Assembly: GCA_965202585.1 (NCBI GenBank)
Contig: OZ241827.1
Location: 23,374,001-23,438,000, forward strand
DNA length: 64,000 nt
DNA from: Thalia democratica
Lineage: Eukaryota
Direction: 5' to 3'
The translations under genes and the position numbers were made by a program. How positions within the stretch are numbered: position 1 is the stretch's first letter; the number at the start of each line of letters is the position of its first letter. The notes below the pieces were generated by a model, which ran no database searches, was not told where the DNA came from, and saw only the letters and a program-made list of their open reading frames with translations. This document shows positions 1 to 64,000 of the stretch, piece after piece.

Positions 1-2563
1 AAATGCTTATGGGTGTTGCTAATGTATCTTATCCTGATAAATTTGGCTCAAAAGCAAGTGAGTTTTCTTAACTTAATTTGTCATACTTAAAATAAAGTGA
101 TCTGCATAAAAAATTTATTTAGATTATAGTAAATTAAATATAAATACTAAAGAGAATTTAAAGTGTTTTTAATTTAACTAAACTGTTATTTTTTATAAGA
201 TTAAGTCTGAGAAGCTTTCTAAAAAATTTACTTCCGAATCCTGTATGGTCACATTTTTTCCTAAAATAGAAGAAAATTTAATGAAAGACGGAAAATCTAC
301 AATGATAGGAAAAACAGACAACTTCCAGCTAGACAAGGTAAATACTCAAAAATTTATTAGTTTTTTCCTAACTTTTAACTGTTATATTATAATTATTTAG
401 TAAAATCCTCACTGGCTTATTAATATCAAGTAGTTGTTGAAGTTTTTTTATCAACTTCATTATTATTTTTTATTAGGTTAAGTCTGAGAAGCTTTCTGAT
501 AACTGTACCTTCGAATCCTGCTTAATTTATTATGTTCCTAAAGTAGAAGAAAATTTAATGAAATACCGAAAAATTACAATGACAGCTAAACCAGACAACT
601 TCAAACTAGACAAGGTAAATGCTCTAAATTTTATTATTTTTTTCCTAACTGTTAACTTTTATAGTGTAACTAGTAAGTAAAATTTTATTTAATTTAATAA
701 TATCAAGTAGTTTTTCAAGTTTATTTATCAACTTCAGTATTACTTTTTATTAGGTTGAGTCTAAGAAGCCTTCTGATAACTGTACCCCCGAGTCCTGTCT
801 AATTTATTATGTTCCTAAAGTAGAAGAAAATTTAATGAAATACCGAAAAATTACAATGACAGCAAAAACAGACAACTTTCAACTAGACAAGGTAAATACT
901 CTAAATTTTATTATTTTTTTCCTAACTGTTAACTTTTATAGTATAACTAGTAGGTAAAATTTTATTTAATTTATTAATATCAAGTAGTTTTTCAAGTTTA
1001 TTTATCAACTTCAGTATTATTTTTTATTAGGTTGAGTCTAAGAAGCTTTTTGATAACTGTACCCCCGAATCCTGTCTGAACAAATTTCTTCCTAAAGTAG
1101 AAGAACAATTTATGAAATACCGAAAAATTACAATGACAGCTAAACCAGACAACTTCCAACTAGACAAGGTAAATGCTCTAAATTTTATTAGTTTTTTCCT
1201 AACTTTTAATTTTTATAGTATGACTAGTAAGTGAAATTTTATTTAGTTTATTTGAAGTAAGTAGTTTTTCAAGTTTATTTATCAACTTCAGTATTACTTT
1301 TTATTAGGTTGAGTCTGAGAAGCTTTCTGATAACTGTATCCCCGAATCCTGTCTAATTTATTATGTTCCTAAAGTAGAAGAAAATTTAATGAAATACCGA
1401 AAAATTACAATGACAGCAAAACCAGACAACTTCCAACTAGACAAGGTAAATGCACTAAATTTTATTAGTTTTTTCCTAACTTTTAACTTTTATAGTATAA
1501 CTAGTAAGTAAAATTTTATTTAGTTTATTAATATCAAGTAGTTTTTCAAGTTTATTTATCAACTTCAGTATTACTTTTTATTAGGTTAAGTCTGAGAAGC
1601 TTTCTGATAACTGTACCCCCGAATCCTGTCTAATTTATTATGTTCCTAAAGTAGAAGAAAATTTAATGAAATACCGAAAAATTACAATGACAGCAAAAAC
1701 AGACAACTTCAAACTAGACAAGGTAAATACTCTAAATTTTATTATTTTTTTCCTAACTGTTAACTTTTATAGTATAACTAGTAAGTAAAATTTTATTTAG
1801 TTTATTAATATCAAGTAGTTTTTCAAGTTTATTTATCAACTTCAGTATTACTTTTTATTAGGTTAAGTCTGAGAAGCCTTCTGATAACTGTACCCCCGAG
1901 TCCTGTCTAATTTATTATGTTCCTAAAGTAGAAGAAAATTTAATGAAATACCGAAAAATTACAATGACAGCAAAACCAGACAACTTCCAACTAGACAAGG
2001 TAAATGCTCTAAATTTTATTATTTTTTTCCTAACTTTTAATTTTTATAGTATGACTAGTAAGTAAAATTTTATTTTTTAGTAGTAAGTAGTTTTTCAAGT
2101 TTATTTATCAACTTCAGTATTACTTTTTATTAGGTTAAGTCTGAGAAGCTTTCTGATAACTGTACCCCCGAATCCTGTCTAATTTATTATGTTCCTAAAG
2201 TAGAAGAAAATTAAATGAAATACCGAAAAATTACAATGACAGCAAAAACAGACAACTTCAAACTAGACAAGGTAAATACTCTAAATTTTATTATTTTTTT
2301 CCTAACTGTTAACTTTTATAGTATAACTAGTAAGTAAAATTTTATTTAATTTAATAATATCAAGTAGTTTTTCAAGTTTATTTATCAACTTCAGTATTAC
2401 TTTTTATTAGGTTGAGTCTAAGAAGCTTTTTGATAACTGTACCCCCGAATCCTGTCTGAACAAATTTCTTCCTAAAGTAGAAGAACAATTTATGAAATAC
2501 CGAAAAATTACAATGACAGGAAGACCATACAACAAGAAAACTAATAACTTTATGTTTATTTAG
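1..2563 (+). CDS. 3' part of an uncharacterised gene made of tandem 138-nt exons encoding a 46-aa repeat (5' end lies outside the window)
   Basis: Exons 1-57 (KCLWVLLMYLILINLAQKQ, donor GTGAGT), 200-337, 477-614, 754-891, 1031-1168, 1308-1445, 1585-1722, 1862-1999, 2134-2271 and 2411-2563 (ends at TAG). Each internal unit is AG|138 nt|GTAAAT, phase 0-0, with consensus VKSEKLSDNCTPESCLIYYVPKVEENLMKYRKITMTAKPDNFQLDK. Eight of nine units are open; unit 8 has TAA at 2212-2214. No recognised homolog. Confidence 0.65.
180..2520. repeat. Tandem array of about nine copies of a 277-bp unit (138-nt exon plus 139-nt intron; one intron is 134 nt)
   Basis: Unit starts at 200, 477, 754, 1031, 1308, 1585, 1862, 2134 and 2411. 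Units 2-9 are highly similar and unit 1 is the most diverged. Confidence 0.97.
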
Positions 2564-5500
2564 TTTATATAAACTGACTTAACGCTGTATGTAATCAAAT
2601 GTAAACAATCATGACTAGTTTTCTAATATCTTATGTGGATTAACAGTTTTTTTTTACCTTTAAATTTTGTTCGTTTTTTCAGGAGGAATCTTAAAGTGTA
2701 ATAAGTAGTTACCTGTAAATCTTGCTTTTATTAAAACTCCTTGATTCAATTACCTGCATGGTTTTCAAAACCGTACTTGCAAAAATAGTTCTAAAACCAC
2801 TTAATCTTACTTTTTAGTTCATGTATACAATTTTTGTTTGATGGTTTTTGTTTTATGTTACTGCTGTATAAACACGTTTATAATTTTGAAATAATAAATC
2901 CTAAACACTACACAAAGAGTTTTATATTAGTAACATGTTAAGTAATAATGAAATAAGCACCTTAAACGGGAAAATCGTTTAAAACATTTAGTTATTTTTG
3001 GACTTTCAAGTAATATCAAGCTGATATATTTTAGTTTAGTCCAAAAATTTATAGCTTCTAATTGTTTAGATTAAACACTGCGTTTTGATTTAAAAAATAT
3101 TTCAATTTTTCAAAAGTAAGACACGTCATCAGTCAGTTTTTATCGCTTAAATACTTCATTGTTTCGTAATCGTACAATACGTACTCAACTTAAGTAGCTT
3201 CTGCGTCAAAAAATCTACCTGCAGTTATAATAATTGCAAGTTTTTATTATTTATAGTTAAAAATATCACTTTACAAACCAAATTAGTAAAAATATATTTT
3301 GTTAGTATAGGCTAGGCTTATTCTATGAATTAAGCTAAAAACACTGAAAAATTTGCTAAAAAAAACTTTATCAACATTTATTAATGGTACAAAGACCAAA
3401 CTTATTAAAAAAAAATGATTAAAACATTCAACTAGTTGAAAAAAAAATTAAATATTAAATATTAGTACTCTAAACTTTTTATTGATCAATAACCTTAAAA
3501 TGCATTTATAGAATATACCCTGTTATAATCAAATAGTTAGTGAAGTGTGCATTCTAAGAACGTATTAAAATTTGAACTTGAAGTTAAAGTTTCAAAGTAC
3601 CCTTATTTTTAACATTTTAATAGTCTTGCTTATGAACTATGATTAGCACAGTTGTATTAAACCACACAAATGTTTAAGAAAAACCGGTGATAAAAAAGAA
3701 TAGTGTATTTCAAATAAAAATTTAAAGCTTGAAACTTACTATTGTAGTCCTCCAAGGCCTGAGGTAGGAACTACCTTTATTCGGGGAAGTCCCCTTTTTT
3801 GAACGCTTCTAGCGTTTAGCTCTTAAGGCTTTTACTGAACTTACCTTACTCATAAGGTTTAACTTAGTAATTAATAAATTGTAATAAAGTTAATATAAAC
3901 AATTTCTTTAATGAAGTGAGTTTATTGAATTTGTGATATTCATATGATAACTAGAAAGCAGAATGACAAAGCAGCCAATTTATCAGTAGAATAAAACTGC
4001 GAATATAAAACACAACAAGTAAACACCAAATTTTACAAATTAAAATGTCTTAATAATGTTCTTAAAGTGTCTGAATGTCACAATCTTAAACACAAAATAG
4101 GTCTTACTAACAATACTACTAATGATACAGAGTCTTAATATATGTCGTGCTTCATGCACAACGATGGCTAAACTCAGCGCAATATAATACGATAATGTAA
4201 ATAAACATCAAGATCTTATAAAATTAAAATAATAAAAAAGTTCCTATAATCAATTCATGTGCCTCTCGCACGGTCTTATGACTTAACTGAGCACATTACA
4301 ATACAGCAATACAATTAAACATAAAGTTCTTATAAAATGACAATCATAACAAAGTTCTTAAACTCAATCAGTGTCTTAAGTTCTTAGAATTAATGTTCTT
4401 TCTGCGCGATCTTATGGCTAACTGAGCCAAAAACAAAAATAACGAACAACATATCGAGCTGCGCGTAGTGCGCAAGCTAGAGGCTAATGAGCATTATAAC
4501 AAACATTTTTAAATTTTTCCTGGTGATTTGATATAAAATCGTCTAACGACCCCTTGCGGTCATTTAAAATACAACAAAATGCATATTTTGTTACACCATA
4601 ACGGTGTAATTTCAATGCTGTTTTGAAAAACTATCAATAGTTTGTATATGTTAAATGCCACTAATGTCAGATGTTATCTCTGTTGTTCAGTTTAAAAATC
4701 ATTCCGTCAACTGCCACGTATCAGTTTTTTTTCTTAAGCAGATAACATGATTTACTCAATAAAAAGCTTTTATTCTCAAAAGAAGTTATAAAGATCGTAT
4801 AGTAGGTTCTTCAAATTAAATAAGATAATAAAAGTTTGTGAAACTGGTTTTAATCATACTTTTCTGTACTTTAACCTAAGCTTTATTTAGATTATTATTA
4901 ATTAAATTGCTTGTTGTAGTTAAATGACTTATTGATGTTAGAAGAAAAAGAAGGTTTTCGCATAAACTTATATTATCATATCAAAAATACCTGATTCTAG
5001 TTCGATATGATATGTATTATATTAAAATACGTTTAAATAACACAATCTACGTAATTATAATTTATTAAAAAGACTTCAATTCTAAAAATGTGGTGTTTTA
5101 TGTAATGTTTTACATTAAACAAATCTACATAAATCAAAGAAAAAAGTAGTAATAAAAATAAAATACTAGACATAGTTTAACAAAATGAGGTGTAGTTTAT
5201 TATTTGTTTTAAGACTTAAATCTCTAAGTAAAGCTTTTTTTTTAATGTCAGCAGCATTTGTAAACAATATTTATGTTTTAAACTACTTAGTATAATAAAC
5301 TTCTATATAAATGAATATTCTTTCATTATTAATCTTTAATATATTTTAAATACTTTTTAGTTTACAAACTTTAAGAGTGAAAATATATTTTTCACTACAA
5401 TCACTGCCAACCGTTAAAAATTAGTTTTGTATGTTTTTCAAAATAATAAAGCTAAAGTTTTTAACAGCCTAAACATAAATTAAGAACAAAAATCACTAAA

Positions 5501-7828
5501 ATTAAATTCTACTATAAACGTTTAGTTTAAAAAGAGTGTATATGACACTATTAGTATAAGTTTAATTATTTTAAAAGCATTGTAATAACAAACACTTTGA
5601 ATCTTATAGTTTATTTAGATTTAAAACAAAAAAAAAGTATAAAGCTTAATAAAAATTAAACTTTTGATCCATATTTATTTGTAACAAAAATATACATCCA
5701 AATAGAAGACCAAAGAAAAGCCTCACTCACTAAAAGTTAAATAAAAAGCCGAGTTTTTGTGAAATAAAATTAACTTTATATACGGTAGGCATTTTGTAGA
5801 TGGATGGAACCACCAGGCTACGCGTGGAAACACTGTTGCTCCACATAGAAAAAAAAAATGAAAAACAAAGCGTACAAAAAAATCAAGTCTTAAATTTAAA
5901 GTTTTCAAAAATGCTGCTTGAAATGGGGCACTGCAAATGGAGCAGTACCACCTCGAACTAAATTAAAATAACTTCATCTTAAAGCAAAGGAGTTGAGTGA
6001 AAATGTTAAGAATAGGAAGCGCTCACGGCTCAAGACAAAATTTAGAGGATTATTTTAACGAGTAATTTTTTTCCTTAAACAAAATACCACGCAACATTGC
6101 TGTTTAAAACTAAACTGTTTCTTTAACTTAATACGCAACTTACGTATTTACAGCCAAGAAGAAAGCCAAAAAAAAAACTCTTTAAAAAGTCAAAAAAAAA
6201 AGGTACAACTCAATAACTATTTAAAAAAGACCCGTAAAATCTGATTAGAAATTAATTTCAAAAAAATATTTCGAATACTTAAAGTCATTGATAATGAAAA
6301 AATTGCAATGAAGCAGATGTATTTTAGATTAAAATTTTATTACAAGTTTAATACTATTATGATCAAAATTCCATTACTTTCTTTTTATAATTTTGCTGTT
6401 TTGCATTATTAAACGCTTTAACAAATAAAATGTTAGTGTTAAATATAGAGTTTTAGCTAAAGTTTGATGCTTTAGTAAAAAAACATCACATCAAAACGAC
6501 CGCTACTTTTAATTGTTTTAAACTTGATTTTTTGTACCTTTATTCATTATAGCATATATTCTTTTTTTTTTAATACTAGTTATTGTAATAAATAAAGTGT
6601 AATATAAATACTTCGAACCTTTATTGTATTTCTTATATCTTGTGGGTAATAACTATTTTCTAAGCACTTTTTGCCAAAAGCTTTTTTTATTTAATGTAAG
6701 TAATTTTTTTAGTATTTCGGTAAACACTTTTTCAGTGATCAATTAAAATTTAGATTTTTTTTACAAACATCATAGAAAACATACTCTAATATAAATTGTA
6801 GAACATCAGCTTCATATTAATTTTATTCTCTTTCTGCCTTTTAGTTTTTAAAACTTTTATATAACTTGATTGTGCATTGCACTTGAAACTTAGTAGACGA
6901 TTGATTAAATCGAGAAAAATATACATACGATTGCGTTCTGCAGTATTACATCAAATAAAAAAAGTTATGACTTAAATGACTTGTAGACTATCTTAAACAT
7001 ACATGAACGACTTATAAGTCAGAAAGTATTGTATACCTTTACAAAACGATTAAACCTGTTAACATTATATATAAGGTTTAGGTTGCATGTTTTAATTTTC
7101 GTGTTTTAACTAAATCATGGCATTTTGCACATTAAACGTTACAGTAGTTCTGTTAATAAATTTATGCAGTACATAATTAGAATTCAAAAACATATAAAAC
7201 ATAACTAAAGTAATTACTTAGTTTCATTTTAATAACGGGTTATCTAGTTGTGCTTAAATAAAAAACTAGACATCAATTTGGTATTTGAAAAATAGCAAAC
7301 AACTTTTAATTGTATAAAGTTTGGTTTGTTTAAAAAAACAAAGTGTATACTGTAATAAGTTAGTATTGACGGAAATCGATTTGTTAAAACTCTTAATTTT
7401 CGTTTTAAATTAACTTCACATCTATATCAATTTTTTTTTTTTTTAAATTTTAGTAAAATCTAAAACTTGTAAGGCTGATTGTTTAGTTTTTCTTAGATAA
7501 TTTTTTTTAGTTGAAGATTCATAGTTCTTTTTAGCTCGAGGTCGAGATGCAAAGAGGTGAAACTTGACAGGTTTAAAATAATTTTGCTTTTTAAAAAAGG
7601 TTGAAAACGTTTATTTATCTGAAAAATTCAAAGAATTCTAGTAATGTAGTAAACTTTAAAAATTATTATTTAAAAAATACTTAAAACATAATAAATTGAA
7701 TAACTTTAATTGTCTAAATCTAAAAAGAACAACAGTTTATTGAAAATGCAAATGAAAACGATAAAAGACACAAAAAAATAAATATTACGATTGAACAAAA
7801 CCTTCTAAGCTTCTTACACTTTTGCTCT

Positions 7829-10800
7829 TTATGCGTTCGACTGAAAAAAGCAATGTTAGTTATTTGTATTTAATTAATTAACAACATTAAATAATAATAA
7901 AAGTACGTATTAAAAATTTTTATAAAAGGTTTTACTCATTTTATTTAAGTAAGTTAAAAATGCTGTTTTTGTTAAAGCTCTAACTTAAGAATAAAGTTAA
8001 AACAGTTTTTCTAAATAACCAAAAAATTTACCGTAGGCTGTAAGTAAGCACCTAACAAAGTTTGCCTCTAATCGACTGATGTCATGCATTTTATTATTAC
8101 TTTTACTTACCCCAAACGCCATAGGGTTATCGAAACCCTTGCTCTGATCTTTGTTGTAAGTCGTGTCGGGAACAGACGTGCTCTTTGATGAAGAATTCTT
8201 CTTGTAGTAGATTCCACCAAACACTGCGGCCGCTATGACAACTATCAACGCAAGTATTATTCCGAACACGGCACCGCCTGAAAATTATTAAACAGAGAAA
8301 TTGATAGGCTCCAACTAAAGTCATAAACAAAACTGACTAGATAACAAAATAACTCAAGTTAAGATTTTGTTTGTAAAAAAAAGTTATCATATATTTCACA
8401 AAAACTAGTTTTTTTTAATAAATGTTTATTTGATAGTAAAGAGGCAAGAGTGAAGTCTTTAACTTTTTTAATTTAGTTGAAATTGTATCGTAAATCATAA
8501 GATGAGCTATTATATATATTAACCTGACAACCCAGTGCTAGAATCATCTTTGGACGGGTCAACTGGATTAATTGGTTGTCCGCCAGATCCTAAAAGTTGT
8601 TCGATTATATTTTAAAATTTTTACTAGTTTAAATGCTTTAGAAGTGGCCAAGGTTAGTTCAAAAACATATTGATATAAGTTACAACTATAAGTAACTTAA
8701 CTATGAAAAGTCAAGTTTTAAAAAGTAATGTTTTTTCAGTGAAATAAATATGTTAAATTTAATTTAAAACTACATTATTTTATAAATAATGCTGATAGCA
8801 GTTTTTTTTTAAAGGTGTTTTTTTACAAGCGTTACGTTTAAAAAAGCTATGAAGTCGAAAGAAACAACTACAACACTGCATGTAACACAACACGATGTTT
8901 TCAATTATGACGTCACACAACCTGACGGGTAGAAGCACCCAGTGATGTTGCCTCCGGCGAAAGTTCTGTCCCAGCAGCAGCCCCTGCTCTCAACACACTG
9001 GTCTTCGGTGATTCCCGCGAATCCGCACTCATCACGTTCGTTCACCGCCACCTTGCATACCGAGTATTCTGTTGAATATTTCGAATGTTGAGTATGTGTT
9101 TTCTCGAAATACTTAATGACTTGATCGTTTATAAGTGATATTAAGCTTTTTTAAGGTTAAGTTTTGTTGTTTTTGTTTTACATAGACACGTTCTTATAAG
9201 TTAGACCTGTAACACCTTAGTTTTTCATTCTGAATATTCAAAGTTTTTTTTATTCAATGTTTAAAGTCTTTTTATCGTTTTTTTATATAAAACAGATAAG
9301 AACTTCGAAATGACTTTGATTTTCATGTTCTATTTTATTAGAAATATTTATAAGTTTTATTATAAACATTGGAAAAAGTTTAATGTCTTTTATGACTAAA
9401 TACAAAAGAATATATTTTTTTAATAGTTATAAAAACACTAGTAAATAAAGATTTCTTTTGGGATGTATAATGTAGAAAAAATATAAGTTGTTTCAATTCT
9501 TAAAAAACTCAACTAGTTAAAATATGTTTTTTAAAACTAAATAAACTTTTAAAAAAATATCTAAAATTGAACCTAATTTTCTTAATTTAAAAATTGAATT
9601 TAAAAAAAAATCAATTCAACTACAACACAAAACGTTTCATACAAAAAAAAAGTTCTCAACCACAAAGCTTAAATCCTACAAAGTTAAAAAATCTATACTT
9701 TTTTCAAACCTTTAGGCCTCTTGCAGACGAACCCCCTGGTTTCGTAGCAGGGCACGTCGTTCCAGCTGCCGTCCCACGGGTACATCTCCACGCACTCCTC
9801 CCCGTCCTGGCCGTTCGGCTCCCCGTTCGCCCAGTTCGAGTACTGGTAAGGAGAACTGTCGCTCCACGTCCATCCCTCTGTATGTGACTCGTTTAGTTTG
9901 TATTAACTTTTTTATACTGCCAATTTTTGAGTACTGAATAGTTTTTCGGGTTGTGTTTTTTAGCAGTTTAGTTGTCAAATTTTCAGTTAAATTTATGGAA
10001 TTTTACTGAACCTATTCCGTTTTAGCCAAGTTTACTAAGTTACAAATAAGTTTTTTTTAAATAGTAAATTAATTTGACAAAAACTTTTGAACATTTCAAA
10101 ACTCACCGTATCCGTTGCTTCTGAGGCCGATGTACAAATTGTGGTAGTTGGGTGAAATCTTGTCGACCAACTGTTTAACTTCTTCTGGGCTGTGAAAGCT
10201 CGCAAGCTCGGCGTTTCGCTTCTTGCATGAAAAGTCCGCCTCCGCCCATGTTTTTGTTTCAGAAGTATATATTCCGGGCTGAAAAATAACTTCCGTAAGC
10301 TAGATTACTAAGCTTGATAGAATATTTTACTAGTTATTGTTTTTTTCACATCATATCGTGAAGTAACATCTATTTTTTAATTCTATTTCAATAAAGTAAT
10401 GTGAATAACAGTATTATACATCCGCGATAGAACGTAAATGGAAACTTGCCGTTTTTTGCTACTTTTATTAATACTAACTTTAAAAATGGAAAAGCTTAGT
10501 TTTTTAGTTGTTCTTAATTAGCACTTGGTAAAAACTACATTTTGTTTCTGTACAAATTACTTCAAGGCCAGAAAAAAATAAGTTTTGCCTAGCAACGAAC
10601 CTCTACATAGTAACAGTCCCTTCCGTCGCTGAACAACCAGTCGTTGTCGCAAACTCCGTCTTCAACGGGGGTTTCCGGGGGAGGGGGAATTTCCTGCAGA
10701 ATTTTCTTGCAAACATAGGGGAGCTGGGTGTTGCAGTTTACCCCCTGAAGCTGGTTGCTAAGCACCTGCCACCTTCCGTTGCTGTGTTATGAAAATTGCG

Positions 10801-13800
10801 TTCATTATTTAAGATGTTTAAATTGATTAAGTCGGTGATTGTAAAACAAAAAGGTTGAAATTAATATTTTATGTTATTTTCTTGCTCTTTTTATATGTGT
10901 TTTAATTAATAAGGCTATACAAAAAGTTTTACCCAAATGCTTAAATTTAAGTATGTTTTGAAACTAATATAATTTTTAAACTTCTTTCAACTCTATTTTT
11001 TTTGTTTCACAGTTTGTTTAAGATACTTTCTATAAAAAACAAAATCAACAAACTTCATCATTCTTCCACAGCCAGTGCCGGCCTGCAATGCCTCACCATT
11101 CGGCTGTTGAGTGTCCCAATTGGTGTATGTAACCGGCCAAGTGTCCGTCCACTTGTAGTTCGCCCTGGCTGCTGCTTGGTCCTTGAATTATTTTATAAAT
11201 CTATAACTTTAAGTAGACGTAACTCGGTTAACGTACTACTTAGCTTTAAAATGTTTCACTAATTGTTTGGTAATTTTTTTTTATATTTTAAGAAAAATAT
11301 TTAATATTCAGAACATAACGTCGTTTTACTTTATATTCAGTAATAATCAACTCTTATGCTATCATCCGGTGTATTTTTTTAATATTCCGTCAAAAAGTTA
11401 AATATGAAGCTTTCAATTGTACCTTCCTAGCGAAATCTTAATGAAATACATCGGAGTAATAACGTATGAGTCGTTTTGATTTGTACTAAATGTACATGGA
11501 TAAAGCTAAAGTAAGTAAAAAAGTTTAAACAGTTTTCACAAAACTGATCGAACTTTACTTGTTTTACTCTGGGTTATAAAAACTATACTTTTTGAAAATA
11601 TAGTTTGTATTTGAGTTTTTATTTTATTAGCAGAACAAGCTACACACAATAATAGTTTCTTTATGCTGTAAGGTAAAAAATGTGTGAAAAAAAACTAACA
11701 ACTTCAAAAGTCAGTCCAAACCACACGGAATCAGTAGTAACTTGCTGGAAGAAGTAACTGAAGAGAAGGTCATTCTCGTACAGTTCTGCAACACTGGCCA
11801 ACTCTATTCCTTGGCCTACAAAAAAAACAGTATCAAAGATTACAAAAATATTTCATTATTCAATATGCTTCAACTAAAACTAAAATTTAAATTTACAATA
11901 TTTGTACAAACTCTCTAAAAATAAAAGTCCCACCTTCGTTCTTGCAGGCCTGCTGGGCCGCGGACCAGGTGTTGGGGGTGGTGACCAGTTTGAAGCACGC
12001 CTGGCTGCCAACCGACGAGTAGTAACCTGCGGGGCACCCGATGGGAGAGGTGGTCGCCGGGGGAGCGGGTAGCTGAGGGGATTTCCTCGTTGAGCAGACG
12101 AAGGGGATCTGCTGGGAGCAGTCGAGGTCGTTCCACTCCCCATGCACGTTCCCGGTTATCCGCATCTCCACGCAGTTCTCCTGCGATTATCCGTTTGTTA
12201 ATTGTTAGAAAAAATATTACCTACTTGTTGCAATTAACAACACATTTTCAATTAACAAGTTTGTTTGAGCAATAGTTACAAAATTATTTTCCTTTAAAAG
12301 GTTAAGTATAAGATAGTCAGATAAATTTAGACATAAGGTTTTAATCAGTTAATGCTTACTAAAAGCGTTATTTTTTAAACAGCAACACTATAGCCACGAT
12401 ACAAGAATGAATGTTACGATCTATTTATTAATTCATCAAAGACAAACTAACATATCCACCGCTTGGTTCTCCGGGCTGCCAGTTCGTGTAAACGTAATCT
12501 GATTGGTCGATCCAAACGAAGTATCCCGTGTTTCTGTCGGTCAGACCAATCCAAAAGTTGTTCGCGTCTCCCCATAAGAAGTTAACGAGGAAAGCCTGAT
12601 TTCAAATAGTTATTAAAAGCTGTTTTAAACTAACCGGCTAATTTGATTAATATAAATGAACAGCTTTCTTACAATTGTTTCTTATTACCTTTAGTGTTTT
12701 GATCAAATTGTAATAAAGAACATACAACTAACTTATTTCGGCTTATTTTTAATAAACAAAAAACATCAGGATTATAATTCTTTGATTTTCTTATAATTAA
12801 ATTTATTGTATATACAATATGAAAAGTTTGCTTAATCCATATTGAATGTTAATCTTATTTTATCACACGTATTTTTTTATACACTGTTAGTGTACAAACT
12901 TGCTCGTATTCGTTGGTTATCGATGCCAATTCTCCACCCTTGTCGTTGCACCACGCCCTTGCCGATGTCCAATCCAATGCGACCTGTAAGTTGTTTTATT
13001 TTCGTATTTACATTTATGTATTGTTTTTTAACATGTTTATTAATTTTTTTTGTTTTGATTGGTTTGGTCAAATCATGAGCCAAAACCAACTTAGTAACAC
13101 ATTTGTTGTTCGAATATTTATTGATACAAAAATGTAATCTAACGAAACCTGTTTCGATGTATTAAAATGTAGGTAATATAGTATTTAAAAAGACTTAATT
13201 GTTATTAAATTCAGTCATAAAAATACATATTAATCTTATTTTTCTAGAAACTCAATGCCTTTGTTTGTTGTTGAGCAGAATATTACAAAAAATTAACAAT
13301 CATACGTCAACCTACAGTTTCTAACCAAGTGTAATGCAGGAGTACTTTAAAGAAATATTCTAGAATGCTTCAAACCCATAAGTTATACGCGAATTAAGCT
13401 CATTTTTTGAACGTAGGTGTATCTTTTAAACTTTAATTTTATTTTAAGAACTTTTTTATGTTTCAGTAGTACTACTTCAAATATTGAATATTTGCTTTAA
13501 TAGATAAATAACACAACAATCATGCATAGGAAACCGAACAACCTGAACTCTTCAAAAGTGAAACAAACCTCTTTGCTGCTCATGTAGCAGTTGTTTCCGT
13601 ATTCGGTAAAACCCCCGGGACAGTAACCTTGTTGCGGGAGGGTGGGAGGGACGGTGACGGAAGATGAGGAGAGGAACTTTTCGCAGATGAAGTGGTTTGA
13701 CGCTCCGCAATTCTCATCGTTCCAGAGAGCGGTGTCCGAGTATATGTTGACACAATCTGTATATATACGATTTTGTTGTTTAGTATTTTTTATTATTATT

Positions 13801-16800
13801 TTCCAGATAAAAAATACTTTTATACTTTTGAAATGTAAAACCTTGAAAAAAGCTAAAGTGACAGACTTTTAATGAAAGTTGTGTCCAGAAATAAAATTAA
13901 TAAACAAACAAAAGAGTAACAAAAATCAAAGGAATTAAAAGTGTTTGCTTAACAAAAGAACTATTTACTACTTATGTTTTACTTATTTAAGGTTTGAAGT
14001 TTTATTATTTAAGTTGGTTTTTTAAACTTTCCTCATATTTACTGTTTATTGAACGAAAAAATGAAAAATCGCTCAAAGAGTTTTGTCCAAGGACTTGGTG
14101 CACGAAAAAACCTTTAGGTTATCGAGTCGTACACCACGGATACAGTTTTATCAGGTAACTTGTGATTAAATTGTCTATTTAGTTAAAGTATTCATGTCGA
14201 AAATAGTTTTAAAATTTTAGAATTAAAAACTTTTTTAGAACGTTAAAAGTAAAAGATTATATAACATACACTCTGTTAAGCCAGCAGCATTTAATTTATT
14301 GCATACCGTGTCTATAAACTGACCATATTTTGAGTAGAGAAAAAAAGTTACACAAAGTTTTTCAAAAACATAGTACTGACCTTCGCTATCGAGATAGTTG
14401 TTAGGCTCTCCAGCGTTCCAATTCACATAATCTATTGGTGAACCGTCCGCCCAAATAAATGTTCTATCTCCTCTGTCCTGTGAACAAAAGTCACTTATAT
14501 CATTTTTTTTCCGTTTTTTATATCTGCTTAAAAACAGCAACTAAAATACATTGAACATTTAAATATAATTATTGTAAACACTATTGTTTTACTTTGGATT
14601 GTTTTTTATTTTATCACAGCTAAAATTGTTTGAAACGAGGCAATACAACTTTTTTAACAATTAAAGAAATATAACATAAGTTCTAAGAAAAGTCTTCACC
14701 AATTCACAGGTCATACCAAGGTATATTCTCGTACACTTAGTATTCTGTCTTTAGTTTGGTTAAAGTTTTAATTTTTTAACCAAGTTTTTATTCAAGAATG
14801 TTCTTCAATTAAAATAAACCATATCGTTTCAACCATTAACAATTTAATAGCAAAAACAATGTTAATGCGACATTTCATTTTAACTTTCATTTTCATTTAA
14901 ACTAAAAACTAACACTGTTTTAAGATTTTAGAATATCTAGTCATTGAAAATTCAGATGTTTTTATTACAAATACAATGTAGCTTTAGGTTTACTATTCCA
15001 ATGTCAGCTCTATTAGAGAATGTTAAGTATTGTCATGGTCCAAAAAATATCAAAATTTAAACTGAAAAGGATCAATTTTTAACAAAAAGTTAAGAATAAA
15101 AATAGATACAGTGTTTAAGTATTTTGTATGTAAAAAAAGAAACAGCATACTGATAAGTGCGTGTGAATCTCCTTTCAGCTAAGACAAAGGCTGTTATAAA
15201 CAATCCATCTTACTTTATCATATAAAAAATACAAAACTCCAAAACCCACCCTGAGTCCTATCCAGAAGCTGGACGCGGAACTTATTGCGGTCCAGGACTG
15301 CAGCATCAAGCTTTCGTCGTCGCTGTGCACTGCCACCAGCTGGCCGCCCTGTCCCCTGCAGTAATCGTTCGATTGGGGCCAGGTGAGGCGGGAGGACTGG
15401 TCGTTGAACAGGTAGCACTTGTCCTGGTTGTACGACGTTTGGTACCTGACCTGCGTGTGACGTGTTGGTTTAAGTTCGGTTTTGATTAATTTTTCTCTCG
15501 AATTTTTGTATAAATTTTTGTTTAGTTTTGGGGCAATCAAACTTTCCTGAACATTTTTTACAGAAGCTAGTTTTCTCAGAAACGAATTAGTAATTCATAA
15601 AAGAGCTTTTAATTTACTAAAAGTTTTCATCGGTAAAACTTTCGTACAATTTCAAAATAATTAAGTGTCTTCAACATACTTTAAAGCTGGTTGAAAGCAA
15701 ACGTGTTTAGATTAAAAGAGTCTTTGTTTTAATTACTTTAAGTGTTAGTTTGAAGTTGTACTTACCCATGACTGGTCGGTGCCGCACGCGGGGTCAATCT
15801 CGCCCCTTTTAGGTGGTTCTGTTGGCGGTGCTAACGGTGACTTGCCCTTTGCTATTTTGCAAATCCAGTTTCGTTTGCTTTGACATTCAATGTCGTTCCA
15901 ACTGTTAAGATTACATTGAATGATATAAACAGTATATGTTTGTAACAATTTAAATTAGTTGTTAAAGTTTGGGCGAATTCGGAGGGCTTTTTTGATCTTT
16001 TTTTTTTTAATCTTTTCTCTCCGTATTTTTTCAAAGATGTTCGTCGAAAGATGAACGTCTTTTTTTTTACCCATTTTTTTGGCTACCTATAGAGTAACTT
16101 AACAAACATAGTTTCATCCACATCGCTTTCATTTAAGTTTTTCGTATTCAAAAATTAATATTTATAAGATCCTATTATTAAGCAGCAGTTTATGAGAGTA
16201 AGTTTTATGTTACTTTTACAATCAAAAATTAACTGCTATAAATCAGCTTACCCTTCAACGCCTGCGTAAAATTGTCCTTCGATACAATTTTCACTTCCTT
16301 CAAAGTTGTTGGGCTCCCCGTCACCCCAGCTATAGTAATCCGTTGGAGATCCTGAAAAAAAAAATTATATGTTTTTATATTTAAGTTTGAATTACAAACT
16401 ATAAAAAAGCATGTTCTATAAAAAATGTTAGTAATACAGAAGTAATTATATTTATATTAAAAATAAGCTTAATAGTTTGTGGCAGCCATTACCATAAGTT
16501 TAAACTTGTTTTAATGTTATTGTTGTGTTAAGTAAACATTTGTAACACCTGTAAAAAGTATAGTAAATATTTTCAAAATACATTTCATAAATTCTATAAA
16601 AACCTTCATTAAATACTATAAATTTATAAAGAAAACAATTAAAGAAATATTCTAAGCAACTTAACGTAGCCGTCAGCGTCAGGCTGCTGATTATTAAGCC
16701 TGATATGTATATATACACATATATATATATAGGAATCTGCTTGCGTAAAACTTCATCAAGAATATCATAACGTGCATTTTATGTAATCTTTAAAACCGCT

Positions 16801-19800
16801 CTAACTGTTTTCAAATTCCTTAAAAAACAGACTGACTATGTACATTTAAACCAATAAGTATTTTTTGTATCAGGTTATTTATAAAATATTCAAAAACATT
16901 CAAAATATCCCGAATTCAATTTAAATGCACAAAAATAACTAACCGTCGGACCACTGGTATCCGTCTTTGGGGACCAGGTTGTTCAGCCCTATCCAGAAGT
17001 ACACGTAAGAGTTGACGGTGACCCGCTGCACGGCCTGTATCACGCTCGCCTGCTCCTCCTGCGAGTGCACCGACACCAGGTCCGCCCCCAAGTGGCGACA
17101 GTAGTCCACGCTTTCCTGCCACGTCTTCCGGTCAGCGTCGTCCAGAGACTCCATCACCTGATAGTTGAAATATTATAAAGTTATTTTCGATGTCTTAAAT
17201 AAAATTGAATGTTTATATTCCTGAGCAGTAAGTGTCGATACAAAACGTGTTTCAGTATTGCTGTAATTGAAGATTTGTATAAGTTTAAAGTGTTTGCTAT
17301 TTAAATTTAGATTTTAAAAAGTTTTTAAACTTTTTTAATAAAGTAAACTTTTAGAGGTTCTAATACCATTGATTGATAAACAAAATTGACTTTACCAAAC
17401 AGATGATGTCTTTAAAAGCAATAAGCTGCAGTAGAAATTTCTAAACAAACAGCTACTCAAACATACAATAAATAAAATTTCAAAAAATATTGTTCAGAAC
17501 ATTATCACACCATGTAGCAGTAGGATGAAGTGGAATCGCTTAGCCAGCCATCTGGGCAACTCAATGAGGGATCCGGGGTGGTATAGGAAGGTTGCGGGTA
17601 TCCAACCCTCGGTTTCTCGCATACAAAGTGGTAGTCGTTCACACACAAGTCTACGTTCCACTTACCTGTCAGTTGTGAGAAGTGTATCGATCTTATAAGT
17701 TAAATGAGATAAAAAACAAACAGAAAACTTTTTAGTGATTTGACAAACACTTTATTAAATTTGACCCTTATTTTCTTTATCAAAAATACTTAATAGCATT
17801 GGCACTTATATAAAAACAACAGCATAGGTTGAAAAACTTAATTAACTATTTAATTTTGTCTATCGAACAAAATTTAATAGTTACCGAAGATGTAGTAAAC
17901 AAAAACTAATTGTATTTATACCCATTATACAACATCTTTATGAATTTAAAATACATCTAGATATATCAAACTCTACAAATTTAAAATACAGTCTAAAAAA
18001 GACGTTTTCCAACAGCAAACCAACCGTTGATGGGGTCGAGGTAGGTGCAGGCAACAGCCCGCTTGTCGCTGCAGTACATCCAGAAACCGTTGTACTCCGC
18101 ATCGGTGCTGCACCACGGCTCGTTCTGCCTGGCCGGAGACGGCACGTCGGTCGTGCACTCGTTGTACGTCACTCCCTTGTACGTGAACGGCAGCGCGCAC
18201 TCGTACCTCGTTTCTGTTGAACATTTGTATGGTATAAATTTATTTTAAATAGTTTGAAAATTTATTTTATTTATATTGAAAGCATTATTTCATTAGCCCT
18301 CAAATTCTTAAAACTCGTACCTTTTTTATACAAAAGCTATTTTAAAGAAATAAAATGATATTTTTTTCGTTTTTTTTTTACTCTAATTGTTAAGAACTTT
18401 TTGATGTTTAAAATTTATAACTACGCTAAAAGTAAAGTATGTTTAAAATATCTAAAACTTTTGTAAATTTTTTTCCTAGTGTTTCTTTTCTTGAAAACGC
18501 ACAATGAATATTTTGTTTAATGTAAGAAATATTTACGTATGACTAAAATTTAAAAAGTCAACTCGCAATGGTTTATTCTGTTTAACTTTTGATTTTTACT
18601 TTTGAGCCACAAGTTTTAGACTGTTTTATAATAAAAATTGATGCAATCGTCAAACTATGAAACAAATCTAACGGGGCTGTCCAACGTTCCAGTTTGTGTA
18701 AGTGACCGGCTCCTTTGATTCCCATTCGTAAACGATTTCGGCCATGTTGTCGTCTAAATTTCTTCCGGCGAACCCGATCCATGCTGTGTAGTTCAGACCT
18801 GGACGCAGTTTTGCGGACACCTGAAAGTTTTTAGTGTTTGGACACAACACGTTTTTTTAATTACAAACAAGTACATAAAACCAACAACTTTTATTACTTA
18901 CTTCTAACATTATTACTCGTTTACATGAAATTAAAAACCTTGGCTAAAGGTATATTTGAAAATTTGATGATATACTTTGTTATAAAAAAATAGTTGTCAA
19001 AACAGTTGTGTAACCTTAATATTTAACTAATAAAACGCCGATATAATGCGTATGACAGCTTTCAAATAAATATATAAGCCTTTAATTCTTTATAGCGGAT
19101 AAAGCAGTTAAAATTTTAAGGTAAAACAATGCTTATAAGCAGAAACCAAATCGCAAATACAATTTCAACTAACAAGCGAGTTGACGAAGGCTTGCTCGTA
19201 ACCGTCATTGATGCTGACCAGGTACGCTCCGTCTTTGTTCTCAGCGCAAATCTCCCTCGCATACCTGTATATGGTGTCGTCGGTGTTCACGTAGTAGCAC
19301 GAAGACTCTGTTTGACATGTCTCATAAACATTTACGAGTAAATACTAGCTGATAGCGGATAGGAAGTTATTAAACTTTCTTAAAATATAGTATCATCAGT
19401 CAAAAAATCTAAAACAACAATTTAGCAAGACAATTCAGGCATTAAAAAATCTTTAGGAAACTTAAAAACAAATATTATCTATATGTTCCTAAAGACCAAA
19501 TAAATTAGCAACCGACCATAGGCCGACCAGCCGGGGTCGCAGCCTTCTTCCACGGGCAAGTCACCAGTTCCCGTGTCCTCCATCAGTTGCTTGGACTTCT
19601 TACACATGTAGGGCAGCTGCTGGGTGCACTTCTTGTCCGACCAGTACCCCTCCAAACGGATAAATTTCACGCACTGCGGATCCTGACCATTTAATAAGTT
19701 TAGGTTGAGAAAAATAATATATTGCATTATAAGTAGTTTTTTTATGAAAGTTTCATGATAGATAAACTCTTAAAGATTTCTTATTATTTTTTTTTCAATA

Positions 19801-22800
19801 GAAACAGTCAAAAAACTAGAGAAAACCAGATAATCATTTACAAACACAAACATCTATTTTATTATTTGTTGTGTTTATGTTCACAGTTATAAAGAGTCGT
19901 TGACTAGTGTTTTGTTTGCTTAACAGTTAAAAGATCTTAAGGCATTAGCTGATCGCTGAGATAGATTAAAAAAAAAGTTCTAACAAAAATATCAACTAAC
20001 TCCGCCATCTGGTTCGTTGAACGACCACTTAGTATAAGACACAGGAGATCCGTCGACCCATTGGTAGTAGTTGTACTTGTCCAGATCATTCAACCCAATC
20101 CAAACATCTACATCTTCTAAATCTTCTCTGTCTGTTGGTAATAAATTATAGCTAATGTTTTTTTTTTGAAATCATACCAATAGCTTTAGAAAATAAAAGT
20201 AAGTTTTAACATTAACTGTTTTGAAATCAAATAAATTTTAGTTTTAAAAAACCAAAATTTGCAATAGTTATTACCTAAACCATTTAATATTCAATTGAGG
20301 TACAAACACGGTATCCGAAAAATAAGCTCATGCAAAATACTATAGGTGCTTAGTTTAAAGCTTAAAAAAGATTTAAATTATCATCAAGCTAATAAAAATT
20401 CTATACATTTTATTGTTTCTGTTTTTCTAAAATCTTTTTTTTTAATTCGCTGCTGAAACAGATAATAGATTTACACTTTCATTTATAACTCTTTTTTTAG
20501 TCAATTAATACAAAAGGACATCAGCAAACCTTGTTTTTAGCAAACAAGCAATAATAAGTAACTTGAATTATCCATAGATAATAAAGGAAATATAAATATT
20601 TAACAAATAAATGTTAACAACTTTCAATATTATATTAAAACTAACGTCCCTGCCAGATGACACTTTCGACGAAATCGTTTTCTCCCTTGGTGTTGATGCT
20701 GGCCAGGTCTCCTCCCATGTCAATACACTCCTGTCTTGCCTCGTACCACGTCCTCTTCACACCCTTAGGCGAGTAGTAGTAGCAGTGGTCCTTCCACGCC
20801 TTCCAGCCCGCAGCGTCGTCGCACTTAAACACTGTGACGTCATAAACAATTTGTTAACATGTTTTTTTACATTTCCTTTGTATTTAAAAGTTTTAGATTT
20901 TTATTTTTTAATTACGTTTTTAGTCTTTTATTTAAGTAAAACACAATAATGAAAATTTTAACTTTTATAAATAATTATTAAACTGAATAAAAATTTTAGT
21001 CGCTAAAAGGTTTAAATGACAAGCTAGCTTACTAGGGTGGTTGTGTTAAAGTAAAGTTTACTGAGTAACTAGAGTTACCAAAGCGTGTTTACAAACCTTT
21101 TCCTTCGAAGTTGATGGAATTTGCAGATGTTTGGTATCTGTATTTGTTTAATTTTAATTTATTTTAGTTATTACAAGTACGTATTTTTTGTCTAATGACA
21201 AAGTTAAGATGAGGTAACTTTAAGTTGTTTTGTGTTTTTAAATTTTATAAAAATGCTAATGAATGACAGGAAAACTAAAAAAGTTTACTTTAAAAATGTT
21301 AAACTTTACTTGTGCTTGTTTAATTTAGTCATTTTAGTTTAAGTTAGCAAAACTCTAATAAAGTAAAACCGATTAATTTTTAAGTATTTTTGTTAAAAAA
21401 TTTAATTTGATATAAAGCTTATAATGATAAGCAAAAGCTACTACTACTATAATTAAGCATTGATGCTTTAAAAAACGACGAAAGTTTTTTAATTTAATTT
21501 TAATTTAATTAAATAAATTAATTCTTAACTTCATTAGTTTCCTTAATTAATTTATAATACAGCTCAATAGAACTATTGTAAACATATCAACGCTTATCCA
21601 ACTAATTAAAAAGATAGTAGTTGCCTTTAATCATCTTAGTTGATTTCGTTCATTATAGGTTAGCTTTAACTTTTGAAACAAATTAAAACTGAAATCAACA
21701 AACGCTTGTGAGGCGATTCCGTTGTTGACAGAACCGGTGTACTGTGCTTGACCCGCCACCAAAGCGTAACTCACCGATCCGCCATGTTTGTTGTTCAGTC
21801 TTCCCGCGTGGATTGCGGCCGGACAAATTGCGGATTCCTGCGCAGTTTAAAAAAAACATTGGTTTTACACACAAAACAGTTGTTTTTAGTGTACATAGTC
21901 GTTAACTTTGTTGATTTACTGTCTTAATTCGGTAGCTTTTTTTTTACCAGACTTAAACTATTTGTTAAGAAAAATAATTGTGATCATACGACGTTATCTA
22001 AATATAAAAAACAAAATAACTATTTAAAATTAAAACATTTTTGTCTTATTCATTTATTTCTTAATTTTTATCGACCAACGAACCTGGGCATATCTTTGTT
22101 TAGACACGTCACCTCCGCCGTATACCGGACCGCTGGACGGATCTTCGACGCATCCTGCCGGACAGTCTATTGTGACGTCATTGTTGAGGCCAGTGTCAAA
22201 CTCCTTCGCAGTGTCTGCCGAATATTTTGATTACTTTTGGTCGTACAGTTTTTTCGGTAGTTTTCCAAATACAAATTAAAGAGCTTTAATGCAATTTGTA
22301 AATTTGGTCTTTAAATACAGGCTATCATCGCAATGTTTTTGTCACATGAACTGCTATTAATACTGGACATCTTTACTTATTTAAGAAATAAAGTTAAAAA
22401 GTTATTCTTGTTTTGAATTTTACTTTTGGCATAGAAGTTTTTTTAAGTATGTTTTGAAACCCTTTTTGAAAACGAGTAAAACTTTCAATTTTTTTTTTCT
22501 CAAAGAATTATTCATATTAGTTGTCTAAGTACTGTGTGACATATGCTTTTAAACCAATTCTTTTTATTAAACCTCAACAATATCAATTACCTGCACAAGT
22601 GATCCTCTCGTAGTTGTAGCAGCCCATCACTTCGAACTGCATCACGATGTTTCCCACCCAAGTCCTCGGGATCAGCCTCAGGCTCTTGGTCGCGATCGGC
22701 TCCCTGAAGATCGACTCCTCGTTCGTAACCTGATCGTGAAGCCCCTCGAATATCTGGTTAATTGAAGCATTTTTATATAAGCTCTCTAATCTAACAGTAT

Positions 22801-25800
22801 ATACTTTAACTAGTTAGGGCAATGAAGTAAAAAGATACAGTTTTAAAAAGATCCATTAAACTTTTTGGTTGGTTTAAGCCAAAAATCTTATATTTATAAA
22901 CTCACATGCATAAACCCTTCTTGGTTGGTGTAATAGTTGAACTTTTGCCCATCGTCACTGAATTGTATGTTGTAAGAAGTGAGGTAGTTTCCTGTTGTTG
23001 TAGTTCCGTACAAGGTTATTCCTGATACCTTAGATATATTTATGAAATTTAATATTGTTACATAGCTATTATTGTAGTAAGATGAGTTAATCGTTTATTG
23101 ACTTTTACTTACTTGAAGCAGTTTCTTTTTTGTCAAAAAACTTTGTAAATAAAAATAAAAACACTGCTATCAACATTGTTAAAGTTCAATGCTTCATAAG
23201 CTTTCTGTTTGTGAAAGAAATAAAATTTTAGTTAAAATACAATACTTCAAGCTGAAATGTTTCCCACGTTCTTGCTTGGTTTTCGAAAAATACAAAAAAC
23301 TTTGTAGAAATGTTTTCAAACCTTGAAGAAGTCTTTAAAAGAAACTTGTATCCATTCAGTAGCTGCATTAGTAGATGGAGTCCAGCCGGTTGGTGTGTAC
23401 GCTGTATGTTAACAATTTTCAGTGAAGAAAAAGGATGTATCTTAAGATCTGGTACCCGTAATTAAATTAAAAAATGTTCAGCTTGTGATGCTAGCTACTT
23501 TTTCAACTAATGAAAAGTTTATGTGTTAATTTACAATTGTTTAATATTAAAAAAGAACACAAACATATTTCAATTTTTCAATATTTTAAATAGTCAAACT
23601 ATACTTTAAAGAAAGTATGCTTATTTAAAATTATATATTAGTAAATAAAAAGTCACAAAATCAGGTTTAATATGCATGTTAAAGTAATTTGAACAGAGAC
23701 TTAAATACGATTAGCCCTAATGGTAAACTTTAAGTTTTACAAAAGACTTGTTTAATCTTGGAAAAAGCTCAAATTTTATAAAATTTAGATAATAAACACA
23801 TAGGAAAAGTTCTAAAAATAAATACATATAAAAGATAAATTAAAACTACTTAAGACGCATTATTACGTCACGAATAAACTAACAGGGACACGTTGGCACG
23901 TCACAATACTCCCATTCTTTGGTGGGGTCCGGAGAATAACACCAGGGTCCATCTTTACCGTCCGGATTTCTGCATTTGTTTTCCCTCAGCCCTGCATCCG
24001 GGTTGGTAGTCGGGTTGCTAGGTAACAGAATAAGTTGATTAAATGTTTACATTCGCAAACGTATAATTTAGTGTTTGATATTTAGTTTTATTTTATCTTA
24101 AAAAAGTTTTAAATTTTTGTAACTTTTTTTTGTATAGAAAAGTAATTTTTTCACAGTCTTGTAATATGTTACTACAAATAAAAAGAATTTTATTTTGTTT
24201 GAAGCTGTATTTATAAACAATCTTAACGTATTAAGTAAAAAACTTCGATGTACATATATCAAAACAGTAGCTTTTTTACTTTGACATCAACTTAAAATTA
24301 CAACTAACATTTTGTTGGTAGGATCCGTCCAGTCTTTACAATCGAGACCAGTGACAGTCTTGCTGACGAATCCCCTATAACCTGCTCCATTGTCGTTGCT
24401 ATCAGCCAAACACGAGACTGAATATAATTTGGTTAGCTTTAGTTGAATTAAAACAAAAAAAAAGACATGTAGGTTAAAGTTTTAAACAGTTAGGGGATTT
24501 GTAGAGGTTGGTATGAATACCAAAAAAACGTTAGTTAAGTAAAATTCAAGGAATTTTCATAAATAAAAGAAGTAGTTATATTGCTAGTAAAGATTCACGG
24601 AAATTATTTTTAACATGACAAATAACTTAAGTTAAATAGATTAATTTAATTTAGCTTTTTAGAACTTCAACAATTTTAATTATCGTAGTTATTTAAAGAT
24701 TTCAAACTCAAAAATGTATTTAACACAATAGTTATTATATTTCTATTTTTTCAAGACTTTATTGTGAATTATCTTATTTGCATTATTATGCTTTATTATG
24801 CATTATCTTATCGTAGTTGAGATCTCTTAATTTGTTTTCTAAAAATCAAAACATATAGTAATAGTTGTTATTATAAACTTGAACAAACATACTAAAGGCT
24901 GCGGTCACAACATAACGTACAACTGTTAAGTTTTTATAATCAGTTTTATTTATTCACACTCTACTTGATAGAGCTTGTATTTATTAGTTTTGTGAAATTA
25001 ATCACTAATGGATATATTGTTAAACTTAACGGTTTTAGCTTATTTTTGCTTAAAACTATAGTTTAACTCTATAGTTGATCCAAACATTTTTATAAATCAA
25101 AATAAAATAAAAACACCTAAAACAGGTAAAAAAGTAATAACTTTGCAAACTAACAATCGTTTTGAAGAGTGGCTCTCGCCTGTTTAGCTTCGTGTCCGGA
25201 GGTGGAGGAAGATGCGGTTATCGAATTATCAGGAATGAAGCCATCAGCCATGCCAAGAGGGTGAAGACAACCTGAATGCAAATGTGATTTTTTTTACAAT
25301 CAATAACAATATTTTAACAAACAGTGAACTTTTACTTATTTGGTAATATTTATTTTTTTTTAGTTTTAAAACTTTTGTTGAATAAGAATTACCTAAAAAA
25401 ACTGTTTACTTACAAAATAAATTGAGATAGAAAGTTTCTTTATTATTAAAATAATTTATTTTTATCTTAAAACGGTCCATGTAAAAAATATATCGAAAAC
25501 TAAGCATATTTCTGGCAGTCTACAAACTAACTATAAATAGTTTAAATTTCCATTCAAACTAACTGTTATTACAGCCGATATATTCCAGCCTCATGATGCA
25601 ATCATCGAACCACTCCAAGGGGTACAACCTCATGTGAGTGGCCACGACGCTCCTTGGAAATATATTTGTCACGTGGGTGTTCTGGTCTGAGTTTCCACCG
25701 AATTCCTGAAAGAAACAGTTAAACTTAGTTGATAGAAGTTATTGTAAACTAGACATAAGCTGAAAGATGCTTTATATTTTAAAAAATTATAGAAATTATT

Positions 25801-28800
25801 AATGTCAAATATAGTTCTTATTAGTTTGATTTGGCAAGAAGTTTACTTAATTCTACAAGTATCAAATTTTTAAGATCGTGGAAATTTATTCTAATATGTT
25901 AGTTTAGAAAATTAAAATCAAAACTTAAATATCAATCATTACTCAGTTAGGAGCTGTCAAGTAAGATAATTTATTATTTAGCTAACTAGACAGTATTTAG
26001 TACTTTTTCATTAGTGATCCGTTATAAGCACGATAAAACAGCACTAAACTTAAACTTTACAAGGTTTTTTATAAGTATTTTGTTGAAAAATGTAAGCAGA
26101 ACTAAATAACAAACACTTTAAAATTTATTCAATCAAACTAACAATAGGCTTTCCGTCCAGGTCGGACAAAAACTCCCACTTTTGCACGTTAGCCCCTACA
26201 TTATGGTGGTCCATGCTGTGAGCCACTTTGTACTTGGTCACCCACTGTCTGTCCGTCAACTGTCCAATACCATTCCTTCCCTAGTGAACAGCTTATATTG
26301 AGTTTAAAACCATATGAATTTTGCTTTATACGTTTGAGGGCAACAGTTTTGACTATTTACTTTTTTTGTTATAAGAAAAGTATAACTAATTTGAGACTAA
26401 AATAGTTATTTTTTTCACTACATAACAATAATGTATCAAAACCTTAAATGCTTATGTATTGGCTAGTTGAACAAAACTCAATTTAGTTAGTTTTTTTTGA
26501 CAGTTTGAATTTTGATAGTTATCCTAAAGCACAACAATAATAATTGTAAGTTATTTTCGTATAAATGTACACTTTAGTTACAAAATTTATAAAAAAATGT
26601 TTTCAATGAGAAAAATAAAACTAAACTTTTACTAAAAGCTCTGTTTTTAAAATTAAATTACAAATTTTTCTAAAAATTTTTGATGCTAACGTATTTGTTT
26701 GGAACGTAAACTTTTTTTGTTAGCAATAAAAAGATTAATTACTAATATCATTATTATAATATTTATACAAAATTAATAGAATTTATTATCATTATTTTCG
26801 TTAATATTATTAGAATTAAGTATTTTTATTTAATACAAGTGTTTAAACAGATAAGTTTAATAAGAAACTATGATTAATAAAATGCAAAGAAATTTCAAAC
26901 AACACAAATTATAGTTATTAATTATCTGAAATTAACTCTAAAACCTTGACAGAATTCGGAGGTAATAACTTTTGTACCTAGTTTTCAAACAGTAACTGAA
27001 ATTTGTTTGTTGAAAACAAACTTAAAACAATATAATCAGAAGAAGTTACCTGTGTGATCACCCCTTTAACGTTGACCGGTTTCGGAAAATCAACTTGTAG
27101 CCATGGTTCAGGGTCTTTGGACTGGGACAACGGTTGCCAACCACCATGACCTTGACCTTTTTGAATGTTGTCCTTGAATTTAAAAAAAAGATAGTTACTA
27201 TCTACAAAGAGATTATTGAAAGTGTTCCGTAGTTGAATACTTAACGAAAAACATAATATTATAAGCCAAAGATGCTGTATTTGGCTTTAAATGTTATTTT
27301 GTACGGAGGATGTATACGCGTCTTAACTTCCGAGCTGTATAAAATTCTGGAAACTTGAAACGTACTAGAAAGATTATAATAACTACCTTAAATGTTATTA
27401 AATGCATTTGTAAATCTTATCTGTAGCTAAAATTAGTATTTTTTTTTAATATTTTCACTCACAAAATCAGCAATATCGTCCGGAGTGTTTAGTCTACCTC
27501 TCCACGCTCCAAAATAATGATCTTTTTCAGATGAAGCCGTCATCGCAGAGTCTGGAAGAGTCGATCCGTACTCCGCACCTAAGTGTCTGAAAAAATCGTT
27601 TTCATTATGGAAATCGAGGTTATGTTTGAAGTAAAATTTAGTTTAACATACGTTTAGTATTTAAATGGAATTTACAATTGTACAATACAGTAATACAGAA
27701 CAATAATTGATCCAAAAGTCTGTCACCAAAAACAGGTGATTAATAAATATATCTATTATATTTAGTGAACAAAAAGATTTAGAAAAAAAGCGAAAACTAA
27801 AAACAAGTTTAGTTTTCTTTTTTTCAACAACAACAAACTTGAAGCAGCAAGACTCGTTGGCGTCGCACTCCTCCTCCTCGCCCTGGTCCCCGATCACGCT
27901 CGTGGTGATTCCCCTCTTCTCGCACATGTAGTGCTTGTGGTAGTAGCAGTCGATGTCGTTCCACGTCGAGTCTCCCGTGTAAAATTCCCCGCAATCCTCG
28001 TCACCAGCGTTGTTTGGCTCCCCTAGCGGATAGAAAAGTTTAATATTTCAAAAATCTTTGTTAAAACTCTGAAGAGTTTGATAATTTAAATGTTAAGTTG
28101 CTTGTTTAGTTAACTTTAGCAAACTTTAATTTAGTTGTATGTATACATTAGTTTAACCTTTAAGACATTTGATTTGAAATCTGTCCAACTTATTTTTATA
28201 CACTTATATAGGTTAGGTTTACTTAACAAACAAGCAAATGAAAAAAAAAAACTTTTTATTTGTAATATTTTGAATAGCAAATTAGTTATCTTTTACTCAA
28301 TGGTTATTTGAAAACAATATGGTTTTAAAAGTTAGTTTTAATTAATATAAAAGTGCTCTGCAAACCAACCGAGGCCCCAGTTTATATAGGGAAGAGGTGA
28401 CCCATCAGACCAGGCCCATCCGCTGTCGGCAGTGTCGAGTATGTCGTGGGGAAAGGGGTTCGAATCTATGAGGCCGATCCAAATGTTCGCGATTGTGGGT
28501 ATTCCCTGGACCACGGCTGTTCGAACGTTATTATGGTAAGATAGCAGGCTTAACTAACTTTGTCCATATAGACCAGTTTTAAATACTTTGCTTAACTTTT
28601 GCTTAAAAGTTTGCTTTATCTGTTTTAAAATGAAACAGTTTTATGTGCACAGATTTTTAAAATTGCTTATACGCCGTATAAATATTTCAAGCCTATTTGG
28701 AATAGTTGTAGTTAGAAACATTTATATTAAAAGAGTCAGTGCTATACATACTTGACTCCATTTTAAATTTGTGTTCATATCAATTAATATAATGAATCAT

Positions 28801-31800
28801 AAAAATTAAGAAAATTTATTTTAGTATAAAAACATTGTTTGTTTTACAATCGAATTAAAATATTTGAACTAACAGAACAAAAATTTTGATTCATCAGGCG
28901 AGTTGATCGAGGCGAGGTCTCCACCTGCGGCCTGACAAGCCGATCTGGCATCGAACCACGTGCGCGTCTGATCCCCGTTTATCTGGAGTAGTATCACATA
29001 TTTATACAAGAGATTTATAAAAAACATTTTAATCAGTTCCGGCACGAAACAGAATTAGCCTATTTATGATTGTAGAATTTTTTTTTATTAGTTACAAACT
29101 GACGAGGTAGCATTGAGTTGATGACGGGTCTGAGAACCATCCACCTCCCCCGCACTTGTCTTGGTCGGGTGAAACTGGAAGAAAAATATTTACAGATAAA
29201 TCAAACTTTTTTGACTTTCTTGTATAAAGATTTTTAAACATCATTTTCAGTGTTTTTTTTTAATTACTACATTTCAGTACAAATTTTGTTTTTATTAGTA
29301 TTAAAAACAGAACACCAACCAGTAGTTTGAATAACGATGGTCCGGATGCCAGAGTCTGTGTAAAAGTTTGTGATGTTTGATTAATTGAAACAATCATATT
29401 GGAACTTTAACGCAATGTTTAATCTAAAGTAACTGTTCGGAAAGAAATATCAACAAGCTTTTTTTGTACACAAAAACTCACTGTCTTCCTTTTTGCACAA
29501 GGGTCGCCTGTAGAGGGCGCAATCTTCATCATTCCAATCCCCGTTGGCCTTCATGGAAACGCAATTCAAAGTCTTTGTTGCGTTCACACCCCAGTTTTCA
29601 AATATTATGGTACTTTTGTCGTTCCATTCGTATGCAGAAGCCCCCATTTCGAGACCGATCCAGTACTTTTGCTGAGAGTGTCCTGAAAGTATTTGTTGGA
29701 CTTTTTAGCAAGTTTTGTGCGGAAAGAAATAATATCATAAAACAAACTAAAAGTATTTTTTCAAGTTTTTCATGTCTTGTATTTATGTTGAGAAACGGTT
29801 TGCTAGAGTAGTATAATTAAAGTTCATTCAAAGTCCTATAGTTTTAAAATTAAAAAAAGGAAAATATCAGCAAAAAATTGGAGTAATAAACCTAGTTAAC
29901 AATAACAATTATGTATGTTTTCAATTTCCTGAAACCCGAGCTAAAGTACAAAGTGCCTACTACAAAGTTTTGACCGTTTATTATTACTCTAATTAAAACA
30001 GAGACTACCAAACTATTTTTTAGCAACGAACCCACAAGGAAGCTTTGCTCGTTTTCATCCAGAATCGATGTCAGCATTCCGTTGTTCTGTTGGCAGAATT
30101 CCTTGGATTTTTGAAAAGTCATGCTGCTGGTTTCAAACTTGTAACACTTGCCATTGTAGTGTCTCCATCCTTCGTCACATTTGCCGTCGACTATATGACG
30201 TAACAATTTAGTGTTTTATTACTTTAGCTGTCTTTTTAGACGCAAAAAGTACAAATAGTTTGGATTTATTAAAGGTCTTTAGTCACACAGCTTGCTTTAC
30301 AATTAAATTTTTTCGAGTGTTTTGTTTAAAAAGTAAGAAAAGTTTTATAAACTTTTTAATCCTTATTAAGTTTTAGTTTTTTACAAGCCTACTTGTTTTT
30401 TTTTTGTTTAATTTTACAACTGTTTGTACAATTTTGCTTAATAAATAAAGAAATATGTACTACATATATTTATATATTATTTTATAGAACAGCTATCATT
30501 TTTTAACTGTATTTTACACTCTTGCAACTAACTAGTGATGGTTCCACTACCACTGGGAGCCAACTTGGCACCTTCAGGAACCGTGCAGACGTATGGAAGT
30601 TGCCTGAAACAATCCCCACTTTCCCAGTTGTTCACGTTGTTGCCCGTGTAAATCGTCATACAGTCGTCTCTACCTATCAAACAAAAAATTTACAACATTA
30701 GCAAGTATCTAATGTTTTAAACAGTTTACTTACAAAAGTGTTCGAATATTTCTGTGCTATTTTTTTTCTTTGTTTAAATTTCTTGCTATATTTATGTTTT
30801 CTTGTAAGGAAATATTCACTTAAAGAAATAGATACAAAACTACTACGCGAAAAAGCACATACAACATAGTATTTAAGTATATAAACTTTAGAAAAATTAA
30901 AGATAAATTTTACTTTGTTGTTGAAAAAGTTACTACTAAAGAATTATAACTATAATGTAGTAATTTATTAACTTCTTTTTTAAGTGAATAAGACCTACAA
31001 CTATTTTTTGGCTACATCGAAACAGAAAAATAAAATGTGAACATTTTATTTAATTTATTTAGTGTCTAAAAGAATTCAAATTTCCTATTAATATAAACTT
31101 ATAACTATCTAATTAAAACAATAAACAAAACGAAACTCGCAGACAAACAATAATTTAAAACTTGTTTTTTTCTAACTTTGTACGTTTTTAGGGTAACCGG
31201 CCTGCCAGTAGTACTTCTCAATTGGTGACCCGTCGGACCACCGCCAGTTGCCATCGCTACCTATGTCCGAGCCTCCCAACCACAGCTGATCGTGACCAAT
31301 TCCGCGAAGGGCCTCCAAGATGGATGCAAAATAAATCTGCTCCGAGTCACTGCAGTTGTAATTTGTTTTTAGTTTTTGTTTGATGGGGTAGTAAAATTTT
31401 ACAAACTTTAGTTCCAAATATATTTTTTAATGTATTGTCTAAATATTTATGGTTTAATATTTTGCGTAGTAAGTTCTAAAACATTTAGTTATTTTTTACG
31501 TTTTTTTTTTTTGACAATAAATTATTATAGAATCCTTAATACTTATCAAAACAAAAGTCTATTTTTGGTATAAGAAAAGTATATTTTAGTTTAATATGTA
31601 ATTTCCACTACCTTCATGCTTTTAACAGGTATATAAATAACAAAACAGAGACTGACACTTAATGGTAACTAATTATTTGATAGAGAACTTAAAATTTAAA
31701 GTCTTTGTTTTAATCACCTTTCAATTTTTAGCATTTCAGCGCCGATAAACTTGCACTCCTCCTTGGCATTGGTCCAGGTCTGAACCCTGTTGGCGTTGAT

Positions 31801-34800
31801 GACTATTTCGTAACACTTGCCGTCCAACAGTGTCCATCCTGCCGGGCAGTCACCTGAAAGTAGGTTAGAATCACAATTTTCTAGATTGAATAGTTCAAGC
31901 AAAACCTTTGTAATAAAACTTAAATGATCACTGTGCAAAAAAAAATCTTTTTAAAGGTAGGGGTCGGTAGCCATTTATAAGTGACCGGCTAATTTTCTTA
32001 GAAAATGTTGCTCGCGGGTTGCAATCTATAGTAAAATGGGGTTCTTAGGCCGCAGTTATTCTAATTAATGTAGCAATAAATTCAAACTAAAATACAACAA
32101 AGTAATCAATAATAAAAGACTAAGAGTTACTAATTATCAATATTAGATGTAATTCCTCACTACAATTTTTTAATTTTTTTATAGATATTAGCTAAAAAGT
32201 AAATATCGGGAAGCATATTTATGCTTTGCGGTCGCATTTGGCCCGCAAGTTGCAGTTTGCCGACCCCTTATCTAAGATTTTATTTAAAGGTTCTACTCGT
32301 TTTTTAGGTATCAAAAGAGGTATAAATTAAATACTTTAAGTCAGGTAAATTTAATATAAGCCTGCATTGAAGCCAAACAGATCTTTAAAACTCCTAGACA
32401 TCAATTTTTCTTTATTTTTTTAAAATTGTACAAAACAAGTTAAGAAGAACTGTAAGTTATTGTTAAAAAAATAATGTTAAAACTGAAATGAACATTTGTC
32501 TGCTTTAATATTTATTTTTCAAATTTAGATAAGATATTGCCACTTTGAATTTAAGATTCAAAAAGCATAAACAACAAGTCTGTTCCACGAACCGATAAGA
32601 CCACGTTCACATATAAACTGGAGCGGCTTGCTACACTTAGTAACTGTCCACTTCCAACTATTCGGCTCGGTCATCTGGACACATGAGCTTCCCGTGTACT
32701 GAGGTCTGTTGAGGAAAATTTACTTGGTTTACTTTAAACATTTTTGTCATTATAAAAAATACTTATAAATTCTTAAACTATGCGTGCTATAAACATCAAA
32801 CTTGTATGATACATACTTTAGTTATTTTTTAAGGCCTGCCGAATAATCAAGTATATTAAGTTATAGATTATTTTACTAAAGAAATTATTAAAATGTAAGG
32901 CAAGTTTAAATTTTTTTAATAATTTACATTAAAACCGAATAAAAATAAAAGTTTGTTATAGAAAGAGTCTTTGAGCTTGCTTTTTATAGAATAGAATATT
33001 TATTTAACGTAAACTTATATTGTTCTTGTGTGCGAATTCATACTAAAATCTACTGGGTTGTCTCGAAACAGCGTAGAAATTTCATTAAACTTACTAACTT
33101 TTTACAAGTTTAATATTTTTACTTGTCATTATAATTTAAAATAATTATGAAAGTTAAAATATAATCACAAAAAGAATAATTTATAACATTATTTGTTTAA
33201 ACAAAAACCTTGAACTTAAAAACTATTCATAATTACTATAAATTTTAATTTTAGCTAATTGCCTGAAAATCAGTAAAAAAGCTAAACTTTGCCCCAGTAA
33301 AGTAAACATTGTGCTGATATAGTATTTTATTTATTTGTTTTGAAAATTTAAAACTTTTATCTATAGGTTTTCTCCTTTGTAATATGCAATTAATGTTAGA
33401 ACAAACATGTTAGCAATGTCAACAAATGCACTACAAACATAAACGTGACTATTTTAAAACAATTGTTTTCATACAGGCAACGTTAAGTAAACAAATTCAA
33501 ATTTTTAGTTGAATAATTTTTATACTTTTATTTTATTTTTGTTTTAAAATTCTAAAAATTTCATGTTTGTGCTTCTACTGAAAATGTAAGTAAACATTAT
33601 ACATTGAAAATAGTCCGTTAAACATTTTTTTAAATTATTAACAAAAATATATTATTATTAAGGACAGGTTTTTAGTACGCAAGTTATATTTACTTGCTTA
33701 CGCACTTGAAATACTATTTTTGATTCAAGTACTTTTTTTTTAATAAACTATCTTACTAATTAAAACTTGAACTTTATTTCATTACAAAGTATAGGAACTT
33801 GTTGTTCGTTGTACATCTACTAGATTAAAAATTTTAATATGTTAGTAACTGTCAATTTTTTATTGACTATAAAAAAATTTGAGTTAAAAAAGTCCCAAGT
33901 GCAGATACTAGTTTTGGTATACAACGTCGTCGTTTGAGCTCATTTCACATTCAGCTACGAAACAAGCGTTTTAGACATATTAATTTTTTTAATTAAACTA
34001 TTGCTTGGTTTTCTTTAGTTTAAAAATGCACTTTTTAAAGGTTACATTTAATAATAAATTCTCACTTTGGGGGTGTACCGCTTTTGAAATTTGTGTAAGT
34101 GTTGTCTGCGGCAGAAGGGTCCACCCAGCTAAAACTCCCTGGTGTTACCTGAATAAGAAATATTTAAAAAAAAATTAATCGACTTTTTTATAACTGAATA
34201 ATCTTTTATTTTTCTCTAAAAACTTAAAAAGGTTCTAAAATCTTGCTTGCTATGCCTAAAAACCTCTTCAAGTATACTGGTACAAAACTTTGATTACCGA
34301 CTAACTAGATTTTTTTCTTATTTACTGTAAGTTTACTTTAATATATATTTTAACTTGACAGTATCTTTAGAAATTACAATTAAATTAGAAAACGTTAGAC
34401 AGTCTATAAAATTTTGCAAAAACTTCATAGTATTGGACTAAAAAGTTATAAAAATGTCAAATTCTAACTTTACGCTTTTGTTCAATTTTACTTTACAGAG
34501 GAACAGTTTACACAAAAAAATCAACTCACGGTATCGGAGTACCCTATGTAGTACTCTTTGTTCTGCGATTTATCGACAAGCCCCTCGACGAAAGCCTCCT
34601 CGTCTTGTGATTGGACGGAAACCAGCCAGGATCCCTGCCCTCTGATTTGTTAATTAGATTTACATTTTGATTTTAACATAAGTAAACAAAATTGCTAATA
34701 AGTTTCAAACAGCGCAAACCAATATGATTTTTTTGCTTTGATTATTAGAAATTTTTTAAAAAACAAACGTATAAAATAAAACAGTTGCATGCTACCTTAT

Positions 34801-37800
34801 ACTTATTTTTATGGTTTTAATGGGATTTGTTTATTAATAAAGCACAATTTTCAATGGTAAAGGTAAATTTCAAATAAATTTTTATAAACATTCTGAAGCT
34901 TTATAGATAAAGCTGCATTTAAAATAAGATAAAAAGGAACGGTGTATTTAATAATAAAAAAAAATTAAAGATTTTGTAAAGGTACTTTTCTTTTTTTTAC
35001 TTCTTTTATCTACAACATTCTGTCTCAGCCACATGAAAAAGTTGCTACTTACAGCTTTACGTCAAATAGTACATATGTTTAAAATTTAGTTTAAAGGTTT
35101 TAAGTGCTCTTTTATGTTAAAAAAGTTTTTTTTAATTCGGTTATACAACATCTACACAAGCTATTGTTACGTACTTGCACTCAAGATCGGCTTCGTGCCA
35201 CGTTTTTGCTTCACTGCTGGGCTTGTAGCAGCTGTCGCTACCTGGCCTTTCGGACCAACCTTGTGGACATTTGGCCGATTGGGCTGAAACATTTTAAAAC
35301 TTAAAAAAAGTGCTTGTGTCTATAAACTACTACCAAAGTGTAATTTAAAAAATGCTTGTAAACTACGTATAAGCTATCTTGTGTATAAACATAAACACAG
35401 TCAACCAAAAAATGATTTTTAGGTTTTTCAAAAAACTGAGTTTCGCGAAACTACCTGACGGGGCGCGGCAAATGTAGTTGGTGGCGCGGTTGCAGCTGTC
35501 ATCGTTCCACTTCCCCCTCTGCAACGGGGGATCCACCATCATCTGCACGCAGTCCTCGTCCCCTTTGTTGTTCGGCTCCCCTATCAACCAGTTGCTATAA
35601 AAAAATATAAAATATTTAGCAGCGGTGCAGTGACAAGTCTTACGTAGAAAATAAGTTTTGTAATTTACGCCTTGAAAAGAAAAGCAGTGTTCTGAATTAT
35701 TACTTTTTTGTTGTTTTTCAAATAAAATAAAAAATTATAGGAGTTTTAAGGTTTCCTTTAAATTTTAATTTTCCTCTTACTTACAAGCTAGTTTTTGAAT
35801 AATTTTTATTTAATTTTTCAATAGTTTTCTTTAAATCACATGTTTGTAAAAAAATAAGTCGGTTTATGTAAGTTGTGTTTTTTACATCTTTCAAAACTAA
35901 ATTTGTAACTATAGTTCAACTAAACTAAATTTTAAAGTTACATAAAAATTAAACAAATATCAACTAATTAGTATGAATGTTAAAGATCGTAAAGTTTTGG
36001 GTCAAACTTGTTTACTCTTGCATGTGTTTTATTTGATTTGTAGTAATAAAAAATTTAAAACCAACTAATAAACAACAGTAGTATTTTCCTTGATTTTAAG
36101 ATTAAGCTTAATAAGTTAAGTGTAATATTCAAAATAGTTTTAAAGTTTTTGTTTACAATATAAAGGTTTAATTAAAAACGGTTTTTTGATAATTACAAAA
36201 AAAAAGTTGTAGATTTTTGGCTGAAATTCTTTATTTCAAAGTATTAGTTTTTAAGTCATTAAATTAAATTTACCTTAATCTTAATATTTTTAACAAACAC
36301 TAAACTATAAAAGAAGTGTGTCTAATCTGAGTTTCACTTTTAGTAGAACATCTAAAACTGACATGAACTAAATCTAAAAATATAACCCTTGTTCAAATAG
36401 AAAGATAAAGACTTAACACACGATTTATATTAATGATGTTGGATCGTTTACCTTGTAAGATCGTCATAAGGAATAGGATCTCCGATCCAATTGTACGTTC
36501 CTTCGGCATTCAAGTCGTTCAAACCAATCCACCACCTTATATTGTTCGATGTTTCTACTTTCTTGTACGCCCAATCCTATTTAAACATAAAATTTAGTTT
36601 AAAAATAAACTAGAGCATAAACTATAAATTAGTTTTAAATGAAAAACACCAGTATTTTACTAATTATCAGATTTGATACTAATACCAGCTTTTTGCACAA
36701 AACTTAAAGTTATTATACCTAAATGTTTATAAAAAATATATATTTACTTTAAGAAACCAACAAAGTTATAATACAAGTCAGTAATACTTAAAGTAATATT
36801 TTACTACATGTTAGGAAGTAAATAAGTTTATTTAAGTTTTAGAAATTTTGAAGTGTAAATCTTTTTATTGAAAATAAAAAACTTTAAGACGTATTAAACA
36901 GCGTCGTGTCATATATAGCAATAAGATTGCACATCATTTAACTAATAAAAAAAATAACATAACTTGGGTTTTCTTCAAAAAAATGTTTCACAAGTAAAAC
37001 TTTTGCTAAAAAAAAAACAAGCTTTATGACGTCACAACCAACCTGTTCGGCGGGGGAAGCGAACCAGGCTAAGTGACCTCCGTTCATCTGGCAGGTCGAT
37101 TCGGCTGCCGTCCACGACTGCACGGGGTCTAGGCCCAATGTCTGGAAGGAAAAGTACCAGCAGTCGTTGCCGTAAAACTCCCAGTCCTGCGGGCACGTCG
37201 GCGCCGAACCTGTAGCAAAATATTATTGTTTGATTATTTAAATTATTTTGTTTTTCAAATCTGTTTGAAGATATAATAAGTAATAAAAAGTTAGTTTAAT
37301 ACGGTATTTATGTCGTTTAACCAAGGTTTTGCAGGCCGTAGGACATTTTACTTTTACATTTATTTAAACTTTGAAAGCTGTTTATAATCTGTTTTAACAA
37401 GTTAGAAATTATTCATTTTTGATGTTTCAGTATAGTTTAAGTGAGAATAAACTATTTTCTTAGAGTGCTTTAAAAGTTTTTCTGTTGCCCGTTAGTATTT
37501 TTATAATACTAAGTATTTTAAAGAGTATAAATACTTTAATTATGAAAGTCAGTACATTGTTAAAATAAAAGTCTGTAAGATATTGTTTCTGTTATGTTGA
37601 TATGTTTATTCTATAATTATAGGTTTTCTCCCATTGTCCCTGTTACTTTTTAATAGAAGTATTTTTGTATGCTTGTGTTTTTTAAATCTTAAAAAATTAA
37701 GATATGCCTGTGTTTTTATTAATCTATTATTTCTTTATTTATATTATCCGACAGATAACTAAATATATTGATAAAAATACTTACCTTTTCGAATGAGCAT

Positions 37801-38023
37801 ACTTCATTATATTATGCAGTTATATAAGTAAAGTAATAATGTATAAAACAAGTTCAATTTTTTCAGATTAACAAAGTTCGGAATGTTAATTCAACAATGA
37901 AAACTAATGATCTAAACTTTTACAAATGAGTTGTTTTTGTGCCCTAAGTTAGTATAAAAAAATAGTATGCTTACTTGTTAGAAGAGGTAGAAATAAAAAT
38001 ATTGCAGTTTTTAATGATAACAT
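7829..38023 (-). CDS. Mannose-receptor-like multi-C-type-lectin mosaic type I membrane protein (SP-CTLDx5-FA58C-FA58C[kringle]-LCCL-CTLDx7[FN2 in CTLD7]-trefoil-TM), about 2495 aa
   Basis: 56 exons, all GT-AG and phase-compatible: 37975-38023, 37043-37209, 36452-36576, 35455-35594, 35175-35283, 34530-34641, 34066-34148, 32593-32705, 31718-31853, 31177-31349, 30533-30673, 30032-30190, 29482-29682, 29320-29355, 29104-29174, 28874-28982, 28370-28516, 27839-28022, 27463-27586, 27050-27172, 26143-26280, 25564-25705, 25155-25271, 24309-24417, 23884-24017, 23322-23401, 22906-23028, 22591-22753, 22084-22214, 21704-21837, 21097-21137, 20646-20831, 20001-20131, 19517-19682, 19174-19307, 18673-18820, 18025-18213, 17511-17665, 16944-17157, 16252-16351, 15766-15901, 15250-15450, 14381-14477, 13569-13756, 12900-12983, 12452-12595, 11934-12180, 11703(or 11700)-11815, 11054-11181, 10601-10781, 10107-10278, 9710-9877, 8922-9068, 8524-8589, 8111-8277, 7829-7840. 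The sum is 7488 nt in one open frame. CTLD motifs seen include C-x2-GW, WIGL, EPN and WND. Confidence 0.93.
8111..8277 (-). other. Transmembrane helix and cytoplasmic tail exon
   Basis: [24 protein letters not shown], then a KK stop-transfer. The tail contains GFDNPMAF, followed by donor GTAAGT and a last exon SNA* at 7829-7840. Confidence 0.88.
8922..9068 (-). other. P-type trefoil domain exon
   Basis: [30 protein letters not shown]...GCFYP: six-Cys trefoil pattern in a phase 1-1 exon. Confidence 0.9.
9710..20831 (-). other. C-type lectin domains 6-12; a fibronectin type II module sits inside CTLD7 (exon 18025-18213)
   Basis: Seven CTLDs. The FN2 reads [16 protein letters not shown]...[17 protein letters not shown] and lies between ...NWNVGQP and ...[17 protein letters not shown]...FVCEK. 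Confidence 0.88.
21097..22214 (-). other. LCCL domain
   Basis: TIDCPAGC...VYGGG...[15 protein letters not shown]...GGSV...[11 protein letters not shown]. Confidence 0.88.
22591..25271 (-). other. FA58C domain 2, interrupted by a kringle domain (exons 24309-24417 and 23884-24017)
   Basis: [21 protein letters not shown]...ARATLQND / kringle C...[18 protein letters not shown]...[16 protein letters not shown]...[10 protein letters not shown] / [15 protein letters not shown]...ITLYG...YNIQFSDDG...LRLIPRTW...FEVMGC. Confidence 0.88.
25564..27586 (-). other. Discoidin/F5-8 type C (FA58C) domain 1
   Basis: [10 protein letters not shown]...GAWRGRLN...GGWQP...EPWLQVDF...KGVITQGR...WVTKYKV...FGGNSD...RLYPLEW...MRLEYIGC. 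Confidence 0.9.
27839..37209 (-). other. C-type lectin domains 1-5 of the receptor
   Basis: Five CTLDs starting CPQDW, CPQGW, CPAGW, CDEGW and CGGGGW, with W/Y-I/L-G core motifs. EPN plus WND occurs in CTLD1 and CTLD5. Confidence 0.9.
31958..32269. mobile_element. hAT (Charlie-like) MITE in a lectin intron
   Basis: Ends TAGGGGTCGG...TGCCGACCCCT, with a GC-rich subterminal GGCCCGCAAGTTGCAGTTTGCCGACCCCT. No clean TSD. Confidence 0.6.
37975..38023 (-). CDS. First coding exon of the lectin gene: signal peptide
   Basis: ATG at 38023 reads [16 protein letters not shown], followed by a phase-1 donor GTAAGC. Joined to the exon starting at 37209 it gives ...[13 protein letters not shown]. Confidence 0.8.
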
Positions 38024-39562
38024 TTTTGTTCTATGTCCTTCATTAAAGTGTTTTGTATTTATAATTTGTTTAGTTTGTATCTTTCAAAAACTATTTTACT
38101 TTAGTTTCTGTAATAATAAAGGCTATCATCAGCATTTTAGTGAGTTAAAAAAAGTAATAAAAAAATTACATAAATATTAAACATTTCTTCTGTAAATTTT
38201 GACTAAAAATTCGTCAACTTGGTATGCAAATTATTGTTGGTCGACTTTAAAAAAAAGTACTGTCGTTTAAAAAAAGCTCTTTCAAAATTTAAAAGCAAGT
38301 CAAATGTTTTTTAAATACAACCACTTACGATTACAAATACTGTTTATAACATATCGAAAAGTACTCTAAATCAGTAGGAACATACAAACAAATTTCAAAA
38401 CTAGTAAATAGACCTTACATATGTTTTACATTTTAAAACACTCTAAACTATAATTTAAACTCTGATTTTTAATACTATATCAGTATATAAACTAAAAACA
38501 ATTGTTACAAAACGGTAAAAACTGTTTTTGATGAAGTTAAAGCAATTTTTATACATCTGCAGTTATATTATACTTTATCGGTTGAAAAAAAACTTGATTA
38601 AATAACCAAAGCGAATAACACAAAATAATATATGGAAACTTTATTTTTGTTTACAGATTAATCATTACTTTTGTTGTTCGGATTGCATTGATTGCGCTAA
38701 TCAAATTCAACGTTGAAACAAATAACGTTTCTATAAACAATTTTCCGTTTGTTTAGTTGATTGCATTATCATGGTCTTTCAAGGATGTTTAGTTTTTCAG
38801 ATAATAGATGAAATTTATTTATAAAAACAGATATAAATTCCACATTTGAAAATTTTTAAGTCATTTCATATCTGTTTTTTTAAGTTTTTATCTAATTTAA
38901 ACGTGTTTTGTGTATTAGGTAGCGTTTTAAAAGTTTATAAACACAAAGCAAATAGTTCCCGTAACATTACTTTTTTTGAATATTTTATTTAAAAAGCTTT
39001 TAATTTTTCGTCATACTTTTTTTTCTATGGTACATTTACAAACATGTTTAAAACTACTGAAAATGATAAGCTTATAAACTTTTTTGACCAATTATTTATT
39101 GACTTATTTTTAACAGTCATTTTACTTAAAAAAAGCAAGGTTTCTTAAGTTAAGTAAAAAATTAAGTTTGTTTGTTGTGTAAACATTTTTCAGTAAAAAC
39201 AATTAAAATTTCGCCACAAAGACAAAATATTTTGAATGCTTGATTTTTTAAACAAACAAAATACTTGATTAGTAAAATGACAATACAAAAATACTAAACT
39301 TCACTTTTTGAAAAGTTTTACTTACATAAAACACCTCATAAACTGCTAAAGTACAATAATAGTATTTATTTTATATGTTTTATAATATAAACTAGTAGTT
39401 TGTAAGTTTACAGGTATAAATAAATTTTTATTGTTTAAACCTGTAAAATTTATTATTTTAAACTTTTTATAAATATAATTCCACAGTAAATTTAACAAGT
39501 GTGTATTTTTGTAAGTTATTTTAATTCTTAAATTTACGTATCTAAAACAAGGTTGATTAGAG

Positions 39563-39843
39563 GGTCGGTGGACTGAGCTCACAAATCAAAGATATACTTT
39601 CCGGGAGGTACTTTCCAGCTAAAACTATACTTTTTTAAAACTAACAAGTACGATCTCAACCTTATGCTATGTGTTACATAGTGAATTTTTTATTAATATT
39701 TGACTTCACTTTTTGTTTAAAACAGCTTATTTTTATTGATTAATGTAATTTGTTAAAATAATAGCGGCCTGCGGAAGACTTATTTATATGCAGTACTGCC
39801 CGCGAGTCTACGAAAGTGAGCCGGCTATCACTGCCGACCTCTG
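39563..39843. mobile_element. hAT MITE with an 8-bp TSD
   Basis: GATTAGAG flanks both sides (39555-39562 and 39844-39851). The right TIR is TGCCGACCTCTG; the left TIR GGTCGG lacks its first 4 nt. Confidence 0.7.
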
Positions 39844-40167
39844 GATTAGAGAATACCAAAAAGTATACTTTAACAACGTCATAACTTTAATTAAAAAATG
39901 TTTCAACGTTTTATGACAACTCGTTTTTTAGTGATATTGTAAAGTCTCAATACAAATTCATAAACTTAGTCACATTGTTTAAAATGATTAGTTCCAAAGG
40001 AAGAAAAGTCCTTAAAAACAATATTAATTACTTGTAATTCATGAAATATTTAGTTAGCTAAAAAAGGAATTATAAAGCTATCAATCGTATTAAGACCAAA
40101 AAAAAATTGCAACACAAACATCCAAAAACATTTATTAAATAATAGACTGAATTTTTTTATTGATAAA

Positions 40168-40962
40168 TCACAGCCGAAATCTGACAGCTACCAGGTAAAC
40201 CGGCTTCACCAACTTGTCCCCGACCAGGAACTCGTCGCATACCCGCTCACCAACCGGGTCCCCGATCGAGAACTCGTCGAAATTCAAACTCCCCTTGCTC
40301 AGGCCCCTTCCCATGCTGTCCCTGAAATGGCAGTCGTCTTCCATGGTCACCCTTCCCTTGTACTTCTCGAAAGGGTAGAGCCCCTTGATTTTGGGCTCCA
40401 GATCGAACACCTTACACTTCTCGGGTCGCGGCACCTCGCACACGACCACGTAGACGACCTCGTTGGCGAACGGGACGCACTCGCACCTGTGCCACGGCTC
40501 CCCCAAATCGCTGTACTTGGGGTCGCACGCCGTCACCGCCGCAAAGCTCGAGTTGGTTAACCGCACCTGGCCGTTCCAGCTGACCCCGTACGACAGGCAG
40601 TTCGTCCTGCCGAACCCTTGCCACAGAAAGTTGTCCGCGTGGTTCACCCGCATGCCGAAGTACAGAAGCATCCCTCCCTCGTACCTCACCCCCGCCTTTT
40701 CCTCGTTCCGGGAATTCCCCACGATGTTGTACACCCGCAGTATTTCTGGGGTCCACCTGGCATTGGTGTGCCAGCTGGTGGCCATGAAGGCCCTGCAGAC
40801 GGTTTTGTGGTCGTGGCTGGTTCGCTTCAAGGGGATTACCTTGTACTTGTTCTCGCGCCTGTGCACCCCCTTTTCAAGGTCGCACGCCTCACACCACTTG
40901 GGGGGTTCGGTCGTTTTTTTCTTTTCTGCTTTTTTCTTTCTTTTTCTCATGCAACAGAACAT
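40168..40962 (-). CDS. PARP/ADP-ribosyltransferase catalytic-domain-like protein (264 aa), probably catalytically divergent
   Basis: Single coding exon preceded by acceptor TTTTACAG (exon starts 40975), ATG at 40962. It aligns by eye with the PARP1 catalytic fold: PEILRVYNI~LEVIDIFKI, LLYFG~LLWHG, NFLWQGF~GILSQGL, GQVRLTN~GKGIYFA, VVVCEV~ILLGEV, KYKGR~SVKGL, DEFLVGD...KPVYLVAVRF~NEYIVYD...NLKYLLKLKF. Confidence 0.8.
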   Translation of the reverse strand: MFCCMRKRKKKAEKKKTTEPPKWCEACDLEKGVHRRENKYKVIPLKRTSHDHKTVCRAFMATSWHTNARWTPEILRVYNIVGNSRNEEKAGVRYEGGMLLYFGMRVNHADNFLWQGFGRTNCLSYGVSWNGQVRLTNSSFAAVTACDPKYSDLGEPWHRCECVPFANEVVYVVVCEVPRPEKCKVFDLEPKIKGLYPFEKYKGRVTMEDDCHFRDSMGRGLSKGSLNFDEFSIGDPVGERVCDEFLVGDKLVKPVYLVAVRFRL

Positions 40963-43493
40963 TTTGCGTCTGATCTGTAAAAATACTAATTTTCTGCTTT
41001 TGAGCATTTTTTCAGTATTGCTGTTGTAGATAGGTTTTTTTACGTTTTTTTACTAAGTTACTTTTAGGTACATTTAATAATAAAGCAATTTTATATCTAT
41101 TTTTATTGTGTAAGTAGCTTTTGTTTCACTTTGTTTCAGATAGAAGTAAACGCTTTCATAATTGTATTTAGTTATTTAAACTATGAAATTTTTTTTTTGA
41201 CGTTTTTTATTTTATGTATCAAGACTTACGTTTTTTTACATTAATGTTTTGAATAAAATAAGTTTTGAAACTCAACTAATTTTAGTATTATTTATTAACT
41301 GTATTATAATATTTCTTTAGTCTCTCGCTTTACTGTTAAACTGAAGCAGTCTGAAATTTTAAAATAAATTAATAGAAACTATCTGTTTTTTATACCATAA
41401 TCTTTTTTGCTCTGCTCAAAAATTTTCATTTCAATGTTAAGAAGAAAGCATTTAAAACAGTTAGACTTGGCGTATTGTTACAAAACAATGACATATTTTA
41501 TAAGTTTTGAAATTTTTAAAGTATCCGTACCAGTTTAAAATATTTAATAGAACTAAAAAGTTTTAGTAGTTAGCAATATTTTTTTTGTAGCAGAGTTGCA
41601 TTTGAAATCTAACTTTAATGAAACTCATAAATCTCTAATGAAACTTTATTAGATACTATTTAGTAAATATTTTATAAGTTAATATGTATAATAATAAAAA
41701 CGCAAAGTTTCATTAAAGATAAGAAATTAATCATTCTTAAAGGAAAAAAAAACTGAACATACTTTAAACATATTCTTATAAAACAAAAATAAACGATTTT
41801 TTGAATTTTAAGCTTTTTAAAACTAATAATTAGTTTGCTTCAATTGCTTATATTGTTGCGTTTATTTTGCTTTTTAAGTACTACAAACACTAGATATATT
41901 AAACTTTTATGTTTGCTAAAATATAAGTTTATTAACCCTAACTACTTTTAAACCAACGTAAGTATTTAAGAACTATTTTTACAGGAAGTTTTGAAGAAGA
42001 TATCAAAATATTACTTACTACAAAATAATAACAACTATCACGAACTTGATATAAAAAAAGATAAAGTTCAAGTATTCAAAAGTCGATAAAAAGATTATAA
42101 ACTGAAATAATTTCGCAGTTTCTTAAAGCTTTAAGTTTTTAACTTTATACAAGAGTTAGTTATAACAACTCACGAAAACAGTAAAGTATTTACATCAAGT
42201 ACTTCGAAGTAACAACATTAAGTTCTTAAGTCTTTATAATTGAAAAAACTACAAAGTTAACTCATAGTTGTAAAAGTTATAAACTTTTTTAGTTTAATTT
42301 AATCTTAAACTTAGGAATTTCATTATAAGTATTTAGATTAATAATGTTTGAGTTTAAAAGTATCTTCTAAACTATTCTCTAATTTTACAATAAGGAACTT
42401 TAACAAGCTTAAATTAATGTCAATAGCCATTGATTTTACAATCAATTTCTTACTATAAATTTATTAAAACTTCTTTCTTAAAGTTTTTATAATAAGACTT
42501 TGAAAATAATTTCTTAGATTTCTGTTTACTTAATATTAAACAAGACAAAATTAAACGAATGGTTTACTGTCTTTTTGATATAATATTAAAAAAAATTAGA
42601 TTTAAGAGGTATATCAATTGTTTTAATCAAATAGGACTTATTGCAATCTTACTAGTTATTTGAAAATTTAACACTACAACGTGTATTTATCAATGAATAC
42701 TGAGTAATGTAATTTTTTAGTAATTATTAGTACTTTGAGTAGAACTAACGTACTGGTAGAAATATACATTGTTATCAAAAGGTATTTTTTATAAAAGATA
42801 ACTTTAATTTTGAATGTTGTTTTACAAGTAGAAAATGCATTCCAACTTAAAAATAGACAACATTTAGAATAAATAAAATGATGTAATTTCTAAAATTTTC
42901 TTTAAGCATTAAAACTGTTTCTTAAAAAATTTTTGCAGAAATAAATATTAACTAACTTGAAGTTTTTAAATTTTTAAACAGATTTCTAAAAAGCTCTCGC
43001 TGTTATTGTTTTTTTTTTAATTCTTTATAAATATTTTCAAATTGGAAAAACGTGATCATATCTTAACATCATACGCGTTAATTTAAAGTAAAACACTTAA
43101 ACTCCAACCCTTTCACCTGATCTAGATCGGTGTCGGGTCTTCATAGTTTGACCTGTGGGGATCCATCGTCGCGATTAAAGCAAGCGATCTCACGTTCATG
43201 TTTTATTCATGTTATAAACACGCTAAACAGTAATTACTAACATACAAACTAAAGACTTAATTTTTCATTCTTAGGTTTTAAAAGGCACGTTTAAAATAAT
43301 TAAACTAAAAAACTACAAACTTAAAACTAAATATAGCAACTTAAGTTAGTACTCGCACCACTTTAATGTATTTTATCGTGTCTAAAAATACATCTGAACA
43401 AAGTAAATTACCAGAAAATTTTAGTGTTTTTTTTTATTTATATTTTCATTCTTAAAAAAAAAATGTTAACGTTCCAGTGTTAATTTTTTACAG

Positions 43494-43558
43494 TAGGGGT
43501 CGAAAAGTACGAACAGCGGGTAGGACCTAACCTCGTTAAGTAGAAACATCTGACCCTA
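43494..43558. mobile_element. Possible very short MITE remnant
   Basis: TAGGGGTCG...TGACCCTA imperfect termini resembling the 31958 element. No TSD. Confidence 0.25.
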
Positions 43559-44049
43559 GACGTATTTTAAGGTTGAAAAAACTTATGCAAACAACAAAAA
43601 CTTTTTTAACAAACATATGTTGTTAATTTAACAGCTTGGGTAAGCAAGCGTTTTAGTTAGTTCTTTTTACTTTTTAACGAGAAGATTTTTTTTTCTTGCA
43701 ATTGATAATGTTGTTATTACATACTTAAAACTCGTGTTTCGTGTTACGTACTTTACAAAGTTACAAAATAACTTTGAAATATAATTTTAAAAACAGATTA
43801 TTCAAAATCTGAAAATGTTAATTTTTGTAAGTTGCCATAGTTTATATATACATCATACATGCACGCACAATGAACATATGTATATGAAATAACATGTTTT
43901 TCATTTGAGAGAATTGGATTTTCTCTCGGGAAAGCTGCGTAGAATTTTTAATATGTAATTTTAAATAGTAACTTTAATTAAGTAGTTGTGTAAAACACTT
44001 TTCAAGGCCGGAGAGTGACATTTTTTTACAAAGACGGTAAATACTTAAA

Positions 44050-45145
44050 AGAATATACACTTATCAAAAGGACAGGTGAGTGACACTGTCCTTACATCAT
44101 CAGGTAGATACAATTGTTACGAAGTAAACACGTTTTTTAATTTATATATCCTTATAATTGCACCATAAATTAGTTAATTAAGCAAAACACAAAACTTAAG
44201 GAAAAAAATTAATAAGTTCTCTTACACACTTTAGAATGTGCTCTTTAATTCTGGTTTTAAGGTGCCTATAGGTTTGACCAATATAACTGTTTGAACAACA
44301 GCATTCAAACATGTAAACCACGCAAATTTTATGTTTGTTAGACATAAATTCTTTACCTTTAGGATTCAAAACAGAACTTGATGTAAAAATAACTCTAGGT
44401 ACAGCAGCACGATGTATTTGTTTCATTAAATTCTGTTTGTCTCTTTAAAACTGAGTCGATTTTTTTTAACCTGCATAAGGCAAAACTAAAATAAATGGAC
44501 TTTTCTCAAGACCATAAGGTTTTATGTGATTTAATATGTTAATTTCACTTTAAAAAACTCTATTAATCAAAGGATTAGGATATCCGTTCTTTATTAGCAT
44601 CTTTTTATAACATTAAGTTCAATCTCAAAAATTTTTGGAGAACATATTTTCTTAGCTCTGTGTAATAAGGTTTTAATTATTCCATTTATTTTCCTCTTGC
44701 AACAATAAGATTGGAAATTTAAAATTTAGATATTGACCCGTGAACGAAGGTTTTCTGAAAACCGACGTGATAATTGTACTATCTTTTCTTTTGATCAAAA
44801 CATCCAAGAACGATGTCTAATTATTTTCTTTAATTTTTTTTTGAACTGGATAGGATAGCTCAATGTAGGGAATTTAATTTCTCGAATAACAAAGAGCTAA
44901 CGTTTTCATTGTCACTAATGGTGAAACAATTGTCTACGTACGTAAACAAACCAAATTTATGTAAGCAGAAAGATTTTGATTTTTTATTACCCTTGTTTAT
45001 TTAGTTAGTGCTCTTATGTTATATTAATTATGTTAATTTATAAGTTTAATTATTTTTGTGTTTTGCGTGATTAACTAATTTCTGATGCAGAAGTTTCCTT
45101 TATTTTGTAACAATTGTATCACACTGTTGAAAACTTGTTGAAATA
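44050..45145 (-). mobile_element. Decayed 5'-truncated Penelope-like retroelement (RT C-terminus plus GIY-YIG) with an inverted terminal (pLTR-like) repeat
   Basis: ORF 44196-44426 contains VVYMFECCCSNSYIGQTYRHLKTRIKEH (GIY-YIG). Upstream interrupted frames give YVDNCF...FLDVLI...VFRKPSFTGQYLN...IKTLLHRAKKIC...NGYP. Segment 44101-44195 is an inverted copy of 45050-45126. Confidence 0.85.
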
Positions 45146-47258
45146 TATTTGTTTTTAGTAAAATACCTTGTTTTTTTTTATATAGATATTAAAATTAGGG
45201 TTAAAAGAGATTATTAAGGCGAAGTAATATTATTCTAAAGATTCAAATGTTAAAGGTTTTGCAATCTGTATTTACAACAGACCAAAAAAATGAAAGTTGT
45301 AAAAATTTAATTTTTTTAAACCCTACTAATGATTAACCAAAGCTTAAATCTTTTGAGACTACCAACTAAATGAAATGAATCTTAACAAATTAGTTATATA
45401 TTATCGACTATTGTTTAATACAAAAGTAGCTTATTTCGATAGTTCATTAAAATTTTTATTTAATAAAACCTCTTACTGAAAAATTTTTCTATTGAAGTAT
45501 TTAAAAGGTTTAAAATATGTTTTAAAAACTTATTTATACTATGACTATACAAAAAGCAATAAAAATAGTTTTAATAAAACAAAACTAGTTTAAATCAAGT
45601 CTTAATACCTGAGCACTTTACGATTTTGCTAACACAGAATTTTTATGCTTGAATTGTTCACGTTGTTTGTGTTACCAACATGCTAAATTAATGGAAACTT
45701 CAACAAAACATTTAATAATAAGAATTTATCACTGTTTGTTTATAATTATCCTTTTTGTTATGTTTAGTTTGTAATTTGACAAAAAATGTTCTTTATTATA
45801 CTTTTATCATAACTTGATAAACATAATATGAAGGTCTTAATGTTAAAATTCTCTGAAGTCCATTTATGGTGGTAAAAGAAGTTTTTTATCTTTAACTAAA
45901 AAAATTTTGGGAGCTTGAGTATCTCAGGATATCTGTTGAGTATTTACATACAAACATTGTTTCTTGTATATATTAAAAGGGTGAGTATGTTACTTGCAAC
46001 TCTGAAAAACCTGTAATTAAAAACTTGGACAAAAGGCCTGTATTTGACTTATATAACAAATTCTACATCTGATACAGTTGTTGGAAAGAGTTGCTACACT
46101 GTTAAGATAATTTAGGCTAATTTTTTACTTTAAATTTTTCTAAAAAAATTAAAATTATCATTAATTTATTATTTTGTCATTTTAGAAATTTCAACTTAGT
46201 TTTAAGTAACTTTCTCAGTTTTTCGTTCAAATTTTTTTTTCAATTTTGAATTCTGTCCAACTCAGACTAAATTGATATAACTTAGACTAGTTTTTGGTCA
46301 CCCAGGATAATTTTCATTACCTTTGTTAGTGAGAACTCTGGTTGGAGTAGATATATAAAAGTACATTTCAGTTTTGTGCTTTTGATTAGTAGTTGTGCAA
46401 TTTCTTAGCCAAAGGATTTGATATTTCATGGTTCCAAATTTCCTGTATTTCCCATGATAATTGAAATTTCACAAAATAAAAAACTTGATTTTACTAAATA
46501 ACGTTGAATACACAATGATTAAAATTTTATTTTAGTTTTTTTTGCTAAATGACAAACTTTTATTACATACACCATTTTTTATGAATAGTTTTTTTTGCTT
46601 TTTATTAAATTATACTAATATTATTGTTATGAGTTTAATTTAGCACAAAGTTTCTTAACATTAAGACTCATCAGTTAAAATTTAATAAAACTTCAAAGTT
46701 TACACAAGAAAAACAGTACTTTCGAAATCTATTAACAAACATTCTATTTTTTAATTCTAGTAAGACTAAGCCTTATTTATAAATCATTTAATATAAGATT
46801 GCCTTCGAATCTTATCCTATCAAACTGTTATACTAGAATTCTGCTCTTGCATTTAGTTTAAGAATGATGGCAAATACTTATAATTGTTTAATTATAGATG
46901 CTAAAAACTACATGAAAAAAAATATATATAACAATTTTAAACGCAAACTAATAAATCTTAGTATATCATTAAAAGATTCTATTGTATAAACAATGTAAAC
47001 ATTTTTATTTAAAGTTACTGTTATTTTTTAAGGGGTTAAAAATATCTAATTGCTAACACAAAACTTTACAAAATAAAATCAGTCTGTTAAAAACCAGATG
47101 GATCTCCCTCATATGCCTTTAATAAACTATAGTAACTTTTTTTTACTAAGGCTACTGAGCTATTAATAAATTACAACATTCTCAAAAAAATAACTGTTTA
47201 ATCTCTAATAATGATTTTAAAGTTTCTGAAAATTATTTAAAGTAGAATTAGCTTAGAA

Positions 47259-47620
47259 CAGGGTTGCCACTTTACCTGGAATCCTGGAAAAACCTGGAAT
47301 TTGACAATTTAGGTAAAAAAATCTGGAAAAACCTGGAATTTTTATGAATTTTAACATGTTCAGTAGTAAAATTTCGGTTTGACTCAAAAAATTTATCATA
47401 TAGATAGAAAAATTTGTCATCACCAAACATTTTTTTACTTAAAAAACCCATTTTAAGTGGCTGTACAGTATCTTTTTAATCTTTTAATACTATTTAATAT
47501 AGTTTCTTACTTTAAACTTAAATTTAAACTACAAATAGACCCAAAAATATGTACTATTTAAAAGCCTGGAAGAAATTTGAAAAACCTGGAAAAAAAATAT
47601 AAAAACAAGCGGCAACCCTG
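47259..47620. mobile_element. hAT-type MITE
   Basis: TIR CAGGGTTGCC...GGCAACCCTG with internal CCTGGAA repeats. TSD is not conserved. A second partial copy lies at 60475-60619. Confidence 0.75.
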
Positions 47621-48543
47621 TCATTAAAATTTCTATTTTTAAAATTTATATTTCAATTTTAATTGACTCCTACGGCCTTAAAATTAGTATTTAATTTCTG
47701 ATGTTTAGACTTTAATTGCAGAAAAGTATCATTAAATATGTGTAGGAATTATGGAATATATAATTATTTTACAGTTTTGATAAAAAACAGTTATTCTCTT
47801 TTAAATTCTTTTGGTGAAATTACACATTATTATTAAACAAAATCTTGATTTTTCTTACATCAAACTGCATACAAAAATATAAATTTAGAAAAAACTTATA
47901 CACTTTAAGTTTTCTGTTTAGCTTTTTTTTTCAAATTTACATAGCTTTGATTTAATCACAATCTTTTTTTAATTTACCTTGTATTACCAATAGTAATTGT
48001 TAATGAACAAAAATAGTAACTATTTCGATAAGTTTTTTTGATTAGTTAAGTACCGTTTTTTATATTTCAGCTAAAACTTTGTGTATTTATATTTTTCCAC
48101 AAGTTTTTGCCAATACTTTTATAGTTTAATTTTTTAATTAATATTTTCTAGTTGTTAACAGTGTAGTCTTTTTTTCGTCAAAGACTGAGTTATTTTATCA
48201 CTTTGTAGCATTTTGCTGTACTAAAGTCATAAGAAAACTAATAAACTAAGCTACAAAGTATTACCAAAGTATGTGTTATAGTTAGATTTAACTAAGTGTA
48301 GTAATTTGACATAAATAAGTTATATTATTAAGAGTAGTAACTTTATAGCAATAAAGTAGTATAAAAATAGTATTTATATAAATAAACTAGTTAGTATAAA
48401 GTCAAAATCTAAAAACTCAACATGCATTATTAGAACAGTTTTTAAATTATTTTCTAAGCTCTTTTAATCTTTGCAATATTCAAAAAACCTTGAAACAAAA
48501 CAATCTTTTACAGTACCTTTTGTAGCCCTGCAATTATTTAAGA

Positions 48544-51500
48544 ATGAACAGTGATAATGAAGAAAACGAACAAAATGTAGAATGTGCCAGCAATGTAAAT
48601 GTCAAGCCGCTCAGTTCCACAATGACTTGGGGCAGAAGAGCTGTTCAAAGATATTCCAAGTCACCTCAACAAATAAGAGCTGAAATTCTAAACTCACTCA
48701 AAGAAAAGCTATCTTATGAGTATCAAGTATGTCTCGATGTTTAGATAGATGTTACTAAATATAAAGTTTATGTTTTGTCTATTTTATGTTGGAATTTAAT
48801 ATGTATTTTTTTAATCGTGTAAATACTTGTTCGAATTGTTATACACTTCATTACATTTTAAATTCAAATACTCATAAAAAACTTTTTTTTTTGATTAAAT
48901 TCAGTTTTTAAACTAATTTTTTTTAACGGACTTTTAAGTTAGTTTCATTTCTGTAAATATATTTTACTCAATTTCATGTAAAGCAATTCACCATCAAATT
49001 AGTTACACATTGTACATTTTGTTAATGTTTTTTAGTAGCTAAAATTGTTTAAATATTTTAAATATGTTTTTCATTTAATTGATTTACCATAACACTTAAA
49101 CATAACATTTTCTAACTTGTTGTTATTTAGAAAATAAATTTAATTTGTATAATAAAATACTTCTTGATTCTTTAAATTTATTTATAGTCTTTGTATTTCT
49201 AGTTTGTCAATTTATTATAATGGTGTGATTTTTTCAGTTTTTTATTTTAAGCTCCTCTTGACCAGCTTGTTATGAAAACAATTTAATGAAACTACTTATT
49301 ATAAACTTGTAAACATACTTTAAAATTTTTGAAAATTACCAAAAAAGTAAAAACTAATTAACACATTAAGAAAAGACATAAATAGTTGTTTACAAAGATC
49401 TAAAAGCTAGAGATTTGTTTTTAAGTAAAAGTTTATTCTCATTTCAAATTTTCTTAAACAAATTAATATTTAGTCATATGCTCAATGGGAAAGAATATCA
49501 CCAGAAGAAAAAGCTGTCTTAGAAGCACAAGAAAAGCAAAAATTAAAATCAAAAAAAGCAAAGAAGAAATCAAGCAACTCTAAAAATAAGTTTAGAGGTT
49601 AAGAGTTGAACGCTGATGTAATATTTTGTAGTATATATTTTTTATTTATTGTCATTTAAGATTATGCCTCATACTTTATTATATTTTACAAACAAGGGGT
49701 TTGGTAAACTTTAAGTTTTATTACCTGTCTTAAATTCAAAATATGTTTTGAATAGAAGGAAATTAAATGTAAAAGGGGTAAAAATGTAGTTAATAATTCT
49801 GATTAATTGTTTGTTCTAAGATCTTTAAGTTTAAAGTTTTATATTTGTGTATATACTGTAAACTTGTACCTTAGCTTTTTTTCTAAAACTTAAACTTTTT
49901 TTTCAGTTTGTAAATGTTTCTTAGAGTACTAAAGTGTTTTTTGTTATGTTTCAGCTTTATTTGTTTAAGTTTTATATAGCAGACACTTTCAAGTTTTTGT
50001 TATGGTAATTTTATGTTTTGTATGCATTCTAGTTTTTTTTTTCTTTTAAATATAGTTTAAAATCTTCAATAAAAACTTGGAAATTAGATTTATTTAAAGA
50101 AATTATTTTCTTTTTATATTTTTTTAATCTTTAGACGAAATTAATTTTTGTTGCTGAATATTGACAAAAAATTGTTTTTCAATAAAGACTATAACTTTCT
50201 CTAGTTTATTAAACAACAATTGTACTATAAAAATTGTCAGTCACAGTATGCTTTTGTTAACAAAAAAACTTCAAATTTTATAACAAACATTACATGAGAT
50301 TTGTGATTTAAGTTTGGTAAAGACTTTAACAAAGCAGTCAGCTAGCAAATTGAGATGCAGAAAAAGGAAGCGCAAGACAAGTTCTGGTTTGATTTTTATT
50401 TGCCTTGCGTCAATGAAGACGCATACAATAATCCCATAATCGAGAAGCTCGATCAGCTAGGTTAGCTTCGTAGTCAGTTTTTTGTTTTTGAGTAATTTCA
50501 GTTAAATTTATTTCTGGCTGGTAGTAAAGGTATTTTAAAGTAAAAGATAGTACTGAGAGTTTTGTGTTAACATATACTGTTTTTGAAAGAAATCGTACTC
50601 ACACAGTTTCCTTTTTTTTTGTTATACAATGTTGTTATATAAACATGAAAAATAAATAGTACTTGAAGTATAGATTTTTTTATTTTACTGTTAAAATTTT
50701 TAAAATAGTGTATTCTATTTTTATTTTACAAATCTTAATTCAGTTTGTTTAATAAAGTGTAAATTTTAACTTAAAATTATTTTCAAACATTGGTATTTAA
50801 GTTTTTCAGTATAATCATATTTTGTAAAATTAATTAAAGATTAACTGAAACAAAGTAGAAAATGTGTAGTTTACTTTAAACCGACTTAAAATACTTAAGT
50901 TTGTTTTCAATTTAATTTTGCAGGTGATGATCCCGTGAATGTGAGCTCAAAGCACAAAGTAAGAAAGTTTGTGAGACACAAACAGAACTATGACGTAACA
51001 AAGGGCAGTCACGTGCTCATGCTGAGAATGCAAATAAAATCCAAGAAGAAAAGCATCCAAGCTTTCGAGTGAGAATAACTCTATCTTATATTTTGATCGA
51101 AATTATCTATTTTTTTTTTTTTTAATGTTTCACCTTTAGTTAACCTTTTAAGTTTAAAGATTTTTTCTATTTTTTTTACCAATTTTTGATTTTAACTTTG
51201 CAGTATCTCCTAAATTTCATAGTTGTCTTAATTGTTTTTTAATTCTCAAGCAATGTTTTGTACTAAAACTAATTGTTATTATTGTGATTATGATTTAAAT
51301 TTAAGTTTATAAAACTGCTACTCTTATTATTTTTAAAGTTGTCTGGTGTAAAAATCGTAAACCAATATATGAGTATTAAAATAAAACCAAACATGAGAGT
51401 TTTTAAATTAATTATTTGTTCTAAGATCTTTAAATATAAAGTTTTATACTTGTGTATATACTGTTAACTTGTACCTTAGCTTTTTTTCTAAAGCTTGAAC

Positions 51501-54500
51501 TTTGTTTCAGTTTGTATATGTTTCCTGGGGCACTATAGTTTTATACAGCAGACACTTTCAAGTTTTTGTTATGGTAGTTTTATGTTTTGTATGCATTCTA
51601 GTTTTTTCTTTTGAATTTAGTTTAAAATCTTAAATAAAAATTTGGAAATTAAATTTACTTAAGAAATTATTTTATTTGTATAATTTTTTAATTTTTAGAA
51701 GAAATTAATTTTTGTTGCTAAATATTTACGAAAAGTTGTCACACTTATCCGTTCTCATCTTTGAATATCGCATAAAAGTCTACAACAACATATAAAAGTA
51801 TTAATCCGTATAATTTTTTATTTATTCAGAGGTCTGGTGGAAGCCATGAGGCAGGCGAACTACGGAGTGCGCGCCGAAATAAGCAAACTGGAGAAGGACG
51901 CCTACACCAAGGCCACCAAGGACCTGGAACGGGGGTGCGCTTACCTGGTTGGCGGGAAAATGAGGCGGGAGAACCACGCGGTGAGGATGAACGCGATCAA
52001 GCGTGACCTGGAAGCGACCAAGGTGAAGACCGAACATCAAATTGCAGGTTGGCTGAAAAATTTGGTTTAATGTGTGGAATAGTTTAGAGATTTGAATTCT
52101 TGTATTTTTTAACTGATACTAGCTGAAAGGTTGTTTTGAAAAGAATTACAAGTACTTTGTAATATTAGTATTGTATATATTTGCTTAAATTATAAAGTTA
52201 TAAGGCCAGTATTCAATTGTACTCATGTTCTTTTTCATTAGAAGTTTTGTATATTCAAGTTTTGTATTTTGTATATTAGTTCACAGCTAAGTATAAACTA
52301 ATTTTTTATTACAATTTATTTTAAATTGAGTTTTAATAATCATATCTTCATGTTAATAACTAATTTCTTGGATTACTTGGTTAATTTTATATTGTTAGAC
52401 TATTTTAAAACAAGTTTTAGTTGTATTACAAATTGGAATTTTTTGTAATCGATCTTTAAAAAAGTTACGGTCTAGACCATCTGAATTAATTTGTCAAAGT
52501 ATAGTTAATGTAGTGTTCTATTATTTCTAAAACTATTTTTTATGGATTTCAGTATTATAAGTATTGGCTTTGTTATTTTTATTCTAGCGGTCATAGACTT
52601 TAGTAATGTTTTTATAAACTTCTGAAGTACAATCACCTCTCGCGAATCTACGCACATTGTGTTCACAGCAAAAGTGCGTAACTAAACGAGAGAACGTAAC
52701 CGAACGAGAGATAGCAAATATACCTATTATATCGGCTATTTTCTTTTAATAAATTTAATTACATAAATTATGGTAACTTTTCCCCTTTTTTAATTACAAA
52801 AATTGTTTTCATTCAAGTTGTAAATGTATGTAAAAAACTTTTTAATAAAAATTGTTTATATCTACTCAAAGTACTTTATTTTATACTTTGTTCCTTGACT
52901 ATTTAAGATTAAACTTGTCTTGGTTGATATTAGACAAAGATATTTCTCTAATGTATTGCAAGACAAGTATAATCTTAGGTGGGCAAGGAACAAATTAGCT
53001 AAAAATAAAGTATTTAATGAGTTGAAATTAAACTTTATGCTATAAATATTGTGAGAAATTTAAAATTATACCTTGTTTCAATTAAGAGTATAAGGGGCTA
53101 AGACACCTAAAATACAAAGAGCAAAGCCAAAGAGTTCAATAAGTTTCTTATAAAAAGCACAAAGTAAAATCGTAAAAATCTCAATTCTATTAAAATTCTA
53201 TCTTATTCTATATTTTTAATACTTAAATTTAAAAATATATAAAAATTAGTAAATACATTGTTCATTCATACATATAATAAGTTTACATAAAAAATATTTT
53301 TCAAACTATTTTTTTTGTTTTTTTAAGAATTCTAAAATGCGTAACTAAACGAGATTGCGTAACCAAATGAGTGCGTAGATTTGAGAGAGGTGACTGTAAC
53401 ACCAGTTTTATAAAACATTTTACTATACAAAAAGTGCTTGAACTAAGTTAAAAGTAGCCTTTCAATAAAAAGTACACAAATATGATAAAATAAGTGAACC
53501 AGTATTTAATTTTGAAAATTTGTTTTCAATATGACAAAAAGTTTTTTAATTCTTTGACAGAAGTTATCAACTATAGCAAATAGTATTTACTTGATATTTT
53601 AATCTACTCGCTGAAAAGATATGTCTTTGATGCTTCAAAACTTGGATTTATAACAGAAGTAACCTTTGATTTTAAACATACCAAAAATAAATTCGATTTA
53701 AATTAGGTAATGCAGAAAGCCAAATATATTTACTCAAAAAACTTGAAATTACATTTGAACTAGTTTTGCCAGAGCGTTGGACAGTTTCTAATCTTTTTAG
53801 AAATATAAGACTTTAGGCCTTTCGAATCACCTTTAACGTATTTTTAATCTCTTCCTAAATTGAAGCTTAAATATTGTTATTATAATTATATTGTTATCTT
53901 AGAAAAACTAAAGAGTTATTTTCAATATTTATTAATTGCAGCCCACAACTATGAGAGAAAATAGTTTTTGTCGGCAATAAATTATTCTCACTGAGTCGTC
54001 AATGACTTCTGAAGACTTTTCATTCACTCTGTAATTTTAACTTTTAACATTAGTTTCAATTTAAGACACATTTTATTCTGAAATTTCTCGCTCTGCCGTG
54101 CTTGCATTCATTTAAAAAGACTCCTTCTTTTTGTTCTTTTTAACCTTGAAAATCATCTAAAAATTATGATGGTTTTAATTGAGGTAAAACTTACAGTCAT
54201 ATATTTAGCTATATGTCTTGCAAATTTATCTGGATTCCTCCTTACCCTATCCTTGACAATTTTAATTACCTTCTTGAGCGTTGCCTTCTACTGCTAATTC
54301 GTTTTTTAAATATACAAGGTTCCTTAAGTTTCTTAAAAACGTGATACACTATGGATTTACTTAGTCACCTTTTTCAATCAATAAATTTGACTTCCCGCGC
54401 AATAAAGCTGATATTTGCTTTTTACTCTTTATTTTTGTTTTGTTTTTATTTTTGCAGTAACTGATAAAGAGTAAGACTAAATGATACTTGAATTTGAATG

Positions 54501-57500
54501 AAAAAAAAAACATTTTAGCCAGTTTATCCTAAGTCTATAAATGGTTCAAGAACTTTCTGTTAACCCTATAATCAAGTAATTTATGAATAGTTTATATAAC
54601 AATAAATTGCTTTAATAATTTTTTCCAGAAACAGTATGCTATTACTGATAAATTATTTTTATCTTATTGTTTTAAAGCACACACTTTAAACTAAAATAGT
54701 TATATTTTTTGATCAAAGCTTAATGTAAACTTTAAGGTTACGTATTTTAATTTATAAGTCATCTTAAATTTTTAAAGTAGTTGTTAAAAACTAATAAAAA
54801 AGTTTTATACCTTTGGTAACTTTTTCTGGCTGATGTACGTTATAAAACTTAAGTTTATTTCAAAACAGTGCTTGAACAAGAAATAGCAGCAAAAGAAGCT
54901 GAAATATATTCAACACAACAAGATTTATTAGTTAGTTTAACTAAATCATGATTATTTATACTTTGTTATTAAGAAATATATGTAATACACTTTAGTAATT
55001 TTTTTCTATTTCTACAGATACTCAAATTAAGATAAAAATAATTTATGAAGTTTAAACCATTTGTTATACTTACAAAAATAAACAAGTTTAACAAACCAAA
55101 AATCATGTTACCAGTTTAAACTATAGATCCAACTGTATAAAAGTCCTCTTTTTAAAGTTTTACTTTTTTTCAGAAGAGTTGTATAAGTCTAAGTGATGTT
55201 TTACTTTGATATTTTTTTTTTGCTTTAGTTTTTTTTTGTAATTTTTTTTTTTGTGCTATAGCCTTGAAAGTAATTCATTAAAATGCTGCTTATGTATCCT
55301 TAAGTTTACTTTAATTTTTATTCCAAAGCATAAGGTTTAAACAATTAAATTAGCTTTTAGCTAAAAGTTAAAGTTAATCCTTAGATTTCTGTTGATGAAT
55401 TTTTAAGTACTTGTTTTAAAAATACCAATAAATAGACTTGTACTATCATTTTTATTTTTACCCAATATATTTTCTTCCTGTAGTTTAATCAAGTCTTAGA
55501 CTTATTTTTGTTGTTATTTTGGTTGTGGTTAATTTTTTTTTTGTAAACTTTGTTTGAAAGTTGTTAGAATAAAAAAAAACTACTATCTATTCCAAAAAAA
55601 AAAAAATCCTAAAGCTAAAAGTATCTGATTTGAAAACTCGCACACACTTAAATACTTTGTATATTTTTTACAAGCTGTTAATACAACTCATTGAGAGTGA
55701 CTATTCATATTTAGAGTCTTCACTGTTACAAAGATAAAGAGTACCCGGTGAAATTACTGGAGATAAAGAAGCTCAACTACAAGCTCGACCACATGAATGC
55801 CGAGCACCTTGTACGTAACTGTTGTTGTGCTTAAGTTCAATGTCATTTGTTAAAAATTCCGTGTACATCAAAGTTAGAAAAAATAAAATAATATATTAAT
55901 ACATCTGATTGTTGCATGTACTTTTAAGATTTTATTTAATCTATACATTAAAATCACAAAGGCTTCACTATTAATTTTTTTTTGTAAACAAACCCCACCC
56001 CAATGCCCTCCAGCTTCGGTAATTCCCCCCCTTCTAATTTCAACAACAGGCGGACTCGGGCAAGATAAACGAGTTCATGGGCGACGAGATGGACAAGCTG
56101 GACGTGGAGGTGGGCCGGATGGCGGTGTTCGTGGTAGACAGGGCGGCGGAGAAGGTGTTCAGCGAGAGGGGGGAGCGGGCGGAGAGGGCGCTGAAGAGCG
56201 TGGCGGTGAACAACAAGCAGCTGAGGTTCGAGATCGGCAAGCAGAAGGACGTTGGTTGAATTTTGGATTAAATTTTGGGTTGAAATTTCTTGGGTGCGCG
56301 GTGTTTTGAAACTGCCGGGACTAAAACCGTGATTTTGAAAAAAAATTAGTCGTTGTTGCTTTTCGGGTGGTGCAACTTTTTTTAAGTAAATATTTATTTA
56401 TATCTTGTTGCATACTAACTACTGTGACAATAGAGCTTTTAGATACAATCTAACTTTTTTGCTTAAATTATTTATTAAATTAAAGAGTATTAATGTAATA
56501 ACATTTAAGAAATTAATTCTTAGTAAGTTTTTTTGTACACTTCACTCGTAACTTTAGCAAATACTTTTACAAAAATTCAACAGATCATAGAGGCATTTGA
56601 ACGCGATGTGTTGGAGTTAGAAGCGAAAAATAACGATATGATCACCAACAAACTGAGCAATGTCAGACATGTTGCTTTCCAAGATGTGATCGGTATTGAT
56701 AGAGATAAAAAGTTTGTTCTTATTTCGAAAGTTCATAAACGATCATTACTAGCACTAAGTTGTTACCAGCTGTTTTACATATACAGCTTATAAAATTTTT
56801 ATTGTTCCACTCTCTACTATTTTAACCTGAAAGCGATCGTATAGTTTAAAATCCTTCAGTTAAGTGTATTTTAGTTCTATTTTCAGACAAGTTTTTTGTT
56901 TTATTTAAGTTTTTTTCAAAACTTGTTTGAAAAATGAACTAAAGCATACTTATGTTTCATTCTGCAGCTTAGAATATGGAAAACTATTGATGAATGAACA
57001 ACGTTCAATCATTTTATAGCCCTTTAAAAGAATAATTGTTCCTTGTTAGTACTTCCAGTCGAATATATTAAACTCTTAACTATCATTAGCAAGAGTACTA
57101 AATAAGGCGTCGATAAACTCTAAAAATCCCGTAATCCAGATCTAACCCATGGAGTATTTTTAGGTTGAAAACAACTTGAGCAAAACAAGCAAATTAAATA
57201 CTTAGTTATAAAAATTCATGCATCTGCTCTTAAATAAATTGTGAGTAAAAAAGAGTGATTTTTTTTTTTTTGGTTTGGGATTAATTTTCTTTTCTAATAT
57301 CATAGTTTAGTTTTTCAAAAGCACATTAGTTTGCGAAGATTTTTTTTCTAACAATTTATTACCGCTAAAGACTTTTTCTATAAAAAATAGCCAGTTACTT
57401 AAAAAAGGTTGCTGACCCCTGTTAATGGAATGAAAATTATCTAAAGAGGTTTATCTTTAATCAAATTAAATACAAAATATTTAAATCTCTCTAAAAAAAT

Positions 57501-57626
57501 AATATACAATAACTATAATATTGGTACTTGGTTTATAAGTTGAAACTTTTGTTAATAAATTTCAGGTTTCTACCCGATGATGAGCTAGTGTTAGACATAC
57601 CATTGCCTAGAGAGCTGCCAATTTAG
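48544..57626 (+). CDS. C20orf96: C20orf96-like (DUF4618) coiled-coil protein
   Basis: Phase-compatible GT-AG exons 48544-48726, 49474-49589, 50313-50386 (least certain), 50924-51068, 51830-52047, 54869-54930, 55715-55810, 56050-56250, 56584-56711, 57566-57626. Motifs LHCYKDKEYPVKLLEI and VAFQDV...KFLPDDELVLDIPLPRELPI* resemble human C20orf96 LSTYMDHEYSIKSVQI and VIFEDV...KCTPDMDVILNIPVEEPLPF (recalled, not searched). Confidence 0.8.
49795..51730 (+). repeat. Dispersed direct repeat of about 340 bp in two introns (about 49795-50170 and 51405-51730)
   Basis: Shared blocks such as TTGTTCTAAGATCTTTAA, AACTTGTACCTTAGCTTTTTTTCTAAA, GCAGACACTTTCAAGTTTTTGTTATGGTA and GAAATTAATTTTTGTTGCT. Confidence 0.85.
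52630..53396. mobile_element. Tc1/mariner-pogo (Tigger-like) MITE with a TA TSD
   Basis: TA|CAATCACCTCTCGCGAATCTACGCAC...GTGCGTAGATTTGAGAGAGGTGACTG|TA. The internal motif GCGTAACTAAACGAGA is repeated near both ends. Confidence 0.8.
53530..54420 (-). pseudogene. Decayed IS630-Tc1-mariner (DD37D/maT-like) transposase relic in intron 5 of the C20orf96-like gene
   Basis: Interrupted frames give VIKIVKDRVRRNP (about 54231-54269), LWAAI (about 53935-53949) and KYIWLSALPNLNRIYFW (eroded WPPSSPDLNP motif, about 53680-53725). Many stops and frameshifts. Confidence 0.7.
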
Positions 57627-59641
57627 AGAGTAACACAACTGTGACAAATTACTGTGAATATTTATTTTTAACTGCAAAAATTTAAATCGTTTGTTTTATG
57701 CAACTTATTTCTATTTTTTAATACTTGCAGATTGTACTACCTAAAACTCCCATTTTAATTATTATTCAAAAAAACTAATGTTTTGTAACTTAATGAAAAG
57801 AAACGCATTAAACTCTTATAATTTTCTTTGACTAAAACGAAAATATATACGAGCAGTCTAATTTTAACTGATAATATTCTATCATTTTAGAGCAGGGTTT
57901 CCCAAACTCATTTACTAAATCGCCCCCTTTTCAGAAATTTGAAAAATAATCGCCCCCCAAGATTTTAAAAAGTAGTTTTTCTCTTGAGTACAAACTTTTG
58001 AGCCAAATAATTTGTGTTCGAAATGTAATTTAGTCTGGTATTTCTTATGCACGCACTTTTGGGCTTTGTTCAAAGTAGTTTACAGGGCTTGAGAAAATAA
58101 GTTGCTGTTGTTTTCTTATAAGCCTAGTAAAGTGTATTGAAATACTTAAATATTAAAAAGCCTTGTGTTATCAATCCTGAATAAATATCAATTGTTTTGA
58201 AGCTAATGAAACTTTTAGGGTAGTGGTCGAAAATTTTTGTAGTCAGCAATTCATATTTACTAAAAAATCTTTTCTTGTTTCAACTCGTTAAAAAAATGTA
58301 ATTGCAGGCTGCATAATTAAAAAAATAATAACATATAGAAAATTAAAACTCGAGCATAATTTCAATAAAATGATTTACTATTATTGTGATCTAGGAAATA
58401 CTTTTGTGAAATGAAAACCAAATTGAAAGTGTATTTCAAAATCATAAGCATCAAAAAACTAAATTTTGTTTATTTTGCACAAGTAGTTTTCAAATTACTT
58501 AGCGGGTCGAAATTTGATTGGATCTGGACCGTACGTTACCCATTTGAAATCTTAACTGAAACCTGAAGTTATAACTATCTCTCATTTAAGGAATTTCGGA
58601 CATTTAGAAGTGAATACTAAGTAACTTATTTAAGCCGCACAAAATACTTAAATTATTCTATAGATAGGCATATTCTAAAATTAAATACCAGAGATTATTT
58701 TACACATAATAAAATAAATATTAAAACACCATTTCTAATCCAGTTGTAGAAAGTTTTACCGACTGGTTGATAATCTAACATGAAAAGTGGTTTTATGAAT
58801 AGCTTCTGCTAATGTAGTAAAATTATTAATTTCAATGCTAAAATATATTATAAGCAAGTTAGTTGCAGAATTAAAAATTTAATTTTAAACTATATGTTTT
58901 GTAGTAGAATACCATTAAATAGTATTTGACTTGGAATAACCTTTAGGAAACTAAACCTTAATTTTAACATTTTTTTCTTAATTTAAATTCAAAAAAAATC
59001 AAATGTTTTGCAGTTAATTCTGTGAACAGAAAGTAATCGATTAAAAATTCTTTTAATTATGTTTAAACTTTGTTTTGTAACTGTAGCAGTCTTTTTGATG
59101 GCTTATTTAATACTGTTTAATTTTATTTATTTTCTAGTTATTAGCCTACAATAATTTACCAGAAGAATATAGTGAAAAACTAAAAACTAGTGTTGAACTA
59201 TTAAAATAAACAACTTATTCTAATTGCTAATATATTAAAAAATAAGATAAAACAAAAAACAGTTGTACTAATAGTTTAAAATTATTTAATAATAGGTTTT
59301 CTAACATTAATAAATCAAGTTAGAAAATAAATTTGAGTTTAATAATCTTTTAAATGAAAAGTTTGAAGTCATTTCAAATAGAGATATCAAATCTATACTC
59401 TTTTAAAGCCGAAAAATAATTTTTAAAATAAAAACTTTAATGGTTATCAATATTTTTTTACTTATACAGATCAAACAAGTATTAACAAAAATATGTCAAA
59501 CAAATTTCTTTCAAACAAATACTTTAACTACAATGCTATAAAAAGTTTTAATGTAATGTAAATCGACAAATACTAACTAAAAACTAATTAGGTCAAAACA
59601 AAGCTATTAACATATTTAAAACATAAACCATTTTATAAATA

Positions 59642-59938
59642 CAGTAGACTTCCTCTTCAGTTCGCGCTTTGAACAAAATCAAAAAGTTTAAACTTAAAAA
59701 TTATTACCATTATTTTTACAAAATGATAAATTTAGATGTCTTATATGCAATAACGTTATGAATATACATGAAATCAACTAAAACATAAAACAAACATTCA
59801 TAGAAAAAGATCTATATAAGCTATTAAATATTGTGTTTTTTTTTTATTACTTAGTTAGTAATAGACTTCTAGTTTAAGAAAATATAAATTTGCACTTTTT
59901 TTTGGGTTAAAAATGCAAACTCAAGAGGAAGTCTACCG
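59642..59938. mobile_element. Tigger/pogo-like MITE nested in the hAT element
   Basis: TA|CAGTAGACTTCCTCTTCAGTT...AACTCAAGAGGAAGTCTACCG|TA. Confidence 0.75.
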
Positions 59939-60129
59939 TAATTAATATTTATTAGGCATTATGCAAACCTGTTAAAGAATAAATAACTTATAAGAATTTT
60001 TAATATAAAAAGACTACTTAAATACAATACAAACCAGGTTAAATAAGAAGTATTTTAAAAGATCAAATAAGTAAAAAAAAATTCATAAAATAATGTCTGC
60101 AACTGAAGTCTAATATAATGCGAAGGATG

Positions 60130-60470
60130 AGGTTCATGAATGCTTGCAAGTTTTTCTAATCTGATTCTAAATCATTCATATAAAGCCTCAAGTCACCTCC
60201 TTTACAAATATCTAGATTATATACTTTTCTCAAGATGATGATAACTAAACTGAAAGCTTTCTAAACAACGTAGCTAGAAAGAAAAAAAAACTATACACAA
60301 CAATCTAAATTCCTCTCAAATGATTGAATATTTTTGCCTAAGTTTTTGTTGAGTCCAAAAGCTTTCATATCGTTCTTTATAAAAAATTAATTTAAGTTCA
60401 AAGTCAGTTTGTAAGTCTGAGAAAGTTTTCTGTGAGTCGTTTACTTCAAAAAGATCTGCCACGAAGGGAT
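60130..60470 (-). pseudogene. Decayed hAT (SCAND3/ZBED5-like) transposase C-terminus
   Basis: DLQTDFELKLIFYKERYESFWTQQKLRQKYSII*EEFRLLCIVF..., followed by frameshifted DICKGGDLRLYM...KLASIHEPHPSH-like sequence typical of the hAT dimerisation end. Confidence 0.7.
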
Positions 60471-60474
60471 ACAT

Positions 60475-60619
60475 ATTTTTATCTATCTGATAGCTTTTTT
60501 GTGTCAAATCGAAATTTTACTACTTAATATGTTGGAATTGTTAAAAATTCCAGATTTTTTAGATTTTTTTTGCCTAAATTGTCAAGTTCAAGGTTTTTCT
60601 AGGTAAATTGGCAACCCTG
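60475..60619 (-). mobile_element. Partial inverted copy of the 47259 MITE
   Basis: Reverse-complement match to about 47259-47400, ending in GGCAACCCTG at 60619. Confidence 0.75.
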
Positions 60620-61358
60620 TTTAGTTTTATTTCTTAGTCTAACTTAATGAATTTTCAAAAAACAATTGTAAATATCATTAGCTGATAGTTAATATTGATA
60701 AAATAGATTTTTACAAACCATTTATGATCCTAAATAACATATATGTAAGGTTGAAAATAGTGAGAGGATTTCCGATCGTCTATGATTTATGTAATTGTTA
60801 AATAAGAAAATATATAAATGAAAATATGTAATTAACTTGAAAGTAGGAGTCATAAGTACTTGATTTTTTTCTCTATATTTTAAATGAATACAATAGACTT
60901 TTTTGTTTAAGTTTTACCTCAGGCTCAAATATTTGATAGCAAGCTAAAATTAGTAAAATATCAAGATAAAAAGTAAAAATTTTATGACACCCCAAAATTT
61001 TAAAATCGCCCCCTTTTCGCCCCCTTACTAGTTATCGCCCACCCTTTCGCCCCCTTACTAATTATCGCCCCCCAAATAACTAAAATCGCCCCCAGGGGGG
61101 CGATATTGCCCACTTTGGGAAACCCTGTTTTAGAGTATGATTACGTCTATATCTAAAATATGTTGCTGTACTTAAAACTATTTATTATCTTAGAAGATGA
61201 TAATATGTAACAGTTAAATTGTTTTAGGTATATTGTTCTATACTCCACATCGTTATATACACAAGTGTAAGAAGTTAATTTGTGTAAAAAAAAGTTTAAG
61301 CCCCACATTCAAAACTTAATTAAAAGTTATTTTACATCAATAAATATATGTTTTTCTT

Positions 61359-61913
61359 ATGCTTTTAAAAAACTTTAGTAAAGTTAAAGAAGGTGGTGAG
61401 TTGTCCCAAAAAGTTAACCAGATGGACAACTTTCTTAGAAGATCAAATGCTGAAATCCAAGGGATACCGGTATCAGAAAATGAAAATCTGGAAAGTTTAG
61501 TGATGAACACATTGAAAATAGTTGACCCACGGATTCATAGAAAGGATGTTGTTTCATTTAGAAGGATGAAACCAACTGGAAAGGCTGAAGATAAGAAGAA
61601 AGCATTTAATCCGATTTTAGTTAAGTTTAGATCTTTTGAACAGAAGGTCAAGATCATGAAAGAGAAGAAAAAGTTGGCAAATGCTAATCTTAACTCAATA
61701 TGTAAAAATATTGAGAAGATTTACATCAACGAGAACCTATCACAATTTAGTCGGGACCTTCTTTACCATACAAGAAGGTTCCAAAAGGCTAATGGCTGGA
61801 AGTTCTCTTGGTCGTCTGGTGGGGTGGTTTTGATGAGAGAAAAGGAAACAAGCAAGGCTGTGGTAGTTCATTGTGTAGAAGAGTTAAAAAAATATTCTAA
61901 AAGTGATTGTTAA
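61359..61913 (+). CDS. LINE ORF1 (RRM/L1-transposase-like C-terminal part; probably 5'-truncated)
   Basis: RRSNAEIQGIP...ENLESLV...RM...PILVKF...IYINENLS...KFSWSSGGVVLMRE matches the CR1/L2 ORF1 pattern and lies directly upstream of ORF2. Confidence 0.85.
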   Translation: MLLKNFSKVKEGGELSQKVNQMDNFLRRSNAEIQGIPVSENENLESLVMNTLKIVDPRIHRKDVVSFRRMKPTGKAEDKKKAFNPILVKFRSFEQKVKIMKEKKKLANANLNSICKNIEKIYINENLSQFSRDLLYHTRRFQKANGWKFSWSSGGVVLMREKETSKAVVVHCVEELKKYSKSDC

Positions 61914-62009
61914 CTATCACTTAATTCTAAATATTAATATATTTAGGTATTTATTTATTTATTTTTTTTTTTTTTTGAGTTTTTGTCGAGATTTTACTTA
62001 GTACTTTAA

Positions 62010-64000
62010 ATGAGCTCATATAAGACAAAATTAGTTAAAACTGCTTCTGTTGAGATTTGTAAAGTTTGTAAAAATGATTTTAAACCTCCAAATTTTGAAT
62101 CCATATATTGTGATGGGTGTAAAAGATGGATACATTTAAATTGTTCTGGGCTATCTAAGCTTAATTTTAACTTCTATTCTTATAACAGTGATTTATTTTA
62201 TTGTAAAAATTGTACAAATAATTTTAAGTTTGACATTGTTGGGAGTGAAGACTTTTGTAAAAATTGTTTTAAAAGATTTTCTTCTAAAGATAAATGTGTG
62301 TATTGTGAAGGTTGTTTTAAATGGATGCATTGCAAATGTGTCAATATACCAAACAAGAGTCTTAATAAGATATGTAAAAATGATTTACCTTTTTTTTGTA
62401 AAGATTGTGATTTGAACATGTCTGTTTGTTATAGATGTAGTTTAGCTTGTAAAGACTCAGAAAATTGTTTAACTTGTTTTTTATGTAATAGAAAATGTCA
62501 TTTTAAATGTACAACTAGTAAAAATGTTCTGTACCAATTTAAAAGCAATAGTTTTAGATTTTATTGTGATCTATGTGAAAAATCTGTTTTTCCATTTCAG
62601 AATGTTGATAATCTTGACTATGATTGCTTTAATAAACCTATTAAGATGAATATTAGTAGAAAATATGACCGATATTTAGACTTAAATTGTGTGAATTTTG
62701 GAAAAGAAAATACTATTAGTGTTGTTTACATGAATATTAGAAGCATAAATGCAAATCTACATAAAATTGAGGAATTTTTGAATTTAGTGAAAAATCTACC
62801 TGATATAATCTGTGTTTGTGAAACTTGGTTGACTAGTCTGAGACCTTTTATGGGTAAACTGCATGGGTATGATTTTGTAAATAAACTGTCTAATAGTAAT
62901 CAATCTGGTGGTGTTGCATTTTTTGTAAGAGCTTGTCACTCTTATGAGGTTGTAGAAGGTATATCATTTAAACAGTGTGATGTAGATGATTTGTGGATCT
63001 CTATTAAACTTGGAAACAATAAACATCTTATACTTGGTAATGTGTACAGACACCCAAGCTCTACATTTAATACTTTTAAAGAAAATTTCGTAAAGTTTTA
63101 GATAAATTAAATGAAAAGAAAAGAGATTTTATAATTGGTGGTGATGTAAATATAAACTTATTTAGTAGAGATCAGCGTACTTGTGACTATTTGAATTGTG
63201 TTTCTAGTGCTGGTGCTAAACAATTTGTTGATTCCCCAACTAGACTTTCTTCTGATTGCTCCTCTAGTTCTTTAATTGACCATGTTTATTCTAGTTTTGG
63301 GCGTGAGAAGCTAAATGTTAATGTTGTAGATTATGATATATCTGACCATATGCCTGTTGTTTGTGAAATTAAATGTTTAATGAATAAAAATGAATTGTGT
63401 TATCAAAAATCAGTTCAAGATTTCAGTAAGTTTGATGTTGGAGTTTTTTTAAATGATCTTAGAAGGAACTTGGGTAAATTGAAAATGAGTATAACAAAAG
63501 GTGAGGATATAAATGAGTGTTGGAATGAGTTTGAGAGTGTGTTTGGTAGCACAGTGTTTTATCATGCACCAATTAAAATTTTAAATAAAAAAGACCAAAA
63601 ACTAAAAGCTAAACCTTGGATTTCAAAGGGGATTATTGTTTCAATTAAAAAGAAAAATCTAATGTTTAAGTCTGCCATCAAAGATAAAACTAAAAAATTT
63701 TCAATAACATTCAAAAAATATAGAAATATTCTGAATCGAGTTATTGAACGATCTAAAATACTTTACTTTAAACAGGTTGTAAACAAAAACAAAACAAACA
63801 GTAAAAAGTTGTGGAAAATAATTAACAATATTGTTGCTACTAAACCTATCTCTCATTCAAAAATCAATGGTGTGCTTGATGTGCATGGTAATGTTGTTGT
63901 TGAACCAAAAAAAATTGGTAATGTTATGAATAAAAATTTTGTGTCAATTGCTGATGATTTAATAAAAAAAAGAACACATGTTGCTTGTGATTATGATAAG
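62010..64000 (+). mobile_element. CR1/L2-type LINE ORF2: 3xPHD plus APE endonuclease plus linker toward RT (runs off the window); one 1-nt frameshift near 63097
   Basis: Three C4HC3 fingers, then FPF, YMNIRS, CVCETW, GGVAFFV and GNVYRHP. After a -1 shift the frame continues IIGGDVNINL, PTR, LIDHVY, SDHMPV, KPWISKG, KKLWKII and stays open to 64000. Confidence 0.92.

Follow-up and report, generated by a model that had tools for sequence, protein, structure and literature searches.

We analyzed a stretch of 64,000 nucleotides (the window; G000:C2:23374001-23438000, forward strand) from the 802-Mb genome of Thalia democratica. Tandem Repeats Finder detected one array close to the start of the window, and we parsed this array into nine exon-like parts. 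These parts, the exon and intron that precede them and a hexamer that follows them are as follows.

1 to 57, plus strand: exon 1, the putative signal-peptide exon; its ATG lies 6 nt before the window (G000:C2:23373995); 21 codons, MKKCLWVLLMYLILINLAQKQ, then a GTGAGT donor in phase 0
58 to 199, plus strand: intron 1, 142 nt, running from GTGAGT to a T-rich tract and AG; about 80% identical to intron 1 of the paralogue described below
186 to 2533, plus strand: 277-bp tandem array; one array of period 277, 8.5 copies, 91% matches
200 to 337, plus strand: unit 1 exon, 138 nt, open; the most diverged unit, with 63% amino-acid identity to unit 6
477 to 614, plus strand: unit 2 exon, 138 nt, open, phase 0-0
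754 to 891, plus strand: unit 3 exon, 138 nt, open
1031 to 1168, plus strand: unit 4 exon, 138 nt, open; residues 16-20 are LNKFL, a variant common to unit 9
1308 to 1445, plus strand: unit 5 exon, 138 nt, open
1585 to 1722, plus strand: unit 6 exon, 138 nt, open; the reference unit in our searches
1862 to 1999, plus strand: unit 7 exon, 138 nt, open; followed by a shortened intron
2134 to 2271, plus strand: unit 8 exon, 138 nt; codon 27, TTA elsewhere in the array, is an in-frame TAA (2212-2214)
2411 to 2563, plus strand: unit 9, the terminal exon; no donor, reading on to a TAG at 2561-2563
2893 to 2898, plus strand: first AATAAA past the stop; a possible poly(A) signal, weak since the window holds 5 such hexamers per kb

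The preliminary description of this DNA had taken every unit to be a 46-codon exon of 138 nt, in phase 0, between AG and GTAAAT. The borders and the length stood for units 1 to 8, each of which has a T-rich tract and AG, exactly 138 nt, and GTAAAT, with phase 0 at both ends; the reading of all eight as 46 open codons did not, given the TAA in unit 8. The frame that begins at the ATG is therefore open through units 1-7 and in unit 9 and is interrupted once, in unit 8. The units are 277 nt long and the introns between them 139 nt. The exception is unit 7 (272 nt), where a 5-nt deletion within the intron half leaves an intron of 134 nt (2000-2133). The sole length variant thus falls in an intron part, as had been described. 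Likewise, unit 1 is open despite being the most diverged, and the last unit has lost its donor and ends at a TAG. The homology of unit 9 to the repeat unit ends after codon 36 to 41 as judged by eye, and after 123 nt as judged by BLAST.

The hydrophobic exon that had been placed upstream of the array, in matching phase, was found in frame 1 of the window, ending in phase 0 before its donor. Its start codon had been expected in the upstream contig. The six nucleotides that precede the window are ATGAAA, with an A at position -3 of the ATG. The encoded peptide consists of MKK, a 12-residue hydrophobic run, and NLA before QKQ. We judged the signal peptide by eye and by a run-length rule. Exon 1 has the positively charged n-region, the hydrophobic core of at least 10 residues and the small residue at -1 that classically define a signal peptide. 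The product had been proposed to be secreted or membrane-anchored; the layout of exon 1 speaks for a cleavable-looking signal peptide, and there is no membrane anchor besides it. A TATA-like element, TATTTATA, lies about 40 nt upstream of the ATG, within a block that is about 95% identical between the paralogues. The gene-like architecture is real, and it is more complete than can be seen in the window alone.

We searched the 802-Mb genome for other copies of the unit. At the DNA level, the window-type unit occurs at one other locus, C2:23275011-23279329 on the minus strand, and a protein-level search of the genome revealed no further arrays beyond these two loci. The second locus is a paralogue.

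G000:C2:23275053-23279526, minus strand: paralogue, inverted, 94 kb upstream of the window copy, with its own ATG and signal exon

The two copies have in common the signal exon, the 46-codon module and the splice signals, and their upstream DNA is 88% identical over 2.6 kb. The paralogue differs from the window copy in its strand, in having 16 units instead of 9 (an array of 4.3 kb vs. 2.3 kb) and in its unit subtype, with about 65% amino-acid identity between the two. Its signal exon encodes the same peptide, apart from a deletion of 9 nt that leaves the frame intact. The exon parts of its 16 units are all exactly 138 nt and open, and its periods range from 274 to 278 nt. Unlike the window copy, the paralogue has no in-frame stop in any unit. 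One acceptor is lost, with TG in unit 2 where AG is expected, and its 3' end abuts a transposon. Acceptor and donor signals with equal phase at both ends were found in window units 1-8 and in 15 of the 16 paralogue units. Over the two copies, one exon and one acceptor of 25 each are no longer intact, and each copy retains its start codon and its exon-1 donor.

The 3' ends are not common to the two copies. In the window copy, the homology between them breaks off within unit 9, and the DNA past this unit is unique. In the paralogue, it extends only 37 nt into the last intron, where a 1.36-kb interspersed repeat (at least 40 copies) begins. This repeat is followed closely by a GC-rich exon of a C-type lectin, whose counterpart in the window (9636-9919) has 97% identity to it. 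The upstream 2.6 kb and the array occur exactly twice in the genome, and the interspersed repeats are confined to short upstream pieces. We considered and dismissed a transposon-borne repeat or cargo on the grounds that the upstream 2.6 kb with the array is found only twice and that the window copy has a unique 3' flank.

To compare exon and intron parts, we aligned the 23 complete units of both arrays (138 exon columns and 142 intron columns). The exon columns contained 0 gap cells vs. 90 in the intron columns. These gaps correspond to about 10 separate indel events, all of which are intronic. Such a distribution has a P of about 0.001 if indels fall uniformly, and of 0.006-0.02 if they are confined to homopolymer runs, of which the exons hold 31-41% of the positions. 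In addition, frame 0 was open in 22 of the 23 units, whereas stops exceeded 5 per unit in the other two forward frames. Of the reverse frames, one was open in 15 of the 23 units and the others were closed. The intron halves had 3.6-7.7 stops per frame. The depletion of stops in the exons was not significant (3.1 expected, 1 observed, P 0.18). The GC content was 33% in the exon halves vs. 18% in the intron halves of both arrays, and the step falls exactly at the AG and GT borders. The two copies of exon 1 differ in length by 9 nt, a multiple of three. As evidenced by the lack of indels in the exons, the reading frame is visibly maintained by selection.

The substitutions behaved differently from the indels. 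Between the arrays, divergence was 0.154 in exons and 0.190 in introns; within the arrays, it was about 0.06 and 0.05-0.06, respectively. The numbers of variable columns at codon positions 1, 2 and 3 were 21, 18 and 19. We obtained a dN/dS of 0.85 between the consensus sequences of the arrays and of 0.6-0.8 when pairwise comparisons were pooled. On the three deep branches of the unit tree, the N:S ratio was 24:4, against a neutral site ratio of 4.1:1. Comparison of the exon with the intron part therefore gave no sign of purifying selection in substitutions but a sign of it in indels (0 exon vs. about 10 intron events). The preliminary description had predicted that the 138-nt parts would be spared the stops and frameshifts of the 139-nt parts. 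This was borne out for frameshifts, whereas the 138-nt parts gain substitutions as quickly as the 139-nt parts do. The C-type lectin exon, a conserved exon with a copy beside each array, provides a comparison, as it is 97% identical vs. about 85% for the array exons, indicating a different picture for real exons that are constrained and of similar age. GC3 was 0.34 in the array exons vs. 0.5-0.85 in neighbouring genes. The cysteines are not fixed: of the 23 units, one lacks C15 and five lack C10, and additional cysteines occur at positions 20 and 30. The amino-acid sequence is not visibly kept by selection, and no purifying selection was seen on the residues. We also examined residues 16-20 as a hypervariable patch. 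They hold 15 of the 67 variants (P 0.005, uncorrected), but after correction for the choice of window the P value was 0.13 and this candidate was dropped.

The history of the arrays was read from a tree of the units. Units 2-8 of the window form one tight clade with a long stem (0.092), and unit 1 lies outside this clade, nearer to the clade of the paralogue. This placement indicates that the interior of each array was renewed after the duplication of the locus and that the edge unit escaped. In the paralogue, blocks of three units (826 bp) recur, and the window contains near-twins (units 6 and 8; units 4 and 9). Block duplicates and near-twins of this kind are the mark of unequal crossing-over or conversion. 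The blocks, and a unit tree that separates the two arrays, bear out the earlier proposal that the array grew by amplification of an exon-intron unit. They show that lengthening and homogenisation proceeded in blocks of one to three units, independently in each copy.

The 46-residue module had been described as belonging to no recognised family, and every search that we made agreed with this. The seven exons searched against Pfam matched 0 families at E values up to 10. A word search with unit 6 and a search of a 19-unit profile against 1.84 billion representative proteins each returned no relative, and neither did the ESM Atlas nor the JGI metagenomes for the module. In PDB, the best profile match reached only an E value of 0.09, and there was no sequence relative. 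No known RNA family of Rfam was found on the locus. As a control, we searched with an open reading frame of the window (40171-41049, minus strand), which matched ENA proteins at 93, 58, 51 and 43% identity. The protein library therefore contains sequences from relatives of this animal. Given that no relative of the module was found anywhere, conservation cannot vouch for its function. AlphaFold2, given one unit with the 19-unit alignment, predicted a single long helix running through the invariant proline at a pLDDT of 67, which is too weak to rely on.

A search for RNA runs with the locus yielded three runs from two samples, none of which is recorded as RNA. The contigs of these three DNA runs are colinear with the genome across exons and introns, without 139-nt joints. 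Expression of the locus, should there be any, would be weak or confined to certain tissues. At window position 228, the contigs of all three runs have a G, so that codon 10 of unit 1 reads TGT (Cys) where the reference has TTT (Phe); the reference thus carries at least one private letter here. A contig of the second sample over unit 9 has four exon differences, three of them non-synonymous, without a stop or frameshift and at a density about that of the flanks. For the TAA of unit 8, the contigs of the runs list no difference, and a missing entry of this kind does not prove agreement.

We propose that the locus is a young, lineage-restricted gene for a secreted protein of 46-residue repeats, present as two inverted paralogues and grown by amplification of an exon-intron module; we give this explanation an even chance of being correct. 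The promoter-proximal exon would encode the cleavable-looking signal peptide, and it would be followed by tandem copies of one module, each made of a 46-codon phase 0-0 exon and an intron of about 139 nt. If the transcript is spliced as its signals predict, the product would be a secreted protein rich in lysine and glutamate, whose repeats usually carry an N-x-T sequon and a C-x4-C pair. Unequal crossing-over or conversion would account for the growth of the array. From the DNA itself, we infer that the locus may be transcribed and spliced, that its product may be secreted and that it may have a function. In the window copy, the TAA of unit 8 would terminate the protein after 7.6 units. Alternatively, exon 8 may be skipped in frame, or the TAA may be a private allele or an assembly error. 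Purely from the phase symmetry of the exons, one could also imagine combinatorial isoforms produced by exon skipping, as the preliminary description did.

A bolder version of this proposal, which we think unlikely, is that an orphan secreted-protein gene is seen early in its life. Such a gene would consist almost entirely of one minisatellite-like module; its length (9 vs. 16 modules) and its sequence would diversify fast, only the frame would be kept, and skipping would add isoforms. The quickly diversifying part of the module would then be the patch at residues 16-20 (LIYYV, LNKFL or LITFF), and the number of modules might differ between individuals.

The neutral-like evolution of the exons can also be explained by decay. 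A once-functional secreted-protein module may have been amplified and its locus duplicated, with neither copy useful now and the frames open through youth and conversion. Exon divergence equal to that of the introns, the N:S of 24:4, the TAA in unit 8 and the acceptor lost from unit 2 of the paralogue are all consistent with such a relic. The same holds for the 3' ends, which differ between the copies and in the paralogue are cut 37 nt into the intron by the 1.36-kb repeat (at least 40 copies). It holds as well for the three runs with the locus, none recorded as RNA, and for the unit 9 contig of the second sample, with its 4 exon differences (3 non-synonymous) at a flank-like density. However, about 10 indel events have all avoided the exon halves, the single indel of exon 1 is a multiple of three, and the start codons and exon-1 donors of the two copies are intact, as are all but one of the 25 exons and all but one of the 25 acceptors. 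We therefore regard decay as possible but rather doubtful. Another explanation dispenses with a protein but not with a transcript: in a spliced non-coding RNA locus, the units would be kept for splicing or for reasons at the RNA level, and the open frame would be incidental. The lack of amino-acid constraint fits this, as does the fact that the 3' end of the exon and the donor region are best conserved (columns 101-160 diverge by 0.04-0.10 vs. 0.27-0.38 elsewhere). Since it leaves unexplained the exact 138 nt in 24 units, the one open frame and the in-phase signal-peptide start, we consider this explanation very improbable.

The open frame, the AG and GT borders and the hydrophobic ATG exon might also be chance features of a never-coding minisatellite in an AT-rich genome. 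We assessed this by shuffling. A symmetric open AG..GT stretch of at least 138 nt arose in 5% of dinucleotide shuffles of the unit, and when the 600 nt upstream were shuffled, 1.7% of the products had a signal-like, in-phase ATG..GT exon. In an AT-rich genome of 800 Mb, neither percentage is rare by itself, and the thousands of arrays in it can be expected to include a few coincidences of this sort. The lack of a third-position bias and of relatives points the same way. On the other hand, all of the coincidences would be needed at once and in phase. Together with the shuffle figures, the limitation of indels to the intron halves (P about 0.001-0.02), the sharp GC step (33% vs. 18%) exactly at the AG and GT borders and the in-frame 9-nt deletion in exon 1 make pure chance unlikely, though not impossible; the conserved core-promoter block also speaks against it. 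We accordingly rate a never-coding origin as decidedly unlikely. A dispersed satellite was rejected, given that there are only two arrays in 802 Mb, and the essentially single open frame, the GC step and the intron-only indels give the unit a sub-structure that would not be expected of non-coding satellite DNA.

The proposed secreted repeat gene can be compared with several known systems. The micro-exon genes of schistosomes encode secreted proteins and have symmetric exons of 6-36 nt that are not tandem copies of each other. The Thalia locus resembles them in having a signal-peptide exon followed by many symmetric exons and in being lineage-restricted and fast-evolving, and skipping isoforms would be possible in principle in both. 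Unlike the schistosome micro-exons, the array exons are 138 nt long and nearly identical. In the human apolipoprotein(a) gene, the kringle IV type 2 repeat varies by tandem amplification of an exon-intron module; the repeat unit is 5.5 kb and has two exons. As in apolipoprotein(a), and as in tandem exon duplication at large, the unit at our locus is an exon plus an intron and would grow by unequal crossing-over, here in blocks of 1-3 units. Because the exons are phase-symmetric, the copy number can change without breaking the frame. The difference from apolipoprotein(a) is that the unit here is a single 138-nt exon with a 139-nt intron, matches no known domain and is known from genome sequence. 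Tandem exon duplication in general has been reviewed (PMC9013439). Modular exons that are phase-symmetric and prone to disorder have been described in conserved human genes (PMC3632108). The array exons are similar to these in being phase 0-0 and in encoding a charged module whose fold is predicted with low confidence (AlphaFold2 pLDDT 67). In contrast to those conserved genes, the array locus is an orphan, and no constraint on its residues was detected.

If the locus is not expressed, it is a warning that tandem repeats in AT-rich genomes can mimic a complete gene model, and mimic and gene would be separable only by frame-keeping statistics and RNA. If it is expressed, the locus would show how amplification of an exon-intron module in the manner of a minisatellite can build and lengthen a new secreted protein, and its two paralogues with different copy numbers would constitute a natural experiment. 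In that case, it would also contribute a protein module without known relatives to the secretome of pelagic tunicates, about which little is known. Should the reading as an orphan gene early in its life be true, this tunicate locus would directly exemplify how a gene can grow through satellite dynamics.

We compared the reference with the contigs from the three DNA runs, from two samples, that cover the 277-bp unit array. At window position 228, in unit 1, the reference has T, giving the codon TTT (Phe). The contigs from all three runs carry G at this position (628 in L014, the DNA stretch over the array), giving TGT (Cys). With G, the first Cys of the C-x4-C pair of unit 1 is regained. The reference T represents an allele private to the individual that was assembled, or else an error in the assembly.

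Module residues 16-20 of the window units, flanked by the conserved ESC and PKVEE, occur in three strongly differing versions: LIYYV, LNKFL, and LITFF with its variants. The clustering of variants at these residues had a nominal P of 0.005; with correction for the choice of window, P was 0.13, which is not significant.

A contig from the second sample (X3) runs directly from the intron following unit 1 into the intron following unit 3 (L014 796 to 1361; window 396 to 961). The joint, whose shorter side is 20 letters only, omits 564 nt, or about two units. This skip may reflect a copy-number difference or a repeat collapsed in the short-read assembly.

The following features were located in L012, the stretch upstream of the array, and at the far end of the window.

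L012 1437-2741, minus strand: open frame of 435 codons, 48% GC
L012 7517-7627 and 8196-8295: element of roughly 110 nt in two inverted copies, which lie 2.4 and 1.7 kb 5' of the start codon of the predicted signal-peptide exon
L012 8977-9373: older 390-nt repeat
Window 62010-63098, plus strand: open frame of 363 codons, 27% GC, GC3 0.18

The 435-codon frame, on the strand opposite to the array and 7.3 kb upstream, is the closest upstream gene candidate. The roughly 110-nt element is highly abundant genome-wide (6572 candidates at first look), with matches of 80-94% identity on many chromosomes, and resembles a miniature inverted-repeat element, or the ends of one. The GC content of the 363-codon frame is unusually low for such a length within the window.

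Beside the window array, we located a lectin receptor gene, and beside the paralogous array an interspersed repeat.

Window 8000-8284 and 8908-9150, minus strand: terminal exons of the receptor gene
Window 9636-9919, minus strand: final C-type lectin exon of that gene, carrying the EPN and WND motifs
G000:C2:23273670-23275020 (L013 1671-3021), minus strand: 1.36-kb repeat at the edge of the paralogous array, with copies across chromosomes

One terminal exon is predicted to encode a transmembrane stretch and a short tail; judged by eye, the cysteine pattern predicted from the other resembles a trefoil (P) domain. The 1.36-kb repeat, present in at least 40 copies of 85-96% identity spread over chromosomes, is probably a transposon, and its insertion point is the exact spot where the homology of the paralogous array ends. 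The spacing of the lectin exon is rearranged, being 7.1 kb at the window copy versus 1.4 kb at the paralogue. A copy of this exon, 97% identical, adjoins the paralogous array at G000:C2:23273347-23273634, indicating that the duplication included part of the lectin gene as well.

Follow-up and report, generated by a model that had tools for sequence, protein, structure and literature searches.

The feature at this locus is a single gene on the minus strand of the window (the whole stretch of 64,000 nucleotides of Thalia democratica DNA that was analysed), read from an ATG at 38023 to a stop codon at 7829 in 56 exons; all features described below are on this strand. The coding span (7829..38023) is supported by the gene model, by the alignment of a transcript contig (L001) in 56 blocks, and by introns that all have GT-AG borders (55 of 55; length 118 to 1,360 nt, median 350). 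The coding sequence of 7,491 nt specifies a type I membrane protein of 2,496 amino acids, with no stop in 2,496 codons. Splice-aware dynamic programming was the source of the model, with 56 minus-strand exons ending at 7829; the start of exon 1 was set at ATG 38023 by reading the sequence, and the borders of exons 10 and 26 were adjusted by alignment with the Styela orthologue. In the rest of the window, outside 7,700-38,100, no homologous exons were found. Exon 1 (37975..38023) carries the start codon and a hydrophobic signal peptide matching that of Styela and, by direct reading, terminates in a GTAAGC donor in phase 1. The 5' UTR covers at least 38024..38109, with L001 aligned up to 38097 and a second contig (L008) reaching about 12 nt beyond. 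The 3' UTR (7710..7828) contains an AATAAA at about 7741-7736, and the poly(A) run of L001 begins at about 7713.

L001 is an intronless metatranscriptome contig of 7,690 nt, in which an open reading frame (77-7567) encodes a protein of 2,496 amino acids, P0173. When aligned to the window it falls into exactly 56 blocks, the borders of which are the exon borders of the gene model, with 97.0% nucleotide identity; P0173 is 98.2% identical to the predicted protein over 1-2496 without gaps. L008 is a second full-length contig from a different sample; both contigs span all 56 exons in 56 aligned blocks, with about 97% nucleotide and 98% amino-acid identity. The original prediction of one reading frame in 56 exons is exact; two or more separate transcripts would have refuted it, and both metatranscriptome contigs give one. 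RNA contigs are confined to exons and show CT..AC joints at eight of the predicted borders, while DNA runs cover the introns and do not have these joints. The RNA joints cross boundaries between domain types, from CTLD5 into the first discoidin domain (27586|27839) and from discoidin into kringle and back into discoidin (24417|25155; 24017|24309 between the two kringle exons; and joints of exons 26-28). The RNA comes from marine metatranscriptomes of a population that differs from the sequenced animal by about 3% of nucleotides, and the Logan RNA runs and JGI assemblies possibly share one common sampling campaign. Purifying selection is evident in a dN/dS of 0.064-0.069 at a dS of 0.125. This is one intact, transcribed gene under selective constraint, and its product is a type I membrane glycoprotein.

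A giant reading frame of this kind could be an artefact, with two or more adjacent lectin genes fused by eye, or a decaying pseudogene. The original prediction had been made without transcript support, and a partial copy of exons 33-40 and 52 lies about 100 kb away, so fragments of this gene do get duplicated in this genome. However, the two intronless, full-length contigs cover every exon, RNA joints bridge the boundaries between domain types, colinear orthologues of equal length are present in three further tunicate genera, and 2,496 codons are free of stops at a dN/dS of 0.065. Barring chimeric transcript assemblies, the full-length contigs and RNA joints reject the artefact or pseudogene reading, which is extremely improbable.

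The order of domains is signal peptide, five C-type lectin-like domains (CTLDs), a discoidin domain (FA58C), a second FA58C with an internal kringle, LCCL, seven CTLDs, trefoil, transmembrane helix (TM), and tail. Pfam finds 12 Lectin_C (E 2.6e-214), two F5_F8_type_C, and one each of Kringle, LCCL, fn2, and Trefoil in P0173, and directly on the exons of the window it finds fn2 (2.2e-11), Trefoil (3.7e-12), Kringle (1.1e-13), LCCL (4.7e-11), and F5_F8_type_C (1.7e-05). Together with direct reading of the TM, this is exactly the list of domains originally reported. CTLD coordinates given here are those of a custom CTLD HMM, and the EPN and WND motifs are from a motif census.

CTLD1-5 are encoded by exons 2-18 (27839..37209; custom HMM, the 12 Lectin_C matches, and motif census) and directly follow the signal peptide at residues 22-160, 166-298, 302-436, 454-569, and 589-728. 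Two discoidin domains and LCCL then form a cassette between residues ~750 and 1271 that separates the CTLDs into blocks of five and seven. The first discoidin domain (residues ~753-927) is encoded by exons 19-22 (25564..27586; Pfam and the RNA joint to CTLD5), with the best F5_F8_type_C stretch of P0173 at 768-921 and matches on exons 20 and 22 on their own. Exon 23 (25155..25271) encodes the N-terminal segment of the second discoidin domain (residues 929-966), based on alignment with Styela C, an AF2 model, and an RNA joint, and exons 26-28 (22591..23401) encode the rest (residues 1049-1169; Pfam, PDB, and RNA joints). This latter part has the second F5_F8_type_C stretch, F5_F8_type_C_2 at 1054-1107, and a PDB match to factor VIII C2 at 1052-1161. 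Between the two parts is the kringle (exons 24-25, 23884..24417; residues 968-1047), an insertion of 243 nt with a phase-1 intron on either side, identified by Pfam (3.9e-19 on P0173; 5.8e-05 and 1.1e-13 on exons 24 and 25 separately), intron phases, and an RNA joint. When the AF2 model for this discoidin-kringle region is compared with solved discoidin domains, the match extends from end to end (TMt 0.82-0.85). LCCL (exons 29-31, 21097..22214; residues 1171-1271) is flanked by phase-1 introns and has Pfam scores of 1.4e-17 on P0173 and 4.7e-11 on exon 30.

CTLD6-12 together occupy residues 1275-2366. Exons 32-36 (18673..20831; translation, HMM, and motif census) encode CTLD6 (residues 1275-1408, with EPD and WSD) and the first two thirds of CTLD7, up to "...WNVGQP." The fibronectin type 2 (FN2) module follows as a single phase 1-1 exon of 189 nt (exon 37, 18025..18213; residues 1528-1589; Pfam fn2 2.2e-11 on the exon), nested in CTLD7 at the exact position of the (E/Q)PN sugar-site loop. 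The Pfam boundaries on P0173 (residues 1532-1574) place this sole fn2 within CTLD7, and the CTLD HMM breaks CTLD7 in two around it; a structural model of FN2 with CTLD7 is of low confidence (pLDDT 48). The C-terminal part of CTLD7 and CTLD8-12 (residues 1626-1764, 1785-1919, 1936-2062, 2078-2221, and 2237-2366) are encoded by exons 38-52 (9710..17665; translation, HMM, and motif census). Exon 53 (8922..9068), also phase 1-1, encodes a P-type trefoil (residues 2368-2415; Pfam 3.7e-12 on the exon), found by Pfam at 2371-2414 of P0173 and at 2366-2409 of the Styela counterpart. Exon 54 (8524..8589) is a short stalk rich in serine and proline, based on translation and orthologue alignment. Exons 55-56 (8277-8111 and 7840-7829, within 7829..8277) encode the TM helix, cytoplasmic tail, and stop codon; from sequence and tail comparison, a hydrophobic stretch of ~24 residues from exon 55 is followed by a tail of ~35 residues that carries the conserved motif GFDNP.

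Colinear, end-to-end orthologues with 42-48% identity and the same Pfam set are present in Styela, Ciona, and Clavelina. Ciona intestinalis LOC100186027 (XP_026694467 / XP_078489850) has 2,494-2,495 amino acids, equal in length to the Thalia protein, and Styela clava LOC120344952 and LOC120344806 and Clavelina lepadiformis LOC143458877 have the same Pfam set in the same order. These entries are computer predictions, named "uncharacterized," "macrophage mannose receptor 1-like," or "lymphocyte antigen 75-like." There are two genes with this set and order in Ciona and at least three in Styela, with Clavelina also represented, and the genome of Thalia democratica has further paralogues of the gene. 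Within the tunicate subfamily with kringle, FN2, and trefoil (Ciona LOC100186027 and LOC100175664, the two Styela genes and the Clavelina gene named above), the kringle in discoidin and the FN2 in CTLD7 fall in identical alignment columns, at the same insertion sites as in Thalia, and the TM and a GF(D/E)NP tail are shared; FN2 is at the same CTLD7 site in seven tunicate proteins. Judging from these comparisons, the exact architecture is not species-specific.

The core of five CTLDs, discoidin/LCCL, and seven CTLDs is also found in lamprey, teleosts including salmon, amphioxus, and the annelid Owenia. This arrangement of CTLDs with a central discoidin/LCCL was predicted from Fugu in 2004 as DEC-205-FUSE (Zelensky & Gready 2004, PMC514892). 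The combination had been proposed as lineage-specific and possibly undescribed; an architecture comparison instead finds the full set in three other tunicate genera and the core in an older, named family. DEC-205-FUSE and its counterparts in teleosts and lamprey (~2,160 amino acids, labelled "macrophage mannose receptor 1" by annotation pipelines) have 12 CTLDs in total, a TM, and an FxNP tail, as the Thalia protein does. The CTLDs correspond in order, with each best matching the CTLD of the same number in eight of twelve cases against salmon and nine of twelve against lamprey. In a tree from a short search, in which the Styela D branch is long, the tunicate clade (support 100) joins the lamprey and teleost proteins with an SH-aLRT of 95 and MRC1 is outside; branching among the tunicate paralogues is an open fork. 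Where the vertebrate proteins combine a SUEL lectin domain with a single discoidin domain, the Thalia protein has no SUEL and two discoidins; they also do not have the kringle, FN2, and trefoil that are all present in Thalia. Pfam finds no SUEL (PF02140) in P0173. Salmon, lamprey, amphioxus, and Styela D (LOC144425162) have it, ahead of discoidin in the scanned teleost, lamprey, and amphioxus proteins, and Styela D is the tunicate gene nearest to the vertebrate SUEL form. Because the 2004 description of DEC-205-FUSE (PMC514892) does not include SUEL, this domain is treated as a variant feature and not as grounds for exclusion. The Thalia protein almost certainly belongs to the tunicate branch of the DEC-205-FUSE-type multi-CTLD receptors.

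Members of the classical mannose-receptor family (CTLD group VI: MRC1, MRC2/Endo180, PLA2R1, and LY75/DEC-205) share tandem CTLDs, a single TM, and a short F-x-N tail with this protein. Membership in that family is rejected, based on the lack of ricin-B and of an N-terminal FN2, the split CTLD array, and the separate clade. P0173 has no match to PF00652 or PF24562, both of which are carried by true MRC1 matches, and CTLD1 begins at residue 22. In the four classical receptors FN2 lies between ricin-B and CTLD1, but in Thalia it is nested in CTLD7; they have 8 or 10 uninterrupted CTLDs, but Thalia has 12, in groups of five and seven on either side of a cassette of ~550 residues. The original statement that the classical family does not have FA58C, kringle, LCCL, or trefoil holds, and MRC1 matches contain ricin-B, fn2, and Lectin_C only. 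CTLD6, 7, 8, 9, 10, and 12 best match CTLD2, 3, 4, 5, 6, and 8 of MRC1, respectively. PDB searches concur, with MRC1 CTLD4 matched on residues 1625-1769 and the mannose-receptor family giving the best matches among solved structures. The gene points to a common origin with that family. Tentatively, the correspondence of CTLD6-12 to MRC1 CTLD2-8 and the F-x-N tail may reflect descent of the vertebrate mannose-receptor family and the Thalia family from a single ancestor that had seven or more CTLDs; the Thalia family would then be the less reduced descendant, lost in tetrapods.

That proposal is made jointly with another, that the nested FN2, which takes the place of the Ca2+/sugar loop in CTLD7, and the kringle, which occupies a loop in the second discoidin domain, might be functional grafts; the pair is speculative and on balance doubtful. 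If true, old lectin and discoidin scaffolds would display new binding heads, a natural parallel to loop-grafted binders. Both grafts are retained in three ascidian genera and in Thalia democratica. For the origin of the modules themselves, kringle, FN2, and trefoil each have a phase-1 intron on both sides, and the Styela C paralogue, which does not have the kringle, shows a clean alignment gap. Because of these flanks and this gap, we infer that the three modules are tunicate additions by exon shuffling: in tunicates, phase-1 introns would have received the kringle within the second discoidin domain, FN2 within the sugar-site loop of CTLD7, and trefoil beside the membrane.

Residues EPN...WND form Ca2+-dependent sites of the mannose/GlcNAc/fucose type and are required, yet insufficient, for sugar binding. 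EPN and WND are intact in CTLD1, 5, 8, 9, and 12, CTLD10 has EPS and WND, and the sugar motifs of CTLD9 and CTLD12 are kept as far as lamprey. The mannose receptor binds sugar chiefly via CTLD4, whereas the Thalia protein has five EPN/WND sites, so several sites could take repetitive glycans. A glycan-binding surface receptor is plausible, and probably correct; the lipid and LPS binding originally proposed is hypothetical. Such a multivalent lectin at the cell surface might bind with high avidity to repetitive glycans on microbes, mucus, or matrix, with the discoidin, LCCL, kringle, FN2, and trefoil domains perhaps supplying ligands beyond those of the CTLDs.

FxNxxY in the mannose receptor and FxNPxY in LDLR are tail motifs homologous in position to the conserved, membrane-distal FxNP of this protein, which would link bound cargo to adaptor-mediated uptake. 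Conservation of GF(D/E)NP extends from tunicates as far as lamprey and Owenia (AFDNPVY), and the motif lines up with SFDNTLY of MRC1, but the Thalia tail is FDNPMAF, with Ala at the position of Tyr, and Tyr is likewise missing in most tunicate orthologues. Because of this missing Tyr, uptake via the tail motif is uncertain. Judged on sequence features, the predicted endocytic or pattern-recognition role has slightly less than an even chance of being correct.

The missing Tyr also fits a protein that is chiefly an adhesion or anchoring receptor, which would tether cells to the matrix, the tunic, or feeding mucus using FN2 for collagen-type ligands, a kringle for lysine-containing ligands, a membrane-proximal trefoil for mucin glycans, and the discoidins, with the CTLDs adding avidity. 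FN2, kringle, and trefoil are module types of matrix-, fibrin-, and mucin-binding proteins, and community RNA deep enough for 7.7-kb contigs fits an abundant structural or epithelial product. However, the core of the FxNP tail is kept from annelid to lamprey in the same place as the uptake motif of the mannose-receptor family, and the nearest characterised relatives (MRC1, LY75, PLA2R1, and Endo180) are all recycling endocytic receptors, which leaves adhesion as the chief role unlikely. The stalk encoded by exon 54, between trefoil and TM, could instead be cleaved to release an opsonin or agglutinin that coats microbes or particles in the blood or the lumen of the gut, and the mannose receptor of mammals is known to occur in soluble form; but neither full-length contig skips the TM exon, no transcript without it being found among the two, and purifying selection has kept the TM and tail, making a chiefly shed or secreted product quite improbable. 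Taken as a whole, the combination of family identity, module gain, and a multivalent lectin with uptake is the best explanation and is somewhat favoured.

No functional study of DEC-205-FUSE-type proteins is present among the searchable papers. For a large, conserved receptor family, a gene structure is now verified by transcripts; in fish, lampreys, amphioxus, and tunicates, pipelines give members of this family the wrong name of "mannose receptor 1" or "LY75-like." The 5 + 7 layout of CTLDs, the cassette of discoidin and LCCL, and the FxNP tail are its old features, while kringle, FN2, and trefoil, each a phase 1-1 exon module, appear to be tunicate inventions, and two of these are clear natural examples of one extracellular domain nested within another. 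Caution is needed with "MR" or "MRC1" markers in work on immune cells of tunicates and fish, which may denote a DEC-205-FUSE-type protein. For example, the "MR" of Ciona robusta (XP_026691626.1 / F6TDB0, gene LOC100175664) in a 2023 study of immune stimulation (Front Immunol, PMC10433773) is a paralogue within the same tunicate clade, with FA58C, kringle, LCCL, fn2, and CTLDs. The term-searched passages of that article treat it as a plain mannose-receptor homologue with CLECT domains, do not describe the mosaic architecture, and give only RT-qPCR changes: expression changed with Pam2CSK4 and was lower after zymosan.

The receptor gene of the window, which runs on the minus strand from the ATG at 38023 to the stop at 7829, is real and expressed, and its architecture is a variant of a barely studied family first predicted in 2004. 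The original prediction of one reading frame joining twelve C-type lectin-like domains (CTLDs), two discoidin (FA58C) domains, a kringle, an LCCL, an FN2, a trefoil, and a transmembrane segment across 56 exons was accurate, with its domain list, coordinates, and exon count all confirmed by Pfam and by two full-length metatranscriptome contigs (L001 and L008). Measured in 2-kb bins the window is AT-rich, at 23-36% G+C, with islands of higher G+C between about 8 and 38 kb, and its minus-strand stop-free segments bear CTLD, discoidin, kringle, LCCL, FN2, and trefoil sequence. The gene model was built by splice-aware dynamic programming, with a minimum exon length set in the final version, and has 56 exons ending at 7829. 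Exon 1, which opens with a hydrophobic signal peptide at the ATG and closes with a GTAAGC donor at 37974 (phase 1), was set from the DNA sequence, and exons 10 and 26 from ortholog alignment; all three are verified by L001. A first exon at 38556 in an early model was wrong, the ATG at 38023 being supported by both sequence and L001, and a model of 142 micro-exons produced by a weak intron penalty was dropped as over-fitted.

L001, a JGI contig of 7,690 nt, has a single intronless open reading frame encoding a protein of 2,496 aa (P0173) that is 98.2% identical to the gene model over residues 1-2496 without a gap. Placed on the window it forms exactly 56 blocks, whose ends are the exon ends of the model, and it carries the 5' UTR out to 38097 and the 3' UTR out to 7710. 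The same full-length frame is found in L008 (7,723 nt), which comes from another sample. Contigs from two marine metatranscriptome runs cover the exons only, and eight predicted exon borders between 22.5 and 28.1 kb are seen as CT..AC-ended RNA joints (GT..AG on the gene strand), including those on the minus strand from CTLD5 to discoidin 1 (27586/27839), from discoidin 2 to the kringle (24417/25155), and within the kringle (24017/24309). In DNA runs the introns are covered and the RNA joints are absent. The window coding sequence differs from the transcripts at 3.0% of bases (dS 0.125, dN 0.008); the resulting dN/dS of 0.065 indicates strong purifying selection on the gene, and the source of the transcripts is a diverged population or sibling species, not the sequenced animal. 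Readings of the locus as two genes or as a pseudogene are ruled out by the full-length transcripts, the RNA joints, and the dN/dS. No clear sign of a spliced leader was found at the transcript 5' ends. In a representative protein library, a 97-aa exon query gave average identities of only 30-38%; P0173 surfaced through a word-based search.

All 55 introns are GT-AG, and at the donors position +3 is T in 33 of 55, where A or G is the usual preference, positions +5 (G, 48/55) and +6 (T, 44/55) are strong, and the commonest hexamer is GTTAGT (13 introns). Within intron 23, the stretch 24813-24857 has DNA contig depths of >11,000 and >31,000, compared to about 20-100 around it, with many loose ends; it represents a repeat of very high copy number or a piece of a mobile element.

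Pfam finds in P0173 twelve Lectin_C domains, two F5_F8_type_C domains, and one each of Kringle (aa 975-1046), LCCL (aa 1166-1265), fn2 (aa 1532-1574), and Trefoil (aa 2371-2414), and fn2, Trefoil, Kringle, LCCL, and F5_F8_type_C are each matched by individual window exons as well. With a CTLD profile derived from the receptor protein, the layout is five plus seven CTLDs. The N-terminal part consists of the signal peptide, CTLD1-5, discoidin 1, discoidin 2 with the kringle inside it, and LCCL; the C-terminal part consists of CTLD6-12 with FN2 inside CTLD7, the trefoil, a Ser/Pro-rich stalk, a transmembrane helix, and a tail some 35 residues long. With its signal peptide, large ectodomain, single transmembrane helix, and short tail, the product is a type I surface protein.

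This architecture is unusual, yet public predictions for other tunicates already contain it without remark. The same Pfam set, in the same order and at the same length, is found in Styela clava LOC120344952 (42% identity, colinear end to end) and LOC120344806, Ciona intestinalis LOC100186027 (47.5% identity) and LOC100175664, and Clavelina lepadiformis LOC143458877. Since it is kept across the three ascidian genera compared, the architecture is not private to one species. These entries are computer predictions named "uncharacterized," "macrophage mannose receptor 1-like," or "lymphocyte antigen 75-like." The further suggestion that the combination is lineage-specific and possibly undescribed was thus not upheld, both because the full set occurs in Ciona, Styela, and Clavelina and because it is a variant of the family predicted in 2004. 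In a literature search with most subscription journals outside it, the kringle/FN2/trefoil architecture was described in no paper, the tunicate gene and protein accessions had no match, and the name DEC-205-FUSE occurred in the 2004 paper only, apart from one unrelated text match.

DEC-205-FUSE was predicted from Fugu as a protein of about 2,000 residues with five CTLDs at the N-terminus, seven to ten at the C-terminus, and LCCL and FA58C between them, without a human ortholog and without a cDNA at that time (PMC514892). Teleosts and lamprey have this protein at about 2,160 aa, with twelve CTLDs in the 5 + 7 layout; between its CTLD blocks lie SUEL, one discoidin, and LCCL, whereas the window protein has two discoidins, the kringle, and LCCL. 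The 5 + 7 plan, with other extras, recurs in amphioxus and the annelid Owenia. Each CTLD of the window protein best matches the CTLD of the same number in 8 of 12 cases for salmon and 9 of 12 for lamprey, against a chance expectation of about 1 in 12. In a likelihood tree built on the seven C-terminal CTLDs plus the tail, the tunicate kringle-type proteins form a clade (support 100) that groups with lamprey, teleost, and the Styela paralog LOC144425162 (support 95); amphioxus branches next, MRC1 stands separately (100), and the tail motif GF(D/E)NP is common to the window protein and the DEC-205-FUSE-type proteins. Together, the positional matches, tree, and tail tie the window gene to the DEC-205-FUSE type. 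The finding is no surprise of principle; what is added is the transcript-verified 56-exon structure, a 5 + 7 plan conserved in an annelid as well as in chordates, a phase 1-1 origin for kringle, FN2, and trefoil, the nesting of two of these inside other domains, the correspondence by position with MRC1 CTLD2-8, and a census of sugar sites. It is relevant to lectin evolution and domain shuffling, and to the use of "MRC1" as a marker in fish and tunicates, where caution is needed. The name "macrophage mannose receptor 1" is given to P0194, P0200, and some 30 further teleost and lamprey entries of about 2,160 aa, which have twelve CTLDs, SUEL, FA58C, and LCCL but lack ricin-B and FN2; such systematic misnaming could mislead marker-based studies.

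Membership in the mannose receptor family itself was rejected: that family has a ricin-B domain and an N-terminal FN2, whereas the window protein has no ricin-B, an FN2 that is not N-terminal, and, unlike the family, an interrupted array of twelve CTLDs. The similarity nevertheless goes beyond the generic: CTLD6, 7, 8, 9, 10, and 12 best match MRC1 CTLD2, 3, 4, 5, 6, and 8, so that six of seven share one offset, and the pairing of CTLD8 with MRC1 CTLD4 scores highest in the matrix. The best solved-structure matches are PLA2R, FcRY, DEC-205, MRC1, and Endo180, at consistent positions, and the F-D-N of the tail aligns with MRC1 SFDNTLY. Judged from these alignments, a common origin of the two families would be the simplest reading.

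None of the vertebrate, amphioxus, and annelid family proteins scanned has the kringle, FN2, or trefoil. An exon module lying between phase-1 introns is the classical signature of exon shuffling, and on the minus strand the kringle (exons 24 and 25, 243 nt), the FN2 (exon 37, 189 nt), and the trefoil (exon 53, 147 nt) each have phase-1 introns on either side and could be skipped without a frame change. Two of the three, kringle and FN2, sit within pre-existing domains. The kringle splits discoidin 2, with the first 38 or so residues before it and the remainder after, and a Styela paralog without a kringle (Styela C) aligns with a clean gap at the exact place of insertion. An AlphaFold2 model of residues 925-1172 (pLDDT 72 overall, 80-90 in the discoidin part and a poor 42-70 in the kringle part) can be aligned along its entire length with solved discoidin domains at TM-scores by target of 0.82-0.85, compared to 0.65-0.67 for matches to the C-terminal part alone, so that the barrel is completed by the segment ahead of the kringle. 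In CTLD7, FN2 comes immediately after "...WNVGQP," at the place of the (E/Q)PN sugar-site motif, and precedes "WNVDLC"; it is at the same site in all seven tunicate proteins aligned. The structural model of CTLD7 with FN2 was set aside, its pLDDT being only 48 from a seven-row alignment.

EPN sites of C-type lectins bind mannose-, GlcNAc-, or fucose-type sugars through Ca2+. Both EPN and WND are kept in CTLD1, 5, 8, 9, and 12, while CTLD10 has EPS/WND and CTLD6 EPD/WSD; the motifs of CTLD9 and CTLD12 are retained out to lamprey and salmon. Five or more predicted EPN/WND sites per chain would allow high-avidity binding of repetitive glycans, and the discoidin, LCCL, kringle, FN2, and trefoil modules may add further ligands, none of which can be named from sequence. 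Lipid and LPS binding, also put forward in the original prediction, is a proposal by analogy with other proteins that have the same domains. The conserved FxNP motif of the tail hints at uptake through adaptor binding, like that of the mannose receptor and LDLR families; however, the window tail reads FDNPMAF, with Ala at the Tyr position, and most tunicate orthologs likewise lack the Tyr, which makes uptake uncertain. The protein could instead be an adhesion or mucus-anchoring receptor, or a shed opsonin. For one Ciona paralog, "MR" (XP_026691626.1), the RT-qPCR signal in juveniles changes after Pam2CSK4 and zymosan (PMC10433773); these changes, the only experimental data on family members that the literature search returned, fit an immune role without proving one.

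The 802-Mb assembly has further paralogs, whose exons for the discoidin-kringle-LCCL cassette, FN2-in-CTLD, and trefoil are 45-65% identical; they lie at 55.128-55.198 Mb of C6 and 71.688-71.708 Mb of C4, and also on C287 and C289, which may be alternative haplotypes of C4 and C6. On C6, three trefoil matches fall inside a 60-kb stretch, which suggests that the paralogs there form a tandem array. On the contig bearing the window (C2), a partial inverted duplicate of the receptor gene lies about 100 kb off the window at 23,268,588-23,273,555 on the plus strand (loci L011 and L012). Only two stretches of the protein are encoded there, residues 1335-1745 from exons 33-40 (the FN2 exon among them) and residues 2305-2366 from exon 52, and they are 90-100% identical. 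As a recent segmental copy, the duplicate is either a fragment of a gene or belongs to a chimeric one. The window has no further exon related to the receptor gene outside 7.7-38.1 kb. The nearest upstream coding-looking feature is an intronless open reading frame on the same strand (40171-41049, minus; 293 aa, G+C 55%), and G+C-rich, coding-looking stop-free segments at 51765-52118 and 55887-56397 belong to other genes.

What the first reader, a model, noticed from the sequence alone, without database searches (positions are those of the whole stretch)
18025..18213. Fibronectin type II module grafted into the sugar-binding long loop of CTLD7
Seen: CTLD7 reads ...YTNWNVGQP, then a full four-Cys FN2, then [19 protein letters not shown]...FVCEK. 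The FN2 occupies the position where EPN/QPD Ca2+/sugar ligands normally sit, and WND is changed to WNV. Established: in the MRC family FN2 is a separate N-terminal collagen-binding domain. Inference: this CTLD acts as a scaffold displaying a collagen or lipid-binding module instead of binding sugar. It is a second, independent nested-domain event in the same gene.
Basis: partly seen in the sequence, partly recalled or inferred. Interest (0 to 1): 0.7.

Follow-up and report, generated by a model that had tools for sequence, protein, structure and literature searches.

The report
FN2 module nested inside lectin domain
A giant membrane receptor gene of a marine planktonic animal has a complete fibronectin type II module spliced into the sugar-binding loop of one C-type lectin domain; the layout is transcribed, conserved and apparently undescribed, but what it binds is untested.

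Summary
On the minus strand, a 189-nt phase 1-1 exon (18025-18213) encodes a full four-Cys FN2 module (Pfam fn2, E 2e-11) plus the beta3 strand and second Cys of a C-type lectin domain (CTLD). The exon before it ends at the 'QP' of the EPN/QPD sugar motif. The exon after it starts at 'KWNV..C..FVCEK'. Marine metatranscriptome contigs show both splice junctions, and one contig spans all three exons. No exon-skipping junction was listed. Skipping would stay in frame but would remove a CTLD cysteine.

Three diverged paralogues in the same genome (chromosome-scale contigs C2, C4 and C6) keep the same exon, phases and position at 42-48% identity. Differences between haplotype-like copies and RNA variants are mostly synonymous. 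The canonical Ca2+/sugar ligands of this CTLD are degraded (QPQ, V, WNV), while the FN2 aromatic ligand pocket is intact.

The gene is a type I mosaic with about 12 CTLDs, discoidin, kringle, LCCL and trefoil domains, and a transmembrane helix. It is not a mannose-receptor-family member.

Nested FN2 is already known in IGF2R domain 13 and in gelatinases. A CTLD as the host seems new, and I found no paper on it. The scan has already noted this layout on other DNA of this genome (s1-287129, s1-287176). I did not fold or scan the joined spliced domain.

The parts
8000..37222 (-). Approximate extent of the mosaic receptor gene: about 12 CTLDs, discoidin (F5/8 type C) pieces, kringle, LCCL, the FN2-bearing CTLD, trefoil, transmembrane helix and short tail
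   Evidence: Open frames with raised GC on the minus strand. Pfam hits on single exons: Kringle E 2.4e-14, LCCL 7.5e-12, Trefoil 1.6e-11, Lectin_C pieces, F5_F8_type_C piece E 0.0019. RNA junctions for 15.2-20.9 kb. The 5' end and many exon borders were not determined.
19174..19308 (-). N-terminal exon of the host CTLD ('CTLD7'): '..[38 protein letters not shown]', holding Cys0' and Cys1
   Evidence: Pfam Lectin_C profile positions 5-35, E 0.005. RNA junction 18820|19174.
18673..18820 (-). Exon A of the host CTLD: WIGF motif through '..YTNWNVGQP'. It ends in phase 1 right after the QP of the EPN/QPD position.
   Evidence: PDB matches to MRC1 CTLDs (E 2.3e-4 alone, 6e-7 as a paralogue profile), CL-P1 and MBP, all ending at EP/QP. 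RNA junctions on both sides.
18071..18199 (-). FN2 module proper (Cys5 to Cys47 of the exon translation)
   Evidence: Pfam fn2 positions 1-42 of 42, E 2.2e-11. Own-genome scan places the fn2 match at exactly these bases. PDB sequence hits to MMP-9, FN1, MMP-2 and PDC-109. AF2 model (32-sequence alignment, pLDDT 74.9) matches only FN2 modules; the top hit is PDC-109 1h8p, TM 0.60, rmsd 2.7.
18025..18213 (-). The whole 189-nt phase 1-1 exon: 4 lead-in residues, FN2, then '[15 protein letters not shown](G)', the CTLD beta3 strand with Cys2
   Evidence: Sequence and splice sites. RNA junctions 18213|18673 and 17665|18025 in X1, X2 and X3. 5 of 7 RNA variants are synonymous. The beta3 Cys aligns with Cys2 of an intact CTLD of the same gene.
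17613..17665 (-). C-terminal piece of the host CTLD: '(G)[17 protein letters not shown]', i.e. WND-like motif, Cys3 and Cys4
   Evidence: Aligns to 'RWNDD.C....WVCE' of ASGR2 and CLEC10A (E 0.017 as a paralogue profile). RNA junction.
17511..17612 (-). Same exon, continued: the conserved linker '[15 protein letters not shown]' and the start of the next, canonical EPN/WND CTLD
   Evidence: The next CTLD has 'GEPNN..SENC..SWNDIEC'.
8000..8284 (-). Open frame with a transmembrane helix and a short cytoplasmic tail holding 'FDNPMAF' (exon borders not determined)
   Evidence: Hydropathy maximum 2.96 over 19 residues in this frame. It lies just downstream of the trefoil exon.

Best explanation
This is a real, probably constitutive domain-in-domain.

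Shown:
- One CTLD (about the seventh) of a very large type I membrane mosaic protein carries a complete FN2 module. It replaces the short loop between the EPN/QPD position and the beta3 strand, on the face where C-type lectins bind Ca2+ and sugar.
- The FN2 and the beta3 strand with Cys2 are encoded together on one phase 1-1 exon, which is spliced between the two CTLD halves.
- The layout is old enough to be shared by three diverged paralogues, and it evolves under purifying selection.

Inferred:
- The CTLD still folds. All six CTLD cysteines and the WIGL-type core are kept.
- Canonical sugar binding is lost (QPQ instead of EPN/QPD, V instead of the Glu before Cys2, WNV instead of WND).
- The FN2 presents its aromatic pocket (Y11, W33, Y40, W44, Y46 of the exon) as the working binding site on top of the CTLD. 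The likely ligand is a proline-rich/collagen-like peptide or a choline-type head group.
- The transmembrane helix and the FxNPxF-like tail suggest a receptor that can be internalised.

My odds: nesting real and constitutive about 0.9; canonical sugar site dead about 0.75; FN2 pocket acting as an external ligand site about 0.45.
For: - FN2 identity: Pfam fn2 over the full profile. PDB sequence hits are FN2 modules only. The AF2 model matches only FN2 modules.
- CTLD identity of the flanks: Lectin_C hit on the N-terminal exon. Exon A matches MRC1, MRC2, PLA2R and MBP CTLDs and always stops at EP/QP. Exon C matches the WND..C..WVCE end of ASGR2 and CLEC10A. A piecewise alignment with intact CTLDs of the same gene places Cys2 and WNV correctly.
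- Transcription and splicing: GT..AG junctions 18213|18673 and 17665|18025 appear in three RNA runs. One contig spans all three exons, and one contig (X3) is about 99% identical to the window. A DNA run (X5) covers the introns and lacks these junctions.
- Conservation: paralogues on C4 (with a second, haplotype-like contig C287) and on C6 have the same 189-nt exon, the same phases and the same flanking CTLD exons, at 42-48% identity. All five Cys and Y11, W33 and W44 are invariant. A kringle lies 4-6 kb upstream in each, so whole genes are paralogous. One further 76-aa protein from another public assembly (P0103) has FN2 followed by 'C-TYLD'.
- Selection: 8 synonymous and 0 non-synonymous differences between the two C4 copies in this exon. 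5 synonymous and 2 non-synonymous RNA variants.
- Pocket residues: the alignment to PDC-109 domain a puts Y30, W47, Y54, W58 and Y60 on identical residues. These are the phosphorylcholine-site residues (PMC2823774). The general FnII pocket lies between two Trp residues (PMC12216678).
- Feasibility of a single nested FN2: IGF2R domain 13 carries one between beta8 and beta9 (PMC7015683; also hit).
- Membrane anchor.
Against: - The joined domain was not scanned or folded, so correct assembly of the two CTLD halves around the insert is inferred, not shown.
- The three CTLD pieces fall below Pfam's Lectin_C cut-off when scanned separately.
- RNA evidence comes from assembled contigs of wild-sample metatranscriptomes. 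These cannot show rare isoforms, and three junctions in the table were not displayed.
- In the paralogues the pocket residues Y40 and Y46 become F and N/S, so the detailed ligand chemistry is not fixed.
- No binding data exist.
- A Gln/Asn pair (QPQ, WN) could still hold a Ca2+ ion.
Confidence: 0.72

Rival explanations
1. The nested FN2 is mainly an internal brace. It contacts neighbouring domains of the same receptor and tunes their binding or the receptor's shape, as the FN2 of IGF2R domain 13 supports domain 11. It does not bind an external ligand itself.
For: IGF2R is a precedent in a multi-repeat lectin-type receptor (PMC7015683; structural hit). The neighbouring CTLD has a fully canonical EPN/WND site. 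The CTLD7-CTLD8 linker is the most conserved stretch among paralogues, which suggests a fixed relative geometry.
Against: The solvent-exposed aromatic pocket residues are conserved. For a pure brace only the fold would need to be kept.
Confidence: 0.3
2. The FN2 exon is an optional cassette. Being 189 nt and phase 1-1, it can be skipped in frame, giving isoforms with and without the module.
For: The exon is symmetric and a multiple of three. Contigs drop rare variants, and three junctions were not shown.
Against: The exon also encodes the beta3 strand and Cys2. Skipping would leave Cys3 unpaired and break the CTLD. No 17665|18673 junction was listed in three RNA runs. The same fused exon is kept in all paralogues.
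Confidence: 0.08
3. The flanking CTLD is a decayed remnant. The two halves no longer fold together, and the FN2 is in effect a free module between leftover linker segments.
For: Sugar and Ca2+ ligands are lost. The single CTLD pieces score weakly against Pfam.
Against: All six CTLD cysteines, the WIG motif and the W..W, WN and F/Y-V-C-E-K signatures are conserved across paralogues at about 50-63% identity, with mostly synonymous variation. Profiles of the pieces hit only CTLDs in the PDB.
Confidence: 0.05
4. Assembly or gene-model artefact: the FN2 exon belongs to another gene or to a misjoined contig.
For: None found.
Against: A single RNA contig joins exon A, the FN2 exon and exon C at canonical splice sites. 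The same arrangement occurs at four other places in the genome.
Confidence: 0.01

Closest known systems
IGF2R / cation-independent mannose 6-phosphate receptor, domain 13 with its FN2 insert
   Same: A single FN2 module is nested in a loop of one repeat of a long multi-repeat lectin-type type I receptor (PMC7015683). The FN2 of this window matches that FN2 structurally (PDB 2v5o and 6um2).
   Different: The host there is a P-type (MRH) beta-barrel and the insertion lies between beta8 and beta9. Here the host is a C-type lectin fold and the insertion is at the Ca2+/sugar site itself. There is no sequence relationship between the receptors beyond the FN2.
Gelatinases MMP-2 and MMP-9 (FN2 repeats inserted in the catalytic domain)
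   Same: FN2 modules are nested inside another domain and supply a binding site (gelatin/collagen). They are the best PDB sequence hits of this FN2 (1l6j, 1eak, 1ck7).
   Different: There, three tandem FN2 modules sit in a metalloprotease. Here, one FN2 sits in a lectin fold. The gelatinase FN2 modules have the longer 'YD.D..W' loop, whereas this one is the short-loop, PDC-109-like type.
Mannose receptor family (MRC1, MRC2/Endo180, PLA2R1, LY75)
   Same: Type I membrane proteins with many tandem CTLDs, most of them sugar-blind, one FN2, and a short tail with an internalisation-type motif. Exon A's best PDB matches are MRC1 and MRC2 CTLDs.
   Different: In that family the FN2 is a separate N-terminal domain after a ricin-type domain. 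Here it lies inside a CTLD, and the gene also has discoidin, kringle, LCCL and trefoil domains. I do not file it as a member.
PDC-109 / BSP proteins (free FN2 pairs that bind phosphorylcholine and collagen)
   Same: Best structural match (1h8p) and the closest loop lengths. All five pocket residues of domain a are identical (PMC2823774).
   Different: Those are small secreted proteins made of two free FN2 modules, with no host domain.

Membership tests
Fibronectin type II domain (Pfam PF00040) | Score above the curated cut-off over the whole 42-position profile | tested here: met
   44 bits against a cut-off of 22.2, profile positions 1-42 of 42, E 2.2e-11; 43.2 bits in the six-frame genome scan.
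Fibronectin type II domain (Pfam PF00040) | Four cysteines in the C-x13-C-x(13-16)-C-x12-C pattern and a conserved aromatic core (PF.Y, WC, Y, W) | tested here: met
   C5, C19, C34 and C47 are invariant in a 32-sequence alignment. F9, Y11, W33, Y40 and W44 are present.
Fibronectin type II domain (Pfam PF00040) | FN2 fold | tested here: met
   The AF2 model has mean pLDDT 74.9. Ten-residue block means over residues 1-50 are 73-90, and the tail is low. All top Foldseek PDB hits are FN2 modules, TM 0.51-0.63, rmsd 1.6-3.5. A first model from 5 sequences was too poor to use.
Fibronectin type II domain (Pfam PF00040) | Disulfide pairing C1-C3 and C2-C4; ligand binding in the aromatic pocket | not testable with these tools
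   Needs protein chemistry. Only residue conservation was shown.
C-type lectin-like domain (Pfam PF00059) as host | Lectin_C profile match on both sides of the insert | tested here: inconclusive
Scanned exon by exon only. The N-terminal exon scores 18 bits (cut-off 22.6, E 0.005). Exons A and C have no Pfam hit on their own.
C-type lectin-like domain (Pfam PF00059) as host | Homology of the flanking pieces to solved CTLDs, in the right order and register | tested here: met
   The exon A profile hits only CTLDs (MRC1 E 6e-7; MRC2, PLA2R, MBP-A, SP-D) and ends at EP/QP. The exon C profile hits the WND..C..WVCE end of ASGR2 (E 0.017) and CLEC10A. Piecewise alignment.
C-type lectin-like domain (Pfam PF00059) as host | Long-form cysteine set (C0, C0', C1-C4) and WIGL-type motif | tested here: met
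   CDPGW / SSCYY / REIC / AVAC / VDLC / FVC and AWIGF can be read. They are conserved in the C4 and C6 paralogues.
Ca2+-dependent carbohydrate-recognition domain (functional C-type lectin) | Five site-2 ligands: E/Q-P-N/D, a Glu before Cys2, and W-N-D | tested here: not met
   The window has Q-P-Q, V two residues before Cys2, and W-N-V. The paralogues have S-P-D or Q-P-A and W-N-S. The neighbouring CTLD of the same gene has the full set.
Mannose receptor (MRC) family | N-terminal ricin-type domain, then one free FN2, then 8-10 CTLDs, a transmembrane helix and a short tail, with no other domain types | tested here: not met
   The FN2 is internal to a CTLD. Discoidin, kringle, LCCL and trefoil domains are present. 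The transmembrane helix and short tail are present. I did not look for a ricin-type domain at the undetermined 5' end.

The most novel reading that the evidence does not exclude
The CTLD long loop acts here as a natural grafting site. A lineage-specific family of giant endocytic-type receptors has replaced the sugar site of one CTLD with an FN2. According to a parallel finding, it has also placed a kringle, a distant structural relative of FN2, into a discoidin domain of the same protein. On this reading the two nested modules form composite binding surfaces with their hosts. They would represent a recurrent, selectable way of re-tooling lectin-type domains by inserting exons, and no such CTLD-hosted nested domain has been described before.
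Probability: 0.35. Interest if true: 0.7.

Novelty: new variant of a known kind. Interest (0 to 1): 0.55.

Why it matters
CTLDs are usually thought to diversify their binding by changing loop residues or by losing the long loop. A whole foreign, disulfide-bonded module placed at the sugar site, kept for a long time in several paralogues, would be a different route to new specificity. It would also be a natural counterpart to engineered loop-grafted CTLD scaffolds.

It adds a third host to the short list of domains known to carry nested FN2 modules (a metalloprotease, a P-type lectin repeat, and now a C-type lectin fold).

It is directly testable: express the 200-residue unit, solve or model it, and assay gelatin, collagen, phosphorylcholine and glycans.

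It does not change any general principle, so its weight is moderate.

Tried and rejected
- **Full-library representative search with the 62-aa exon.** It gave 617 hits. The 150 listed are ordinary single or tandem FN2 proteins. A pattern search for FN2 followed by a CTLD C-terminus found none among them. Only the 76-aa fragment P0103 shows the FN2 plus 'CTYLD' tail.
- **The look-up of encoding contigs for P0103.** The cluster look-up gave one unnamed member.
- **Word search with the paralogue alignment.** It returned only P0103. Its length window excludes full-length proteins, so this says nothing about them.
- **Metagenome contig scan.** It gave 16 loci, all ordinary FN2 arrays with no CTLD tail.
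- **AF2 on the exon with a 5-row alignment.** pLDDT was 52 and the model was discarded. It was repeated with 32 rows.
- **Taxon check.** Own-genome scans for tunicate-type cellulose synthase (PF03552) and GH6 (PF01341) found nothing. Exon-by-exon scanning makes this inconclusive, so I name no taxon.
- **Literature.** Three searches for a CTLD with a nested or inserted FN2 and for salp genomes gave no description of this layout.
- **Pure module-exon insertion into a shared intron, rejected as a simple reading.** Other CTLDs of the gene have introns near the EPN position, but in phase 0 and a few residues later. In addition, the FN2 exon is fused to host codons.
Full report
**1. What is at the coordinates**

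The window is AT-rich (introns about 22-30% GC) with short GC-richer exons, and it has no N runs. The feature lies on the minus strand.

- The exon runs from 18213 down to 18025. It is preceded by '...ttcaacag' and followed by 'gttggt'.
- It is 189 nt long and in phase 1 at both ends.
- Read in frame (window:18026-18211:-), it gives 62 residues: a short lead-in, a module with four cysteines, then '[15 protein letters not shown]'.
- Pfam scores the module as fn2 over the entire profile (positions 1-42 of 42, 44 bits, cut-off 22.2, E 2.2e-11).
- The PDB sequence search returns only FN2-bearing chains: MMP-9, fibronectin, MMP-2 and PDC-109.
- An AlphaFold2 model of the exon built from five sequences was poor (pLDDT 52). 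With 32 FN2 sequences taken by reference from this genome and from metagenome loci (alignment A2), mean pLDDT rose to 74.9. The last 12 residues stayed low, as expected for a strand that lacks the rest of its domain.
- Foldseek against the PDB then gave only FN2 modules. The best was PDC-109 (1h8p, TM 0.60, rmsd 2.7). The MMP-2 modules, fibronectin, factor XII, the mannose receptor, uPARAP and the FN2 inside IGF2R domain 13 followed.

**2. The flanks are the two halves of one CTLD**

- *N-terminal exon (19174-19308).* It matches Lectin_C profile positions 5-35 (E 0.005).
- *Upstream exon A (18673-18820).* It reads from an 'AWIGF' motif to '...YTNWNVGQP'.
  - Alone, it hits MRC1 CTLD2 (5xts, E 2.3e-4), CL-P1 and MBP-C. 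Each alignment stops at the 'EP' or 'QP' of the EPN/QPD motif.
  - As a profile with its paralogues, it hits only CTLDs (MRC1 E 6e-7; also MRC2, PLA2R, MBP-A and SP-D) with the same end point.
- *Downstream exon C (17511-17665).* It starts '(G)[17 protein letters not shown]'. It aligns to 'RWNDD.C....WVCE' of ASGR2 and CLEC10A (E 0.2-1 alone; 0.017 and about 0.065 as a profile).
- *Piecewise alignment.* I aligned the three pieces with an intact CTLD half of the same gene (window:9696-9902:-, Lectin_C positions 48-107, E 4e-11). Exon A ends at the 'EP' of that domain's '[11 protein letters not shown]'. The 'AC' of the FN2 exon tail falls on its Cys2. Exon C falls on its 'WNDVPC...FVC'.

So about five loop residues of a normal CTLD are replaced by about 52 residues that contain the FN2. 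The host domain keeps all six long-form cysteines. Together with the four in the FN2, that gives an even total of ten.

The split Lectin_C hit is therefore shown piece by piece and not in one run.

**3. It is transcribed and spliced as read**

A search for public runs with the exon found four marine metatranscriptome runs of one study and three unlabelled runs of 2025. I laid X1, X2, X3 and X5 on 15150-20900.

- Junction 18213|18673 appears in X1 and X2.
- Junction 17665|18025 appears in X1, X2 and X3.
- Junction 18820|19174 also appears in the RNA runs.
- All have GT..AG ends on the minus strand.
- X2 record 7 (461 nt) spans exon A, the FN2 exon and exon C.
- X3 record 11 joins the FN2 exon to exon C with two mismatches in 160 nt.
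- X5 covers the introns evenly and lacks these junctions, so it behaves as DNA.
- No junction that skips the FN2 exon is in the table. Three junctions were not displayed, and contigs hide rare forms.

Skipping would stay in frame, but it would delete the beta3 strand and Cys2. The exon therefore does not look like a removable cassette.

**4. Selection and conservation**

*RNA variants.* Of the seven variants listed in the FN2 exon, five are synonymous. The two replacements lie in the loop between Cys3 and Trp44. Of the 13 variants listed in the flanking exons, 12 are synonymous.

*Paralogues in the same genome.* The genome is 802 Mb, and the window is C2:23,374,001-23,438,000. It holds at least 38 fn2 matches. 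A search with the exon finds four other places.

| Copy | Location | Relation to the window's FN2 exon |
|---|---|---|
| L020 | about 120 kb away on C2, inverted | 100% identical |
| C4 (L017) | C4 | 42-43% identical |
| C287 (L018) | small contig, looks like the second haplotype of C4 | 42-43% identical |
| C6 (L033) | C6 | 48% identical |

- All copies have a 189-nt phase 1-1 exon that encodes FN2 plus 'C-I/Y-T/L-LDP..G'.
- In each, it is preceded by an exon ending '...W..G/D-S/Q-P' and followed by one starting '.WNS..C...YYVCEKP'.
- A kringle match lies 4-6 kb upstream of the FN2 in the window and in the C4, C287 and C6 copies. Whole mosaic genes are therefore paralogous.
- The two C4 copies differ at 8 synonymous and 0 non-synonymous sites in this exon.
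- Across paralogues the five cysteines and A6, P8, F9, Y11, G13, W33 and W44 are invariant.

*Outside this genome.* I found one relative, a 76-aa product of a 2.1-kb contig (P0103, 47% identical), with the FN2 followed by 'GCTYLDDQTG'. Sixteen metagenome loci with related FN2 modules are ordinary arrays.

**5. The sugar site and the FN2 pocket**

*Sugar site.* A canonical C-type site uses E/Q-P-N/D, a Glu two residues before Cys2, and W-N-D. This is established knowledge of the family, and the next CTLD of this gene shows it in full: 'GEPNN..SENC..SWNDIEC'.

- In the host domain the split codon gives Q (QPQ). The residue two before Cys2 is V. WND is WNV.
- The paralogues have SPD or QPA, and WNS.
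- The third motif residue is not conserved, and two of the five ligands are gone. Canonical Ca2+-dependent sugar binding is therefore unlikely.

*FN2 pocket.* The alignment to PDC-109 domain a places its phosphorylcholine-site residues Y30, W47, Y54 and W58, and the rim residue Y60 (PMC2823774), on identical residues here: Y11, W33, Y40, W44 and Y46.

- FnII domains in general bind ligands in a pocket between two Trp residues and an aromatic residue of the short helix (PMC12216678).
- In the paralogues Y40 is F and Y46 is N or S. The pocket is kept, but the fine chemistry may differ.

**6. The gene**

Single-exon Pfam scans give Kringle (E 2.4e-14), LCCL (7.5e-12), Trefoil (1.6e-11), a discoidin piece (E 0.0019) and several Lectin_C pieces. 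Open frames suggest about twelve CTLDs. An open frame at 8000-8284 has a strong transmembrane helix followed by a short tail with 'FDNPMAF'. The product is thus a type I membrane mosaic that resembles, but is not, a mannose-receptor-family protein.

**7. Most likely mechanism**

- Shown: the nesting, its position, its transcription and its conservation.
- Inferred: the CTLD folds around the insert and serves as a pedestal. Its own sugar site is inactive, and the FN2 pocket is the exposed binding surface of this unit.
- Main rival: the FN2 is an internal brace for neighbouring domains, as in IGF2R, where the FN2 of domain 13 sits between beta8 and beta9 and supports domain 11 (PMC7015683). The very conserved linker to the next, sugar-competent CTLD gives this some weight.
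- The two readings are not exclusive.

**8. Origin**

The exon is symmetric in phase 1, the class typical of shuffled modules (established knowledge). However, it is fused to 15 host codons. Other CTLDs of the gene that have an intron near the EPN position have it in phase 0 and a few residues later. A simple 'module exon dropped into a shared intron' is therefore not demonstrated. Insertion followed by loss of one intron is possible but speculative.

**9. Novelty and earlier notes**

Nested FN2 is known in the gelatinases and in IGF2R domain 13. FN2 next to CTLDs is known in the mannose receptor family and in invertebrate relatives (for example PMC10341498, found). I found no paper on an FN2, or any complete module, inside a CTLD.

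The scan has met this layout before on other DNA of the same genome. Note s1-287129 covers the copy about 103 kb upstream, and s1-287176 covers another piece. Both follow-ups reached the same reading. These are not independent evidence. I re-derived the points above from my own calls. Their statement that several related genomes keep the layout was not tested here. The suggestion of a salp was not corroborated (inconclusive).

**10. Verdict**

This is a real, conserved, transcribed domain-in-domain: a new variant of a known kind, of moderate interest.

Noticed in passing
window 18025-18213 versus L020:1487-1675 (G000:C2, about 120 kb away, inverted): The FN2 exon is 100% identical in DNA between the two C2 copies. 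Exon A has 7 differences, exon C has 5, and the two flanking introns are only about 93% and about 70% identical. Third-position GC of the FN2 exon is 0.90, against 0.59-0.63 in the flanking exons (0.77 against 0.43-0.51 in the C4 paralogue). This may reflect gene conversion or GC-biased conversion focused on this exon.
   Followed up: partly
window 17511-17612 (minus strand): The linker between this CTLD and the next ('EKPRVGY.QP.YTTPDP') is the most conserved stretch among the three paralogues, more conserved than either domain. This hints at a fixed geometry or a modification site.
   Followed up: no
window 8000-8284 (minus strand): Open frame with a transmembrane helix and a short cytoplasmic tail containing 'FDNPMAF', an FxNPxF-type motif like the internalisation signals of endocytic receptors.
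   Followed up: no
window 19308-19519: The RNA junction listed here has non-canonical ends (TG..CA) and one extra G between the two sides in X1 and X2. This could be an alignment offset, a polymorphism, or an unusual splice site at the start of this CTLD.
   Followed up: no
window 23882-24046, with 25153-25738 and 22586-22813 (minus strand): A kringle (Pfam E 2.4e-14) lies among discoidin-like exons of the same gene. It is the subject of note s1-311227. Kringle matches sit 4-6 kb upstream of the FN2 in the C4, C287 and C6 copies too.
   Followed up: partly
G000:C6:73.22-73.24 Mb, C2:45.30 Mb, C6:56.24 Mb, C1:45.67 Mb: The genome holds at least 38 fn2 matches, several in tandem arrays. Those arrays are of the ordinary kind, without a CTLD tail.
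   Followed up: no
whole genome G000: Six-frame scans found no match to cellulose synthase (PF03552) or GH6 (PF01341).
   Followed up: partly

Follow-up and report, generated by a model that had tools for sequence, protein, structure and literature searches.

The window analysed here, meaning the whole 64,000-nucleotide stretch C2:23374001-23438000 of the 802-Mb Thalia democratica assembly, is AT-rich animal DNA (~28% GC). One long gene occupies its minus strand. The open stretches of this gene code for many C-type lectin domains, together with two discoidin (FA58C) domains, LCCL, FN2 and trefoil domains and a transmembrane segment, and its predicted product is a type I membrane protein, a multi-C-type-lectin receptor. 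It shares with the mannose receptor family (MRC1, PLA2R, DEC-205, Endo180) the type I membrane topology, the large number of C-type lectin domains and the single FN2. Members of that family have an N-terminal ricin-type domain, FN2, 8-10 C-type lectin domains, a transmembrane segment and a short tail. By layout, the window receptor does not fit among them: it adds two discoidins, LCCL and trefoil, and its FN2 is not N-terminal but sits within a lectin domain.

The first discoidin domain of the receptor is ordinary, and the second, FA58C-2, is split by two kringle exons (Table 1). We read the FA58C-2 exons by hand and then checked frame, phase and splice sites with a script; all introns of the domain are GT..AG. 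Together, K1 and K2 comprise 243 nt (81 codons; 255 nt in the paralogue on C4) with phase 1 on either side, as expected of a class 1-1 module. When both exons are taken out, the frame stays open and what is left is an intact discoidin whose loop has the usual length, so that skipping would be compatible with the frame in the window gene. The exon coordinates, the phases, the 243-nt total and the in-frame removability had all been given by a previous sequence-only reading of this DNA, and each proved correct against the sequence and the script. The site at which the kringle is divided between its two exons is common to several other kringle genes of the genome (split matches 4-36 / 29-79 and similar). 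The intron between A and K1 holds a high-copy repeat at about 24685-24883, with a depth of 30111 in that bin in DNA run X4.

Table 1. Features of the split discoidin domain and of the domains compared with it (window positions, except for the Owenia protein, which is given in residues)
Feature	Position	Strand	Description
FA58C-1	25564..27591	-	Ordinary discoidin without insert, ends in its own Cys; RNA joints 27169>27462, 26279>27049
FA58C-2 exon A	25271-25155	-	N-terminal part: Cys, PLGM, ITASS, ...ARATLQND; ends in phase 1; RNA joint 25155>24417
Intron A/K1	24418..25154	-	Phase 1, GTTAGT...CAG; 737 skipped (CT..AC) in RNA runs X1, X2, X3
Kringle exon 1 (K1)	24417-24309	-	109 nt; Cys1, YRG motif, Cys2; ends in phase 2; RNA joints on both sides
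Intron K1/K2	24018..24308	-	Phase 2, within the kringle at Pfam profile ~36/37; joint 24017>24309 in X1, X2, X3
Kringle exon 2 (K2)	24017-23884	-	134 nt; CRNPDG, GPWCY and WEYC motifs, Cys3-Cys6; ends in phase 1
Intron K2/D	23402..23883	-	Phase 1, GTTAGT..CAG; RNA loose ends at 23884 and 23401 cross the splice
FA58C-2 exon D	23401-23322	-	Discoidin re-entry, starts SYTPTGW; Pfam F5_F8_type_C profile 24-42; RNA joint to exon E
FA58C-2 exon E	23028-22906	-	F5_F8_type_C profile 39-82; RNA joints 23026>23320 (cut +2), 22753>22906
FA58C-2 exon F	22753-22591	-	C-terminal Cys (...EVMGC...); phase-1 junction to the LCCL exon at 22214; RNA joint 22214>22591
Owenia P0162 nested domain	798-1035		Discoidin N-terminus 798-836; kringle 837-919; remaining discoidin 920-1035

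Transcript evidence came from contigs of three marine metatranscriptome runs (environmental samples) mapped to 21700-27650. Across this region the contigs cover exons and not introns. The joints 25155>24417 (A-K1) and 24309>24017 (K1-K2), which include the kringle, occur in all three runs at high contig depth, and the joints 23322>23028, 22906>22753 and 22591>22214 agree with the exon model. The RNA joints also settle the phases deduced from the DNA. The K2-D junction appears as loose ends at 23884/23401. Of their bases, 19/20 and 13/14 match the far exon, and they have no second occurrence in the window. No extra exon between A and D besides K1 and K2 was found in the contigs of the three runs. 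The order of the mRNA is A-K1-K2-D-E-F, which excludes the possibility, raised at the outset, of further exons that complete FA58C ahead of the kringle. The same contigs speak against an artefact in which the kringle exons come from another transcript nested in the intron or from a misjoined assembly. We regard such an artefact as close to negligible, as single contigs bridge the exons (X3 record 9 runs through A-K1-K2, and in X1 and X2 contigs of K2-K1 have loose ends that lead into A and D), the region is also covered by DNA contigs from an independent run, and three other loci repeat the same order.

We scored the exons individually with Pfam, so that K1 and K2 were judged apart. The Kringle model (PF00051) matched K1 over profile positions 3-31 (E 1.4e-4) and K2 over 37-79 (E 2.4e-14; 53.9 bits against a cut-off of 34.3), and K2 also matched the kringles of plasminogen, HGF and prothrombin. 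The Cys residues of the module stand at positions 3, 27, 52, 63, 75 and 80; they extend over 78 residues and have the six-Cys spacing of a kringle, from which disulfides 1-6, 2-4 and 3-5 would be expected. On the discoidin side, F5_F8_type_C (PF00754) matched exons D and E, each below the cut-off by itself. Exon D has aligned counterparts in neuropilin-1 b1 (YPENGWTPGEDSYREWIQVD) and factor VIII C2, the N- and C-terminal discoidin Cys are both found in the FA58C-2 sequence, and in a local HMM comparison the whole split domain aligned with ordinary discoidins with a single gap, the kringle. The Pfam halves, the six Cys, the discoidin pieces on either side and the RNA joints confirm the complete kringle that the sequence-only reading had recognised inside FA58C-2.

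A different arrangement, with exon A as a linker or degenerate remnant, the kringle between two domains and FA58C-2 truncated at its N-terminus, would agree with the finding that exon A alone has no Pfam match; the weak scores that Pfam models give to the N-terminal 20 residues of discoidin domains were counted on the same side. We nevertheless consider this arrangement very improbable because exon A carries the N-terminal Cys, PLGM, ITASS and ARxxL and aligns, by phmmer, to the N-termini of the discoidin domains of DDR2, neuropilin and factor VIII. FA58C-1 is moreover complete by itself, with its own terminal Cys, and in the model of an annelid homologue (below) the N-terminal piece takes its place in the barrel, with pLDDT >90 and TM scores of 0.82-0.88 to complete discoidin chains.

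Where does the kringle enter the discoidin fold? The entry point is in the loop that links the conserved ARxxL strand to the conserved GW, three residues past the Leu of ARxxL and seven ahead of the conserved Trp. The counterparts of this exon D Trp are chain position 49 in factor VIII C2 (1d7p) and, in neuropilin-1 b1, the GW. We equated the Trp with W112 of retinoschisin (RS1), which sits on spike 2 (PMC5418834). By residue counting, the kringle-bearing loop also holds the position of factor V R2080, the residue of C2 spike 2 that inserts most deeply into the membrane (PMC11257402). The alignment of the conserved Trp, RS1 W112 and factor V R2080 support an assignment of the loop to spike 2, at the ligand-binding end of the discoidin barrel, and thus uphold the original placement of the insert in the spike region of the FA58C binding face.

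A whole-genome search with the Kringle model identified at least 13 kringle-bearing loci, and a genome search with exon E returned one other match, which adjoins one of these loci. We extracted 20 kb around three loci and searched them by tblastn with the spliced window domain. The order FA58C-1 / A / K1 / K2 / D / E / F was found at C6:~55.129 Mb, at C4:~71.691 Mb and on C287, the C287 copy being nearly identical to that on C4. The C4 copy has the intron phases of the window gene. In the C6 copy, exon A and K1 form one open exon; the upstream intron has been lost, which rules out a clean kringle cassette at that locus. No discoidin exons adjoin the other kringle loci of the genome (L005-L012). 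Taken together with the phases and the RNA contigs, the paralogues support the proposal of the sequence-only reading that a class 1-1 kringle module was grafted into another domain.

In an alignment of the spliced domains, the window kringle shares 50-55% identity with its paralogues and the C6 and C4 kringles share 80%, against 49-65% for the host discoidin parts. None of the six kringle Cys differs among the aligned copies, nor does the re-entry motif CPSYTPTGW. The window kringle alone lacks three residues, including the PHxH motif that the paralogues keep, and some functional decay of this copy is therefore possible. The overall pattern of conservation looks like that of a selected, constitutive kringle, which would be a permanent part of the protein rather than an optional cassette.

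This pattern bears on the suggestion that the insert is switched by alternative splicing. A regulated cassette would yield a plain discoidin upon skipping (25155 to 23401) and a capped one upon inclusion, and the cell would thereby toggle its ligand specificity. The symmetry of the module and the intact discoidin of normal loop length that skipping would leave argue for such a cassette, as does the C6 gene, where the codons GGT GAG TGT at the site of the lost intron spell GTGAGT in the same phase and could be an internal donor. However, codon choice alone would give GTGAGT ~1 time in 16 for Gly-Glu-Cys, a tripeptide also encoded in C4, and in C6 no intron separates the kringle from its host. 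The skip joint 25155>23401 is absent among the joints listed for the three RNA runs, where inclusion is deep, although its absence counts for little against skipping, since rare forms can be lost from contigs. The kringle is also as conserved as its host or more so, and the same graft is present in an annelid (below). A splicing switch has thus found no support so far, and we consider a regulated cassette in the window gene unlikely. That exon skipping or an internal donor lets some copies of the family toggle the kringle cap is, in our estimate, slightly less likely still.

To find the combination of domains in other species, we queried with the kringle part of a long amphioxus protein, which made long proteins eligible as matches. 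Several invertebrate proteins with both Pfam families (Kringle and F5_F8_type_C) were recovered. In the four from amphioxus (P0156, P0160), Ptychodera (P0163) and Antedon (P0164) that were scanned with Pfam, the domains are complete and stand in series (for example, F5_F8_type_C 20-143 and Kringle 445-522). These proteins thus join the same two families in one extracellular mosaic, but in tandem, whereas in the window gene one is nested in the other.

A predicted 2606-aa protein of the annelid Owenia fusiformis, named "Macrophage mannose receptor 1-like" (P0162), has a kringle nested in a discoidin. Aligned with the two ordinary, downstream discoidins of the same protein, its kringle falls in the same alignment column as that of the window family. 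The Owenia protein is like the window receptor in the discoidin loop that bears the kringle and in its C-type lectins (12 Lectin_C matches); it differs in having three discoidins, an extra free kringle and WSC, with no LCCL, FN2 or trefoil match. The nested domains of the two proteins share only ~22-37% identity. A check of orthologs for the insert, which had been proposed with the sequence-only reading, is therefore positive in an annelid homologue, in the same loop. In a kringle tree, the four nested kringles grouped together and the free Owenia kringle stood apart, with weak support (73/57; 70% of bootstrap trees). On this tree we favour a single old insertion that would be common to the window family and Owenia.

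Searches elsewhere returned kringles in other settings. The best 150 matches of a search of representative proteins with K2 were multi-kringle proteins, whose scores are additive, and local phmmer detected a discoidin in none of them; a scan of JGI metagenomes with K2 gave 8 loci, all coding for kringle-repeat proteins (apparently of protists), again none with a discoidin. A word-indexed search with a 55-aa exon piece, limited by length to proteins short of full size, gave no candidates. A search with the Owenia nested domain returned only itself. In the literature on kringles with discoidins or on nested domains, we found no description of such a layout, that of Owenia included.

To model the split fold, we used the Owenia nested domain as a stand-in and ran AlphaFold2 separately on alignment rows for the discoidin (A1) and for the kringle (A2). 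A joint MAFFT alignment always set discoidin rows on kringle columns (GW...WIQV against GPWC...WEYC), however the sequences were cut or weighted. In the discoidin model, both separated pieces had pLDDT >90. Foldseek alignments of this model to complete solved discoidins spanned the whole query, both halves included, with TM scores (by target) of 0.84 for lactadherin C2, 0.84 for NRP2 b1 (rmsd 2.5), 0.82 for factor VIII C2 and 0.88 for CASPR2. The insert was modelled with pLDDT 88-96 and superposed on plasminogen K4 (1pk4) with a TM score of 0.88 and an rmsd of 1.6 Å. Thus, in the models of the Owenia homologue, the two parts of the split discoidin come together as a normal barrel, and the insert adopts a kringle fold. 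The two models being separate, the position of the kringle relative to the barrel is deduced only from the identity of the loop.

Kringles that bind lysine (the plasminogen K1/K4 type) line their pocket with the acidic residues Asp55 and Asp57 and with a basic residue, Arg71. Compared with plasminogen K4, the window kringle keeps Asp55 but has Lys for Asp57 and Glu for Arg71, and so lacks the classical pocket. The paralogues and Owenia have Arg at the position of Asp57, which makes this position basic in all members of the family. Judged by these residues, the window kringle is probably not of the classical lysine-binding type. It resembles plasminogen kringle 3, in which Gly-Lys also follows CRNPD and the second acidic pocket residue is likewise replaced by a basic one; plasminogen K3, unlike the window kringle, is a free tandem kringle and not a loop insert. 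K3 binds lysine poorly.

In exon-shuffling theory, class 1-1 modules can enter any phase-1 intron, even one that splits a folded domain. Few nested cases are well documented in extracellular mosaic proteins, and the usual example is the FN2 insert of the gelatinases, which lies within the catalytic domain. MMP-2 and MMP-9 are also the closest precedent for the window gene, with a small, disulfide-knotted class 1-1 module that exon shuffling placed inside a folded host domain, near the functional site, and that is constitutive. The gelatinases differ in that the host is a protease and the insert consists of three FN2 repeats, compared with a discoidin beta-barrel and one kringle in a binding loop. 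The insertion of class 1-1 modules into phase-1 introns and the internal insertion of FN2 in MMP2 have been described (PMC3927616).

We propose, with a probability of about 0.8, that a two-exon, phase 1-1 kringle is nested in the spike-2 loop of FA58C-2, that it entered by exon shuffling and that it is a constitutive cap. The insertion of the two-exon module, into an intron of the spike-2 loop in an ancestral receptor gene, would predate the duplication of the family. FA58C-1 has an intron in the same loop as the kringle site, but in phase 0 (after ...DIADF); a pre-existing phase-1 recipient intron is accordingly an assumption of this proposal. The graft may have been tolerated because the bond between Cys1 and Cys6 would tie the ends of the kringle together, with two linker residues per side. 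On the discoidin apex, the kringle would act as a constitutive cap that remodels or replaces the spike-2 contact surface. A further step, which we advance only tentatively and hold to be rather doubtful, would make the kringle-capped discoidin an old composite module that predates the split from annelids and acts as a single unit whose ligand specificity is found in neither domain by itself.

Nested mobile modules are already known from the gelatinases; what is new here is the kringle-in-discoidin version, which is relevant to domain evolution and to protein engineering. It is a clean nested case: the insert stands at the ligand-binding end of a widely used binding scaffold, is transcribed, has been kept through several gene duplications and is common to an annelid protein. 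As such, it offers a natural template for grafting whole domains onto discoidin loops, and it raises the question of the ligand of a kringle on the apex.

The FN2 within a lectin domain is a second nested module in the window gene. The occurrence of both FN2-in-lectin and kringle-in-discoidin in one gene points to a receptor family in which grafts of this kind are tolerated or favoured.

The kringle nested in the second discoidin (FA58C) domain of the window receptor is encoded by two exons, and the intron between the N-terminal discoidin exon (exon A) and the first kringle exon (K1) has been lost in one of its paralogues. In the paralogue on contig C6, exon A and K1 form a single exon. The codons at the site of the lost intron, GGT GAG TGT, contain GTGAGT, a consensus donor that lies in the phase of that intron. 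It could serve as an alternative donor within the exon, or it could be a coincidence with a probability of about 1 in 16, given the choice of codons.

In the window itself, the A/K1 intron contains a stretch at which the summed contig depth of the DNA sequencing run X4 rises to ∼30,000, versus ∼100 elsewhere. Dozens of loose ends fall at 24813-24863. This stretch is a very high-copy repeat or a mobile-element fragment.

Features located in the window and at other loci of the genome (G000)
Feature	Location	Strand	Evidence
Exon A and K1 as a single exon	L021:9292-9523 (G000:C6:55129292-55129523)	+	
High-copy sequence within the A/K1 intron	window 24685-24883		DNA run X4 contig depth
FN2-carrying exon, 189 nt, phase 1-1	window 18025-18213	-	Pfam fn2, E 8.6e-11
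Discoidin open-frame tandem array	L027-L029 (G000:C1:15318001-15341000)	-	

Alignment with the paralogues showed that the window kringle lacks three residues at the end of K1 (window 24309-24330), including the PHxH motif that is present in the paralogues and in most kringles: the window sequence reads WTDPTNK, versus WKSQSPHNHQ where PHxH is retained. The paralogue on C4 (L022/L025, G000:C4:∼71.69 Mb) has a near copy on the unplaced 67-kb contig C287 (L023/L026). Because the protein pieces of the two are almost identical, the C287 copy may have arisen by recent duplication or may represent a haplotig.

Besides the kringle, the window receptor gene carries a second nested module, an FN2 domain. 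Its exon is flanked by the C-type lectin domain exons '...WNVGQP' and 'GKWNVDLC...FVCEK' and also encodes, after FN2, a short segment of the lectin domain. Beyond the transmembrane stretch, the cytoplasmic tail of the receptor (window ∼8000-8284, minus strand) contains FDNPMAF, apparently similar to FxNPxY, which acts as an internalisation signal in endocytic receptors of the LDL-receptor type.

Elsewhere in the genome, the array on C1 comprises at least 10 intronless open frames of ∼270-380 aa that are highly similar to one another, each with a discoidin domain ('TISASSNQPEDIANKPWSP...LLGC').

Four JGI contigs of marine metagenome or metatranscriptome origin (L013, L014, L016, and L019) hold long open frames with two to three kringles. 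In L013, L014, and L016, the kringles follow a common Cys-rich N-terminal region, and in L019 (72% GC) three kringles are accompanied by repeats and a TM segment. These kringle proteins are probably from protists.
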